Below the pieces are notes generated by a model. That model was not told where the DNA came from. It searched no databases and saw only the letters and a program-made list of their open reading frames with translations. A DNA stretch of 63,980 bases, the filler included, from Octopus bimaculoides (lineage: Eukaryota), in the NCBI RefSeq assembly GCF_001194135.2. It is 7 parts of 7 records of this genome, joined end to end, with 100 filler letters (N's around TTAATTAATTAA, not from the genome) between each part and the next. Parts side by side here need not be neighbours in the genome. Positions count along the whole stretch, not along the records: positions 1 to 19,046 come from NC_068986.1; 6 more parts are not named here. The stretch is one strand, 5' to 3'. Position numbers and translations under genes: made by a program. This document shows positions 1-63,980 of this stretch, piece after piece. The stretch's first letter is position 1, and each line of letters begins with the position of its first letter.

Positions 1-721
1 TATATATACAATGAAGATAATGGGATATATTGCCCTGGTAGGTACCAAATTTTCTCTGAAATCTGTTTCAGATGCTGGCTAACCAAGACACTCCTGATGT
101 AGTACTCGTGCTAATGAGTTGTTAGGTACTAGTAACTTCTCTCGTTGGGTAATTTTGTGCGTGTACTTCAGGACTGTATATATTCCGAAGAGTACTTAAT
201 AATATTTTTCACATCCAGAAACTTTATTTATCAATTACATAGAGCCTATTCTCCGGATCTACACAGATTTCAACTGCAGAGACTGCTGATGAAGCACGTG
301 CTTTTTAAAAGATATACATTTAAACAATTTAAATAAGCACATCCTACTGTGTATAATTATAATTATAGTAATATATGAGAAACGAAGGCCCCGACACTCC
401 AAAATAAACCAAACATATTAGAATACCTTTACATTCATAATGTACCCTGTGCAATAAGTGGAACAATAGTCTATTAGAAACTGTCTAACTTTGTTAAGGA
501 ATACGTAAATAGAATATTGAACCGGGAATACTAACTACAAATTTATAAAAGTGGAATATCGCGATATTGTGTAATGTACTTTAAAACACTTATATACAAA
601 AACAGATATTGTTATATATTTGCATGCGCATATAAATGAATATATGTATGTCTATATAAACGGAATGCAGATTGATGATACATAAATTATTATTATTACG
701 ACAATTATAAATATATAGGAT

Positions 722-730
722 GATACTTAC
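722..730 (-). promoter_or_regulatory. Putative 5' splice donor in the 3' UTR of GPCR copy 1
   Basis: ACA|GTAAGTA with GT at 730-729, 32 nt after the ancestral stop. The same position is conserved in all five paralogues. Confidence 0.7.
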
Positions 731-762
731 TGTATTGATAAAGTATTGAAACAGCGAAAGCC

Positions 763-1689
763 TTAGTGCGTTATAACCTGGAGCGAATAAACCGTACGTC
801 TGTTTACTGAAGACTCTTTACAAAATATTTGTTTCAGGTTGTCGCGAAAGGATTTGCTTACCCCAACATACAACATGAAGTTGAAAACGTTATTGATACA
901 AGATAACATATTTAAAAAATTGTAGATGACCATATCTTTTTTATTGAGGAAGAATATTATCAGGTAATTAATAGATGAAGGAAATGTGGTTAGGAGAAAG
1001 AGTTAGTTTATTGCAATCACTGCATAAATAGTACTTTTGAACTGTTCTGAAATGTTCCGTTGCAAATGCCGACCGAGGTCTGGTCGATAAAGTATTTTAC
1101 GTAATAAAAGGAAAGAACTTATCATCAAAATCATGCCTGGTGCGAATGAATAAATGATGTGTACAGCAAATAAAATATACGTCTCATTATTTAAAAATTC
1201 TGCTAGCATTGTATACGTAACAGCAACACATACAAGAAGCAGGAGCAGTACAAGAGAAGGTTTATTACGTTGAGAAGAATGAAGTCGTGAAAATGGGCAA
1301 AATATTGCCAGCAGACGTTCTAGAGATATGATAACGGTTATCCAGGAAGAATATATAAATATAGAAGAACTGAAAGCCTCGTATATTTCATTGCTAAAAA
1401 TACCTGAATGTACTGTCTTCGGTTGAGAAGTATTTGAAAACCATATTAGTTTTGGTAGATATAGAGAAATAGCAATGAAATCTACAAGAGCTAAACAATG
1501 AAGATATGGAACAATTTTTGTCTGACGTATTTGTTTCTTGAAAAATATTGCAAAAATTGCTAAATTTCCGACAGATCCAAATATCAGTAAAATTATTGAA
1601 ACATACCGTACAGTTCTAAGTAAATAAATATTTTTATCATTTTCTATCTGACTGCTTTTGGTCAATACTCCCATTTCTGTTTTGTTCAT
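763..1689 (-). pseudogene. Class A orphan/peptide-receptor-like GPCR, copy 1, with one in-frame TAA (1003-1005) in TM6
   Basis: The ORF-track 235 aa protein shows TM1 GSVGN, TM2 YLHCLALVD and TM3 ISLERLLAIFCPF. Manual translation past the TAA continues in frame for 79 codons (LFLLTTFPSSINY...INNVFNFMLYVGVSKSFRDNLKQIFCKESSVNRRTVYSLQVITH*), ending at TAA 763-765 and colinear with copies 3-5. First ATG is at 1689; the track start at 1710 is GTG. Confidence 0.9.
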
Positions 1690-2070
1690 ATTTTCTTGTA
1701 TTTCTTCCACTGGTCAGCCATTCTTGACGACAAAAATAACGAAATGAATCCAATTTCTATTATAAATTTTAAAAGACCCCATACGGCTTCATGCGTTGCT
1801 GTTTAATAACAGTATGTCACATTTAATTCTAATTCGTGTCGAGCGTTATCAGATAAATAAGTCGATAAATTATATCGGTAAATAGATAGATAGATAGGCA
1901 TGTGTATATTTATACGCGTGTGAATACATGTCTAGAGACATCGTTATAATAAAGCCTAGCTTTTTATTGGTTGAGTTCTACTGCTTTTGTAACTAGTACT
2001 ATACTTTAGATGACTGTGACCTTCACATTGGTGATAATGTAGACATCGAAGATAATGACAATGAGGATCT

Positions 2071-2103
<33 letters not shown>

Positions 2104-2289
2104 CGATGGTGATGGTGATGTCTATTGGAAGTAAAAATCACTACTATGATGACGATGAAATTGTAAAGATGATTATGCTGTTTGGTTGATGTTGATGATA
2201 TAAAGTTTTTAACAGCATGTACAACGATATGTCAAAGGAAGTATGAATTAATCAATTATTGCTTTCGTTTGCAAAGAGATTACAATACT

Positions 2290-2322
2290 TCCTGCCAATG
2301 GTTTGAACACTGTTAAGTAACT
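2290..2322. promoter_or_regulatory. Conserved 33-bp upstream element of the GPCR cassette (copy 1)
   Basis: TCCTGCCAATGGTTTGAACACTGTTAAGTAACT aligns without gaps to 13840-13872 and 18596-18628. Confidence 0.55.
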
Positions 2323-5054
2323 GCAACTGCAGTTGTTCGGGTGTGGTCTTACTTTAAGCTTCTGCAAGTTTTAACAAAATATATTATTTGTTTAATGTAT
2401 ATGTCACACGGTTATTCAATGAAACCACGTTCAAATATAATTACTGTCTCATACGACTTGTGAAACGACTAATTGCATCGATTACGTGCCCTTCGATATT
2501 ATAACTCATAATTTAACCCCTGGTAGACATGAATGACTCCTAATGTTGCGAGCATGTTTAATTGAGTACTGCTCGATGATGCCCCAGCCTTAGTAGTCCA
2601 AGTGGTTTAAATCAGGAGACATTGGAAGTGGAATGTAGGTTGTGTGAGACCGAGTAGATTCATAATAGAATATGTACGGCGTCACAAAGGGTAACTCTCT
2701 CAATACAGAGCTTGAGAAACGACTCTATTGTCAGGATGTAATCTACATGATTGATGCATTACTGGCGAAACGTGACGTAGCACAACATGGAAGTCATCGC
2801 TAACGTCACGACGATGAGTTCCTTCTATTTCATTTGGAATCGACCGCAATTGTGTAAATCTGAAAGCCGTGGTAAACTGGCCAGACGGTATAGGGCAGGC
2901 ATTTTTAGGCCACATTTTCTAGGTCTCTCCCTTACTGGGGTGAGCAGTGCATTCCTAAAAACGCTACTCAGTCGTCTGGAACGTTGCCGAAATCCTCCTC
3001 TACCCCGACTTCAAAGAATAACGACCAAAGTCCCAAACCGCCTGCATCAGGTTTGTGACTAAGACTTCCGATGGCTACCTCCACCTGTCACTTTCACCAT
3101 TACTCCGTCACTGCAGGGCTTCAGTGGAAAGTTGGGGCTGAAATACGCAGATACCCGTGTGAGAGGTTGATTAAAGTGGATGAGTCGTTGTACTCAGACA
3201 ATCCTACTCTCTCAACAGAATAAACTCTGATCCAGTGGCACGGAGATCCATTACATCGGGAGACCTCCATGCTGCTGTGAATGACAAGGGCGTCTTCGTC
3301 TTTTGTTTTGCTCTAAACGCTACACGACGCCTGCTGGAACCGCTTTTATAACTGTTGGGCCACTTTTAATTTCATCGGCCGAATCTGCCCGAACCAGTCT
3401 TCACATGTCAAGGGTAGGCAAACCCTGAACAACTCACGAGGGTGTTTGGTCAGTCGGCTGTTACATGCAAACAGATACGAGGAGCCATAGGTGAGTGCTG
3501 CGAAGAGTCAAGTGGGGTATCAAGATGGGCAGACTAATCCTAAAAGGCTGCGAAAATCCCCTATCAGAGGTGCTACTCTCACCCAACTCTCTCATACAAA
3601 TTTAAAACACGCTACATGTATGTTATAGATATAAAATAAATAAAAAGAAGTAACATATATCTATCTATATAAAATATATGTAAAACAACGAATATAAAAT
3701 ATACAATATATACATATATATCACACAAACACCCCCCCCCCCCACACACACACACACAGAGGCATGCAGAGGCAGACACGCACGCATGAACACACACATT
3801 GCTGAATGACCGTTGACTACTTATTAGTTCGTCTACCCCTGAAACTGTCAAATATGGGCTCAATATAGTTCCTTGTGGAACATGACTGTTGAATTCTGCA
3901 GGGACAAAATGTTGATATTTTTCAATAGGAAACGTGAAATTCAGTACTGTATCCTGCCACGGATTTCATTTTCCGGCAATGTAAATAGTACGGGATATAA
4001 CACCAGTTATTTAGCTTGCTCCAGAAACTTTAAGTATATTGTTTAGTAGAGGCTCTCTTAGGTAGTTCGAAAACGTATCTGGTTTGGATTATGTGATGTT
4101 TACTCAACCGAGAACGAGTTATTGTTGATACCATGACCCTTTTGTGAGAGGAGAGTGAGAGTTGTGATAGTTAACTACAAGTGATGTTACTCTTTTTGAA
4201 AACTGAAATGATATCGTAATGAGAATTGCTTCGATGTTCAGTCTAACAAAATTCTGCAGTGGCTGTCTATAGGAGAAGCAATTCAGCGACCGTATTCCTT
4301 CAGGAGACTAGAGGAGAATCTAACAGAGATATTTCTATGGGAAAATTCCCTGCTATTCAGATTCACTGCCAAATAATCATAGTTCGCTTCATTTATTGCT
4401 ACAATGATGGCTGAAAGTTATGCCTGGGTTAATATGTTGTGTGTTGAGTTCTCGAATTATTGACGTCTAGATCGGTGAAACCGCTAAAGATAGAGAAATG
4501 TTGTTTCTGCAGGATCCGTTGCATTACATTAGCTCCCTAATGAACAATAATTTCAGTATATATATTTCACTACTTAGAGGAGAAATGAGCTAACAATGGG
4601 TCTATGATTGTGGTCAACCGAATAAGACACTTTGGAATTGTGCGTCCACTTTTAATAACCCAGATCAATTTCCTGGTTTCTGCAGATGTTTTTGCATCTC
4701 ACGATTACTTATTGCTTTAGAGGCTGTCAAGGCCAATATTTTAGTTCAGCGCTGTTTTTATTCAGTTTTCGAGTTTTTTCTTATGATTGCCTATTACTGT
4801 ATTCGATGTCCCTTCATATGATGCTAACAGACAGTTAGCTGTTTTTAGGGTATTTGAAAATAAATTCAGATGACAAAAAATATTAATATAAACATGTGTA
4901 TGAGTGAGTGAGTCGCTCAATATGAATGACGTTTACGTTGCGGAGAAAAACTGAAATGAAAGATAGATTAATAAATAAGTAAATATTAACTATAAAACAA
5001 AACCATATAGGAAGATACTTACTGAAACGATGAAATACTTAAATAGTGAAAGCC

Positions 5055-5966
5055 TTACTTCATTGTAACCTGTAAGGGATACGCTGTACTTCTGTTCACT
5101 GAGGTCTCTTTACAATAAATTTGATTAAATTTGTTACGAAATGATTTGCTTACCTTAACATACACAATGAAGGTGAAAACATTATTGATACAATTTATCA
5201 TATTCTAAAACATGGAGAGGATCTTATTTCGTTGGTTTTTTTTATTGAGATTACGAAGTAATAAATAGAAGCAACAAAGGATAGCAGAAAAAATTGTGTT
5301 TATTGCGATGACGACATAAACACAATATTTTGTCTGTCCTGTAGCATTCAGTTCATAATGCTGATAGAGGTCTGGTCGATAGAGTATTTTATGTACCAGC
5401 AAAATAGAGCTGATTATTACAATCATAGCTTGTATGGATGAAAAATAAAGAATACAGCGCAGAGAATATACAATTCATTCTCCAAAAATACTGTCAGCAT
5501 TGCGTTCATGACAGTAAAAGATAATAGAATCAACAACAGTACAATGTAAGGCTTATAATTTGTGAAGAATGAAGTCTGGAAAATGGGCAAGAAATAGCTA
5601 ATAGACGTTCAATAGATATTGTAACTGTTATTCAGGAGGAATATATATGTATAACGAAAATGTGAAGTTTATATATATTTCACTCTTGAAAATTCTTCTA
5701 AGTGCCGGGTTAAATTGAAAGTCAGTTGACTGCCATATCAAATGTGCGAAAAACAACTAAATAGCAATGAAATCTGCAAGAGCCAAACAATGAAGATATG
5801 GAATAATTTTAGTTTGACGCATTTTCTTCCTACAAAATATTGCGATGAGTGCTAAATTTCCAATTGATCCAGAAGCCAGTGAATAAAATTGTCCTAACAA
5901 AAATACATTTGTATGATTTATTGCCTGGCGGCTATTGGCCATTGCCTCCATTTCTGTATTGTTCAT
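5055..5966 (-). pseudogene. GPCR copy 2, decayed pseudogene
   Basis: Homologous to the other copies, with these lesions: shortened TM1, TAG at 5757-5759 (Trp position), AT-repeat frameshift near 5645, TGA at 5632-5634 (Trp position), a second frameshift near 5430, and TAG at 5205-5207. The C-terminus ...KETSVNRSTAYPLQVTMK* is still recognisable. Confidence 0.9.
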
Positions 5967-6180
5967 ATTTTGTTCCAAAAATCTACAGGCTAGACAATCT
6001 TGAAGCAGGAATAAGTAAGTGTGATTAATTCCTATTATAAAGCATATTTACAATTTCGCTGAAAATTCCATCCCTGGCCGTTTAATATCTGTATATTTCA
6101 TGTAACTCTAATTCATGGTAAACTTGTGCATGCGAATATTATAAACCATAGATGCATTATTGGATAAATAGATGGGATGT

Positions 6181-6187
6181 ACGTATG

Positions 6188-6258
<71 letters not shown>

Positions 6259-6277
6259 ATGTATGCATACGTACATC

Positions 6278-6341
<64 letters not shown>

Positions 6342-6351
6342 ATATCTATCT
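6181..6351. repeat. Representative compound microsatellite (CA/TA/TG/TCTA); dozens of similar tracts flank most gaps
   Basis: Directly visible. These tracts produce the spurious YIYI/THTH/VCVC ORFs in the track. Confidence 0.95.
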
Positions 6352-6814
6352 ANNNNNNNNNNNNNNNNNNNNNNNNNNNNNNNNNNNNNNNNNNNNNNNN
6401 NNNNNNNNNNNNNNNNNNNNNNNNNNNNNNNNNNNNNNNNNNNNNNNNNNNNNNNNNNNNNNNNNNNNNNNNNNNNNNNATATATCAGTATATATATATA
6501 TATATATATATAAATGTATAGAAGTGTAAATACCAACACTGGGCTTAAGCAAAACATAGTTTACGAAGAAGCATTGTCGGCTTCACTTTACATATGTTGA
6601 AGTGTGCAGTCTCCCAAAACATTAGAGATGATGCTTTTCACAATGAAGCAGCTTTCTTTCCCTGTACCTTAGTTTCTGCAATACCGATAACTCTACGTTC
6701 TCATACGTCATCTAATTGTTTACATCCATATGTCTAGGTCATTTTAGTGACAAAGTTAGGATCTCGTTCTAATCTAAGCTGCCTTTCTACATGCTTTTGG
6801 TGTCAACAATTTCA

Positions 6815-6968
6815 GCATTTATCTTATTTACATTTGACCGGTATTTATCATAATCTTGTTTGTTGTTAACACAACGTTTCGGCTGATATACTCTCCAGCC
6901 TTCATCAGGTGCCTTGGGGAAATTTCGAACCTCGGTTCTCCTTCCTAAGGTATGTTTCGATGATATTA

Positions 6969-7038
<70 letters not shown>

Positions 7039-7185
7039 TCAGGTCACTGCTTGGAATCAAACTCAGGATCTTGGGATTAGTAGCCCGCTCTCTTAACGAC
7101 TACGCAATGCACCAATCAAATGTAAATAATGCAAATAATATACATAACGTACATAATTCATCATCTCTTAAATATAGAACTGAAT
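6815..7185 (-). mobile_element. Penelope-like element end (non-autonomous) with (ATT)n tract and partially inverted terminus
   Basis: Contains CCTGATGAAGG...CCGAAACGTTG, the typical Penelope-type terminal motif. TCAAATGTAAATAA occurs inverted at both ends. A related copy lies at 39585-39990. Confidence 0.6.
6868..6913 (-). ncRNA. Minimal type-I hammerhead ribozyme (Penelope-type)
   Basis: RNA GGCAC-CUGAUGA-A-GGCUG-GAGAGUAUAU-CAGCC-GAAA-CGU-U^-GUGUU. It has an intact core, a 5-bp stem I (GGCAC/GUGUU), a 5-bp stem II, and a palindromic ACGU stem III. Confidence 0.7.
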
Positions 7186-8061
7186 TTCAGCATTGTTCAT
7201 CACAAAATGACCGAAAAACATGTTTATAGAGAGGAGTTCATTGCTTCACACTCCTAACGTGCCGATTCTGCCGATAAGAAAAAGAAAAAACAAATAATAA
7301 AATGTGGCTGTAGTTCATTGGTAGTTAAGTATGAAATATATCTATCTATCTCTCTTTCTCAATATATAAATATATATATAATAAGGTATAATGGATACAT
7401 ATGTATATATATATATATATATATNNNNNNNNNNNNNNNNNNNNNNNNNNNNNNNNNNNNNNNNNNNNNNNNNNNNNNNNNNNNNNNNNNNNNNNNNNNN
7501 NNNNNNNNNNNNNNNNNNNNNNNNNNNNNNNNNNNNNNNNNNNNNNNNNNNNNNNNNNNNNNNNNNNNNNNNNNNNNNNNNNNNNNNNNNNNNNNNNNNN
7601 NNNNNNNNNNNNNNNNNNNNNNNNNNNNNNNNNNNNNNNNNNNNNNNNNNNNNNNNNNNNNNNNNNNNNNNNNNNNNNNNNNNNNNNNNNNNNNNNNNNN
7701 NNNNNNNNNNNNNNNNNNNNNNNNNNNNNNNNNNNNNNNNNNNNNNNNNNNNNNNNNNNNNNNNNNNNNNNNNNNNNNNNNNNNNNNNNNNNNNNNNNNN
7801 NNNNNNNNNNNNNNNNNNNNNNNNNNNNNNNNNNNNNNNNNNNNNNNNNNNNNNNNNNNNNNNNNNNNNNNNNNNNNNNNNNNNNNNNNNNNNNNNNNNN
7901 NNNNNNNNNNNNNNNNNNNNNNNNNNNNNNNNNNNNNNNNNNNNNNNNNNNNNNNNNNNNNNNNNNNNNNNNNNNNNNNNNNNNNNNNNNNNNNNNNNNN
8001 NNNNNNNNNNNNNNNNNNNNNNNNNNNNNNNNNNNNNNNNNNNNNNNNNNNNNNNNNNNNN

Positions 8062-8115
<54 letters not shown>

Positions 8116-9091
8116 GTTCATATACATACATATGTACACACACACATATATATATACATACATGCACACATATATACACACATACACATACATATACATA
8201 GACACATATATGCATATTCATACATTTGTACGCATATATACGCGATGGTCGTGTGGTGATGAATATTAAGGCAGTGCTATATGCATAGGAAAATGATGCT
8301 TATATTAACTAGTAAGATATTAAGTGAATGACAATGTATAAAGATGATGGATGGTCTATTAATCTAAAGAGAAAGATTGTGTTGTTAAGTTAGATGGAAA
8401 TTAGAGGGGACCAAAAAAGGTGGTTAAACGAGTAAAAGTTACTTGTATAAACTAAGTTATTATTATTACCAAAGTTTATATCGATAATCACGCTCTATAT
8501 TTGTCGGTGCAGGGGTTTTCCAATAGATAAAATAAAATAAAATTGTTTGTGGTGCAGTATTTTATAAGTAATAAAGCAGGGAGAAGAAAATATTTATATG
8601 TTTTGAATTCATCTTACGATAAAAGTAAACAAATGAACTAAGATTGCTTTCATAATCTTAGATATGTCTAAGAAAGTTAAAGAAGACAATTAAAATTTCC
8701 AGACGCAGAAGAGTGGGACTAATATAAACTAAACAGGATAAATAACTCCTATCTTTGCTAAAGAAAGTGAAAGCAGCAAGTGAAGGAGATGGAGGTACGA
8801 AAGGGCAACGAAATCAAAGGATTAAGGTTATTGGAGCACAACGTATTGAACATAGTTGGAAGTAATGTTTATGTTCAGTTAAACTGAAAGTAATGTTTAA
8901 GTTCATGTTTATAGACGTGCTGGTTGTCCTAATTTGGGTTCAAAAGATGGAGAGTGTTCAGATAACATATATCAAGTGAAACAAGGAACAAAAAAAAACA
9001 TATTACTTAATATATGTTTAAATAATGAATATAGAAACAATTATATAGGTTAATTCTTACAGAATGGTGATGAACTCCAATAGCGACAACC

Positions 9092-10027
9092 TTAGTAAGT
9101 TGTGTACTGCAACGAATATACTGCGTTTCTGTTCATAGAAGTCTCCTTACAACATATTCCTTTCAAGTTCTGGCGAAATGATTTGCTTACTGCCGCGTAT
9201 AAAACAATGTTGATAGCGTTATTAACACACGCTAGCATATCCAAGAATGTATATAATACGCAATCACTTTGTGACTGAAAAACCATTAGAAAGTAATATA
9301 TAGATATAGGAAAAGTTGTAAACAAAAACACACTATTAATTGTTATCACCAGGTAAACAGAATTTTTTGACAGTGATGTAGATCTTCGTTGAACATTCTG
9401 GCCAAGATTCGAAGGCTGGAGTATTTTATGAATCATGAGAATAGACATGAAGAATAATACTATAGCAGGTAGAAACGAATATAATACGATTGCAACACAC
9501 ATTTTGTAATCATGATTGTTTATAAGCATCGTAGACATTGCATAAGTTACAGCAACGCAGAAAAAAAGAGCAAACAATACGATGTAAGGTTTATATCGTC
9601 CAGAAGAGTAAATTTTGGAAAAGGGATACAAAATTGCTCCCAGCCGTTCAATTGATATGAGTACCGTAATCCAGGAGGAATATGCATTGAAGAATAATGA
9701 GATGGTCTCATAAGTTCGACTGGAAAAAATATTGGTGTCTGAAGCCAATAATTGTAGAGAATAAGATAACTGTATGATTCTCGGACAGTTCAAACAAATC
9801 GAAATCATATCTACAGAAACTAGACATAGGAGATATGGAATGACTTTATTCTTACGCATATTCTTCCTGCAAAATGTTGCAATGGCTGCTATATTCCCGA
9901 TAGTTCCAAAAGTAAATATCATTATACAACCATATCTTATGGACGTGATGAAATAAATATTTGCATCATGATTAACTTTCAGGCTATTGTTTGTCATTGT
10001 ATCCTTTTTAGTTATGTTATTTTCCAT
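9092..10027 (-). CDS. Class A GPCR copy 3, intact, 311 aa (FMRFamide-receptor/chemoreceptor-like orphan)
   Basis: Uninterrupted ORF with 7 hydrophobic segments and the motifs GTIGN, YLLCLVSVD, ISIERLGAILYPF and NNAINIVLY. N-terminal N-x-S/T sequons are present. Confidence 0.9.
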   Translation of the reverse strand: MENNITKKDTMTNNSLKVNHDANIYFITSIRYGCIMIFTFGTIGNIAAIATFCRKNMRKNKVIPYLLCLVSVDMISICLNCPRIIQLSYSLQLLASDTNIFSSRTYETISLFFNAYSSWITVLISIERLGAILYPFSKIYSSGRYKPYIVLFALFFCVAVTYAMSTMLINNHDYKMCVAIVLYSFLPAIVLFFMSILMIHKILQPSNLGQNVQRRSTSLSKNSVYLVITINSVFLFTTFPISIYYFLMVFQSQSDCVLYTFLDMLACVNNAINIVLYAAVSKSFRQNLKGICCKETSMNRNAVYSLQYTTY

Positions 10028-10207
10028 TATACAACTCGTAGAGCATTCTTGGCAAAACTGAATAAAATTTTACCTTGTTTTTCAATAATTGTTACTTTCC
10101 AGATTCTATTCTTTATCTCAACAATAATTGCGCAACGTTTTAAACCAAATGAAAATTGAATATATATATATACTCATCACTAGCCATATACATGTGTATA
10201 TATACAT

Positions 10208-10253
<46 letters not shown>

Positions 10254-11577
10254 GGGGGGTGTATGGGGGTGCGTGTGTATGTTCTGTGTGTGTAGATGTC
10301 AGAACAGATTTTTGTGTTAGAAAAATGGTTATTCACGTGAAAATTGTGTTGAAAGTGTTTCTACATCCCTTTTAATCTTATTGTGAAATACACGTTTACC
10401 TTGTTCTTTATTACGATCTTATTTAAGCCTCGTTTTTAGTTCACGTTAATGGTACTTACGAAACGACGCTTTATTGAATGAATACATAGTTTAATTATGT
10501 CTTAACTTCAGTGATTAGTCTCATTTATATAGTACGGAGATGGGTTTGGAAGCGAATAGATTCATTGCTTATACAATAACAGATATTTGAATGCAGATAC
10601 GTATAATGAGAAAGAAGTTGACAGAGAAGGAGTTGGAGAGTGAAAGTTAGAGAACGTGGATGTTTTGCAGAGAGAGAGAGAGAGAGAATGTGACAGAGAG
10701 CAGGACACGTTGAGAGACAGGGAGACGAAGTGAAAGCGTAGGTGAAATAGGAAGAGACACACCTAATGTAAAAAATAGGCGTTTTCTCATTCATTTAACT
10801 TCTAATAAATCTCCTTGAGTCTCATTGGTTCAACTTCTAATTTATCTCCTGATGACAGTGATGATGACGATAAAGAAGAGTGATGTCGGCGATGACAATC
10901 AATAGGAATATAATGACGATTAACGCGATAATGATGATGATGATGAGGAGGCGGAGACGGATCTAGTTGGTTACATTTCTTGGGATTTTCGACATTGTTA
11001 CTCATGACCATTTCAAATACTTAGAAAATACGAGATTCGATTGCCGAATACCATGTTATGGACCACGAAAAGAGATATTTGCGACTTGATTGTTGTACGA
11101 GCGGATATAGGCACAATTCATGCATTGTAGTTCAGTAGCAAATCTGCTGTAGTTTAAGAAGAGTGTTATCCTGTTTCAAATATTTGCAGGATGAGTCACA
11201 TAAGAAAAGATAAAATCACTTCATTAATATTATACAAGAAAAGAGTCGCAGATTTAAAAGAAACAGTAATAACATGTAACACTAATGTGACAGTGAAGAT
11301 ATATCGAGAAAATCCAAGTTACCGCCCTAGGTAGCTGTCTATGATATATTGAATCGGCTTCAACACTGCAACAGAGAGTCACTACTTGTGATATTATTAA
11401 ATTGAGTTACACAATATTTTCTAACGCTGCTTTGGAAAATACAAGCAAATTATTGTATCAAACCACATATCAAATAATCATAAACGGAAAATGTCGACAT
11501 TTAATATATTGCAATATAGTATATAAATGTTTATACACGAAATGTATGTACACACACGCACACACACACACATGCAT

Positions 11578-11653
<76 letters not shown>

Positions 11654-11677
11654 ATATATTTATATATTTATACATAA

Positions 11678-11838
11678 GCGCAGGAATGGCTGTGTGGTAC
11701 ATAGCTTGCTTCCTAACCATATGGTTCCGTGTTCAGTCCCACTGCGTGGCAATTTTGTCGAGTGTCTTCTACTATAACTTCGGGCCGACCAAAACCTAGT
11801 GAGTGGATTTGGTAGAGGAAAGCTCAAAGAAAACCGTC

Positions 11839-11924
<86 letters not shown>

Positions 11925-12143
11925 GTTAGTGCTTGTTGTTTGTGTCTGTTTTTATCACCCCACCATCGCTTCACAATCGATGTTGGTGTGTTTACGTTCC
12001 CATCACCTAGCAGTTCGGCAAAATAGAATGAGAACTAGGCTTGCAAAGAATAAGTTCTGGGATCGATTTATTCGATTAAATGAATTGCTCCAGCATGGCC
12101 GCAGTTAATTGACTGAAACAAATAAAAGAATAAAAGAAAAGAA
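11678..12143 (+). mobile_element. tRNA-derived octopod SINE, near full length, with internal (AT)n
   Basis: Head GCGCAGGAATGGCTGTGTGG...GTTCAGTCCCACTGCG and tail CTCCAGCATGGCCGCAGT...GACTGAAAC. Many further copies occur in the window. Confidence 0.85.
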
Positions 12144-12308
12144 TGTTAAAAATATGAATAAATGTGTATATAAATGACCCATATGATGAGAAGGGAAAAA
12201 ATGAAAGCGAGATATGATTAATAAGTATGTAAACAAAAATATAAGGACAGATATAGAAATATATGTAGATACTTACTGGATCGCTTATGTGCTCAATTAG
12301 CGAAAACC

Positions 12309-13220
12309 TTAGCATGTTGTAACCTGCAACGGATACACTGTACTTCTGTTGATTGAAGTCTCTTTACAAAATATTTGTTTCAAACTGTCGCGAAACGGTT
12401 TGCTTACCGCAGCATACAAAATAAAGTTGAAAACATTATTTATACAAGCTATCATATTGAAAAACATCAATAAAACTGTCTTCCTGCTATTTAGGAGTGA
12501 CACCACTACATAATAAATAGATGTAGGAAACGTTGTTAGTAGAAAAAGTACATTTATTGCAAACACTACATAAGTGCTATTTTTTGTTTGCTCTGAGGCG
12601 TTCCGTTGTACATGCTGGCCGAATTTGGGTCGATGGAGAATTTTGCACACTAGCAAAACAGAGCTGATTATTAAAATTAAAGCTGGTATGAATGAATAAA
12701 TGGAGTATGCGGCACAGATGCTATACATTTTATTCTTTAATACTGTTTTCAGTATTGCGTACGTAACAGCAACACATACAAGGAGCAACAGCAGCACAAT
12801 GTAAGGCTTGTAAGGTTGTGAAGAATGTAGTCTGAAAAATGGGCAAGAAATAGCTAATAAACGTTCAATAGATATAGTGACTGTTATCCAAGAGGAATAT
12901 GTATATAGAGAAAAATTGATGAATCTATAAATTTCACTCCTTAAAACTACAGTGACAGCCGTGTTGGATTGCCAATTAGATGAGAGCCAAATTAGTTTGA
13001 AGAAAAACATCCAAATACCAATGAAATCTACAGCAGCCAAACAATGAAGATATGGAACAATTTTATTCTGACGCATTTTCTTAGTGAAAAATAATGCAAT
13101 AACTGCTAGATTTCCGACAGATCCAAAAATCAATAGAATTATTGAAACGTGACGTATAGTTCTAAGTATGTAGATATTTGTATCATTCACACTCTGGCTA
13201 CTGTTGGTCATTGCATCCAT
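12309..13220 (-). CDS. Class A GPCR copy 4, intact, 303 aa
   Basis: Uninterrupted ORF with GSVGN, YLHCLAAVD, ISIERLLAISCPF and NNVFNFILY. Confidence 0.9.
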   Translation of the reverse strand: MDAMTNSSQSVNDTNIYILRTIRHVSIILLIFGSVGNLAVIALFFTKKMRQNKIVPYLHCLAAVDFIGIWMFFFKLIWLSSNWQSNTAVTVVLRSEIYRFINFSLYTYSSWITVTISIERLLAISCPFFRLHSSQPYKPYIVLLLLLVCVAVTYAILKTVLKNKMYSICAAYSIYSFIPALILIISSVLLVCKILHRPKFGQHVQRNASEQTKNSTYVVFAINVLFLLTTFPTSIYYVVVSLLNSRKTVLLMFFNMIACINNVFNFILYAAVSKPFRDSLKQIFCKETSINRSTVYPLQVTTC

Positions 13221-13839
13221 TTCTATTTCGTTAATTTATTCTTGCTTATTATTCAGTGGGAAAGCAGGAATAGTTAAATATAATCACTTCCAATTACACA
13301 ACAAATATCAAAAGACTGCACAATGTTCCACTTCTTTGACATGTAACACCTTTGTGGTATAACTCTATTTAAGCTCTGTTAAGCCTTTTTTATAAAAATC
13401 TATGTATGTATAATACACAGAGAGTCTATATGCTCACGCATGTATGTATGTATGTATGTATGTATGTATGTATGTGCATAAAGATACGGTTATATGATGA
13501 TCGGTTACGTTTTAGTGTTCATGCATTACTTGATGTTGGTAATGATGGTCATAATGAGGAGGAGGAGGAGAAGAAGGAGGAAGATGATGAGGAGGAGGGG
13601 GAGGATTATGATAAAGAGGGTGATCATAATCATGATGATGATGGCGGTGGTGGTGGTGGGGATTGGGGGAAGGTAGATTAGTCGGACTACTTCTAAGACG
13701 ATAAAATAACAGCAAGGATCGGGCTCGTCGTTTGATGTGGAGGAAGTAACATTATCAACGGTGATAAGACATTAAATGTATAAATGAATCGACATCCCAT
13801 TTGATTACAAAAAAGAAGAAAAGTAAAGGCGTGGATAGA

Positions 13840-13872
13840 TCCTGCCAAAGGCTTGTCTACGGCTAAGTAACT
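13840..13872. promoter_or_regulatory. Conserved 33-bp upstream element (copy 4)
   Basis: TCCTGCCAAAGGCTTGTCTACGGCTAAGTAACT, 620 bp upstream of the ATG. Confidence 0.55.
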
Positions 13873-14222
13873 CTAGAACTTCCGTTGTTATCTTGTATTA
13901 TACTCGTCTAAAGCGAAACAAAAAAAGAAGATGCATTTTAATGTACTATGATTGAAATGATTTAAAATGAATTATTGATTGTATTTAATATGCTAATCGA
14001 TTAAGCTTCTGGGCACGGATCTAAATTCACGATGGAAATTTCGAGGCTAGAATTATAGTCCATATAAATGTGCTGGTGGGTTTCTCAACGAAATAATTTT
14101 CCAAGGAATAATTCTAATTGTGATATGACACACGAGAAAGACATCGGCGTTTGCAGTAATTTACAAATATGTATATCTTAATTTCACTAATATGTGTATG
14201 ATCGTATGGAAGCATATGCGTT

Positions 14223-14265
<43 letters not shown>

Positions 14266-15979
14266 NNNNNNNNNNNNNNNNNNNNNNNNNNNNNNNNNNN
14301 NNNNNNNNNNNNNNNNNNNNAGAAAAGAAGTTATGAAGTGAAATGCTATGATAGTTACTGTCAGTAAGTGAGGAAGTAAGAATTTACGCCCCACTAATAT
14401 TAAGATAAGAATATACTTCTAAAATTAATATTTAGCTTCTAACTTGGTGAGTTGTCAGAAACGTTTGAACGTCGAGCGAAATTCTTAGCGGTCTGAGTTC
14501 AAATTCTACCGAGGCCGGCTTTCCTTTCCGTATATTTTATTTTCCAATTAAGTCTTTAATAAAGTTAGTTTTTATTATGCTGTTGAATTAGAGTAATTTT
14601 AACTTTTATTATTAATTTTCTCTTTCAGCTGTAATTAACTTGCTTTCTGCTTTTTTTAGTTGCTTTCCTTTTCTTTTTAGTTAATTATTTAATCAGGCTA
14701 GTTCATTGATGTGTTATATGTATCATATATGCGCATCTAAATTTATTGGGGCAGGAATATAGTCATTTTTGGCTGTGTCGCTATGGGCAGACTTGAAGTA
14801 AAGTTGTCCAGAAAAGGCACTGGTTAAAAGTGCCTATATTCTAAATTTACATTTAAATTTCGAAATTAATTAAAAGGGATTTTTCATAAATCAAATTTAT
14901 GTTAATGGGTAATATTAACTTGTGTATATCTGATGTGCTTTTATAATTACTGTTCTATTGATAATTATTGATACATCTAGATTAACAGGAGTCAGTGTTG
15001 TTATCACTCACAATCTAGGTTACTTAAGGTGATCCTGGTAACTGATAGATTTGGGATCTTGTTTTTTGCAACTTTTGGTGAGCCATGGTGCAACCAACAC
15101 GATGGTAAAATTCCCTGCTATTAATTTGGAGTGGATGGGTAATATCAAATAATTCAATCACAACATATATTTAAATTACACACGAAAAAAATTGAAATAT
15201 TATCACTTACATGGAAAAATCGTAATATTATCTTTCAGTATTTTATAAGTTATAATCTTAAATAATTAATTGACACATTATTAATTATCTTATAACAGCA
15301 ATGCCTGGAAAAATCATGGATTAAATGGGAAAATGCAAGCATGAAAAGTAATATTCTTCAGATTACATGTTTTAAAATGTTATTACACCTGGAAAAGTAT
15401 AGGGCAAGCTATGACTTCTAGTAAAATAAAGAATAAATAGTTTACTTAAAATATTGCTGCTAAAGTTAAAATTTGAATATCAAAAATTATTTTTTATTAT
15501 ATACAAATAACACTATACTTATTTAAGTAGAATTTGGCTAATTTACTACCTTAAACACAGGAAAAAGTGACTAATTAGACAACTTTACAAATTAGCTGAA
15601 CAGTTTTGTAGAATAAACTTAAAAGAGGATAACTGTAAAGAGTGATACATTACAAGAACTGGCATTCTTTGCGGCAATATTTTAAGTATTATCTTCCCTT
15701 CAACTTCTACTTCCTTTTCTTTCACTTAACAGTTACAGCAGCAAAAGTTGATGACGTGATTTTCACCAAACTAGAATGTATACTTTCCACGTTCATATTT
15801 GAAATTTTAGCATTTCGATAATTTTTCTCAGTCCCGAATTTGATGGACATATAGCGACTCAAGAAATTACTAGTGAGAATTATTTTCATGTATTTGAAGA
15901 GACCTAGAACGGTTAGGAACATTGGTTGTACCCAATAAAGACTATTACACATTGTGTCTCCTATTTTATTAATACCATA

Positions 15980-16038
<59 letters not shown>

Positions 16039-16075
16039 ATAGATAGATAGATAGACAGACAGACAGAAGACAGAC

Positions 16076-16122
<47 letters not shown>

Positions 16123-16196
16123 CAGATAGATAGAAGCATATGAACAAACATCAACATATGTATATGTGTGTGTATGAATATATATATATATTCTTA

Positions 16197-16523
16197 TTTA
16201 CTTCCTCACCACTGGAATAATGATTGATGTTTGCCTCTCAGACCCTATTCCATGGGGCCGAAGAGATGATAGTCCAGTGATGAGAAAGTAAAAACTGTAG
16301 TGAAGACGTGGCTCAAAGAACAGTCAGCAGAATTTACCGGGCAGGAATACATGCTCTCATTTGAAGGTGGAACGTTGCTACTGAGACAAACGGTGACTAT
16401 TTTGAGAAGTAGGGATGTGATCCACAAAGGACCAGATTCCTTTTTATGTATGATACATGTTCCTCTGTTGGTCATTATACCTGTCCTAAACAAAAGGGCA
16501 TTACATTTTGACTCACCCTCATA
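16197..16523 (+). mobile_element. Mariner transposon 3' relic with a small inverted segment
   Basis: The plus strand encodes DEKVKTVVKTWLKEQSAEF...GIHALI..WN...NGDYFEK*, then the TIR (TTTTGACTCACCCTCATA). The minus strand at 16200-16277 encodes DYHLFGPM..GLRGKH. Confidence 0.8.
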
Positions 16524-16830
16524 GATATGCATATATTAATGCAGCTGAAAAAATTGCTGGATTTTTAGGGTATGATTTAAAATAAAGATAAGATTTTCCT
16601 TTTACATATTATTGATTGTTGCAAAATAATCTGATTTTTTAAAATTCCACGAAAGGATTGTTGGATATATCTGTCACACATAAGGATGTACCTGGGATTG
16701 TAATCTACATATATTTAATTGTATTTACTTGCTGCAAATTTCACCGTATTCCTTTTAATCCGAGTGCTTTCTTGATATCTGCCAGGATATTTTAATCCCA
16801 TATTGTTTTCCCTCTCTCTCTCGATCTCTC

Positions 16831-16882
<52 letters not shown>

Positions 16883-17070
16883 ATGGTATGTGTGCGTGTG
16901 ATTTTAAATAGATAAACGTTATGATTATATATGCTATATAAATGATGTATATGTTGAGGAGAGAACGAAAAGAGAGAATGATAATTGTGTAAAATTATAA
17001 ATTTAACGAGAAATATAGATATATATCTAAATTCTTACCTAATCGGTAAATCCATCCATTAATGAAAGCC

Positions 17071-17991
17071 TTAGTTCGTTGTAACCTGCAATGAATACAC
17101 CGTATTTCTGGTCACTGAAGTCCCTTTACCACAAATTTCTTTTAAATTATCGCGAAATGATTTGCTTACCGCGACATACAAAACGAAGTTTAGAGCGTTA
17201 TTCATACAAGCTATTATATCTAAGAAGAAATATACGACCTCATCATGTTGGTTTTGGAATGTCAGTATCAAGTAATTAAGAGATGCGGGAAATGTTGTTA
17301 GTAGGAATATTGAGTTTATAGCGATGACGATATAAATGATATTTTTTGACTGCTCTGAAGAATTGCGTTGAACATGCTGACCGAGCTCAGCTCGATGGAG
17401 TATTTTATACACCAGCAAAAGAGAGCTGATAATTAAAATCATAGCTGGTAGGAATGAATAAATGAAGAGTCCGGCGCAAAAAGTGTACACTCTATTCTTT
17501 AAAAATAACGCCAGCATTGCGTACGTAATAGCAACACATACAAGAAGCAAGAATAGTACAAGATAAGGCTTATAACGTTGTGAAGAATGAAGGGTGGAAA
17601 ACGGGCAAAAAATTGCCCACAGACGTTCAAGAGATATGATAACGGTTATCCAGGAGGAATATATATTTATAGAAAATGTAACTCCTCCATATATTTCACT
17701 GTCGAATATACTTTTATGTGTCGTGTTAGATTGGAATGCGTGTGACTGCCATATGATATTTGCGTAATTCAACCAAATAGCAATAAAATCTACAAGAGCT
17801 AAACATTGAAGATATGGGACAATTTTATTCTGACGCATTTTCTTCCTGAAAAATATTGCAAAAACTGTTAAATTCCCGATAGAACCAAATGTCAATAGAA
17901 TTATTGAAACATATCGCATAGTTCTAAATAAATGAATATCTGCATTGTTTTCTGTATGGGTACTGTTGGGTACTGTATGGGTACTGGTCAT
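17071..17991 (-). CDS. Class A GPCR copy 5, intact, 306 aa from the first ATG
   Basis: The track ORF starts at a TTG (18099); the first in-frame ATG is at 17991. Motifs are GSIGN, YLQCLALVD, ISLERLWAIFCPF and NNALNFVLY. Confidence 0.9.
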   Translation of the reverse strand: MTSTHTVPNSTHTENNADIHLFRTMRYVSIILLTFGSIGNLTVFAIFFRKKMRQNKIVPYLQCLALVDFIAIWLNYANIIWQSHAFQSNTTHKSIFDSEIYGGVTFSINIYSSWITVIISLERLWAIFCPFSTLHSSQRYKPYLVLFLLLVCVAITYAMLALFLKNRVYTFCAGLFIYSFLPAMILIISSLLLVYKILHRAELGQHVQRNSSEQSKNIIYIVIAINSIFLLTTFPASLNYLILTFQNQHDEVVYFFLDIIACMNNALNFVLYVAVSKSFRDNLKEICGKGTSVTRNTVYSLQVTTN

Positions 17992-18595
17992 GGTCTCTGT
18001 ATCTGTTTCGTTCAAATTTTCGTTCAAAGTTTCATCCGCCTGAGAGGCAAATATGACAGCTGGAATAACAAAAGGTATCAAATGCCTATTATACGCCAAA
18101 ATGTAATAAGTCTTTCTGCAGCTTGTATCTACACCTTATGTGTGTGAAATGTTCTCATATAATTCTGTCTGTATATAATATAGGTAAATAAACTAGCTTG
18201 TATGTATGTATATATGTACGTATATATATGGATACAGTTATAACGAGGCTAGTTTTCCTTTTTCACTAGTTTCTACTGCTGCTGTATATAGTAATATATT
18301 ACCGCGACGTTGTTAAGGGTGACAACAACGACAGTGAAGATGATGATGATGATGACAATTCAGATAATGACAACGCAGATGATGAGGTTGATGAGTGTGA
18401 CTACGATCGTGGTATTGTTGGCTACGTGAATTGGGAGTGATGTGTGAATAACTGTTACTAAGACGGGTAATCCATAGAGATGACAATTCCAGCTGGTTAA
18501 TGTAGATAACATTTTTAACAATATCTCTACTAGTATGAAAGGAAAGGTATAAAATGAATCAATATCACTTTTGATTACAAAAAGGAGAGAAAACT

Positions 18596-18628
18596 TCCTG
18601 CCGAAGACTTGACTACTCTTAAGTAACT
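18596..18628. promoter_or_regulatory. Conserved 33-bp upstream element (copy 5)
   Basis: TCCTGCCGAAGACTTGACTACTCTTAAGTAACT, about 605 bp upstream of the ATG. Confidence 0.55.
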
Positions 18629-19007
18629 CTAGCAGTTCCGCTGTATTCTTAATTTAAGCTTGCACGAGATTTACGTTGCAAGTATAATGTAAGTCCTTTG
18701 TGTTAATTGTATATTGAATATATTAATGGATTTAACTTTCCCCAGAGGAACTAAATCCATGAAGGAAATTTCAATTTTAACATTATAGTGCACATAATAT
18801 GGGTATAGACGGTTTTCTCCATGAAATGGTTTCCCAAATAGAAGTTTCGAATACTACTAACATTTCATATGCTACATAACAAGAACAAAGCCATTGGCGT
18901 TTCGTGAGAGGCAATAACATAGAATGCGTCCTTTATCACTTTCTCACTTTCTGTCCGTCTGCCTCTCCAGCCATGTCTCAATTAAACTATCAGTCACCAT
19001 ACATATA

Positions 19008-19046
<39 letters not shown>

Positions 19047-19146
19047 NNNNNNNNNNNNNNNNNNNNNNNNNNNNNNNNNNNNNNNNNNNNTTAATTAATT
19101 AANNNNNNNNNNNNNNNNNNNNNNNNNNNNNNNNNNNNNNNNNNNN
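19047..19146. other. Artificial 100-bp contig spacer (44N-TTAATTAATTAA-44N). The same linker lies at 36739, 44039, 55812, 57910 and 62910.
   Basis: An identical 12-mer with stops in all six frames sits centred between exactly 44 Ns on each side, six times. Confidence 0.95.
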
Positions 19147-19669
19147 CCCCCCCCAAAGTACCTGTCTGTCCACTGAGTCAAACGCCTTGCAATGGTCAAC
19201 ATACGCAGCAATTATCTTCCTACTGAAGGCTCTACTTGCATTCATTGAGTACACACAGAACTAGGGGCCTGTCAGAAGTTGATCCCTATGGCGTGAACCC
19301 AGACTGCTGAGAAGACAGATGATTTCATGCTCTGTTCAGGATGATCCTGGCAAAGACCTTAGAGGGAACTGAGAGGAGAGAAACAGCCCTTTAATTGTTG
19401 CAGTTGTGGTGGTTACCTTTACTTTCTGACAGTGGGATAATGATGCCCCCTTTTCCTGTCAGGTGGTATGATACCAAAGGGGTTTGTTAACTCTTATCAA
19501 CAGAACAGCCCAATGTGATAAGGCTGGCCCTTCGAATTGCAGGTAGACTTTGCTTTTGTCAGCTGGGTGAACCAAAAGCAACATGTATTGCTCAAGAACA
19601 CAACACACTGAGTGGATTTGGTAGATGGAAACTGAAAGAAGCTCAGTATATATAAATGTTTGTTAATGT

Positions 19670-20858
19670 CATCATCATCATCATCGTTTAACGTCCGCTT
19701 TCCATGCTAGCATGGGTTGGACGATTTGACTGAGGACTGGTGCAACCGGATGGCTACACCAGGCTCCAATCTAATTTGGCAGAGTTTCTACAGCTGGATG
19801 CCCTTCCTAACGCCAACCACTCAGAGAGTGTAGTGGGTGCTATTACGTGTCACCCGCACGAAAACGGCCACGCTCGAAATGGTGTCTTTTATGTGCCACC
19901 CGCACAAGAGCCAGTCCAGGGGCACTGGCAACGATCTCGCTCGAAAACCCTACAAGGCCAGTCAGGCAGTACTGGCAACGGTCACGCTCAGGATGGTACA
20001 TCTTNNNNNNNNNNNNNNNNNNNNNNNNNNNNNNNNNNNNNNNNNNNNNNNNNNNNNNNNNNNNNNNNNNNNNNNNNNNNNNNNNNNNNNNNNNNNNNNN
20101 NNNNNNNNNNNNNNNNNNNNNNNNNNNNNNNNNNNNNNNNNNNNNNNNNNNNNNNNNNNNNNNNNNNNNNNNNNNNNNNNNNNNNNNNNNNNNNNNNNNN
20201 NNNNNNNNNNNNNNNNNNNNNNNNNNNNNNNNNNNNNNNNNNNNNNNNNNNNNNNNNNNNNNNNNNNNNNNNNNNNNNNNNNNNNNNNNNNNNNNNNNNN
20301 NNNNNNNNNNNNNNNNNNNNNNNNNNNNNNNNNNNNNNNNNNNNNNNNNNNNNNNNNNNNNNNNNNNNNNNNNNNNNNNNNNNNNNNNNNNNNNNNNNNN
20401 NNNNNNNNNNNNNNNNNNNNNNNNNNNNNNNNNNNNNNNNNNNNNNNNNNNNNNNNNNNNNNNNNNNNNNNNNNNNNNNNNNNNNNNNNNNNNNNNNNNN
20501 NNNNNNNNTAGTCATCGCCTCGGTGAGGCCCAATGTTCGCAGGTCTTGCCTCACCACCTCAGCCCAGGTCTTCCTGGGCCTACCTCTTCCACGGGTTCCC
20601 TCAACTGTTAGGGAGTGGCACTTTTTCATGCAGCTATCCTCATTCATTCTCACCACATGTCCAAACCAGCGCAATCGTCTCTCTTGCACATCACTACTGA
20701 TGCTTCTTATGTTTAGCTTTTCTCTCAAGATACTTACACTCTGACGGGTATGCACATTTACATTACACATCCAGCGGAGCATACTGGCTTCATTCCTTGC
20801 GAGCTTACGCATGTCCTCAGCAGTCACAGCCCATGCTTCACTGCCATGTAGCATGGCT
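19670..20858 (-). mobile_element. RTE-clade LINE, 5'-truncated, inserted in the presumptive intron upstream of ZNF-A
   Basis: Minus-strand ORF LHGSEAW...MLRWM...ERRLRWFGHVVRM...GRGRPRKTW is typical of the RTE ORF2 C-terminus. The 3' end has a (GAT)n tail. Confidence 0.9.
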
Positions 20859-21447
20859 ATATATCTATTATGTTCTTTCCCATGAAATGTCGTATTTGAA
20901 AGGTAACAATAAAATGTTTCAGAAGTGTTAGAGAACTGATTTATTTAATCAGAATATGATCCATGTTCATTTGTGATGTTTATCCAACATTTCTCTGTCA
21001 TATATTCCATATTCCAACATTTCTATGGAAATGTTGAATCTGTATTTTCTAAGTAGCCTCTATATCTTACACTGTCTTTTCTTTATTATTTCAGAATATC
21101 AGATGACATTGGAATAACTGAAGATACATTCTCATTATTTATCATCTTTTAAAGACCAAAATGAAAATATTGTACAGAGCAGATATATAAGATTGTTTCT
21201 ATGAATCTATGGTAGAATTCCTCTGATATATTTACTCTGAAATGTGTTATTAGCAAACTTTCAGGACATCACTGGCTGGAGTGTCTACAAGATGAGTCTG
21301 GTTGCAGATTAAACGTGGATAAATTTACTAAAGAGTTTTGGGACAAAGGTAATATTAGACAGAAACACAACAGCAGAAATATTTGTTAACAAAGAACTAT
21401 AGAAGCAAAAAGAAAAAAATACCTATTGTGATTTTAGAAGTAAAATA

Positions 21448-22773
21448 ATGGAAAAGAATAAGAAAATAAAGGAACGGATTTTGCCAGAAGATACAGAAAA
21501 TGGGAGACGAAAATTGTCATATGACTGTGATGTCTGTAAAAGGTCTTTCTCTCAAAAGATTTGCTTCACTATACACCAACGTATTCATGCAGGAGAGAAA
21601 CCTTATCACTGTGATGTTTGTGGTAAATCATTCTCTCAAAATGGTAGCTTGACTACACACCAACGTATTCATACAGGGGAGAAACCTTATCACTGTGATG
21701 TTTGTGGTAAATCATTCTCTCAAAATGGTAGCTTGACTACACACAAACGTATTCATACAGGAGAGAAGCCTTATCACTGTGATGTCTGTGGTGTGCCATT
21801 CTCTCAGCGAAGTTCTTTAGGTTATCATAAGCGTTTGCATACAGGGGAGAAGCCATTTCACTGTGACATCTGTGGTAAATCATTCTCTAAAAGTAAGAAC
21901 TTGACTACACACAAGCGTATTCATACAGGAGAGAAGCCATTTCACTGTGACATCTGTGATAAATCATTCTTTCACAAAGGTAGCTTGACTACACACACAC
22001 GTATTCACACCGGAGAGAAGCCTTATCACTGTGATGTCTGTAGTATGTCATTCTCTAACCGAAGTGCTTTGAGTTATCACATCCATGTTCACACAGGGAA
22101 GAAGCCATTTCACTGTGACATTTGTGGGAAATCATTCTCTGGAAGTAGTGCATTGTCTAACCACAAATATATTCACACCGGAGAGAAGCCTCACCACTGT
22201 GATGTCTGTGGTGCATCATTTTCTCAGAGAAGTGCTTTTAATTTACACATGCGTTCCCATACAGGGGAGAAGCCATTTCACTGTGACATTTGTGGTAAAT
22301 CATTCTCTGGAAGTGGTACATTGACTACACACAAATATATTCATACAGGAGAGAAGCCATTTCACTGTGTTGTCTGTGGTAAATCATTCTCTCAGATGAG
22401 TGCTTTTAATTCACACATGAGTTCCCATACAGGGGAGCAGCCATTTCACTGTGATATCTGTGGTAAATCATTCTTTCAAAAAATTGGCTTGACTGCACAC
22501 AAACGTATTCATACAGGAGAGAAGCCATATCAGTGTAACATCTGTGGTACATCATTCTCTCACCGAAATACTTTAATTTCTCACATACGTATTCATACAG
22601 GGGAGAAGCCATATCACTGTGACATTTGTGGTAAATCATTCACTGTAAAAACTACATTGACTGCTCATAAACGTATTCATACTGGAGAGAAGCCATATTA
22701 CTGTGTTGTCTGTGGTAAATCATTCTCTCAGCGAAGTGCTTTAAATTCTCACAAACGTGTCCATACAGGATAG
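21448..22773 (+). CDS. C2H2 zinc-finger protein ZNF-A, 441 aa, 15 fingers, no effector domain
   Basis: A 26-aa basic N-terminus followed by 15 x CxxC-12-HxxxH with TGEKP linkers. An upstream splice acceptor TTATTTCAG| ends at 21094. Confidence 0.95.
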
Positions 22774-23140
<367 letters not shown>

Positions 23141-23984
23141 TTAAACCTTTTACCATGCAGATTATTCTGTTGAATGTGATGTTCATTTATTCACATTATT
23201 TTCAACTTGTCATGCATTATCTCACAGCTTTCAAGTTTTGATGATGTGATTGTTTATTTTTAGAATGAGATTGCTGAGTAGGTTTAAGAGGTTGAGTCTG
23301 GCGAGTTTGAAAAAAAAATAGGTAGAATATTCAGGCCAGATATGGCTAGTAACATTAGAAATACCAACATTTCTCACTTCTTACAAGTGGTCATTTTTGA
23401 ATGACATTGAAAATCTTATTTAATATAATTTATTTTAAATATAAGCATAGAATATATATATGTATATGTATATACACACAAATATATGAAATGATGCTCA
23501 TGATTGCACATTCAATACAGTGGTTGATATTAAAATGTTATAAGCAAAAGTGATGATAAATGACCATTCGGTACTTCTAGTGTTAACTGTGTATCCATAT
23601 AGATGTGTGACTATCAATGTGACAATTCTTAAGAACAAGAAGCATTTTGAGCTCCTCCTAAATTGGTGTTGTGGGTTTTCTCCATGGCAATAACCAAACT
23701 ACTCATCAGGGAATCACTGTATTTGTCAAGTTCCTTCTCTGCCAAAAAAGAAAGAAAGAACAGAGTGTGATAACAGCCTCCCAACTCTATAGTTTATGTC
23801 ATTACACCTAAGATAACTTATATGTGGCATATTTTTTTTGAAAAAGCAATTTCTTTCAGATTGACATATATCTTTCATTTAAAACTAATTTCCTTTGCTA
23901 CTTTCTGTTGGTAAAATGACGAGTTGTCAAATACGTCGTACAGCAAATTACTCATACTGCGAGGTTCTACTGTATGTATCATGA

Positions 23985-24352
23985 CACTCCGTCGCTTACA
24001 ACGTCGAGGGTTCCAGTTGATCCGATCAACAGAAAAGCCTACTTGTGAAATTAACGTGCAAGTGGCTGAGCACTCCACAGACATGTGTACCCTTAACGTA
24101 GTTCTTGGGGAGATTCAGTGTGATACAGAGTGTGACAAGGCTGGCCCCTTTGAAATTACAGGTACAACAGAAACAGGAAGAAAGAGTGAGAGAAAGTTGT
24201 GGTGGAAGAGTACAGCAGGGTTCGCCACCACCCCTTACTGTAGCCTCATATTTTTGCTCAATAAACGCTCACAACATCCGGTCTGGGAATTGAAACTGCG
24301 ACCCTACCACTGAGAGTCCACCACCCTAACCACTGGGCCATTGCACCTCCAC
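23985..24352 (-). mobile_element. tRNA-headed SINE (second family)
   Basis: Minus-strand head GTGGAGGTGCAATGGCCCAGTGGTTAGGG...TTCAATTCC. The body is shared with 28007-28145, 30080-30540 and 53380-53625. Confidence 0.75.
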
Positions 24353-24450
24353 ATGTATATATGTATAAGGAAAATAATACCTACCAAGCCTTCACAAATG
24401 AAAAAAGAGAGATACACAGAAAAGAGGAAAATGTCGTACCTACGTGAAAA

Positions 24451-24819
24451 CTCTTGTTTCAGTCATTTGACTGTGGCCATGCTGGAGCACCGCCTTTAGT
24501 CGAAGAAATCAACCCCAGGACTTATTCTTTATAAGCCTAGTACTTATTCTATTGGTCTCTTTTGCCGAACCGCTAATTACAGGGGGCGTAAACACACGAG
24601 CATCGGTTGTCAAGCGATGTTGGGGGGGACAAACACAGACGCACAAACATATACACAAACACATATATATGTATATGATGGGCTTCTTTCAGTTTCCGTC
24701 TACCAAATCTACTCACAAGGCTTCGGTCGGCCCGAGGTTATAGTAGAAGACACTTGCCTAAGGTGCCATGCAGTGTGACTGGACCCAGAACCATGCAAGC
24801 TACTTACCACAGAGCCACT
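24451..24819 (-). mobile_element. Octopod SINE, near full length
   Basis: Reverse complement of the 11678-12143 family. Confidence 0.85.
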
Positions 24820-25569
24820 GGAAATATTTACAAAACATTTATTTTAATTTTGTCTTCAATTTAATATCTTAATTGATATCCACCTTTGTTTTACTCTTAG
24901 TTGAAAATGTCAGAGACTGAAACCGGTACTAACCATTACAAAACGTGTTTCATGATAAAATTATTTTAGCATTTTCTACTTTGTCTTATTTTCCTTATAT
25001 ATATCAACTTGTGTGTTTTCTACCTTCTACACACACATATAAACATGAATGTGTTGCTGGAGTTTAGGAATATGTAAGCTTCACACAAGATTTTCTGATG
25101 TAAATTTTAATAAATCAAAAAGTTCTTTTGTTCAGGTAAATGTTTATTTCTAGAGTTTATCTCTAAGGAAATGTTGAATCTGTATTTTCTAAGTAGCCTC
25201 TATATGTTACACTGTTGTTTCTTTATTATTTCAGAATATCAGATGACATTGGAATAGCAGAAGATACATTCTCATTATTTATCATCTTTTAAAGACCAAA
25301 ATGAAAATATTGTACAGAGCAGATATAAAAGATTGTTTCTATGAATCTATGGTAGAATTCCTCTGATATATTTACTCTGAAATGTGTTATTAGCAAACTT
25401 TCTGGACATCACCGGCTGGAGTGTCTACAAGATGAGTCTGGTTGCAAATTAAACTTGGATAAATTTACTAAAGAGTTTTGAGACAAAAGTGACAATGGAT
25501 AAAAATACAGCAGTTGAAATATTTGTAAACAAAAGACTATAGAAGCAAAAAGATTTTAGAAGAAAAATA

Positions 25570-26211
25570 ATGGAAAAAAGTGAAAATCTTATTTTTCCTG
25601 ATGATAAGAAAAGGGAGACACAAAAATTGTCACATGACTGTGATGTTTGCAAGAAGTCCTCGCAAAAGGGTAACTTAAATAAGCCCAAATGTATTCATAC
25701 AGGGGAGAAGCCATTTCGCTGTGATATCTGTGGTAAATCATTCTCTAAAAAATATGAATTGACTAGACACAAGCCTGTTCATACTGGAGAGAAACCCTAT
25801 CACTGTAATATTTGTGGTGCATCATTCTCTAACCGAAGTGCCTTAAATTCTCACAAACGTGTTCATACAGGAGAGAAGCCGTATCAGTGTAACATCTGTA
25901 GCAAATCATTCTCACATAGTACTTCTTTAACAACTCACAAACGTATTCATACAGGAGAGACGCCATTTTCCTGTAATATTTGTGGTAAATCATTCCCTCA
26001 AAGTAGTGCTTTAACTTCTCATAAACGTATTCATACAGGAGAGAAGCCATATCACTGCAACATCTGTAACAAATCTTTCTCTTTCAATAGTAGCCTAGCC
26101 AATCACAAACGTATCCATACAGGAGAGACACCATATTCTTGTGATATCTGTGGTAAATCATTCTCCCGGAATGACAACTTAGCTACTCACAAGCGTATTC
26201 ATACAGGATAA
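25570..26211 (+). CDS. C2H2 zinc-finger protein ZNF-B, 213 aa, 6 intact fingers + 1 degenerate
   Basis: Same N-terminus type and same upstream acceptor (ending 25234) and leader as ZNF-A and ZNF-C. The stop replaces Glu of a TGEKP linker. Confidence 0.85.
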   Translation: MEKSENLIFPDDKKRETQKLSHDCDVCKKSSQKGNLNKPKCIHTGEKPFRCDICGKSFSKKYELTRHKPVHTGEKPYHCNICGASFSNRSALNSHKRVHTGEKPYQCNICSKSFSHSTSLTTHKRIHTGETPFSCNICGKSFPQSSALTSHKRIHTGEKPYHCNICNKSFSFNSSLANHKRIHTGETPYSCDICGKSFSRNDNLATHKRIHTG

Positions 26212-26410
<199 letters not shown>

Positions 26411-28743
26411 CTTTTACCATGCAGATTATTCTGTTGAATATGATGTTTATTTAATCACGTTATTTTAAATTTGTCATGTATTATCTCAGCTTTTAAATTT
26501 CAATGATGTGATTGTTTATTTTTAGAATGACATTGTCGGGTAGGCATAAGAGGCTGAGTCTGGTTAGTTTGAACATAAAATAGGTTGAATATTTCTGCCA
26601 GATATGGCTGGTTTAAATGCTAATGGGTTAACACTAGAAGTATCAACATTTCTTTTTTCTTACAAATCTCAAAGTGGTCATTTTTGACTGCCATTGAAAA
26701 CTTTTATTCAGTACAATTTTCTTTAAATATGAGCAAATGCAGTGAATAAAGGATTTGAAAATACAGTCTTTTAGCATTTGTTTACATGCAAAAAATATAT
26801 ATCTATACACATATGAAATGATGCTTATGATTGCACCATTCAATAGAGTTGTAGAAATTAAAAAGTAAAAAGCAAAAGTGGTGATAAATGACTGCTTGGT
26901 ACTGCGAGTGTTAACTAAATGTTTATCTATTACACTCTCAGAGTGATTGGTGTTAGAAAGGGCATCAAGCCATAGAAAACATGCCAAATCAGAGAAGAAT
27001 CTTATCCAGTATTCCAGTTTGCGAAACCATGCCAACATGGACAACAGACATTTAATGATGATGTGTGTATTTCAGTATTGTCAACATTGATCATGTGATT
27101 AGGGTTGGACTAAATCCGTTGCAAAGATCAAATGGTCTTAACTAGCCAACAGATGTCTGAGCAACAGTTTTTATCCCAACATAGAAAAATTCTCTTCCTG
27201 CCCACCAGTCATTATATATGGAACTGTCCCTCATGTTTTTGAGCAGAGAGAAAGAGAAGGAGAGAGAGATCAGATCACAACAACCGATGCTGCCCAACAC
27301 ACAGAACCAAGCCATGAACTTGCTACAGAATTTCAACCACGATACAACTTCCACTGTTCCAGACAAAAGTTACTTAAAACTTGCAAAACCAGTTACTTCA
27401 CAATATGTAAGACATTTGCCATGTATTTTTATAAGGGGTTGTAATAAATAACAGTTGCATTGAATTTACCTGGTTCTTCTTGTCATTCATTTATCTTCTG
27501 TCACTCCAGGCACACNNNNNNNNNNNNNNNNNNNNNNNNNNNNNNNNNNNNNNNNNNNNNNNNNNNNNNNNNNNNNNNNNNNNNNNNNNNNNNNNNNNNN
27601 NNNNNNNNNNNNNNNNNNNNNNNNNNNNNNNNNNNNNNNNNNNNNNNNNNNNNNNNNNNNNNNNNNNNNNNNNNNNNNNNNNNNNNNNNNNNNNNNNNNN
27701 NNNNNNNNNNNNNNNNNNNNNNNNNNNNNNNNNNNNNNNNNNNNNNNNNNNNNNNNNNNNNNNNNNNNNNNNNNNNNNNNNNNNNNNNNNNNNNNNNNNN
27801 NNNNNNNNNNNNNNNNNNNNNNNNNNNNNNNNNNNNNNNNNNNNNNNNNNNNNNNNNNNNNNNNNNNNNNNNNNNNNNNNNNNNNNNNNNNNNNNNNNNN
27901 NNNNNNNNNNNNNNNNNNNNNNNNNNNNNNNNNNNNNNNNNNNNNNNNNNNNNNNNNNNNNNNNNNNNNNNNNNNNNNNNNNNNNNNNNNNNNNNNNNNN
28001 NNNNNTGAATATCCCCCGAGAACTACGTTAAGGGTACACGTGTCTGTGGAGTGCTCAGCCACTTGCATGTTAATTTCACGAGCAGGCTATTCCGTTGATC
28101 GGATCAACTGGAACCCTCGTCGTCGTAAGCGACGGGGTGCCATTATTCATCATTCCCCGTAGCCGAAAAAAAGGTGGTGGGGGTGTCTAAAAAGAAATAA
28201 AAATTTTAAGGGTGGGTTTGGGGGTCGGGGACATGCGGAAATCTTGCCAAATTTTCTACAACAACCTTCGAGAGTGTGTAGATTAGATTATGTCGGAATT
28301 TAATAACAAAAATTAAAGATAGCTGGTTCGCTCGTACACATACATATTGATATAATCCACAATTCTTTTCGAAATTTCAAGTTTTATTTTGAGATGTCTG
28401 TCTGAATGTATGTGTAAATCTCACCGATTTTTCTTTCTTTTGAATAAGAAAATCTGATATCATTGTAATCTACCCCATCCGAAGAGCATTTATAGGAAAT
28501 TTCCTTAAGAAATATCCATTTTTCGGAATGTTATAATGAAACAAGGCCAACTCGTGTTAGTTTCCCTAATCTCTTTACCCCACCCTCGGAAAATGATATT
28601 TACTAAACAGATTCTTGGCTAAATTTCGAATATCGAAAGATCACCTAAATACCAGTGGACTACTGAGGTCCATGCAATCGATTTACGCACCGCCCTCCCC
28701 GAAATTGCTGGCCTGGTGCCAAATTTTGAAACCATTATTTCAT

Positions 28744-28912
28744 ACGCATGCGCACTAAACGTACTTCCGCCTTCATTCACTGCATCATGACGAACCTGTT
28801 TGGCGCTGGAATCTCTCTTAATTACCTCCCGAACGCAATTATAATCCATTTCTCTACCACCTGACGCACTGATAACAACACTATCCTTTATAAAAAAAAC
28901 ATTTCCGTAAGT
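28744..28912 (+). promoter_or_regulatory. Putative ZNF promoter + non-coding exon 1
   Basis: ACGCATGCGC (NRF1/Ewg-like palindrome) at 28744, ACTTCCG (ETS-like) at 28763 and donor TCC|GTAAGT at 28907. A second copy with identical 163-nt spacing is at 36241-36409. Confidence 0.55.
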
Positions 28913-31326
28913 ATTAAACAATGAAAATATTTGATCTTTCAATACTTTGTGTCTTATGTATGTATTCTTTAATTTGTTCGACATTTGGCTGCTATTTCTA
29001 GCTATGGCGGCAACCTTCTACCCTCTCCATCATTTCCACGTTTGTTTGTTGTGTGTTTTAGTTTGAGAAATATTCTTAAATACACTTCAACCACTTTTTT
29101 CGGCGAAGTTGAAGAATACGTACTGTGGGTCTTTAAGGGATAGGGTTTTTGCTATTCTTTAGTTCGGTCTTTTTTTTTTTTTTAATTGATGGAGGGAAGG
29201 GTACAAGATATTTACGCGGGGCAAAACGAGTAATTTCCCATTTCTCCATATTTTTTCCAAACTTGTTTGAAATTATTACATTATGTTTAAGACTGAAAAT
29301 TGAAGTTGCAATCCAGATCTTGTTGATTTTCAAGAAATTTTCCCTCAACTTTCAACCCGATGTTTGGTGTTTAACGATCAATATTCTTTTCTCTGTTGGA
29401 TTCAAAGTCAAGTATTTTCCCATACGATTATCAAAAATAATAGGGCAATTTCAGTATTTTCTACTCATTAACTTCGCGGTGTTACAATGAAAAATGATTA
29501 AAATTCTCTGGATGAAGTTACTCGACTTAGTCACTGACGTACATTTATCACGAAGAGATCGTGAAGACGCTATAGGTAGTATTTTATTTTGAGTTTTTTT
29601 ATTAAGTCGATCTTCATTAATTTCACATCTTTTGCAATTTTTCTCTGTTCCTCTTTCATTTGAACCAGATACTTAAATAACTGTTTGTGTTTCTTATCTT
29701 TACGATGTCTTAGGATAGACAGTGATGTGTTTCAGTCCTTTGTTTTGAAATGTAATTTTGGGTAATTAAAGAGACAAATTTACCTATTCTTGTCTTACTC
29801 ATTTTGCCTTAACCAAAGTTATCTTTTACACACTCGAAGAGAACCACAATAGTTTCCTGAAATAGTGATTCTGTTATGTTTTAAATGCATTTAGGGAAGG
29901 CCATTTGCTTAGCTGATGTACTTTTTGTAATCAATCGTAGAACGTTATTGTTCCCCATCCCAACTACAGATCTAGTTCCACTCCGCCTCTGAGTTTAATC
30001 AGTCGAGCAGGTATTCTTCACATTTTCCAGAATGCTCAAGAGCACATCCCTGTAAAAAAAAAAATGTATTCCTTCTTGAGTTATACTGACTCTATGGTTG
30101 GGAAGCTGGTCTGTCGCAGGATTGCTCATTAAAAATGAAGTGCTTTGCTCAATAACACAATGCATCACCTGGTTTAGGAATTGAAACCACCATATTATGA
30201 TCGCAAGTCCAACACCCTAACCACTAGGCCATACACCGCCATAAAGTACCGAGTCAAACACCTTGCGGTGGTCAACATGTTCAGCAAGCAGCCCCTACTG
30301 ATGCCCATTTTCCTGTCAGATGGTATGATACCGAAGGGTTTTTCTAAATCCGATCAGCTGAACACAGCCTGCTCGTGAGCTTAACGTGAAAGTGGCTGAA
30401 CACTCCACGGACACACTCACCCATGGAGTAGCTCTGAGATATTAAGTTTGTGATAAGGCTGGCCCTTCAAGTTCCAGGTAGTATTTATCTTTTGTCAGCT
30501 CGCTGCTAGGAATTGAAATCTTGACTTTATCAAGAGTTGAGTACCCTGACCACCAATCCACACATATATATACACATAGATACATACATAAATATATATA
30601 TTCAGTTCTACTGTGTACCACCTTAGGCAAGTATTTTCTACAATAGCCTCTTGCTCACCAAAGCTTTTTCAATGGATCTGGTGGACAGAAACTGAAAGAA
30701 GCCTAATCTATATGTGTGTGTTTGTCTGTCTGTCCCCCCATCAACACTTAACAACCAATATTGGAGTGTTTATATGCCCCTAACTTAGCGATTTTGACAA
30801 CAGAAACTGATAGAATAAGTACTATGGTTGATTTGATCGACTAAAAACCTTTCAAGTAGTGCTCCAGCATGGTAAATACTTATTTCTAGAGTTTATCTCT
30901 ATGGAAATGTTGAATCTGTATTTTCTAAGTAGCCTCTATATCTTACACTGTTGTTTCTTTATTATTTCAGAATATCAGATGACATTGGAATAACTGAAGA
31001 TACATTCTCATTATTTATCTTCTTTTAAAGACCAAAATGAAAATATTGTACAGAGCAGATATAGAAGATTGATTCTATAAGTCTATGGTAGAATTCCTAT
31101 GATATATTTACTCTGAAATGTGTTATTAGCAAACTTTGTGGACATCACCGGCTGGAGTGTCTACAAGATGAGTCTGGTTGCAAATTAAACTTGGATAAAT
31201 TTACTAAAGAGTATTCAGACAAAAGTAACACTGGACAGAAATACAGCAGTTGAAATTTTTGTAAATAAAAGACTATAGAAGGAAAAAGAAGAAAAAAATA
31301 TATGTTGTGAATTTCAAAGAGGGATA

Positions 31327-33192
31327 ATGGAAAAGAGTAAGAAATTAAAGGATCTAACTTTTCCAGAAGCTAGAGAAACAAAGAGACGAAAATTGTCACA
31401 TAACTGTGATGTCTGTGAAAGGTCCTTCTCTCAAGAGAGTCACTTGATTATGCACAAATGTGTTCATGCAGTAGAGAAGCCATTTTACCGTGACAAACCC
31501 ATTCATACAGGGAAGAAACCATTTCACTGTGATATCTGTGGTAAATCATTCTCTAAAAAGTTTTACTTGATCACACACCGACGTATTCATACAGGAGAGA
31601 AGCCATTTCATTGTGACATCTGTGGTAAATCATTCTCTAAAAAAATTTACTTGACTACACACAAACGTATTCATACAGGGGAGAAGCCATATCATTGTGA
31701 TGTCTGTGGTAAATCATTCTCTCACCCAAGTGATTTAAATTCTCACAAACGCGTTCATACAGGAGAGAAGCCATATCAGTGTAACATCTGTGGTAAATCA
31801 TTCTCTAACCGAAGTACTTTAAATTCTCATAAGCTTATTCACACAGGGGAAAAACCATATTCCTGTAATATCTGTGGTAAATCATTTTCTGGCTACACTG
31901 GTTTAACTCATCACAAACGTATTCATACAGGAGAGAAGCCATATCAATGCAACATCTGTAACAAATCTTTCTCTGTCAGTAGTACCCTGACTAGTCACAA
32001 ACGTACTCATACAGGAGAGACACCATATTCTTGTGATATCTGTGGAAAATCATTCTCCAGAATTGACAACTTAGCTACTCACAAACGTATCCATACAGGA
32101 GAGAAGCCATATCAATGTGATGTTTGTGATAAATCTTTCTCTCGAAGTGGTACCCTAATTGCTCACAAACGTATTCATACAGGAGAGAGACCATATTCTT
32201 GTGATATCTGTGGTAAATCATTCTCTCGAAATGGCACCTTAGCTACTCATAAACGTGTTCATACAGGAGAGAAGCCATATCATTGTTATATCTGTGGTAA
32301 AGCATTCTCTGTGAGTTCTGACTTATCTGAACACAAACATATCCATACAGGAGAGAAGCCATATCACTGTGATATCTGTGGTAAATTATTCTCCTCAAAT
32401 ACTTGCTTGACTAGACACAGACGTGTTCATACCGGAGAGAAGCCTTATCACTGTGATGTGTGTAGTACATCATTCTCTAATCGAAGTGCTTTAAATTCAC
32501 ATATACGTGTCCATACAGGGGAGAAACCATTTCGCTGTGACATTTGTGGTAAACCATTCTCTGTAAGTGGTAAATTGACTAGACACAAACGTATTCATAC
32601 TGGAGAGAAACCATATCACTGTGATGTCTGTGGTAAATCATTCTCTGACCAAAGTGATTTCGGTCGTCACAAACGTGTTCATACAGGAGTGAAGCCATAT
32701 CAGTGTAACATCTGTAGTAGATCGTTTGCTGACCAAAGTTATTTATATTCTCACAAACGTACTCATACAGGGGAGAAACCATATTCCTGTAATATCTGTG
32801 GTAAATCATTCCCTCGCAACTCTGCTTTGACTGAACATAAACGTATTCATACAGGAGAGAAGCCATATCCCTGTATCATCTGTAACAAATCTTTTGCTGC
32901 CAGTAGTAACCTAACTACCCATAAACGTATTCATACAGGAGAGAAGCCATATGACTGTGATATCTGTGGTAAAGCATTTTCTCAGAGTTGTGCTTTAAGT
33001 AGTCACAAGCGTATTCATAAAGGTGACAAGCCATTTCACTGTGATATCTGTGGCAGATCATTTTCTCAGAGTTCTAATTTAACAGGTCACAAACGTACTC
33101 ATACAGGAGAGAAGCCATATCACTGTGATACCTGTGGTAAATCATTCGCTCAAAGTGGTACCTTAGCTTCTCACAAGTGTATTCTTACATGA
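31327..33192 (+). CDS. C2H2 zinc-finger protein ZNF-C, 621 aa, 20 intact fingers + 1 incomplete terminal finger
   Basis: Tandem C2H2/TGEKP array with one internally deleted finger remnant ([13 protein letters not shown]). The acceptor ends at 30970. Confidence 0.95.
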
Positions 33193-33960
33193 GAAAAGTC
33201 TTTACTCTGTAAGTGGTGACTTAACCCTTTACCATGCAAATTATTCTGTCGAATATGATGTTTATTTATACAAATTATTTTCAGTTTGTCATGCATTAAC
33301 TCACAGTTTTCAAATTTTAATGATGTGATTGTGTATTTACAGAAAGACATTGTAGGGTAGGTGTAAGAGGCCATTTCTGGGAAGTTTGAACGTAAAATAT
33401 GTAGTATATTTGGGCTAGAGATGGCTGGTTTAAATGCTAAAGGGTTAACACTAAAAGTATCAACATTTCTTTCTTCTTAAAAAGACCATAATGGTCATTT
33501 TTGACTGTCATTGAAAATCTTATTTCATACAATTTATTTTAAATATCAGCAAATGCAATGAATAAAGGATTTGAAAATACAGTCTTTTAGCATTTATTTA
33601 CATGCAAAAAATATATATCTATACACATATATGAAATGATGCTTATGATTGCACCATTCAATACAGTTGTAGAAATTAAAAAGTAAAAAGCAAAAGTGGT
33701 GATAAATGACCACTTGGTACTTCTAGTGTTAACTAAATGTGTATTTATTCATATATGTATATGACTATCAATGTGACAATTCCTATGAACAAGAAGCATT
33801 TTGACCTTCTCCTAAAATGGTTGTAGTATTGCAGGCATTCTGCATGGCAATAACCAAGCTACTCATCAGGGAATTGCTGTAATTGTCAGAGTTCCTTCTA
33901 TGCCAAAAAAAAAGAGAAGAGGGGCACTCTCTCTAACTGTAAAAGTATTCACACGGGAGT

Positions 33961-34099
33961 CATCATCGTTTAACGTCCGCTTTCCATGCTAGCATGGGTT
34001 GGACGACTTGACTGAGGACTGGTGAAACCGGATGGCAACACCAGACTCCAATCTAAATTTGGCAGAGTTTCTACAGCTGGATGCCCTTCCTAACGCCAA
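33961..34099 (-). mobile_element. Short 3' fragment of the same RTE LINE
   Basis: Near-identical to 19670-19815 (CATCATCGTTTAACGTCCGCTTTCCATGCTAGC...). Confidence 0.85.
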
Positions 34100-35209
34100 A
34101 TGCAGATAGAAATTGTCCAATCCATGCCAGCATGATGATGATGATGATGATATACACATATAATGTAGGAAGCATGTTGTCTACCCAGGTATTCATCTTA
34201 AAATTATATCAAATGAGAAGACTTGTTGAGGCATGTGTCATGTAATGGTGCCTCTGCCAGTGACACATACAGCCACCTATTACACTCGGAGTGGTTGGTG
34301 TTATAAAGGGCAACCGTCAAGAATATGCCAGAGGAGATAAGATCACAACCGAAGCTGCCCAACACACAGAACCAACCCATGAACATGCTACAGAATTTCA
34401 ACTATGATACAACTTCCACTGTTCCAGATAGAGTCAGTTAAAATTTGTCAAACCAGTTACTTCACAATATGTAAGACATTTGCCATGTATTTTTATAAGG
34501 GGTTGTAATAAATAACAGTTGCATTGAATTTACCTGGTTCTTGTCATTTGTTTATATAAAGGTAACTCCAGGCACAAAGACTAGACAAGTTCATGCATAA
34601 CCAACACACAGCTACATCATGAACTGGCTACAGTTAACTTAAGCAAAACTCATAACCAACACTCATTATATATATATGTACACACACATACACATATAAG
34701 TGTGTATGTCTTTGCGTCTGTGTTTGTCTCCCAGTATTGCTTGACAACTGGTGTTTGTGTGTTTACATCCCTGTAACCTAGCTGTTCAGCAAGAGAGATC
34801 AATAGAATAAGCACTAAGCTTAGCAAAACAAATACGTTTTGATCAAAATTTCTTTGAGGTGTTGCCTCAGCATGACTGAAGTAAAATGTGAAAGATGCAC
34901 CAACATAAACATACATGAAACAATGGCCATTTTTAAATGATGCAAGATTAAGAGCAACTGGATGAGATTAATAATATATGCTTAGCTGAATCTGAAGTTG
35001 ACAAGAATATGGGGTATGGGCAGGAGGGTTCATGAGGTGTGCAGTTCTTTGGGAAATAAAAATGGATTGTGGTATTGAAGCAATGGGAATGATATGAAAA
35101 AGCCCCATGTTTCCTCTTGAGCCATTTATTGTTTCTCCAGGTGTAATACTTGGGTAAAAGAGTTTTCTTGCATCTTCATCTACTTGACACAAAAAACCCA
35201 TTAAGGGTA

Positions 35210-35545
35210 TGTAGTAACACCCTATCTCATGCGCATGCGTGGAATTCAACATCTAAACGTTCCCGCTTTTTTTCATTCTCTTTCTCGGCCGGCCGGCTAT
35301 GAGCATGGACGTGTCAAGCTGTCTCTCCATCTTTCCAACTCTGGGGACAGCTCACATCAACATTCCAACGTCTCAGCAACCATGCTGTCTCACAGAAGGC
35401 GTCTCAGCAACCAAGATTAAAGATGCCTATTTTCACCATAAATAAATATTGTTGTGTTGATAGTTCGGAGTTCTGCGTTCCGTTTATTCCGAATTTAATA
35501 CAGGAAAGCAGGCGTACACCTAATGGTGTATAACCACTTTTCCTA
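35210..35545 (+). mobile_element. Dispersed LTR-like element, with a homologue at 62478-62865
   Basis: Both copies begin TGTAGTAAC and share GCGCATGCGTGGAATT, TTCCCGC, GAGCATGGACGTGTCAAGC, AATAAA and GTATAACCA. No TSD or PBS could be verified. Confidence 0.4.
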
Positions 35546-36240
35546 AAGGTAGTTTCTTTTGGAGAAAGGGCTTGTTGCAAGGCTGTTTGTTTTGTAAACA
35601 TAACCCAGTGTCCATACTCTAGATAAAGGGTCGCCAATTTTGGCAANNNNNNNNNNNNNNNNNNNNNNNNNNNNNNNNNNNNNNNNNNNNNNNNNNNNNN
35701 NNNNNNNNNNNNNNNNNNNNNNNNNNNNNNNNNNNNNNNNNNNNNNNNNNNNNNNNNNNNNNNNNNNNNNNNNNNNNNNNNNNNNNNNNNNNNNNNNNNN
35801 NNNNNNNNNNNNNNNNNNNNNNNNNNNNNNNNNNNNNNNNNNNNNNNNNNNNNNNNNNNNNNNNNNNNNNNNNNNNNNNNNNNNNNNNNNNNNNNNNNNN
35901 NNNNNNNNNNNNNNNNNNNNNNNNNNNNNNNNNNNNNNNNNNNNNNNNNNNNNNNNNNNNNNNNNNNNNNNNNNNNNNNNNNNNNNNNNNNNNNNNNNNN
36001 NNNNNNNNNNNNNNNNNNNNNNNNNNNNNNNNNNNNNNNNNNNNNNNNNNNNNNNNNNNNNNNNNNNNNNNNNNNNNNNNNNNNNNNNNNNNNNNNNNNN
36101 NNNNNNNNNNNNNNNNNNNNNNNNNNNNNNNNNNNNNNNNNNNNNNNNNNNNNNNNNNNNNNTCCATGTAATCGAATTACGTACCACCCCCACCTCCGAA
36201 ATTGCAGGCCTTGTGCAAAGAAGGGAAAGAAATATTTCTT

Positions 36241-36409
36241 ACGCATGCGCACTAAACGTACTTCCGCCTCCATTCATTACATCTTGACAAACGTGTCTGG
36301 AGCCAGAATTTCTCTTAATTAACTCCCAAACATATTTATAATACATTTCTCTACCACTTGGCGCACTTCTAACAACAACACTATCCTTTATAAGAACAAT
36401 TCCGTAAGT
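36241..36409 (+). promoter_or_regulatory. Second copy of the ZNF promoter/exon-1 module, with no coding exon visible before the contig spacer
   Basis: Motifs and spacing match 28744-28912; homology continues to about 36530. Confidence 0.55.
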
Positions 36410-36537
36410 ATTAAACAAGGAAAGCATTTAATCTTTTAATACTTTGATTTGTGCGACATTTGGCTGCTATTTCTAGCTATGGAGGCTACCTTCTACACTC
36501 TGCATCGTTTCCACGTTAATTTGTTGTGTGTTTGGTA

Positions 36538-36660
36538 CTATTCAAGAAGAGTGGTCCCGGTGTGCGCACTCGCGCATCCGAGCTAGCCAGTCGTGACTAG
36601 TCGATCCTACAACGACTATCTGGCGCGTATGCGCGCCACGGGACCACTCTTCTTGAATAG
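36538..36660. mobile_element. 123-bp CpG-rich MITE with TA target duplication
   Basis: Perfect TIR CTATTCAAGAAGAGTGGTCCCG / CGGGACCACTCTTCTTGAATAG flanked by TA on both sides. It is absent from the paralogous site near 29055. Confidence 0.8.
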
Positions 36661-36799
36661 TACCCAGATCTATTTCCAGACTGTCTCCCTGCGTNNNNNN
36701 NNNNNNNNNNNNNNNNNNNNNNNNNNNNNNNNNNNNNNTTAATTAATTAANNNNNNNNNNNNNNNNNNNNNNNNNNNNNNNNNNNNNNNNNNNNACATA

Positions 36800-36960
36800 T
36801 ATATATATATATATATGACCGGCTTCTTTCAGTTTCCGTCTACCAAATCCACTCACAAGTCTTTAGTCGGCCCGAGGCTATAGTAGAAGAAACTTGCCCT
36901 AAGTGCCACGCACCATGTGGTTGGCGAGCAAGCTACTTACCACTCAGCCAGTCCTGCGGC
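36800..36960 (-). mobile_element. Octopod SINE 5' half
   Basis: Matches the head of the 11678 family on the minus strand. Confidence 0.8.
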
Positions 36961-37039
36961 TATATAATAAAACGAATGCTTTACACCTGGTATCTTACTG
37001 GTAAAGCCCGGTCACTTTCATAGTGTTCGTTATGTATAT

Positions 37040-37377
37040 GGTAAATGAAGACAGAAGATGGAATATACAAGAATTTATTATTAAGAACGACAATTCTTTC
37101 GACACATCTTGCATCGATCCCTCACGGGAGGAATACTTAACAATTGGTTGAAGAGCGTCCGGCGGTGCAGATGTATCTCATCAAGCGATAAATAGACACA
37201 GCTCGTTAAAATAACAGTTTCGCAATGTATCTTCTCATTTTGTAGAAAGAAATGTAGCAAGATGGAGGAAAACTCTTCAAAAGCAGCAAAATGAGGGGTC
37301 GATGCTAGATGTGTCGAAACAATTGTCGTGGTTAATAATAAATTCTCGTATATTCCATCTTTTGTCTTTCATTTACC
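37040..37377. mobile_element. Element with ~85-bp inverted arms, probably Penelope pseudo-LTR derived
   Basis: Arms 37040-37124 and 37292-37377 are about 90% identical as reverse complements. The right arm carries the hammerhead-like GAAACAATTGTC; the left arm has GAAAGAATTGTC. Confidence 0.6.
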
Positions 37378-37778
37378 TTTTATATATATATTATTAGAAA
37401 TGTATAGTATTAAATACCCATCACGGGTGTTCTTACCAAACGGTTTCGCATAGAGATTACAATGGAGTGTGAGGTAACAAATAGATTCGATTATAATACT
37501 TTACGCTCATCAGAGTTAGCCGATATAGAAGGGGATATGGTGACTGCTGTCTACTGTCAGAGGTGGATTAGCACAACCAGTGAAAAAGGTGGTTTAGTTT
37601 AGGAGTTATGTTCCATTTGGGGAGTGTAGTATGTATAATTAACAAAATAAAAAGTTATGCGTATGACAGCGCTACACATACCACACACATCATCCCCACA
37701 GGAGCACCGCATTAATAATACACACTTACCCTACTTCAAGAGAACTCTTGCCGGCTACACTGCATATCTAATATTGTA

Positions 37779-38448
37779 CAGGGTGTCCCAAATGTCACTG
37801 ATGGGTTTCAATCTTTCATAACTTCCTTAACTTTCCAAATAAATGCATGAAAGTTTGAAACAGTATAAAGGACATAATGGAAATTAATATGCACGAGTCA
37901 AAATTTCCAACACCACATCACATGAAAAATCACGTTGTGTAAATGGCAGCCATTTTCGGCTTTGCTCTCCTGTGTTTTTTCCAAAACTTGCACCATAACA
38001 CCCTCAAGAGTTTCAAACTTCACTTCTCTGATTTCTCTATTGATGTTCTTTTTTAGTTGCACCAGGGTCTCAGGTTTGTTGACGTAAACCCTCTCTTTCA
38101 GTAATCCCCACAAGGAAAGATCTGAGCTAGTCAAGTCTGAGGAACATGAAGGCCATTCAAAGTAGACCTCACACATGGTTCCAGCAAGATGGGGCAGCTG
38201 CTCATATCGCAAGAGAAACAATGCAGTTGCTACGGCAGTGCTTTGGAGAGGGAATAATCTCCGGCTACAGCAATGTCAAATGGCCTTTACGTTCCCCATC
38301 CGTGACTAGCCCGGATTTGAAAAAATTGAGTTGTGCATATTAATTTGCATTATGTCCTTTATACTGTATCAAAATTTCATGCATTTATTTGTAAAGTTAC
38401 GGAAGTTATTCAAAATTGAAAACCGTCAGTGAATTTTGGGACACCCTG
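37779..38448. mobile_element. Non-autonomous Tc1/mariner (DD37D/maT-like) element, 670 bp
   Basis: TA-flanked TIRs CAGGGTGTCCCAAA with inverted similarity of about 120 bp. Transposase fragments are FQQDGAAAH...WPLRSP (+) and WP..SSDLTSSDLSLWGLLKERVY (-). Confidence 0.9.
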
Positions 38449-38539
38449 TACAAAACAATCCATAAATGATGGCTATAAGATGTTTTTCTTTATTGTAGCA
38501 AATTTGACTACTGCAATAAAAAAAATGTACCGTGCGTTA

Positions 38540-38587
<48 letters not shown>

Positions 38588-38589
38588 CT

Positions 38590-38848
38590 TTTATTCTTTT
38601 ATTTGTTTCAGACATTGAACTGCAGCCATGCTGGAGCACCACTTTAAGAGGTTTTAGTCGAACAAATCGACTCCAGGACTTATTCTTTGTAAGCGTAGTA
38701 CTTACTCTGTCGGTCACTTTTGTCGAACCTCTAAGTTACGGGACATAAACACACCAACATCGGTTTTCAAGAGATGGTGGGGGACAAACACAGAAACAAA
38801 TACACACAGACACACACATACATATATATTTGTATATATGTATATATA

Positions 38849-38880
<32 letters not shown>

Positions 38881-38962
38881 CACATGTCGGGATTCTTTCA
38901 GTTTTCGTCAACCAAATCCACTCACAAGGCTTTGGTCGTCCCGAGGCTATAGTAGATGACAC
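38590..38962 (-). mobile_element. Octopod SINE (3' part up to the gap)
   Basis: Reverse complement of the 11678 family. Confidence 0.8.
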
Positions 38963-39347
38963 NNNNNNNNNNNNNNNNNNNNNNNNNNNNNNNNNNNNNN
39001 NNNNNNNNNNNNNNNNNNNNNNNNNNNNNNNNNNNNNNNNNNNNNNNNNNNNNNNNNNNNNNNNNNNNNNNNNNNNNNNNNNNNNNNNNNNNNNNNNNNN
39101 NNNNNNNNNNNNNNNNNNNNNNNNNNNNNNNNNNNNNNNNNNNNNNNNNNNNNNNNNNNNNNNNNNNNNNNNNNNNNNNNNNNNNNNNNNNNNNNNNNNN
39201 NNNNNNNNNNNNNNNNNNNNNNNNNNNNNNNNNNNNNNNNNNNNNNNNNNNNNNNNNNNNNNNNNNNNNNNNNNNNNNNNNNNNNNNNNNNNNNNNNNNN
39301 NNNNNNNNNNNNNNNNNNNNNNNNNNNNNNNNNNNNNNNNNNNNNNN

Positions 39348-39440
<93 letters not shown>

Positions 39441-39584
39441 GGTAATAATAAATTTAGTCAGAAGAAATGTGGGAAAGGTGTTTCATTTATATTCAGGTAT
39501 AAAATGTTTTCAAATTTTCCAAGAGAATAAAGTGGAAGGCATTAGACGAAATTATAATGAAGTATAATAAGAACAATATAATAT

Positions 39585-39773
39585 TTACGCAGTTCTATAT
39601 TTAAGAGATGAGGAATTATGCACATTATTTACAATTGACAGATATTTATCCTCATTTTGTTTGTTGCTAACACAGCGTTTCAGTTGATATACCCTCCAGC
39701 CTTCATCAGGTGTGTTGGGTAAATTTCGAATCTGGGTTCTCATTCCTAAGGTATTTTTCGATGTTGTTTTTCC

Positions 39774-39807
<34 letters not shown>

Positions 39808-39825
39808 GCTGTTGTTGTTTTGTTA

Positions 39826-39895
<70 letters not shown>

Positions 39896-39990
39896 CATTA
39901 TTATTATTATTATTATCATTATTTTTATTATTCAGGTCACTGCTTGAAATCGAACTCGGAATCTTGGGGTTAGTAACCCGTACTCTTATA
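39585..39990 (-). mobile_element. Penelope-like end, same family as 6815-7185, with a degenerate hammerhead at 39670-39713
   Basis: Colinear with the first copy. The core reads CUGAUGA-A-GGCUG...CAACU-GAAACGCU, with mutations in stem II and at U16.1. Confidence 0.6.
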
Positions 39991-40582
39991 CTGGCATATA
40001 GCATAATATTTACGTTATGATATTTATAAATATTTCATTTAGCGCTTGAGATTGCTCGCTCCTTTATTTGCAGGTCAATAATTGCTGAGGAATGAAATTT
40101 GCTCTGGGTCTGAAGAGGAACACCCAACAATTGGGTAGCGAGTTTCACTTATGTTAAGGACATGTCTTTACCAGATTATTTCCTCGTTATAGTGAGCTCC
40201 CAAAATTGGAGCAGTTTTGCCTTTGTTGAAAGATGTTCATGATTACGGGGCGTGTGTAGAGCAATGATGTTTTCTTGATATGGGTGACTTTAAGATTTTC
40301 TTGCAATTAAAAGTTACATCTTTGTCATAGCACCCAATAAAGGATGTTCTTGAAATCCTTTTCTCATGGAATCAGTGTGAGTCCCGCCTGTGCTGCGCAC
40401 GTTTTCACAGGAAGACGCATGGATGCATGAGAGGGAAGTGTTAAAGAGTGACCAATGTTAGTGTCGATTCATTTGACTAAACCCTGCAAAGCCCCGTTTC
40501 CGCATGGTTGCTGTCGAGAGAAAAAAGTAAAAGTTAAAAGGCAATAATAGCAACACATGAAAGGACTATAGAACCTCTACAG

Positions 40583-40729
40583 CAGTGGTCCTTAACAATT
40601 TTTAAAAATACAATTACTAATTAGGAAAATATAATAGAATTTCTTTTAACGTGGGGTGCAGTAGTGTGAAATCGGAATCAAAGGGGTCTGCGGGTGCAAA
40701 CAAAAAAGCATAATGACTGAGAACCTCTG
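40583..40729. mobile_element. hAT (Charlie/MER5-like) MITE relic
   Basis: Imperfect TIRs CAGTGGTCCTTAAC / CTGAGAACCTCTG, with a partly matching 8-bp flank (CTCTACAG / ATGTACAA). Confidence 0.5.
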
Positions 40730-41420
40730 ATGTACAAGGTCGTTCGATTTAGTAAATATAGCAGCAAAATTTCCCTCATATCACACTCTACTGACTTTTA
40801 AGAAACCAAACACGAACATAATACACCGAATGATATAGTCCTAGATAATGTATAACTGCAATGGAAAAATAAAATAGAAGAGGAAGCTGCTCACGGCAAG
40901 GATACGTTTGTAGATAGGTTCGTTCTATCAGCAACATCTACAACAATAACGACGGCAATAGTCATACATAGAATGGAAAAAAACTGTGTAAATTTTTCAC
41001 GGAAATTCCCTTATTTTTGCAATGTGAAATAAGAGAAAAATATGTAAAAATTGTAATCTTGTGCTACAAATAATTCCTGTCTCCATAACTAATTATTGAG
41101 AGTGAGAAATGACTGAGGGCTGTTGATTTAGTTTTACAAGATGGCTGTCACTGAAAAAAACAAACAAACAAAACACTGCAGGTTAGTGGGTGGGCAGGTG
41201 GTTGGCTGTATTGGAAGGGAGTGGAGAAACTGTAAGCAATAGGAACTCTATCAAAAAAGAAAGAAGAAAATAATAGGCAAAAAATAAAAAATATATATAT
41301 AAATATCAATGATGGAATAATGTATTGATTATAATATAGAGTTTCTTGCTTTATTTGTCGGAGAAAAAAAATTAAGAAAATATTGAAAATAAGAAAGTAT
41401 ATATATATATACACACACAC

Positions 41421-41485
<65 letters not shown>

Positions 41486-43620
41486 NNNNNNNNNNNNNNN
41501 NNNNNNNNNNNNNNNNNNNNNNNNNNNNNNNNNNNNNNNNNNNNNNNNNNNNNNNNNNNNNNNNNNNNNNNNNNNNNNNNNNNNNNNNNNNNNNNNNNNN
41601 NNNNNNNNNNNNNNNNNNNNNNNNNNNNNNNNNNNNNNNNNNNNNNNNNNNNNNNNNNNNNNNNNNNNNNNNNNNNNNNNNNNNNNNNNNNNNNNNNNNN
41701 NNNNNNNNNNNNNNNNNNNNNNNNNNNNNNNNNNNNNNNNNNNNNNNNNNNNNNNNNNNNNNNNNNNNNNNNNNNNNNNNNNNNNNNNNNNNNNNNNNNN
41801 NNNNNNNNNNNNNNNNNNNNNNNNNNNNNNNNNNNNNNNNNNNNNNNNNNNNNNNNNNNNNNNNNNNNNNNNNNNNNNNNNNNNNNNNNNNNNNNNNNNN
41901 NNNNNNNNNNNNNNNNNNNNNNNNNNNNNNNNNNNNNNNNNNNNNNNNNNNNNNNNNNNNNNNNNNNNNNNNNNNNNNNNNNNNNNNNNNNNNNNNNNNN
42001 NNNNNNNNNNNNNNNNNNNNNNNNNNNNNNNNNNNNNNNNNNNNNNNNNNNNNNNNNNNNNNNNNNNNNNNNNNNNNNNNNNNNNNNNNNNNNNNNNNNN
42101 NNNNNNNNNNNNNNNNNNNNNNNNNNNNNNNNNNNNNNNNNNNNNNNNNNNNNNNNNNNNNNNNNNNNNNNNNNNNNNNNNNNNNNNNNNNNNNNNNNNN
42201 NNNNNNNNNNNNNNNNNNNNNNNNNNNNNNNNNNNNNNNNNNNNNNNNNNNNNNNNNNNNNNNNNNNNNNNNNNNNNNNNNNNNNNNNNNNNNNNTATAT
42301 ATGCATACACACATACAAACCCCAAACATATATAAAGGATTGGTTTTATGTTCAGTTATAACAAAACAGTTTTACATTAATCTATACTTTTGTATAGTAT
42401 AAATTTATTACTAGAAAACTATATATTTTCGAATGGGATTTCAAGCAGCTACTCTGTGTTGATAAAGTGCAATAACCCAGAAACCGGTCCACAGATGTTG
42501 CTTTGTGCTGGATGGGGTTGCTGGACACCCTATTCGAAAATATAAGGGCACAGATATTGTGTCGTATAGCCTGCTGGAAACGATGTTTCCTGGGGCTAAA
42601 CAACAGTAATAATCGTCCCTTGTAGGACAGCCACATTATGTTGGCAAATAGTCATTACTTTACGTTTATTATTCTTAGACAAGACCATTGTCGATAGTAA
42701 CTTCGAAGTTTCTGCCAGCGAAACAGTCTTCAGATTTGCGTGTATGTGTATGTCTTTGTGTCTGTGTTTATTCTCCACCACCGCATGACAACCGGTGTTT
42801 TTGTGTTTACATTCCCTAACTTAGCGGTTCGGCAAAACGACCGATAGAGTAAGTATCAAGCCTTTAAAAATGTAAGTGCTGGGGTCTAATTGCACCATTA
42901 AAATTCTTGAAGGCGGTGCTCCAGCATGGCCTCAGTCCTTCAGGAGAGAGTGGATACGATTTCGGGGCTTTCCTCTCGCCCGTTTTATAGTGCACTGGCC
43001 CCACTCGTCACTGACCTGAGGCTCCACATTCTGTACCAACTGACTAGTATCCTCTCTCCAGTTAGGTTTCATCATATTTATTCTTTCTGCATTTTTGCTT
43101 GACTTATGACAGACTACTTTACACCGTACCCCGTTGTTTTAAGGTACGGTACCACGTCAAAGAATTCGAGGACTTCTAAACGAAATCCCACGTAGATAGA
43201 TTCACTTGAGCCACTGAATAGAAATCCCACAGAAACAAAAGCGCGAAAGGGAAACCCGCGCGCAGGATATTGTGAGAATTACCACTTTGATTTCTATAGA
43301 TTTGAAAAACGAAATTAGGTCTTTTTCCTCTGGAAACGACTCACTGATTGTAGATAGCCAAGGGATGAATGCAATGCAAAATGCACGTTTTCAGAACGCT
43401 TCCATCAGACCAGAATAAACAAGCCAAGTGAGATCTTTAACATTATCTCTAAACAGGGAAAATACAACCATCAGCTACATCGATATAAAGGAAGAATGCA
43501 CAATACCAGTCATAGGAAAAACGAGCTAAAGCATAGCTACAGGCAGAGATGAGGCACTGGGAATACTCTTAAAACAAACCATATAACGAGGGTTGAAGGA
43601 AGCTAAAACTGTAACAAGTA

Positions 43621-43684
43621 ATAGTGGTGTACCGGCATAGTGGTGTACCGGCATAGTGGTGTACCGGCATAGTGGTGTACCGGC
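43621..43684. repeat. Perfect 16-bp minisatellite x4
   Basis: (ATAGTGGTGTACCGGC)4. Confidence 0.95.
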
Positions 43685-43713
43685 CTGCACTGTGTATAAT
43701 ATAAATATAATCA

Positions 43714-43796
43714 GATGCAGTACAACCGCTTCAAACGACTGCATTTAATTGAACGATGCAATTAAATGGAGACGCTTGAAACGGTCATACTGCATC
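43714..43796. repeat. 38-bp-arm inverted repeat with a 7-nt loop
   Basis: GATGCAGTACAACCGCTTCAAACGACTGCATTTAATTG-AACGATG-CAATTAAATGGAGACGCTTGAAACGGTCATACTGCATC, with 6 mismatches. Confidence 0.85.
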
Positions 43797-43963
43797 ACCT
43801 CTGGATATCCTGTTGCTTATTTTGTGCGGTTAACACCGCACTAATTATTGGTGCTTCAACTTAAGTACTTAATTCATCTGAATCTCAATTATTTTGCTAT
43901 ACATACATACATACACATACACACATATATATCAACACACATATGTATGTGTATGTATTTATG

Positions 43964-43994
<31 letters not shown>

Positions 43995-44507
43995 NNNNNN
44001 NNNNNNNNNNNNNNNNNNNNNNNNNNNNNNNNNNNNNNTTAATTAATTAANNNNNNNNNNNNNNNNNNNNNNNNNNNNNNNNNNNNNNNNNNNNATATAT
44101 ATAGTAGAAGACATATATACATATATATATATATGTATGTATATGTGTGTGTATATACATATAAATATTATCTATACATATTCACACATATATATATATT
44201 TATATATGTACATGTATAAAAAGATGTACGTCCACATATACACATATACAGTAAGCTAACATAGATCCACACACGTATATACATCATATATAGTGACCAC
44301 TGCCATAAGTTTGAAACGTATAAAAGAATAAAAGGATATATATAATCCCATTGTTATATATATATTTGTAGTATTGATAAGCAAAACATTGTTGAAACTA
44401 GTTTGGTATGTATGTGAATAAATCTATTTCAAAACAACTTCACGTTTTTCAATTTGTGGTGCATTTCTAAATCCCCAAAACAAACGCGTGGCGTACACCG
44501 GTGTTCA

Positions 44508-44560
<53 letters not shown>

Positions 44561-45482
44561 NNNNNNNNNNNNNNNNNNNNNNNNNNNNNNNNNNNNNNNN
44601 NNNNNNNNNNNNNNNNNNNNNNNNNNNNNNNNNNNNNNNNNNNNNNNNNNNNNNNNNNNNNNNNNNNNNNNNNNNNNNNNNNNNNNNNNNNNNNNNNNNN
44701 NNNNNNNNNNNNNNNNNNNNNNNNNNNNNNNNNNNNNNNNNNNNNNNNNNNNNNNNNNNNNNNNNNNNNNNNNNNNNNNNNNNNNNNNNNNNNNNNNNNN
44801 NNNNNNNNNNNNNNNNNNNNNNNNNNNNNNNNNNNNNNNNNNNNNNNNNNNNNNNNNNNNNNNNNNNNNNNNNNNNNNNNNNNNNNNNNNNNNNNNNNNN
44901 NNNNNNNNNNNNNNNNNNNNNNNNNNNNNNNNNNNNNNNNNNNNNNNNNNNNNNNNNNNNNNNNNNNNNNNNNNNNNNNNNNNNNNNNNNNNNNNNNNNN
45001 NNNNNNNNNNNNNNNNNNNNNNNNNNNNNNNNNNNNNNNNNNNNNNNNNNNNNNNNNNNNNNNNNNNNNNNNNNNNNNNNNNNNNNNNNNNNNNNNNNNN
45101 NNNNNNNNNNNNNNNNNNNNNNNNNNNNNNNNNNNNNNNNNNNNNNNNNNNNNNNNNNNNNNNNNNNNNNNNNNNNNNNNNNNNNNNNNNNNNNNNNNNN
45201 NNNNNNNNNNNNNNNNNNNNNNNNNNNNNNNNNNNNNNNNNNNNNNNNNNNNNNNNNNNNNNNNNNNNNNNNNNNNNNNNNNNNNNNNNNNNNNNNNNNN
45301 NNNNNNNNNNNNNNNNNNNNNNNNNNNNNNNNNNNNNNNNNNNNNNNNNNNNNNNNNNNNNNNNNNNNNNNNNNNNNNNNNNNNNNNNNNNNNNNNNNNN
45401 NNNNNNNNNNNNNNNNNNNNNNNNNNNNNNNNNNNNNNNNNNNNNNNNNNNNNNNNNNNNNNNNNNNNNNNNNNNNNNNNNN

Positions 45483-45517
<35 letters not shown>

Positions 45518-46051
45518 TATACGTGTGTGTATACATACACATCTACGGTTGATTACTCATGCACTGACATGTATATAAGGGAAAAGTTTGGGCCCTAGAA
45601 ACATACTAGTATAGACACATTATTACAAATAGAACTGCGTATGCATATAAAAGAATACTCATAGATAAGTGTGCCAGCAATACGCATGTGAGAATAAATA
45701 GATATGTTACTAATCTAAAAGTCTAACATAAATGGAAATATTATATCTCCATTCTACAAACTACGGAGTCCAAGTGAAATTGAAAGAAAAATCTGAGAAA
45801 AGTACTCTGTTAATAAATTCCAATCCAAGGTAAATATACAGTAATACTAATACTTGGAAGTACTATTTCTACTGCTAAGACCGCTACCACCAACAACAAC
45901 AATACTAATGGTGCTCATAGCAAGAAAATACCAGCTAAGTCAAGAGAAAAGTCATTAACAATTATCTTACTTTTGTGTTTAAAGTTCTATTACCACAGCT
46001 ACACCTACCACCACCACTAACAAAAACAACAGCAACAAAAATAACAAAGGA

Positions 46052-46087
<36 letters not shown>

Positions 46088-46585
46088 AACTGAAATGTAA
46101 AAATCTCTGGGTAATGTTGTTTACAACATTTCTAAAAATATCCCAACAATTACTGCTTTGACCAATATCAAATACAGGTCTCTTAAACATGTTCAACAAA
46201 CCGTGACGCCTAAACCAAACCCCAGTAAACTTAAGTAATTCAGTAAAATCACACACTGATTAGTCAGAATACAGTTTGCAAAAATTAACATTCTGGAGCC
46301 TATGCAAATGTATACAAGGCGTACAGTTTAGCCATCTGGTCACAGTTGTAAATTGTAAAACTTATCTGTGACCACTACTACATGAACCTGAAGATTGCAT
46401 AGTTTATTGCATGAAAGTACTAGATCAATCAGAATGGACATTTAATATTCTGTCATTTCATTATATTATTTTATATTATATTATTATAAGATTGTAAATA
46501 AAACGTGAAAATCAGACAAAGTTGGAGTTTCTTTGAGTAATACAAACAATCATACACAATCATACACACCCATGTATGTATGTAA

Positions 46586-46627
<42 letters not shown>

Positions 46628-46659
46628 TGAAGAATATGTGACACTTATTCGGTAGCCAT

Positions 46660-46720
46660 GATAAAACTCCGAGTTTCGGATGCTGGGGTGGGAACCCACG
46701 CCGCTATCTCTTCAGTTATC
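46660..46720 (-). ncRNA. Type-I hammerhead ribozyme, second family (Penelope-type end, about 46625-46830)
   Basis: RNA GAUAA-CUGAAGA-[31-nt stem II hairpin]-GAAA-CUCGGAGU-U^-UUAUC. Stem I is 5 Watson-Crick pairs, and stem III is ACUC/GAGU with a 1-nt loop. Confidence 0.7.
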
Positions 46721-47364
46721 CGCTCATTGAAAATTCTTGTGAAAAATGACCGTTAAACAAAGGGAAATTACTGTGTGGTTGACCGTTATGGACCGCTAAC
46801 TAAGAGGAGGCAGTAAAGGTAAGGGAGTAGAAAAGTCTAAAGTGTTTGCGAAAGCGCACCAATCCATACATTCGCCTATATGTACATACTCAACCACGCT
46901 CGCTTGAAACACACACATTCTCACCCACATACTCGCCAAAAACTATGTATATATATCTACATATACCTTTAAATACCCGCATACACACTCCCACCCACAT
47001 GTGCTCAACGCCCTCGCACCTATACACACGCACGCACGCAAAAAAAACCCACAGGGCTAAAAGCAAAATACAGAAGAAAGTGTGAAAAATCTATACGGTT
47101 AAAACGCGTCTATATGCGCATATTTTCACATGCACGCACATACATCTATATACGCACGTACCCGCACACACGCACACATTCACAAGTGCGCACATAAGGC
47201 TCCATGTACGTGTCTATAGACGCAGAAGAAAAAGGTAGGGTGGAGGGGAGAATACAGAAAAAATATATGTGGTAAATATACAAAACGTTATTTATATAAA
47301 TATGTAAAAAAAATATAAGAAATATAAAAAATATATGAGAAAACTAAGTAAAAAATAGAGAGAG

Positions 47365-48136
47365 ACTAGCAGAGAGACCCGGCGTTACCTGTGTTACATG
47401 CAATTGAAGAATGAGACATTCCTGTTATATTTTCTTTAAGGAACTGGAATACCTATGATTCGAATTTCATCAAAATTGCACATGAGTGTTATTTCCCTCT
47501 TTACACACCCTAAAAAATTCTAATCATGACACATGTATCCCATACTATTGATCTTTAGGCGCATATTCCACAATTCCAGTCTTCTGGAACCTGTAAAAAG
47601 GATTTTGCTCCTGAAAAATGGAGCTCATAGAGCTCAAAAATGTGGAAATGAAGGCCCCTATTGTGTGGTGGTGGGGGGGTGTTAATGTCAATCAGAGAAG
47701 TTGAATTGTTGGGAATGTTTTTAACTTGGGTCTTATAGTATGGCTGTATATATGTGAGAGTATAGTTTCACTTAAATAGTTTCAGTATGAAATTAAAAGT
47801 ATTGAAGTATCTGACATTACAGTAGCGACATGTTATTGTTTCACTCTTGACACGTAATAGTGAAATAGTGGAATAGTTTCAATATTAAAGTGAAAGTATC
47901 TGACATTACAGTAGAGTGATGTTATTGTTTCAATTTTGACACGTAATACTGAAATAGTGGAGGCGATATGATATTGCTGTGGGCTCCAACTATGCAAGAA
48001 GTTTAAAATTGTTTGGCCTAAGACACTACATGGACCCTAAGTAAGGCACGTGTAAATTTGGAATGAAATTGGTTGTGTAGTTCTCGAGTTTTAGGGATTC
48101 ACACAGACACACATTCTCATCTTTATATATATAGAT
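47365..48136 (+). mobile_element. Helentron-associated (HINE/DINE-1-like) non-autonomous element
   Basis: 5' ACTAGCAG...CCCGGCGTT and 3' AAATTGGTTG...AGTT...CAGACAC...CTTTATATATATAGAT. There is an internal ~70-bp direct repeat at 47805-47960. A second 5' end starts at 63935. Confidence 0.55.
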
Positions 48137-48842
48137 ATATATATATACACACAGACACCCAAACGCACATACATATATATGTATATCAATATAAATACAT
48201 GAAAGTCAATGAAGTTTGACTATGTGTGACCAGTGATAATAAAAAGACTCAAAGGAGGTCTGTAACGAAATAATTTTACTCAACACTTTGCAAGTGAATC
48301 AGTGGAGGCAAAGATGCGTCTCATTTACTTGACAATCTATGCACCACATTGCAGAAATCACAATGTAAGTATATTTGAAAGGATAGTCATACACTGTTGT
48401 ACCGTTGAATTACAAATAATGCTCATCTGTTATGTTCGGGTGAAACTATAGCTTCCAATAGTACAACTGTATTCGTCTTTGCTTGGGAAAAATGACTAAA
48501 TTGTGCGTGTGAAGTGCTCATGAAGGGGTCTTTGTAATTTCGAAGAAGAAAAATTTTTAGAAATATTACTTTATTTGTGTGTAATATGTATGGTTAAAAT
48601 TTCATCAACATCAAAAATATATGAATTTTCATGGGAGTTATGACCGTTATGCATAGAATATAATTTCCAAATTTCATAAAGATCCATTCTGTACTTTTGA
48701 CGTAGTTTTGGATAAAAGAAAATGACTAATGTGTGTTTTTGTGTGCATGTGTATGTTTGTGTGTATGTGGGTGTATATATGTAAAGATATCTGTATGCAT
48801 GGACATATGTGTATATATATGTATACATATTACATATACATC

Positions 48843-49328
48843 TATATATATATACATGTATATGGATACATTTGTGCATATATATATGCATGTATGTATG
48901 TATATATGTACGTATGTATGCCTGTATATATGTGAGAGTATACACATAAATATATCTAACACGACGGGCTTCTTTCAATTTCCTTCTANNNNNNNNNNNN
49001 NNNNNNNNNNNNNNNNNNNNNNNNNNNNNNNNNNNNNNNNNNNNNNNNNNNNNNNNNNNNNNNNNNNNNNNNNNNNNNNNNNNNNNNNNNNNNNNNNNNN
49101 NNNNNNNNNNNNNNNNNNNNNNNNNNNNNNNNNNNNNNNNNNNNNNNNNNNNNNNNNNNNNNNNNNNNNNNNNTATATATATATATATATATATACATGT
49201 ATATGGATACATTTGTGCATATATATATGCATGTATGTATGTATATATGTACGTATGTATGCCTGTATATATGTGAGAGTATACACATAAATATATCTAA
49301 CACGACGGGCTTCTTTCAATTTCCTTCT
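48843..49328. other. Identical ~145-bp sequence on both sides of an N gap (likely unmerged contig overlap)
   Basis: 48843-48988 matches the ~145 bp ending at 49328 immediately after the gap. Confidence 0.8.
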
Positions 49329-49559
49329 ACCAATATGGTTGTGTGGTTGGGAAGCAAGCTTCTTATCACACAACCATACAAAATTAATTTAGACAGCAGT
49401 TTGCAATGTTTCACCAAATAGCTATAATCGTCACTAAATGTGATTGACGTGTCAGAAATGCCTACATTGCTAGAAATAAGAGCTAAAATGCATCACTTCA
49501 TCACACGTTGTTCTGCGTTCACTTCGACAACTGACGCGAGGTACACTGTACACCTGTTC

Positions 49560-50510
49560 AGGAAACGTTGACTAGTTGGAGAGAGTGAGCTAAAGTACGG
49601 CACGAACATTCGTTCACCATAAACAAATCATTTGTATACCACTCAGTAGTTGTGTTTCCTTGGAGGTGGAACAATTGGCCACCACTGCTTGACTTCTATC
49701 TTTTAAAATGTGTTTTAACCATTCTCTGTTTTCCAACTGTGTCGAAGTTACGCAGCTTGCGATATATATCATTCCATGATCGAATTTATAGAGGGCCTTC
49801 GTTAAATGGATATATATCAAATCGACATTTGAACGGTTAAGCAACTGTTTCAGCACCATGTCAGAGTGTTGCAAGAGCCGTGTTAGGCAGCTTCTTAATG
49901 GTCGGAAACCATACTGGGTGTCAATCAGCAAGTCATTTTCTTCAAGGAACGTGACTACTTTCCTACGGACTATCTGTTTCATAACTACTGATATGTGAGG
50001 TTAGAGAGATAGGTCTATAGTGTTTAGTATCTGCTCTGTTACCCACTTCATGAATAATGCATATTATTCAACTAGCCTAGAAGCTAGGAGACTCTGGAAA
50101 AAGACTGCTGTGGTTTTCATAGGGCTCGTTTGCACGATTTTAGAAGGATTGCTGGTAAACTACCAAAGCCAGTAGTTGAGTTCATGTTTCTCTCGTCTAT
50201 AGCAAGGATTACGTCTTTTTTATCGATATAAACAATTGTTACTACCTCTCTTTTATGCCTGTAGTGGTAATGAACTCGTCAGGTTTGCAGACTTGAATGT
50301 GCCGTAAGGGACAGGTAAAAATAGTCTTGAATTTTTAAATGTTTCCTTCAGTATTTCGCTTATCCTCCCTGAGTTTTCCATAAGGAAGCCATCTTTTTGG
50401 AGGAGTGGACCTACCCTGCAATGCACTGTGGTAGTTTCTTTGGCAAGCTTAAAGAAGGCTTTAGGATTGGATTTTATATTTTCTATATTTTCTGCTCTCT
50501 TTTCCATGAG
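49560..50510 (-). mobile_element. CR1/L2-group LINE relic (linker + RT motifs)
   Basis: ENIKSNPKAFF...VGPL, then QYGFRPLRSCLTRLL...VDLIYIHLTKALYKFDHG (cf. QxGFRxGRSCLTQL, VDxIYLDFxKAFDKVxH), with frameshifts. Confidence 0.85.
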
Positions 50511-50576
50511 AGCATTTAGATTTTCCTAAATACGTTTACACACACACACACATACACACACACACACACACACACG

Positions 50577-50607
<31 letters not shown>

Positions 50608-51135
50608 ATNNNNNNNNNNNNNNNNNNNNNNNNNNNNNNNNNNNNNNNNNNNNNNNNNNNNNNNNNNNNNNNNNNNNNNNNNNNNNNNNNNNNNNNNNNN
50701 NNNNNNNNNNNNNNNNNNNNNNNNNNNNNNNNNNNNNNNNNNNNNNNNNNNNNNNNNNNNNNNNNNNNNNNNNNNNNNNNNNNNNNNNNNNNNNNNNNNN
50801 NNNNNNNNNNNNNNNNNNNNNNNNNNNNNNNNNNNNNNNNNNNNNNNNNNNNNNNNNNNNNNNNNNNNNATAATATAATACAAAGTAAATATCATAAGAT
50901 AATGATAATAAATTATGATATTTACTTTGAATTATATTATACTTATTTATTGTGCTTTTACTCATTAATTTTTCTATATGTGACAGTGGATTTTCATCGA
51001 TGAGTTCATGAACCTTGGTTCTTTTCCCTAAAACTATATATTTATATTTTATACTGTGAAACTTAATGTAATTTTAATTTTAATAGATTGAATTTAATTG
51101 AGTTTTTACCTGTAAATTTGGATTTTTATCCCTAA

Positions 51136-51201
<66 letters not shown>

Positions 51202-51564
51202 TATATATACCTTCATGCAAGTAAATGTGTATAGCCACTACTATCCGAAGCGCATAATATTCTGTCGCATAAGATAATATACGGTTTTAATTATAATAAA
51301 AAGAATATTTTACTTTTGAGATTTTTATTAAATGCTATTGGTATTTTTGACCCACTACAGTCTGTGTAATGGGACTTCTACATATTCTCCAATTATTACT
51401 TCCTACTGTTAAATATAGGGGTAGCATTCCACAGGGAAGCCACTGATATATAAGAAGATAAGATGATCAAAGGCTGGAACACATTTGATCATTGGTCTGC
51501 TCTATCAGCACTGACCTGGGATTAAACACAGTCCATAGCAACCTCACTATACAATAGCAATATT

Positions 51565-52030
51565 TATCAATTAGATAATTTGTATCTGACAATGATGAGA
51601 AAATTCTTAGGAAATGTAGAAATGTACGTAGCCAGAACGGAACACCAGAAAAACACGGATTGGATAAAATTCAACACAGACTGGTGGCAGAAGAAGTCAA
51701 GCAATTCCCTGAAAAAATGATGACCTGTGTAGATTGATAAATAGTGGATCAAAGCCAAACATGAACTTGGAAAGAGAGGAGGAAAATATTGACAATGCCA
51801 TGCTATGGATTTCATTCAGGTGTGGATCAATAATGCTTCGCATTAATAACAATCATCCGCTTTACAATATTACGGTAATGGAATTAAGAAGTTATTATCT
51901 TCTTGATTTTCATCATAGCATTAATCATGTAATTGTATCGGAATACCATCAGGCGTGGATCGTCATGAGGCAGTATCTCAGAGCACCTGATACCTACCGC
52001 TTGCGCTGTAATGCTTTTTAAATTTCAGAT
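51565..52030 (-). mobile_element. Possible highly decayed RT relic (Penelope-like)
   Basis: Weak resemblance of KSIAWHCQYFPPLFPSSCLALIHYL...HHFFRELL to the GxAMG...AP..A..Y...E region of PLE RTs. Not verified by search. Confidence 0.25.
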
Positions 52031-52197
52031 CACCTACAACATGAAGTAGTAAGAACACTAGAAGTGTGCTGAAATACTTTTCGGTTCATAGCCACTCGTT
52101 AAGTGACTCGTAAGTTAGTTCTAACAGGGAGCTGAAACCGCGTCAAATGTTCAAGAAATCTTTCTTCCTGTCGTTTATTGTATTGTTTATACGCGTT

Positions 52198-52272
<75 letters not shown>

Positions 52273-52709
52273 GAGAGAGCGACAACAGTAAAGGAAAACA
52301 AAATAGTGACTTATGATTTTTAATAATTGCAGTCAGTTAATTGTGGTCATGCTGCAGCACCATCTTCAATACATTTACATCCTTGATTTCTGCGCTTACT
52401 ATTTAGGGAACGGCAGAATTTGGGGTTGCTACCATTATATGGTACTTCATGCAGTGATGGTGTAGAATATTGAATTATTCTCTTTGCAATTAGTTTGGCG
52501 TCTACTCCATCCAAATACCTTATAAGCATGGACTAATATAAAACATTAACAAAATCTGAAACTAAACTAAAATGAGACCTAGTTTTTTCTTCGGTAGTCA
52601 TTTATCAATTGAAATACATGCTCAAATATATTAGAAGCATGTGTAACATGCATATAGTGCATGCATATATTATGCATTATATACGTTACCTACATTATAT
52701 ACATACATA

Positions 52710-52817
52710 AGATGGTGCCGAGAACAAGATGGCAGTAAAGAAACAGAAGCGGAAGTGTGCGGTAAAAACTCTAAAATAACTTTCAGCATTTAACTTTAAA
52801 ATCTATTGGCGTAAGTT
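52710..52817 (+). promoter_or_regulatory. Candidate housekeeping-type promoter/first exon
   Basis: Clustered AAGATGGTG and CAAGATGGCA (YY1-like) and GCGGAAGTG (ETS-like) motifs, followed by a donor-like GGC|GTAAGT near 52811. Confidence 0.3.
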
Positions 52818-53191
52818 TCTTCTTTTTCCCTGTGTTCAGAACATTCGTAACCACATTTTTCTTGGTATGACTGCATTAGGTTATACAAATTTCTTTTTAT
52901 CCTGACTGAGTTCCTCGATTATTTGAAACCATTTTTCTGAATACAAAATGCAACAAACCACAAGCATCACAGCTTGGCAGCGAAAGAGCTTCTATGTGAA
53001 TAGTAGGTCTGCAAGAAAGAACAGTCAAAATTCCCTAAAACCACACGTTATCGACTTTCAAAACAATTAAGGCGTACGACATCAAATTGAACGACAGCAG
53101 CACCCACTACACTTACAATTTTAGCTAAGACGTTATAAAACACCTGAGAAACAATAAAGACCTCTTGTTGCGGCGGCTGCTGCCGCTGCTG

Positions 53192-53223
<32 letters not shown>

Positions 53224-53379
53224 GCCACCGCTGCTATCGCAACCGTCGCTCCAGCCGCCGCCGCCACCCCCACTACTCCTGCTGTTGCTGCTGCTGGAAC
53301 AATTTTTATATCTAAGTCCAACACAAAGTTCAATAAAAATAAGAGCAGTTTTAAAAATATCAAACATTTATAACATGTA

Positions 53380-53625
53380 ACGGTGCGTGGCCTAGTGGTT
53401 AGAGCATTGCAATCACAAGATCGTGGTTTCGATTTCCAACTGGCGGTGCGTTGTGTTTTATTTCACATTGCTCCTCTCCACACAGCAGTAAATGGGTATC
53501 CTTGCGACGGAAGGACCATTCCGTTCAAAGTAATTGTTGGCCTGCCCACATAGCCAGCTGGGTGGCATCATTCGAAAGCTGCGACAGTGTGTGGAGGCGC
53601 ATAGTGACTAGCGGCAGTACTATTG
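53380..53625 (+). mobile_element. tRNA-headed SINE
   Basis: GGTGCGTGGCCTAGTGGTTAGAGC...GGTTTCGATTTCC, with A/B-box-like head. Confidence 0.7.
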
Positions 53626-55266
53626 TATTCGATAGTCTGGACATATTGAGCTGTATGAACAATTGTAACAACAGTACTTTGTCCAACTCCCACGACTAAC
53701 ATCAAAGTTATATTTTACATGAAATCTACTCACAAACTAGTAATAAGAACCGAATTTACATCGAATCATGCCGTTAATACTTTGAGCATGAATGGTCATG
53801 TTGCCTTATGTGGTATTACTCCTACAATGAAAACGGGATGGGCATGAATGACATTTCTTTCGTCATAATGTTTCACACACGCCAAAAAATATACATATAC
53901 ATGTTTGTATATGTATACATGTATATATATATATGTGTGTGTATGCACCATGTCTCGCGTTTTTTTTTGTCTTTTTCCTCCGATTTTTATTAATTATATA
54001 CATATATNNNNNNNNNNNNNNNNNNNNNNNNNNNNNNNNNNNNNNNNNNNNNNNNNNNNNNNNNNNNNNNNNNNNNNNNNNNNNNNNNNNNNNNNNNNNN
54101 NNNNNNNNNNNNNNNNNNNNNNNNNNNNNNNNNNNNNNNNNNNNNNNNNNNNNNNNNNNNNNNNNNNNNNNNNNNNNNNNNNNNNNNNNNNNNNNNNNNN
54201 NNNNNNNNNNNNNNNNNNNNNNNNNNNNNNNNNNNNNNNNNNNNNNNNNNNNNNNNNNNNNNNNNNNNNNNNNNNNNNNNNNNNNNNNNNNNNNNNNNNN
54301 NNNNNNNNNNNNNNNNNNNNNNNNNNNNNNNNNNNNNNNNNNNNNNNNNNNNNNNNNNNNNNNNNNNNNNNNNNNNNNNNNNNNNNNNNNNNNNNNNNNN
54401 NNNNNNNNNNNNNNNNNNNNNNNNNNNNNNNNNNNNNNNNNNNNNNNNNNNNNNNNNNNNNNNNNNNNNNNNNNNNNNNNNNNNNNNNNNNNNNNNNNNN
54501 NNNNNNNNNNNNNNNNNNNNNNNNNNNNNNNNNNNNNNNNNNNNNNNNNNNNNNNNNNNNNNNNNNNNNNNNNNNNNNNNNNNNNNNNNNNNNNNNNNNN
54601 NNNNNNNNNNNNNNNNNNNNNNNNNNNNNCTATATATCTATCTATCTATCTATATATATATATATAGATATAGATATATATATATATATATACATATACA
54701 TATGTGTGTATATATATATAGAGAGAGATAGATACATACATACATACATACACACATACATACATGCATACATACATATTATGTGTCTATACGTGAATAT
54801 ATGTGTGTATATGTGTGTTGGCTTTTATGTTAGGTTCTTTTAAAAACAATTTAACATTAGACTGCAGAACTAATACTTTCATAGTACATGTTTATTGAAC
54901 TTTTACGAGAAGACGAGTGACAATAACTTCAAATGTTCGGCTTGCTATGCCCCACTAAACCGGAATTCTTAGAAATGGTGTGTGATAAATAATAAAAACA
55001 TGCTAAAATTATTCCACGACTTCTTATTTGTATTGTATCTGTACATGTGTGTGTGCGCACACACACGCATACATATGTATATATGTATGTGCATATATGT
55101 GTGCGTGCGTGTGCGTGTGCGCCTGTGTGTGTATTTTTAGATGTATATGTATACACACACACACACACATATATATATACATATATAAATATATATATAG
55201 AAAGAGAGACAGACAGACAGACGGACAGAGATAGAGACAGAGAGAGAGAGAGAGAAACAGAGAGAC

Positions 55267-55299
<33 letters not shown>

Positions 55300-55417
55300 C
55301 AGAGAGAGAGACAGAAAGAGAGAGACAGAGAGAGAGACAGACAGAGTGAGACAGACGGAGAGAGAGAGAGAGACAGAGAGAGACAGAGAGACAGAGAGAG
55401 AGACAGANNNNNNNNNN

Positions 55418-55740
55418 TGGGCAAGTGTCTTCTACTACAGCCTCGGGCCAACCAAAGCCTTGTGAGTAGATTTGGTAGAGAGAAACTGAAAGAAGCCTAT
55501 CATATATATATGTGTGTGCATGTGTCTGTGTCTGTTTGTATGTCTCTGTCTGTCCCCACACCATCGCTTGACAACCGATGCTGTTGTGTTTACGTCCCCG
55601 CAACGATGTGGTTCGGCGCAATAGATCGATAGAACAAGTACTAGGCTTACAAAGAAAATGCCCTGGAGTTGATTTGTTCGACTAAAGGCGGCGCTCCAGC
55701 ATGGCCGCATTCAAATGACTGAAACAGATAAAACAATAAA
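55418..55740 (+). mobile_element. Octopod SINE (head lost in the gap)
   Basis: Matches the body and tail of the 11678 family. Confidence 0.85.
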
Positions 55741-55867
55741 AGATTATATATATATACATGTATATATNNNNNNNNNNNNNNNNNNNNNNNNNNNNNNNNN
55801 NNNNNNNNNNNTTAATTAATTAANNNNNNNNNNNNNNNNNNNNNNNNNNNNNNNNNNNNNNNNNNNN

Positions 55868-55957
55868 ATACTAGCCCAAGGTGCCATGCAGTGGGACTGA
55901 ACCCGGAACCGTGTGGTTGGTAAGCAAGCTACTTACCACACAGCCACTCCTGTGCCT
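55868..55957 (-). mobile_element. Octopod SINE head
   Basis: Reverse complement of the tRNA-like head of the same family. Confidence 0.8.
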
Positions 55958-58167
55958 ATAGAAACGTCTTGTTTTCTTTTCCGTTTGTTTTCCTGTCTTG
56001 TTTTCTGTCCGCCACTACATTCCTCCATGGTACAGTTTAATTTGCGTATACAAATTTAATTTGTGATCCATGGGAAGAGCCATTTTCACGATGCGTCCTG
56101 CCCTACTCTTCGAAACGCCTGTGTTAGAATGGGGGTAGCTGATGAGGGAAAATGTTCTCTATGTGGCCTGTGTGTATTCTGTACTCTGGTTATTATTATT
56201 TTTTTGTCTACATTTTGTTTGCAATGTCCTGTACCCAGATATGCACCTATATATACAGGTAGACGTAGGTATGCACATACCGGTACGTATATATGCATAT
56301 ACTCATTTATTATTTGTTTTACATGATTGAATGCCTGCGTCATTCCTTGTAAGTAGTTTTGAACTTTATATTTTCTGATGCGACTCTAGAAGGTAGAAGG
56401 AAAGAATAGTCTTAAAGCAAGTTAATCTTTGACTTTGTATGTATCACTTTCTCTCTCTCTCTCTCTCTCTCCCTCTTTTACTCTTACTCTGTATATTATA
56501 TGTTGAGCGTGTGATCGATGTGTAAGAACGCCGGTACAGGTAGAAGGGAAGAAATATACAAGTTGCTAGAAACAACAGCCAAATCTCCCTTAAATCACAC
56601 AAAGTAAACGGAATTTAAAAAATCTAATTACTGCACTGGAAAGTTCACGACGAGAAAATTCCATTAATGTAAAANNNNNNNNNNNNNNNNNNNNNNNNNN
56701 NNNNNNNNNNNNNNNNNNNNNNNNNNNNNNNNNNNNNNNNNNNNNNNNNNNNNNNNNNNNNNNNNNNNNNNNNNNNNNNNNNNNNNNNNNNNNNNNNNNN
56801 NNNNNNNNNNNNNNNNNNNNNNNNNNNNNNNNNNNNNNNNNNNNNNNNNNNNNNNNNNNNNNNNNNNNNNNNNNNNNNNNNNNNNNNNNNNNNNNNNNNN
56901 NNNNNNNNNNNNNNNNNNNNNNNNNNNNNNNNNNNNNNNNNNNNNNNNNNNNNNNNNNNNNNNNNNNNNNNNNNNNNNNNNNNNNNNNNNNNNNNNNNNN
57001 NNNNNNNNNNNNNNNNNNNNNNNNNNNNNNNNNNNNNNNNNNNNNNNNNNNNNNNNNNNNNNNNNNNNNNNNNNNNNNNNNNNNNNNNNNNNNNNNNNNN
57101 NNNNNNNNNNNNNNNNNNNNNNNNNNNNNNNNNNNNNNNNNNNNNNNNNNNNNNNNNNNNNNNNNNNNNNNNNNNNNNNNNNNNNNNNNNNNNNNNNNNN
57201 NNNNNNNNNNNNNNNNNNNNNNNNNNNNNNNNNNNNNNNNNNNNNNNNNNNNNNNNNNNNNNNNNNTTAATCTCAAGATTTACGAAAAGATTTTCAAAAA
57301 AACTCAGTTGGTAGGGAATAAATGTTTGTTGATCGTATTTGAAAAAGATGTCTCGCTATTTTATTTTTGTTGTTATCATGGTGAAGGACGGAGTTAGAAA
57401 TGGAAAGTAAACTTACAATTAGAATGAGGTCATTGGTAACCATAGGTACATATATATGTGTGTGTATTTACGCATGATTGGTAGTGTGTCTGTTTATTTG
57501 ACTCTCACTCCTTTTCCTTCGTTTCTTTGTCTTTTTTCTTGAATCGTTCGTAAACGTTCATGAGAGAAAGTATCAATTGAAATGATTTGTAACAGGAGTA
57601 GAAATAGTTAAGTAGATTGTTTTAGAGGGTGAAAGTGATTTTGTATGTAGTTTTAGTATCTGTCATTACAGTATCGAAATGTGATTGTTTCAGTTTTGAT
57701 ATGGAAATAGTTTTCTTTTAATGTCAGTGTTTCTCCTTCCTTTCTTTTTGTATTTGTTGTTGGATTGTTCGTAAAGGTTCATAAGAGAAAGTAGGAGTTG
57801 AAAGAATTTGTAAAAGTATTAGAAAGAGGAAATAATATTTTATTAGAGGGGAAAATGTTAATTTTNNNNNNNNNNNNNNNNNNNNNNNNNNNNNNNNNNN
57901 NNNNNNNNNTTAATTAATTAANNNNNNNNNNNNNNNNNNNNNNNNNNNNNNNNNNNNNNNNNNNNTTTCTCTCTCTCTCCATATTTTTCGTAGCATCCCT
58001 TTCTGTCGATGAACGTAGGCTCGAAACGTCAAATACTTTTTCATTCTTCCTGAGTGTTAAACTAATACACCTGCTTAGAATTCCTTCACCTGTCTTTGTC
58101 TTTTGTTTTCTGCTCATTTGAACGATATATATATTGTATATATATATATACACACACACACACATAC

Positions 58168-58203
<36 letters not shown>

Positions 58204-58789
58204 AACAGTTGTTGTTAAGGTGTTGGTTGCTAATGTGCAAGTTAGAAGAACAGTGATTGAAGTTGTAAAGAGATATTTATTTACCGTTACTTTGTATATA
58301 TCCAAAACGATGACGAGTTTGGTATGTATAACTCGTAAATGGAAAAGCATGCGAGGTAAAAAGAGTTAATTTCGGCCGGTATGTGTGTACACGATCTCAT
58401 AGTAGTATATATAGAGAGATATGGTAATGTTACAGAGAAAATAAAGTAACTTAGTGAAAGTGAGAGTCGAGGGATGTTGTGTCTCACATAGTCGCTGAAT
58501 GTAACTTTCTTTTTCCCTCTGGCCGTTTGGTCTCTAGTGGCTGCCTGCTTGTGGCCATGATTAGTTGTCCGTTCACACTCACTGATGGTCGCTCTCACTA
58601 ACTTATTTCTTTATTTGTCAATGAATGACATACAGAGAAGGGACAATACAAGACAATACAAAACATTTAGGTTTGGGAGTTATGGCTTAATGGAAATCGG
58701 AATATGAAATCGAATAGTATAATGAAATCGAGAATCGTATAAAAATTTCTTTGATTATATTTTCGGGTTTGTGTTCGATCCGCCGGTGT

Positions 58790-59465
58790 TTTACTTTTTT
58801 CTTTTTTTTTTTTTTGTTGCCTTTTTCTGCTTATTACTCCATACTGTTTCTTTCAATATGGCTACTACGCAGAAAAATGACACCTCCTTTTCCTTGTTAA
58901 AGGAGGGAGGCGGCACAATCTTAACGATAGACTCAATCGATAACCGTACTCTTTCCGCATCTGACACCAGTTGTTCGACACAGGTTATCAGTTCCCTTAA
59001 TCCCTCACAATGTACGAAGGCTTGCGTGACAGTTTCACTGACACGCCCGCGCCTCGGGCATGTGGGCGGGATACTGACACCATGCTTTGACAACCTCTCT
59101 CGAACTGGCAAGGCCGATCGGTAGCACAACCAGGCCAGCGATTTCTGGAAGTTATCCATATACCTCGGCCCGAATTTTCTTCCGAACAGGTTGACAAGGT
59201 GTTCTTCNNNNNNNNNNNNNNNNNNNNNNNNNNNNNNNNNNNNNNNNNNNNNNNNNNNNNNNNNNNNNNNNNNNNNNNNNNNNNNNNNNNNNNNNNNNNN
59301 NNNNNNNNNNNNNNNNNNNNNNNNNNNNNNNNNNNNNNNNNNNNNNNNNNNNNNNNNNNNNNNNNNNNNNNNNNNNNNNNNNNNNNNNNNNNNNNNNNNN
59401 NNNNNNNNNNNNNNNNNNNNNNNNNNNNNNNNNNNNNNTTTCGGTCTCCACGTGATCCATGCTCC
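58790..59465 (-). mobile_element. L1/Tx1-clade LINE 3' relic (zf-RVT-like domain)
   Basis: DNFQKSLAWLCYRSALPVRERL.KHG...PTCPR...ETVTQAFVHC matches the W...H..LP...L...CP.C...ET..H.F..C signature. Confidence 0.75.
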
Positions 59466-60002
59466 TACGTCCCGCAGTAACTAACTTTTGCTTGGGAATC
59501 TTCTGTATATATAATTATCGGAAGATCGCGAGAAAGAGAGATATACCGTTATCCAATCAATGGGTATTTTGGGAGGTCTACTGTTCTGTCATTTTAACTC
59601 TCCATCGCATACAAAAGGTTAGCAGGGGTCAAGTGGCAAAGACATTATTCTGCTTAGCGAAGGCATCTGGCAACTGTAACTACTGTCAACTTAATGTTTC
59701 TCTATGGGAAAAGTCCGTTGTACTGTTAAGTGAAATTTGGCGAGAGAGGATCGAATCCACGCTATGCCTGCATGAAGCCACTACACACACACACACACAT
59801 GTATAAAGTCAACCGTTGGAAATGAAGTATTCTGACAACAGACACAACGCTAAAATGACTACATTATATAAATTGCTGAATTCACGGCTCTTCAGCAGGA
59901 TTGACGCAACTTTTCGTGCTATCTGTGACGTAAGTGAAGTAGAATAATTTCTTCCCCTATAATTCCATTCCTATCTTGGATGCATTATAAGAACATAAAT
60001 CG

Positions 60003-60215
60003 AAGGTGGCGAGCTGGCAGAACCATTAGCACATGGGACAAAATGCTTGGTGGCTTTTCTTCTGGTTTTACGTCCTGAGTTCAAATTACTTTGCCTTTCA
60101 TCGTTTCGTTGTCGATAAATAAGTACCAGCTGAACGCTGGAGTCGATGCTATCGACTTACTCTCTCCACTAAATTTCTTGGCTTTGTGCTAAAATTTGAA
60201 ACCATTATTTCAGAC
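60003..60215 (+). mobile_element. SINE of a third family (core CTTTGCCTTTCATC...GTCGATAAA..AGTACCAG)
   Basis: Head GGCGAGCTGGCAGAA...GAGTTCAAAT. Fragments of the same family lie near 14445, 28645-28740 and 36163-36230. Confidence 0.7.
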
Positions 60216-61841
60216 CCTGTGCTTTCAACTAGAAATTATTGTGAAAATATAAATCGATTCTAGTATTTGAAAGCAATATCCACTTCTGTGGGATTTTGAA
60301 CTCAAAACGTTCTGGGCTTCAAATCGAAACCAGATTGTAGTTAGATTTGGACGAATAATTATCTTCACTCAATCAAATCGGATCAGGTTCTTTTGTGGGG
60401 CTATTTGAAGTTAATTGATGATTTTTTTAATGTTTTACTGATTCGGAAAAATAAAAGACAAATTTAGATCTATTGGAATTTGAAGGCAGAAACGAATTAA
60501 TAAGTTAAACATGAAGCCTATTTCGCCAGTGTTCTATTGTTCACACCACACAGACTGGTTTGAATTAATAAGTTTTATTTTAGTTTTTACCGCGCTAATC
60601 CCACACTCCTTAACACCTGTAATCCCAATCGAAACGCGAGAATGCAGACATAAACATGTCAACATGATATCATATACTGACAAACAAATTAATTTAAAAA
60701 GTATTCAAATAGATTTCAAATACGGAGTTTATGTGCGAGAGATAAAACACAAAACAAAACAAAAGCGTAACGGTATGGCGCGATAACCTTACACTACAAA
60801 GAAAAAGAAATACGAAGTGGAAACAATGAGAAATAGTGAGCGCACTTTTCATGTTAAACTGTTGTTTCAGTAATCGGCTTAGATATGTAGCAGGTCTATC
60901 CGAATTTCTTTGTTCTTTTCTCAACTATAATTTCTCTTCCCTCATTCACATTTTTAAAATTTCCTTCATTTTCTTTCTCTAACACTCTCTATTTATTTAC
61001 GTCCCCCGCCCAATTTTCTCTCTCGCCCATTTTCTTTCATTTCTTCGATACTCCTATTTCTATTCTCTCTGTTTTGAACTATTACACTGTTTCTGTCCTT
61101 TTCCCTTGCATTTTCTCTTCACTTGCTATTTTTCTCTCTATACTTTTTATATATCTTCCTCTTCCTTTCTTTCTCTCTCTGTCTTTCATTCCCTCCCTCC
61201 CTCTTTCTTATCCTTTCTTTCCTTTCCTTCATTTCGTTTTCCTTTTCTACAGTTTAGTTTTTTTATTATTATTATTGTCTCGTCCTTTCTCCATTTTCCA
61301 CATTTCCTTCATTTTGCCCTCACCTGTCTGTTTCTGAACGCTTTGTTTCTCTACATGAAATTGTGGATCATCGTGTCGACATACGAAGTCGCTCGACCTG
61401 GTAGAAATAGCAGTCAAATCTTCCTTGAAATGCAACTACCATCGAAAATAAAAAAACAGACAAATGAGATAATATAGAAAAATAAAATACCTTAAGGGAC
61501 TTTTAAAATCTAAAAACAATGAGCAAGAGTGATCAGCTAGTCGAAATTTTTGAACAATAGTTACGATGTAGTTACTGTAAGTATATCTATATATTTAATA
61601 CTGTAAGTGTATCTATAATTTATACCTCACACCGGCTCTAACACCAACCTATGAAATAATAAAATAGAAAGGTGACATTAATGTATGTGGGCTGGTCTCG
61701 GAACTCGAACAAAGAAGTTTCTGCTTGGTCACTCAAGCTGCTGAAAATAACAACCAAATCGCTCTCAAATCACACCCTACCATCTTAACCCATTTACAAC
61801 GGAAATCAGATATACCTATTCAAAATTTCGTTACCCTTAAC

Positions 61842-61994
61842 CACTGGCGTAGCTAGGTGGAGGGCGTGGCGGTAGGGGCGGTTCGCCCCGTGCGGCACTT
61901 TTGGGTCTGCTGTAGGCAATATGTGTTTCTTGTGGGGTCCGGAAGGCAAACGGAAGGGCCGGCCCAGGCGACACATACTCTAGCTACGCTAGTG
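61842..61994. mobile_element. hAT-type MITE, 153 bp
   Basis: 15-bp TIRs CACTGGCGTAGCTAG / CTAGCTACGCTAGTG (1 mismatch) and a perfect 8-bp TSD CCCTTAAC on both sides. Confidence 0.9.
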
Positions 61995-62185
61995 CCCTTA
62001 ACTGCAGAAGGCAATTTTGCATATCAATCTATCTTTTGTTGAGGAATGTAATATTTGAAACTATTTTTTGTTGAGATATGTCAAGTTTACTGAGGCATCG
62101 TAACATGCAGAAAGTACATATTCTACTTTTTGGTCAATATTTAGCATCATTGTTGGAATAACCACTAAATTTAATTTCACAGTTA

Positions 62186-62221
<36 letters not shown>

Positions 62222-62477
62222 CTCTTTTGTTGCTGATGTCCAAAATTTAAAAAAAAAAAAGAAGAGAGGACGGTATATAGAGCGGTTTATTTAGAGCTGA
62301 TCGAGCGCTGGATTAACCATTAAGCAAAATAAGCACTTTCTTAGGGTATCAGGGGAAGGGAGGTACCACAGAATTGGTAAACGGTTTACGGCACAAAACA
62401 ATTCATTTTAAACTTGTAAAATAATATTCGAAGTGGTTTATATGATTGGAAATATAATTTCGAAATGTTCATGGTAT

Positions 62478-62865
62478 TGTAGTAACGCCGTGCGCATGCG
62501 TGGAATTAAACAAGCAAGCTTTCCCGCTTAATTCTATCTCTTTCTTGCTGGCCAGCAATAGAGCATGGACGTGTCAAGCAGTGTCTCCAACATTCCAGCC
62601 TGGAGACAGTCTCTTTACGTGTATAGCTGTCACTCTCCATCTTTCGGACTTACACTCGACAGCTCGCTCACATCTACATAACAACGTCCCAACAACTATG
62701 CTCACACACATAGAAGCTGTAACAACAAGAGCTAAAGATGTATATATTTACCACCTGAATAAATGTTGTTTAAGTTGATAGTCTGGAGTTCAGCGTTCCA
62801 TTATATATTCTTAATTTTATATAGGAAAGTCAGGTGTACATCTAATGATGTATAACCAACTTTCC
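62478..62865 (+). mobile_element. LTR-like element, homologue of 35210-35545
   Basis: See 35210. This copy has an internal ~60-bp expansion and is cut by the contig spacer. Confidence 0.4.
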
Positions 62866-63107
62866 NNNNNNNNNNNNNNNNNNNNNNNNNNNNNNNNNNN
62901 NNNNNNNNNTTAATTAATTAANNNNNNNNNNNNNNNNNNNNNNNNNNNNNNNNNNNNNNNNNNNNATATATATATATATATATATATATAAATGTATATA
63001 TATAACATATATATAGATAAACATATACATATATATATAAACATATATATATATGTAAATATATATGTAAACATATATATATATATATATATATGCATAT
63101 ATATATA

Positions 63108-63138
<31 letters not shown>

Positions 63139-63166
63139 AACATGTATATATATGTANNNNNNNNNN

Positions 63167-63202
<36 letters not shown>

Positions 63203-63980
63203 TGAGAGTGCATGTATGTATATCATGGATAGGCTCGAAAATGGTGCATCCTTGACAGAAACACATTTGATTTTTGAAATCTGCATTCCAAGAAGATTTA
63301 TGCTTATTATTGATCAAAATATATAATTTGCTATGAGAAATAACTCAACTTTTAGATCACCAAATCTACCATTCTCAGTCTACCTACCTGGCTTTCTCTA
63401 TCTTTTATACCTTCCCCTTCTCTATATATTTGCCATACTCTTTATCACTCTTTCTCTCTCTCTATCTGAAGACGCATGTACAACTTACCTTATATATGCA
63501 TAGACATTTCCCTGTACATGTATGGAACATTTATATAAAAAATTCTTACTAAGGCATCATCCATCAAGTGGACGCAGAGTTCACTTGCTTGATTGGTTGG
63601 ATTAGTGTTGTTGTTTACTGTCATTCTAAGATGTGTGTAGTAATCTTTATTATTAGATCTTGGATTAATACTATTATTTAGATTGTTAATTACATATTAC
63701 ATGATAGACTGTTTATTTTTGTATAGTTGAATCTTACTATGTACTGGACAATATTTGTTGTTGAGCATGCTAGCTTCACAGAGTGTCTGTTAAACCTCTT
63801 CCAGTACAGGCTAACACAAGTCATATGTACATACACATTCACATACAGGCAAAGTGAGAATTATATAGTGAATGTATAGTAACCCTAACCCTAAGTGAAT
63901 AAGGTTACATTGATTATCATTTAATTTATACAAAACTAGCAGAAATACCCGGCGTTGCCCGGGTTAAAGAGAATAATGAA

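What the first reader, a model, noticed from the sequence alone, without database searches (positions are those of the whole stretch)
720..18630. Tandem array of five compact GPCRs, each carrying the same non-coding cassette
Five same-strand, single-coding-exon class A GPCR paralogues (about 303-311 aa) are spaced 3-5 kb apart and are in different states: three intact, one with a single stop, one decayed. Intergenic DNA is mostly unalignable. A fixed architecture nevertheless recurs: 33-bp element, (GAT/CAT)n tract, TATAAT, Inr-like motif, ORF, stop, 31-32 nt, GTAAG. Birth-and-death arrays of intronless GPCRs with stereotyped proximal elements are how vertebrate odorant receptors and the Aplysia chemoreceptor-like GPCRs are organised (established). 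That this is an octopus chemoreceptor subfamily under a shared regulatory logic is inference.
Basis: partly seen in the sequence, partly recalled or inferred. Interest (0 to 1): 0.7.

Follow-up and report, generated by a model that had tools for sequence, protein, structure and literature searches.

The report
Octopus GPCR gene array, shared splice signals
Five tandem copies of a small octopus-specific receptor gene (three intact, one freshly stopped, one dead) sit in a row, an ordinary kind of gene-family expansion, and the one clearly selected non-coding feature they share is a splice-donor site about 32 bases after the stop codon, so these "intronless" genes probably have an intron in their 3' untranslated region.

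Summary
Partly confirmed. Five minus-strand paralogues of a compact class-A (Pfam Srw-like) GPCR lie 3.2-4.8 kb apart: c3, c4 and c5 are intact (311, 303, 306 aa), c1 has one TCA>TAA stop, and c2 has six indels plus stops. The three N gaps are intergenic and flanked by microsatellites.

dS is 0.67-1.3 and dN/dS about 0.3. This is a birth-and-death tandem array in an octopod-centred subfamily. Tandem, lineage-specific class-A GPCR clusters in cephalopods are already published.

The "same cassette in each copy" holds only in part:
- **3' part, real and selected.** GTAAGNAT lies 31-32 nt after the stop in 5/5 copies. It lies at 32-35 nt in three relatives from elsewhere, one with saturated dS. 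The spacer itself is only 53-72% identical.
- **5' part, incomplete.** The 33-bp element occurs in 3/5 copies, TATAATAG in 3/5, and the (CAT)n tract in 4/5. The surrounding flank is near neutral.

I read the cassette as the gene's own non-coding exon and splice signals, copied with each duplication. The certain-looking piece is a 3'-UTR intron. No transcript data were reachable, and a chemosensory role is untested.

The parts
763..1689 (-). c1: GPCR paralogue, 308 codons, with one in-frame TAA at 1003-1005 (TCA>TAA). Otherwise intact.
   Evidence: dN/dS against the other copies is 0.29-0.33.
723..730 (-). c1 post-stop 5' splice-site motif GTAAGTAT, 32 nt after the TAA
5055..5966 (-). c2: decayed pseudogene with a 15-nt deletion, five frame-shifting indels and several stops
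5015..5022 (-). c2 post-stop GTAAGTAT, 32 nt after the TAA. It is retained even in the pseudogene.
9092..10027 (-). c3: intact 311-aa GPCR and the most divergent copy (dS 1.2-1.3 to the others)
9053..9060 (-). c3 post-stop GTAAGAAT, 31 nt after the TAA
12309..13220 (-). c4: intact 303-aa GPCR. The ancestral ATG is now ATT and the second in-frame ATG is used.
12269..12276 (-). c4 post-stop GTAAGTAT, 32 nt after the TAA
17071..17991 (-). c5: intact 306-aa GPCR. The ancestral ATG is now TTG and a downstream in-frame ATG is used. The ORF stays open up to TTG 18099.
17031..17038 (-). c5 post-stop GTAAGAAT, 32 nt after the TAA
2290..2322 (-). 33-bp element of c1 (AGTTACTTAACAGTGTTCAAACCATTGGCAGGA), 633 nt before the ATG. 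A TATA-like TTAAAG lies about 30 nt upstream of a duplicated CAGTT.
13840..13872 (-). 33-bp element of c4, 652 nt before the ATG. TATAATA begins 30 nt upstream of its first base.
18596..18628 (-). 33-bp element of c5, 637 nt before the ATG. TTAAAT begins about 30 nt upstream of its first base.
2020..2135 (-). (CAT/ATC)n tract of c1. A GT lies just after it (GTATAG at 2004; alternative GTCACA at 2020), a possible exon-1 donor. This is inferred.
10860..10960 (-). (CAT/ATC)n tract upstream of c3, at -830..-930. No 33-bp element lies beyond it.
13528..13665 (-). (CAT/CTC)n tract of c4, ending in CAA|GTAATG (GT at 13529-13528)
18301..18420 (-). (CAT)n tract of c5, ending in GCG|GTAATA (GT at 18302-18301)
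1726..1764 (-). c1 proximal block: TATAATAG (1764-1757), a pyrimidine-rich run TTATTTTTGTCGTC, then AAG about 36 nt before the ATG. It can be read either as TATA box + start site or as branch point + polypyrimidine tract + 3' splice site.
6003..6039 (-). c2 proximal block: TATAATAG (6039-6032), then TTATTCCTGCTTCAAG
18045..18093 (-). c5 proximal block: TATAATAG (18093-18086), then TTGTTATTCCAG and CCTCTCAG

Best explanation
SHOWN.
- The window holds a tandem array of five paralogues of a compact class-A GPCR of about 300-310 aa. Pfam classes it as Srw-like. Its signature residues are ERL in place of DRY, TTFP in TM6 and NNxxNFxLY in TM7.
- The family is an octopod-centred, lineage-specific expansion.
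- The copies arose by old local duplications (dS 0.67-1.3).
- The coding sequence is under purifying selection (dN/dS about 0.3).
- The array is turning over: c2 is dead and c1 is one nonsense change away from an intact gene.

INFERRED: WHAT THE CASSETTE IS. The recurring non-coding cassette is not a separate device. It is what remains of the gene's own non-coding exon boundaries, copied with every duplication.

INFERRED: THE 3' PART. The strongly conserved piece is a consensus U1-type 5' splice site, GTAAG(T/A/C)AT, 31-35 nt after the stop codon. The coding exon is therefore probably not the last exon. The mRNA would carry a 3'-UTR intron whose exon junction lies inside the roughly 50-nt zone after the stop. 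In mammals a junction that close does not trigger nonsense-mediated decay (established knowledge, the 50-55 nt rule). Whether that rule holds in molluscs is unknown.

INFERRED, ABOUT 50-55% LIKELY: THE 5' PART. The 5' items form a short upstream non-coding exon and its intron:
- a TATA-like box about 30 nt before the 33-bp element, which would then be the start-site region;
- exon 1 running through the (CAT)n tract to a GT just after it;
- a microsatellite-rich intron of about 280 nt;
- TATAATAG as the branch-point region, then a polypyrimidine run and an AG about 36 nt before the ATG.

NOT TESTED. Ligand, tissue and any chemosensory role.
For: ARRAY AND COPY STATES..

FAMILY.
- Pfam 7TM_GPCR_Srw scores 41-50 bits (cut-off 22.2). 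7tm_1 scores 29.6-35.7 bits (cut-off 30.5).
- The AF2 model shows seven long helices plus helix 8, at low confidence (pLDDT 58.7).
- The best solved relatives are GPR139, GALR2, NTSR1 and MAS, at only E about 1e-8.
- An exhaustive profile search gives 24 representative clusters at E<=1e-30, then a continuum of other class-A receptors.
- Named relatives are only cephalopod; annelids appear in the outer tier.

SELECTION. dS is 0.67-1.3 within the window, and dN/dS is 0.29-0.38.

DONOR SITE.
- It is present in 5/5 copies at 31-32 nt after the stop.
- It is also present in L001 (35 nt), L002 (33 nt) and L004 (32 nt). L004 has dS 1.6-3.5 to all the others and lies outside the 93%-bootstrap clade that holds c1-c5.
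- The spacer between stop and donor is only 53-72% identical, while GTAAG.AT is invariant.
- Five of the six GTAAGNAT 8-mers on the minus strand are these sites.

5' READING.
- The 33-bp island has 23/33 invariant columns, against 32% of columns invariant overall (permutation p = 0.002).
- A TATA-like box lies about 30 nt upstream of it in all three copies.
- A GT lies at the homologous place after the tract in c1, c4 and c5.
- A pyrimidine-rich run followed by AG lies about 36 nt before the ATG. By my reading of the alignments, six of eight family members have the AG at the aligned position.
- Database model P0007 joins a translated (CAT)n tract to about -33 of the ATG. The genomic contig of its close relative L002 has a (TACA)n microsatellite at -218.
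Against: - No transcript evidence of any kind was reachable, so no splice site is shown to be used.
- No acceptor or downstream exon could be located. AG positions 65-105 nt after the donor are not homologous between copies, and c4 has none there.
- More distant family members lack the donor: L010 and L009 have none, and L007 has only GTAAC at +36.
- The proposed exon-1 donors (GTATAG, GTAATG, GTAATA) are weak.
- L002 has no AG at the aligned -36 position. c5 has none there either, though it has CAG 9 nt upstream and 10 nt downstream. c4 keeps CAAG|AAT, but behind an insertion and with a poor polypyrimidine run.
- P0007 is a messy model, with an internal deletion and a frame-shifted tail.
- The 33-bp island rests on three related sequences only.
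- The 5' flank overall is at near-neutral identity.
Confidence: 0.6

Rival explanations
1. Each ORF exon is the first exon. It is driven by its own proximal TATAAT + Inr promoter, with the 33-bp element as a shared upstream enhancer. The common cis-logic coordinates receptor choice, as in vertebrate odorant-receptor clusters.
For: - TATAATAG sits about 73-75 nt before the ancestral start codon in c1, c2 and c5. Three of the four such 8-mers on the strand are at these sites.
- A block of about 150 nt before the ATG is well conserved between c1 and c2.
- The 33-bp island is the best-conserved window in the 5' flank.
Against: - TATAAT is absent from c3, degenerate in c4 (TGTAATTG) and absent from L002. 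All three have intact ORFs.
- The sequence between TATAAT and the ATG is a pyrimidine run ending in AG, which is what a 3' splice site looks like.
- The 33-bp element has its own TATA-like box about 30 nt upstream.
- It is found in only three copies.
- No expression data exist for or against receptor choice.
Confidence: 0.3
2. Apart from the donor site, the 5' 'cassette' has no function. It is residual homology of the youngest three duplicates (c1, c4, c5), and its apparent islands are chance fluctuation in a near-neutral alignment.
For: - Pairwise identity of the 760-nt 5' flank is 54-60%, against 62-65% at third codon positions.
- The elements are missing from c3, the copy with the largest dS.
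- No RNA structure is predicted: consensus -2 kcal/mol.
- Only three sequences are available.
Against: - The island has 23/33 invariant columns, and the column-permutation p is 0.002.
- The pattern has 0 chance matches in 200 shuffles.
- TATAATAG is conserved in position, including in c2.
Confidence: 0.3
3. Clustered-protocadherin or UGT1A-like design. Every ORF exon is a 'variable' exon with its own promoter, and its post-stop donor splices to one shared set of downstream non-coding exons beyond c1. Promoter choice then gives one receptor per cell.
For: - All five copies are on the same strand.
- Each is followed by a strong donor.
- No paralogous 3' exon is detectable after any copy.
- c3 has no AATAAA or ATTAAA within 1.5 kb downstream.
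Against: - Each exon ends in its own stop codon, so shared exons would be 3' UTR only.
- If the AG at -36 is a real acceptor, an upstream donor would splice into the next ORF exon rather than skip it.
- The same donor is found in relatives on separate short contigs whose context is unknown.
- The window ends 684 nt after the c1 flank, so the predicted shared exons cannot be seen.
Confidence: 0.07
4. The post-stop GTAAGNAT is not spliced. It acts as a U1 snRNP binding site in the terminal exon, either suppressing nearby cleavage and polyadenylation in AT-rich DNA or damping expression.
For: - The motif has perfect U1 complementarity on the intron side and is invariant.
- No conserved acceptor is found.
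- AATAAA or ATTAAA hexamers lie 237-535 nt downstream of the stop in c1, c2, c4 and c5.
Against: - This rests on analogy only.
- A strong donor downstream of a probable acceptor-flanked exon is more simply an exon end.
Confidence: 0.08

Closest known systems
Lineage-specific class-A GPCR expansions in tandem clusters in cephalopods and other lophotrochozoans (Ritschard et al. 2019, PMC6408891; the 2025 Mol Biol Evol study of lophotrochozoan class-A GPCRs, PMC11886862)
   Same: - Tandem, same-scaffold clusters of divergent class-A paralogues.
- Full-length, truncated and pseudogene members side by side.
- No one-to-one orthologues outside the lineage.
- A proposed but unproven chemosensory role.
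   Different: - Those studies work at the level of protein repertoires and scaffold positions.
- In the passages I read, they do not describe conserved non-coding signals such as the post-stop donor.
- Which of their groups this family falls in was not determined.
Aplysia californica candidate chemoreceptors AcCRb and AcCRc (Cummins et al. 2009, PMC2700072)
   Same: - Uninterrupted coding region and short N-terminus.
- Clustered genes 9-13 kb apart, with pseudogenes among them.
- An ER-type motif instead of DRY.
- A similar TM3/ICL2 signature: AcCRb WITAFVTFERCLCIA against WITV(I/T)IS(I/L)ERLLAI here.
   Different: - The octopus proteins are shorter (303-311 aa against 319-433 aa).
- They have ERL rather than ERC.
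- No invariant cysteine appears in the family alignment.
- No direct sequence comparison or phylogeny with AcCR proteins could be made here.
- Expression in a chemosensory organ is shown for Aplysia, not for these genes.
Nematode Srw chemoreceptors / FMRFamide-receptor-like class-A GPCRs (Pfam PF10324)
   Same: Scores above the Pfam gathering threshold (41-50 bits against 22.2).
   Different: - The main match covers only the C-terminal part of the profile (positions about 189-318 of 319).
- The Pfam name says nothing about function in a mollusc.
Vertebrate odorant-receptor gene clusters
   Same: - Single coding exon.
- Tandem arrays with many pseudogenes.
- Non-coding 5' exons spliced just before the ATG (general knowledge, and only if my 5' reading is right).
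   Different: - An independent expansion of class-A receptors.
- No O/E + homeodomain promoter pair was shown.
- Singular expression is unknown.
Clustered protocadherin / UGT1A variable-exon loci
   Same: A row of same-strand large exons, each followed by a 5' splice site and each possibly with its own upstream conserved element.
   Different: - Each exon here ends with its own stop codon.
- Constant exons were not seen.
- Probable acceptors lie upstream of the ORF exons.

Membership tests
Class-A (rhodopsin-like) GPCR, Pfam 7tm_1 | Profile match at or above the gathering score | tested here: inconclusive
   c5 scores 35.7 bits, c3 30.4 and c4 29.6, against a cut-off of 30.5. 93 solved class-A receptors match the family profile at E<=1e-3, the best at 1e-8.
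Class-A (rhodopsin-like) GPCR, Pfam 7tm_1 | Seven transmembrane helices plus helix 8 | tested here: met
   The AF2 model has helices 13-44, 55-85, 96-125, 139-160, 164-195, 211-243 and 249-272, plus 274-284. Confidence is low (pLDDT 58.7).
Class-A (rhodopsin-like) GPCR, Pfam 7tm_1 | E/DRY at the end of TM3, CWxP in TM6, NPxxY in TM7, and a TM3-ECL2 disulfide | tested here: inconclusive
   Alignment A1 shows an invariant ER (ERL). It shows TTFP, in which the proline is kept. It shows NNxxNFxLY, in which N and Y are kept and the proline is replaced. There is no invariant cysteine anywhere. These are variant forms of the motifs, not the canonical ones.
Pfam 7TM_GPCR_Srw (PF10324) | Profile match above the gathering score of 22.2 bits | tested here: met
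   41.0, 50.5 and 50.2 bits. The best stretch covers only profile positions about 189-318 of 319.
Aplysia AcCR-type candidate chemoreceptors | Uninterrupted coding region, genomic clustering, pseudogenes among the members | tested here: met
   The family description is from PMC2700072.
Aplysia AcCR-type candidate chemoreceptors | Signature (W/F)ITAF(V/I)TFERCLCIA in TM3/ICL2, and phylogenetic grouping with AcCR sequences | tested here: inconclusive
   The motif here is WITV(I/T)IS(I/L)ERLLAI. W, I, T, E, R, L and I are shared at the corresponding places. No AcCR sequence was available for alignment or a tree.
Aplysia AcCR-type candidate chemoreceptors | Expression in chemosensory epithelium | not testable with these tools
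   No transcript data were reachable.
Lineage-specific expansion (no one-to-one orthologues outside the lineage) | Close relatives confined to one lineage, with paralogues clustering by lineage | tested here: inconclusive
   24 representative clusters reach E<=1e-30. Every named one is Octopus, and a cuttlefish falls in a sister subfamily. The other close relatives are unnamed Logan and ENA contigs. Species sampling in the databases is thin.
Clustered protocadherin / UGT1A-type variable-exon locus | Variable exons are open at their 3' end and continue into shared constant coding exons | tested here: not met
   Every copy has its own conserved stop codon 31-32 nt before the donor.
Clustered protocadherin / UGT1A-type variable-exon locus | All donors join one common downstream acceptor | not testable with these tools
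   This needs transcripts and sequence beyond window position 1.
Gene with a 3'-UTR intron | A consensus 5' splice site downstream of the stop, conserved beyond neutral expectation | tested here: met
   GTAAG.AT is invariant in all eight family members that carry the site (c1-c5, L001, L002, L004), while the spacer is 53-72% identical. L004 is at saturated dS.
Gene with a 3'-UTR intron | A matching acceptor and downstream exon, with spliced transcripts | not testable with these tools
   No conserved acceptor was found and there are no transcripts.

The most novel reading that the evidence does not exclude
The five ORF exons are alternative 'whole-receptor' units of one regulated locus. Each has its own start-site element, and each post-stop donor splices to a common set of downstream non-coding exons, as in clustered protocadherins or UGT1A. 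Promoter choice would then give one receptor per sensory cell through a shared 3' UTR.
Probability: 0.07. Interest if true: 0.8.

Novelty: new member of a known kind. Interest (0 to 1): 0.3.

Why it matters
**Annotation.** Members of this octopus GPCR subfamily should not be treated as intronless. The existing database model of c5 (P0003, 274 aa) ends at an internal GTAAGC and loses helix 8 and the tail. Knowing where the real exon end lies, 31-32 nt past the stop, would correct such models.

**Biology.** If the donor is used, the family offers a clean natural case of a 3'-UTR intron held inside the zone where, in mammals, it does not trigger nonsense-mediated decay. That would make the rule testable in a mollusc.

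**Sensory biology.** The array adds a defined, compact locus with three intact genes, one 'flatliner' and one dead copy. It could be used to ask whether octopus GPCRs, and not only the nicotinic-like chemotactile receptors, are expressed in suckers or the olfactory organ. Nothing here shows that they are.

Tried and rejected
**Transcript or genome context for the window's own genes.**
- Exact-product look-ups of c3, c4 and the database model of c5 found nothing, and neither did P0004.
- All Logan contigs recovered (L001-L008, L010) are short genomic pieces ending in microsatellites, not cDNA.

**The 33-bp element as a structured RNA.** The consensus fold is -2.1 kcal/mol, so I rejected this.

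**Rfam and tRNA scans.** Rfam gave only sub-threshold hits on microsatellites, and no tRNA was found.

**A plus-strand coding exon across the (GAT)n tract.** The tract is open only because of its triplet nature. tblastx shows stops in the surrounding conserved block in all frames, and Pfam finds nothing.

**A mini-intron with a local acceptor 65-105 nt after the donor.** The AG positions are not homologous, and c4 has no AG there, so this is not supported.

**A distal element upstream of c2 or c3.** The profile search was negative. The triplet run near c2 is a SINE tail.

**The bacterial-type promoter scan.** It is irrelevant to a eukaryotic locus.

**Fold search.** I did not run it, because the AF2 model is of low confidence.

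**Loci of distant relatives.** These were O. sinensis L009 and the cuttlefish L011. They carry single-exon ORFs but none of the non-coding signals, so they did not help with the cassette.

Full report
**What is there**

All five genes are on the minus strand.

| Copy | ATG | Stop | State |
|---|---|---|---|
| c1 | 1689 | 763-765 | 308 codons, one in-frame TAA at 1003-1005 |
| c2 | 5966 | 5055-5057 | decayed pseudogene |
| c3 | 10027 | 9092 | intact, 311 aa |
| c4 | 13220 | 12309 | intact, 303 aa |
| c5 | 17991 | 17071 | intact, 306 aa |

- The c1 stop corresponds to TCA in c5, so it is a single C>A change.
- c2 has a 15-nt deletion, five frame-shifting indels (+2, -1, -1, -2, +2) and several stops.
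- ATG-to-ATG spacing is 4277, 4061, 3193 and 4771 nt. Two of these intervals contain N gaps of estimated length.

**The gaps**

- The three N runs (6353-6479, 7425-8061, 14266-14320) are all intergenic.
- Each abuts a microsatellite: (CTAT)n, (AT)n and (TA)n.
- No reading frame or conserved element crosses a gap.
- One caveat applies. The first gap lies 387 nt upstream of c2. The absence of distal 5' elements for c2 is therefore not firm.

**What the proteins are**

- Pfam gives 7TM_GPCR_Srw at 41-50 bits (cut-off 22.2). It gives 7tm_1 at 29.6-35.7 bits (cut-off 30.5).
- The family alignment keeps ER at the end of TM3 (ERL rather than DRY), TTFP in TM6, NNxxNFxLY in TM7 and a conserved tail NR.TVYSLQ.TT. 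It has no invariant cysteine.
- An AlphaFold model is of low confidence (pLDDT 58.7) but shows seven long helices plus helix 8.
- The nearest solved receptors are GPR139, galanin R2, neurotensin R1 and MAS. They match only at E about 1e-8.

**How wide the family is**

- An exhaustive profile search of 1.84 billion representatives gives 24 clusters at E<=1e-30. Below that comes a continuum of about 1000 class-A receptors.
- The named members of the close set are Octopus bimaculoides proteins: A0A0L8ICK4, A0A0L8II40 and A0A0L8GGA3.
- An O. sinensis protein and a cuttlefish protein fall in a sister subfamily. Annelid proteins appear only in the outer tier.
- The window is therefore most likely O. 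bimaculoides (inference).

**Evolution**

- Among c1, c4 and c5, dS is 0.67-0.82. To c3 it is 1.2-1.3. dN/dS is 0.29-0.38 throughout, including pairs with c1. The c1 stop is therefore recent, polymorphic or an error.
- In an NJ tree, c1-c5 group with four sequences from outside the window at 93% bootstrap.
- Within that clade the window copies interleave with the outside sequences: c3 with P0158 (100%), c5 with P0001 (73%), c1 with A0A0L8ICK4 (61%).
- So the array is old. Either it extends beyond the window or it has shed copies elsewhere.
- This is a standard birth-and-death tandem family. Such tandem, lineage-specific class-A clusters in cephalopods are already described (PMC6408891, PMC11886862).

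**The 3' half of the cassette is real**

- After the stop come 32, 32, 31, 32 and 32 nt in c1 to c5, and then GTAAG(T/A)AT.
- The same arrangement is found in three relatives on separate genomic contigs: L001 (35 nt), L002 (33 nt) and L004 (32 nt).
- L004 shares only about 40% protein identity. Its dS to every other member is 1.6-3.5, and it lies outside the c1-c5 clade.
- The spacer is only 53-72% identical between copies, about what third codon positions show. GTAAG.AT, in contrast, is invariant.
- Five of the six GTAAGNAT 8-mers on the whole minus strand are these sites.
- More distant members lack the site. L010 and L009 have none, and L007 has only GTAAC at +36.
- This is a consensus U1-type 5' splice site under purifying selection.
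- The simplest reading is that the coding exon is not the terminal exon, so the mRNA has a 3'-UTR intron.
- A junction 31-35 nt after the stop lies inside the roughly 50-nt zone that does not elicit nonsense-mediated decay in mammals (established knowledge). Whether that is the constraint in octopus is inference.
- I could not find the acceptor. AG dinucleotides 65-105 nt downstream are not at homologous positions, and c4 has none there. No paralogous downstream block exists.

**The 5' half is only partly shared**

- The exact 33-bp pattern occurs three times, with 0 expected by chance. The sites are 633-652 nt before the ATGs of c1, c4 and c5. A 170-nt profile finds nothing for c2 or c3.
- The 760 nt upstream of c1, c4 and c5 are collinear at 54-60% identity. 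That is close to the third-codon identity of 62-65%, so most of this flank is simply not yet erased.
- The 33-bp island stands out, with 23 of 33 columns invariant against 32% overall (permutation p = 0.002). It rests on only three related sequences.
- The (CAT)n tract is present in c1, c4 and c5, and further upstream in c3. The triplet run near c2 is the tail of a tRNA-like SINE.
- TATAATAG lies about 73-75 nt before the ancestral start codon in c1, c2 and c5. It is TGTAATTG in c4 and is absent in c3 and L002.

**A different reading of the 5' items**

In all three copies that have the 33-bp element, a TATA-like box begins about 30 nt before it. The boxes are TATAATA in c4, TTAAAT in c5 and TTAAAG in c1. 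The element's first bases, (C/G)AGTTAC, resemble an arthropod-type initiator, TCAGTY. That is the geometry of a core promoter, so the island may be the start-site region.

- Directly after the (CAT)n tract, at the homologous place, each copy has a GT: AAA|GTATAG in c1, CAA|GTAATG in c4 and GCG|GTAATA in c5.
- The proximal block reads TATAATAG, then about 15 nt, then a pyrimidine run such as TTATTCCTGCTTC, then AAG about 36 nt before the ATG.
- By my count about 15-16 of the 19 bases before the AG are pyrimidines in c1 and c2.
- An AG is at that aligned place in six of eight family members. L002 lacks it. c5 lacks it too but has CAG 9 nt upstream and 10 nt downstream. c4 keeps CAAG|AAT, but behind an insertion.
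- This looks like branch region, polypyrimidine tract and 3' splice site at least as much as TATA box plus initiator.
- One database gene model of a paralogue (P0007) joins a translated (CAT)n tract to about -33 of the ATG. The genomic contig of its close relative (L002) carries a (TACA)n microsatellite at -218. That fits an intron there. But P0007 is a poor model, with an internal deletion and a frame-shifted tail, so this is weak evidence.
The three exons would be a non-coding exon 1 of about 320-340 nt, the ORF exon, and an unknown 3' exon.

**Function**

- Nothing here tests ligand or tissue.
- The motif resemblance to Aplysia AcCRb (WITAFVTFERCLCIA against WITV.IS.ERLLAI) fits the 'candidate chemoreceptor' label. 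So does the family's behaviour: compact, uninterrupted ORFs, clustered, with pseudogenes.
- The published cephalopod expression surveys report varied tissues for expanded GPCRs, including axial nerve cord, suckers, skin and testes. Which of their groups this family belongs to is not known.

**Verdict**

- The array and the state of each copy are confirmed and ordinary.
- The 'same cassette in every copy' claim is true only for the post-stop splice donor. That donor is the one feature clearly under selection, and it implies a 3'-UTR intron in a gene family usually called intronless.
- The 5' elements are shared by the three or four youngest copies. They are better explained as the gene's own promoter and splice signals than as a special regulatory device.
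- The most novel reading still open is shared downstream exons, as in protocadherin clusters. I consider it unlikely (about 7%).

Noticed in passing
window 861, 5153, 9190, 12407, 17169 (first base, minus strand): The codons for V-S-K at the start of helix 8 are GTA AGC AAA in c1-c5 and in L002. The synonymous choice is identical despite dS of 0.7-1.3. This makes a donor-like (G|GTAAGC) site inside the ORF. The database gene model of c5 (P0003, 274 aa) ends exactly there. It could be a conserved alternative donor or a trap for gene predictors.
   Followed up: partly
window about 13235 (c4), about 18016 (c5); L001 about 155: The ancestral start codon (ATG in c1, c2 and L002) has become ATT in c4, TTG in c5 and AAG in L001. 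These copies start at a downstream in-frame ATG: five codons further in c4, nine codons further in c5.
   Followed up: partly
window about 1719-1721 (c1) and about 10054-10056 (c3), minus strand: The conserved AAGAATG about 30 nt before the main ATG gives an upstream ATG. It opens a short out-of-frame uORF that overlaps the main start in c1 and c3.
   Followed up: no
window about 6960-7110, minus strand: A tRNA-like SINE (…GAGCGGGCTACTAATCCCAAGATCCTGAGTTTGATTCCAAGCAGTGACC…) with a long (AAT)n tail lies between c2 and c3. A similar tRNA-derived element follows the GPCR in contig L002. ARAGORN calls no tRNA in the window.
   Followed up: partly
window 11684-12135: An interspersed repeat starts about 175 nt downstream of the c4 stop. 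It is 81% and 79% identical to two copies in the O. sinensis locus L009 (8645-9093 and 29-265).
   Followed up: partly
window about 2500-3900: This stretch is GC-richer (0.44-0.47 against about 0.31 elsewhere) and lies between c1 and c2. The ORFs in it (2787-3062 plus strand, 3612-3863 minus strand) have no Pfam match, and no repeat match was found in the other loci.
   Followed up: partly
window 2018-2134, 13530-13681, 18306-18440, plus strand: Read on the plus strand, the (CAT)n tracts are open D/E-rich frames that end in W-x-stop in c1 and c5. They are probably only a consequence of triplet-repeat structure. No Pfam match was found for the one such ORF tested, the c4 copy (13406-13681).
   Followed up: partly
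window 17952-17986: An 11-nt unit (CTGTATGGGTA on the plus strand) is repeated 3.3 times inside the N-terminal coding region of c5. The protein repeat there is THT.PNSTHTEN.
   Followed up: no
family alignment A1 (c3, c4, c5 and relatives): There is no invariant cysteine anywhere in the family, so the canonical class-A TM3-ECL2 disulfide is not conserved. The proline of NPxxY is replaced (NFxLY).
   Followed up: no
window 7592-9091 (1.5 kb downstream of the c3 stop, minus strand; the far end, 7592-8061, is N gap): No AATAAA or ATTAAA hexamer occurs in the sequenced part of the 1.5 kb after c3, although the DNA is about 70% A+T. The other four copies have one 237-535 nt after the stop.
   Followed up: no

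What the first reader, a model, noticed from the sequence alone, without database searches (positions are those of the whole stretch)
722..17070. A splice donor sits 31-32 nt after the stop codon in all five GPCR paralogues
On the coding strand, GTAAG(T/A)A begins exactly 32, 32, 31, 32 and 32 nt after the stop of copies 1-5 (GT at 730, 5022, 9060, 12276, 17038), although the intervening UTR sequence has diverged. Candidate local acceptors exist at 652, 4951, 8884, 12113 and 16934, giving introns of about 70-180 nt. Junctions less than 50-55 nt after a stop escape EJC-dependent NMD (established rule), whereas any premature stop becomes an NMD target. This could be built-in quality control that silences nonsense alleles in a fast-turnover receptor family. 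Alternatively, the donors could splice to a shared downstream exon, protocadherin/UGT1A-style. Both are inference. ORF-based annotation calls such genes intronless and would miss this.
Basis: partly seen in the sequence, partly recalled or inferred. Interest (0 to 1): 0.75.

Follow-up and report, generated by a model that had tools for sequence, protein, structure and literature searches.

The report
Conserved splice-donor motif after GPCR stop codons
Five tandem octopus-type receptor genes, and three distant relatives from another sample, all keep a near-perfect splice-donor sequence 31-35 bases after their stop codon, so these "intronless" genes probably carry a small, previously unannotated intron in their 3' untranslated region, though no RNA evidence was available to prove it.

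Summary
On the minus (coding) strand, GTAAGNAT starts 32, 32, 31, 32 and 32 nt after the stop of the five class-A GPCR paralogues. These five are the only GTAAGNAT sites in 13.5 kb of non-coding coding-strand sequence. Three relatives from Logan contigs (40-58% aa identity) carry the motif 32-35 nt after their stops, including one whose spacer has diverged to near-random identity. Across the eight sequences, 7 of 8 motif columns are invariant, against 1 of 35 spacer columns and 2 of 28 four-fold sites. The conserved positions (+1 to +5, +7, +8) match pairing to the U1 snRNA 5' end.

Downstream sequence looks intron-like: U-rich, G-poor and AG-depleted, with a polypyrimidine tract about 55-65 nt after the GT and a first AG at 68-164 nt. 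The acceptor position is not conserved. Three more divergent members with different C-terminal tails lack the motif.

The best reading is a stop-proximal 3'UTR intron, a kind already known in vertebrates. An unspliced U1-binding repressor element is the main rival. No transcripts could be retrieved.

The parts
763..1674 (-). Copy 1: GPCR ORF with one in-frame premature TAA at 1003-1005, otherwise full length; normal stop TAA at 763-765.
   Evidence: tblastn of copy 4 against this region gives one frame, 62% identity and a single '*'. The ORF pieces are 763-933 and 1003-1710.
723..730 (-). Copy 1 donor motif GTAAGTAT; the spacer 731-762 is 32 nt.
652..730 (-). Copy 1 candidate 3'UTR intron (79 nt). 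There is no AG between the donor and TTTATATAG|, and this acceptor is shared in register with copy 5.
5055..5951 (-). Copy 2: pseudogene with several frameshifts and stops; ancestral stop TAA at 5055-5057.
5015..5022 (-). Copy 2 donor motif GTAAGTAT; the spacer 5023-5054 is 32 nt.
4951..5022 (-). Copy 2 candidate intron (72 nt): TTAAT branch-like site, polypyrimidine tract, then TTTCAG|. An earlier AG lies at 4990.
9092..10027 (-). Copy 3: intact 311-aa GPCR ORF.
9053..9060 (-). Copy 3 donor motif GTAAGAAT; the spacer 9061-9091 is 31 nt.
8884..9060 (-). Copy 3 candidate intron. The first AG after the polypyrimidine tract (8974-8998) is at 8929 (132 nt).
12309..13220 (-). Copy 4: intact 303-aa GPCR ORF.
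12269..12276 (-). Copy 4 donor motif GTAAGTAT; the spacer 12277-12308 is 32 nt.
12113..12276 (-). Copy 4 candidate intron (164 nt). It has no AG at all after the donor until TTAAC + a pyrimidine tract of about 30 nt + CAG| at 12113.
17071..17991 (-). Copy 5: intact 306-aa GPCR ORF, counted from ATG 17991.
17031..17038 (-). Copy 5 donor motif GTAAGAAT; the spacer 17039-17070 is 32 nt.
16934..17038 (-). Copy 5 candidate intron (105 nt): polypyrimidine tract 16957-16981, then TTTATATAG|.

Best explanation
Proposal. Each gene of this octopus-type class-A (Srw-like) GPCR subfamily carries a functional U1-type 5' splice site 31-35 nt after its stop codon. The site starts a short, stop-proximal intron in the 3'UTR. 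It is most likely removed with a nearby acceptor 70-180 nt downstream.

Gene structure. The gene would have two exons. Exon 1 holds the 5'UTR, the whole ORF and about 32 nt of 3'UTR. Exon 2 holds the rest of the 3'UTR.

Shown. The motif is under purifying selection. Its conserved positions are those that pair with the U1 snRNA 5' end. The downstream sequence has intron-like composition, with a polypyrimidine tract and then a first AG.

Inferred. That it is actually spliced. That its role is to give an otherwise intronless mRNA one splicing event (EJC deposition, export, expression). That it sits in the zone where the terminating ribosome removes the EJC. A junction at +32 would place a canonical EJC (about 24 nt upstream of a junction) about 8 nt after the stop. 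A premature stop such as the one in copy 1, about 270 nt upstream of the junction, would then be exposed to EJC-dependent decay, if that pathway exists in cephalopods.
For: - Position and uniqueness: the only five GTAAGNAT sites in 13.5 kb of non-coding coding-strand sequence are the five post-stop sites.
- Selection: 7 of 8 motif columns are invariant in 8 sequences, against 1 of 35 in the spacer and 2 of 28 at four-fold sites. The motif is present at +32 in L004 although its spacer has diverged to near-random identity.
- Pattern of constraint: +1 to +5, +7 and +8 are fixed, while -1 and +6 are free. GTAAGTAT gives 8 consecutive pairs with the conserved U1 5' end AUACUUAC (established knowledge). 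The sites are among the best U1 matches on the coding strand.
- Intron-like downstream sequence: the first 62 nt have 3-8% G, 42-58% T and 0-1 AG against 3.1 expected. The strongest 25-nt pyrimidine window lies at GT+55 to +64 in c2-c5 (0.84-0.92 pyrimidine). The first AG after the tract falls at 72-164 nt, and copy 4 has TTAAC + a tract of about 30 nt + CAG.
- No canonical poly(A) signal lies before the candidate acceptors.
- No conserved RNA structure and no Rfam family offers another explanation.
- Precedent: conserved stop-proximal 3'UTR introns exist in 167 vertebrate genes (bioRxiv 10.1101/677666).
- An unspliced 5'ss motif in a terminal exon is repressive (PMC3826338, PMC9074902), so conservation in intact receptor genes is easier to explain if it is spliced.
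Against: - There is no RNA evidence. All related contigs obtained (L001-L010) read straight through the site and look genomic, since they end in microsatellites or SINE-like repeats.
- The acceptor is not positionally conserved. Copy 4 has lost the AG shared by c1 and c5, and predicted intron lengths differ (68-177 nt).
- The -1 position is A in 6 of 8 sites rather than the usual G.
- The U-rich, AG-poor composition is shared by descent among the copies, so it is not independent evidence.
- Exon 2 shows no conservation and no conserved poly(A) signal.
- The only annotated product of the window in the protein database (P0003, copy 5) ends at an in-ORF GTAAGC, not at this site.
Confidence: 0.5

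Rival explanations
1. U1-binding element that is not spliced. The conserved 5'ss motif sits in the terminal exon and recruits U1 snRNP. This would inhibit cleavage and polyadenylation or cause nuclear retention and decay, keeping these receptor genes at low default expression or gating them post-transcriptionally.
For: - The conservation pattern is that of U1 pairing, with 8 contiguous pairs in 5 of 8 sites.
- The acceptor is not conserved.
- The first canonical poly(A) signals lie 236-534 nt after the stop.
- U1 sites in terminal exons silence genes (PMC3826338, PMC4474610, PMC9074902).
Against: - A polypyrimidine tract and a first AG follow every site with enough sequence, so the splicing machinery would be expected to use them.
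- A purely repressive element kept in every intact member needs an unknown de-repression mechanism.
Confidence: 0.17
2. Real donor, distal acceptor. The donors splice to a far downstream non-coding exon shared by the cluster, or to the acceptor-like site in front of the next paralogue. The ORF-bearing exons would then behave as variable or cassette exons of a longer transcription unit.
For: - All five units have the same orientation, and each has its own strong donor.
- Local acceptors are not conserved.
- A pyrimidine tract + (C)AAG or CAG lies 20-68 nt upstream of the ATG in c1, c2, c3 and c5 and in L001.
Against: - No conserved candidate exon lies downstream of the units.
- The stop codon precedes the donor, so shared exons could not be coding.
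- A TATAATAG box upstream of the pyrimidine tract in c1, c2 and c5 fits independent promoters equally well.
- Only 720 nt lie beyond copy 1, so a shared exon cannot be searched for here.
Confidence: 0.13
3. Selected function is nonsense-allele surveillance. The intron exists specifically so that premature stops in a fast-turnover family trigger EJC-dependent NMD while the normal stop escapes.
For: - The geometry fits the vertebrate 50-55 nt rule.
- Copy 1 carries a premature stop about 270 nt upstream of the putative junction.
Against: - This presupposes both splicing and EJC-dependent NMD in molluscs, and neither was tested here.
- Stop-proximal 3'UTR introns can themselves elicit NMD in vertebrates (bioRxiv 10.1101/677666).
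- Selection for silencing future pseudogenes is weak. NMD avoidance explains the position without invoking surveillance as the purpose.
Confidence: 0.1
4. Another cis-element (RNA-binding-protein or miRNA site), or simple inheritance from recent duplication without function.
For: - The five window copies are tandem duplicates whose homology runs 80-155 nt past the stop.
- A TATAT block 12-16 nt after the GT is also partly conserved.
Against: - Neutral inheritance is excluded by the contrast with the spacer and four-fold sites, and by L004.
- No known element other than U1 pairing explains fixation of +1 to +5, +7 and +8.
- No conserved structure was found.
Confidence: 0.07

Closest known systems
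[quoted passage not shown]
   Same: A conserved intron would start less than 50 nt after the stop codon. Its position is relevant to EJC deposition about 24 nt upstream of the junction.
   Different: Here it is an invertebrate (octopus-type) lineage-specific tandem receptor family with an otherwise intronless ORF, the feature is shared by paralogues, and splicing is not yet shown. In vertebrates these introns were found to elicit NMD rather than escape it.
Mammalian olfactory-receptor-type gene structure (single coding exon with introns only in UTRs; my own knowledge)
   Same: Tandem chemoreceptor-like GPCR genes whose ORF is one exon, with splicing confined to untranslated parts that ORF-based annotation misses.
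   Different: To my knowledge OR genes have mainly 5'UTR introns. A family-wide donor at a fixed distance after the stop has not been described for them.
U1 snRNP-dependent inhibition of polyadenylation, or nuclear retention, by 5'ss motifs in terminal exons (BPV-1 late 3'UTR, U1A autoregulation, U1i; PMC3826338, PMC9074902, PMC4474610)
   Same: A near-consensus U1 complementary site lies in a 3'UTR a few hundred nt upstream of poly(A) signals.
   Different: Those elements act without a downstream 3' splice site. Here each site is followed by a pyrimidine tract and an AG.
Variable-exon / constant-exon clusters (clustered protocadherins, UGT1A, insect Gr28b/Gr39a; my own knowledge)
   Same: Tandem same-orientation large exons, each followed by its own 5' splice site.
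   Different: In those clusters the variable exon has no stop and splices in frame to coding constant exons. Here a conserved stop and a conserved C-terminal tail precede the donor, and no constant exon was found.

Membership tests
Stop-proximal 3'UTR intron | Consensus 5' splice site less than 50 nt downstream of the stop codon | tested here: met
   GTAAGNAT lies 31-35 nt after the stop in 8 sequences.
Stop-proximal 3'UTR intron | Evolutionary conservation of the splice site beyond the neutral rate | tested here: met
   7 of 8 motif columns are invariant, against 1 of 35 in the spacer and 2 of 28 at four-fold sites.
Stop-proximal 3'UTR intron | Matching branch site, polypyrimidine tract and 3' splice site | tested here: inconclusive
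   A tract and a first AG are present in all six sequences long enough to judge, but the AG position is not conserved between copies.
Stop-proximal 3'UTR intron | Exon-exon junction seen in mature mRNA | not testable with these tools
   No transcripts could be obtained. The window proteins are not on record, and the Logan contigs of relatives are genomic read-throughs.
Variable-exon / constant-exon cluster (protocadherin, UGT1A style) | Tandem same-strand variable exons, each with its own donor | tested here: met
   Five units on the minus strand, each with the donor.
Variable-exon / constant-exon cluster (protocadherin, UGT1A style) | Variable exon is open at its 3' end and splices in frame to coding constant exons | tested here: not met
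   A conserved stop and the conserved tail ...VY[ST][LVI]Q+4-5 aa precede the donor.
Variable-exon / constant-exon cluster (protocadherin, UGT1A style) | Shared downstream exon(s) with an acceptor | not testable with these tools
   Only 720 nt lie downstream of copy 1. No conserved downstream block is present in the window.
U1-dependent poly(A)-inhibitory 3'UTR element | Extended complementarity to the U1 5' end | tested here: met
   GTAAGTAT gives 8 contiguous pairs in 5 of 8 sites. The other three have 7 of 8.
U1-dependent poly(A)-inhibitory 3'UTR element | Lies in the terminal exon with no usable downstream 3' splice site | tested here: inconclusive
   Candidate 3' splice sites exist, but whether they are used is unknown.
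Class-A (rhodopsin-like, Srw-like) GPCR | 7TM domain matches at curated thresholds | tested here: met
   PF10324 7TM_GPCR_Srw scores 41-50 bits (cut-off 22.2). PF00001 scores 30-36 bits. The most distant PDB relatives are GPR139, galanin and neurotensin receptors.

The most novel reading that the evidence does not exclude
The ORF-bearing exons are not independent genes. They would be alternative cassette or variable exons of one long transcription unit. Each is bounded by an acceptor-like pyrimidine tract + AG 20-68 nt before its ATG and by the conserved donor 32 nt after its stop. Which receptor a cell makes would then be decided by alternative splicing onto shared non-coding exons, with mis-included extra ORF exons removed by NMD.
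Probability: 0.06. Interest if true: 0.85.

Novelty: new member of a known kind. Interest (0 to 1): 0.45.

Why it matters
- Annotation: if the donors are used, this octopod receptor subfamily is mis-annotated as intronless, and its mRNAs undergo one splicing event placed just inside the zone where a terminating ribosome clears the EJC.
- NMD evolution: a distance held at 31-35 nt across paralogues that are only 40% identical would be indirect evidence that a position-dependent EJC/NMD rule operates in a lophotrochozoan. It has mostly been shown in vertebrates and plants. The locus offers a ready test, because it contains a natural nonsense allele (copy 1) beside intact copies.
- Regulation: if the site is instead an unspliced U1 site, it would be a family-wide built-in repressor of receptor expression. 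Either outcome gives a concrete regulatory handle on a lineage-specific GPCR expansion.

Tried and rejected
- Retrieving transcripts or the source locus. Copies 3 and 4 and the annotated product P0003 are not on record. The O. bimaculoides UniRef relatives P0004 and P0006 are not on record either. All contigs obtained come from three runs (SRR11869384, SRR11869385 and SRR11869391) and look genomic.
- Conserved RNA structure around the stop and motif: RNAalifold predicts no pairs. Rejected.
- Known RNA family or tRNA/SINE origin: Rfam gave nothing and ARAGORN gave nothing.
- Read-through extension or back-up stop. The TAA inside GTAAG is in frame in 6 of 8 sequences. However, c4 and c5 have earlier in-frame stops 4 codons after the normal stop, the extension peptide is not conserved, and the 32-nt spacing is mostly inherited. 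Rejected.
- Neutral retention after recent duplication: rejected and by L004.
- A conserved 5' exon donor. The block about 600 nt upstream of the ATG in c1, c4 and c5 has no conserved GT site, so a 5'UTR intron could not be established.
- Linking the family to the named expansion groups of Ritschard et al. (PMC6408891). The accessions A0A0L8ICK4 and A0A0L8II40 are not in the held supplements. Neither that paper nor PMC11886862 mentions UTR introns.
- Pfam on ORFs of the GC-richer stretch 2700-3900: no hits.


Full report
**What the window is.** The piece (1-19046) is AT-rich DNA rich in microsatellites. It carries five tandem paralogues of a class-A GPCR on the minus strand.
- Pfam gives 7TM_GPCR_Srw and 7tm_1.
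- The nearest solved structures are only distant peptide or orphan receptors such as GPR139, galanin and neurotensin receptors.
- The only named relatives are Octopus bimaculoides "GPCR family 1" proteins.
- An exhaustive profile search finds just 24 clusters at 50% identity with E <= 1e-30 before scores fall to generic GPCR levels. This is therefore a small, lineage-specific family.
- Copies 3, 4 and 5 are intact (311, 303 and 306 aa). Copy 1 is full length except for one in-frame TAA at 1003-1005. Copy 2 has several frameshifts and stops.
- The three assembly gaps lie inside intergenic (TATC)n or (TA)n repeats, at least 400 nt from any ORF, spacer or candidate intron. They do not touch the finding.

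**The observation.** GTAAG(T/A)AT starts 32, 32, 31, 32 and 32 nt after the stop codons, with the G at 730, 5022, 9060, 12276 and 17038.
- On the coding strand, 13.5 kb of non-coding sequence contains GTAAGNAT exactly five times, and these are the five sites.
- Homology between units runs only 80-155 nt past the stop. Within that flank the motif is the best conserved block.

**Family-wide test.** I retrieved genomic contigs for seven more family members from Logan assemblies of three SRA runs (SRR11869384, SRR11869385 and SRR11869391).
- L001 (58% aa identity to copy 4) has GTAAGTAT 35 nt after its stop. L002 (57%) has it at 33 nt.
- L004 (40%, TGA stop) has GTAAGCAT at exactly 32 nt, and its spacer has diverged to near-random identity with the others.
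- L007, L009 and L010 (about 40%) lack any GTAAG or GTGAG near the stop.
- L008 ends 20 nt after its stop and is uninformative.
- All eight motif carriers share the C-terminal tail ...R..VY[ST][LVI]Q + 4-5 aa + stop. The three non-carriers have other tails.
- A neighbour-joining tree, with weak support, places L009 and L010 outside and pairs L004 with L007. This suggests one old gain, with loss in L007 when its stop moved.

**Selection.**
- In the 8-sequence alignment, 7 of 8 motif columns are invariant. The comparison figures are 1 of 35 for the spacer, 4 of 23 for the following columns and 7 of 28 for the last ORF columns.
- Four-fold degenerate sites are invariant in only 2 of 28 columns across the six intact ORFs, and pairwise four-fold identity is 0.31-0.67.
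- By my rough arithmetic, seven specified neutral positions staying identical has a probability of about 1e-8. It stays below about 1e-6 after allowing for the choice of position.
- For L004 alone, the chance of GTAAG falling within +31 to +35 is about 0.004.

**What the motif is.**
- The fixed positions are +1 to +5, +7 and +8, while -1 and +6 vary. This is the footprint of pairing to the 5' end of U1 snRNA (AUACUUAC; established knowledge).
- GTAAGTAT gives eight contiguous pairs, which can compensate for the non-G at -1.
- The sites are among the best U1 matches on the coding strand.
- No consensus RNA structure and no Rfam family competes.

**Is there an intron?**
- The 62 nt after each donor contain 3-8% G and 42-58% T. 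They hold 0-1 AG against 3.1 expected.
- The strongest 25-nt pyrimidine window falls at GT+55 to +64 in copies 2-5, at 0.84-0.92 pyrimidine.
L002 gives 68 nt.
- Copy 4 has no AG at all for 158 nt and then TTAAC + a pyrimidine tract of about 30 nt + CAG.
- No canonical poly(A) signal precedes these acceptors. The first ones lie 236-534 nt after the stop.
- The weakness is that the acceptor is not conserved in register. Only c1 and c5 share TTTATATAG, only c2 and L002 share TTCAG, and the compositional features are partly inherited.
- No spliced RNA could be obtained, so splicing remains inferred.

**Mechanism.**
- I rate a real stop-proximal 3'UTR intron as the most likely reading (about 0.5).
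- A junction at +32 would put the EJC, about 24 nt upstream, roughly 8 nt after the stop, within reach of the terminating ribosome. This is the classical NMD-safe position.
- Such introns are a known class in vertebrates. There they were found to be able to elicit NMD (bioRxiv 10.1101/677666), so escape is not assured.
It remains untested.
- The main rival is an unspliced U1-binding site that represses polyadenylation or export (PMC3826338, PMC9074902, PMC4474610).
- Splicing to a distal or shared exon cannot be excluded, but nothing in the window supports it. It also fails the defining in-frame feature of protocadherin/UGT1A-type clusters, because the stop precedes the donor.

**Verdict.** This is a real, selected, positionally constrained donor-type element, and probably an unannotated 3'UTR intron. 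It is a new example of a known kind and of moderate interest. RNA evidence will decide it.

Noticed in passing
window 1003-1005 (copy 1) and 5055-5951 (copy 2): Copy 1 is intact apart from a single in-frame TAA where paralogues mostly have Ser (Val in copy 4; ...AIN*LFLLTTFP). Copy 2 is a multiply disrupted pseudogene. Both still keep a perfect GTAAGTAT.
   Followed up: yes
window 17167-17171 (GT at 17169); also GT at 861, 5153, 9190, 12407: A second GTAAGC lies inside the ORF at the conserved Val-Ser-Lys just after TM7 (NxxNFxLYxA|VSK). The Val codon is GTA in all 7 sequences that have Val. The only database protein encoded by the window (P0003, 274 aa, copy 5) ends exactly before this site. 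This suggests the source annotation used it as a donor; AG|TGA sites follow at 17115 and 16834. Unresolved.
   Followed up: partly
window 2183-2361, 13774-14104, 18494-18837 (cores at 2290-2323, 13840-13873, 18596-18629), minus strand: A conserved non-coding block lies about 600-620 nt upstream of the ATG of copies 1, 4 and 5 (GAGTTACTTAA..GT...CAAG.CTT.GGCAGGA). It gives 3 matches against 0 expected. It may be a promoter, an enhancer or a 5' exon. No conserved donor follows it.
   Followed up: partly
window 1723-1765, 5999-6040, 10048-10070, 18040-18095 (minus strand), and L001 about 100-125: A pyrimidine tract + (C)AAG or CAG lies 20-68 nt upstream of the ATG, preceded in c1, c2 and c5 by TATAATAG. 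This could be either a TATA box plus initiator core promoter or a branch site plus 3' splice site of a 5'UTR intron.
   Followed up: partly
window 6353-6479, 7425-8061, 14266-14320: All three assembly gaps are flanked by (CTAT)n or (TA)n microsatellites, which is typical of short-read assembly breaks. Intergenic distances are therefore only estimates.
   Followed up: yes
window 2001-4000: This stretch has higher G+C (0.39-0.44 against about 0.32) between copies 2 and 1. It has short ORFs on both strands without Pfam hits, and a (TGA)n run at 2071-2120 that reads as poly-His. It may be a transposon remnant.
   Followed up: partly
window 17952-17986: An 11-nt unit (CTGTATGGGTA, 3.3 copies) lies within the N-terminal coding region of copy 5. 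This gives it a slightly repetitive extracellular N-terminus.
   Followed up: no
L002 1300-1539: Sequence downstream of this relative looks like a tRNA-derived SINE (GGTTTCGATCCCACAGCG...). Its contigs end in repeats, which indicates that the Logan contigs are genomic rather than transcript assemblies.
   Followed up: no
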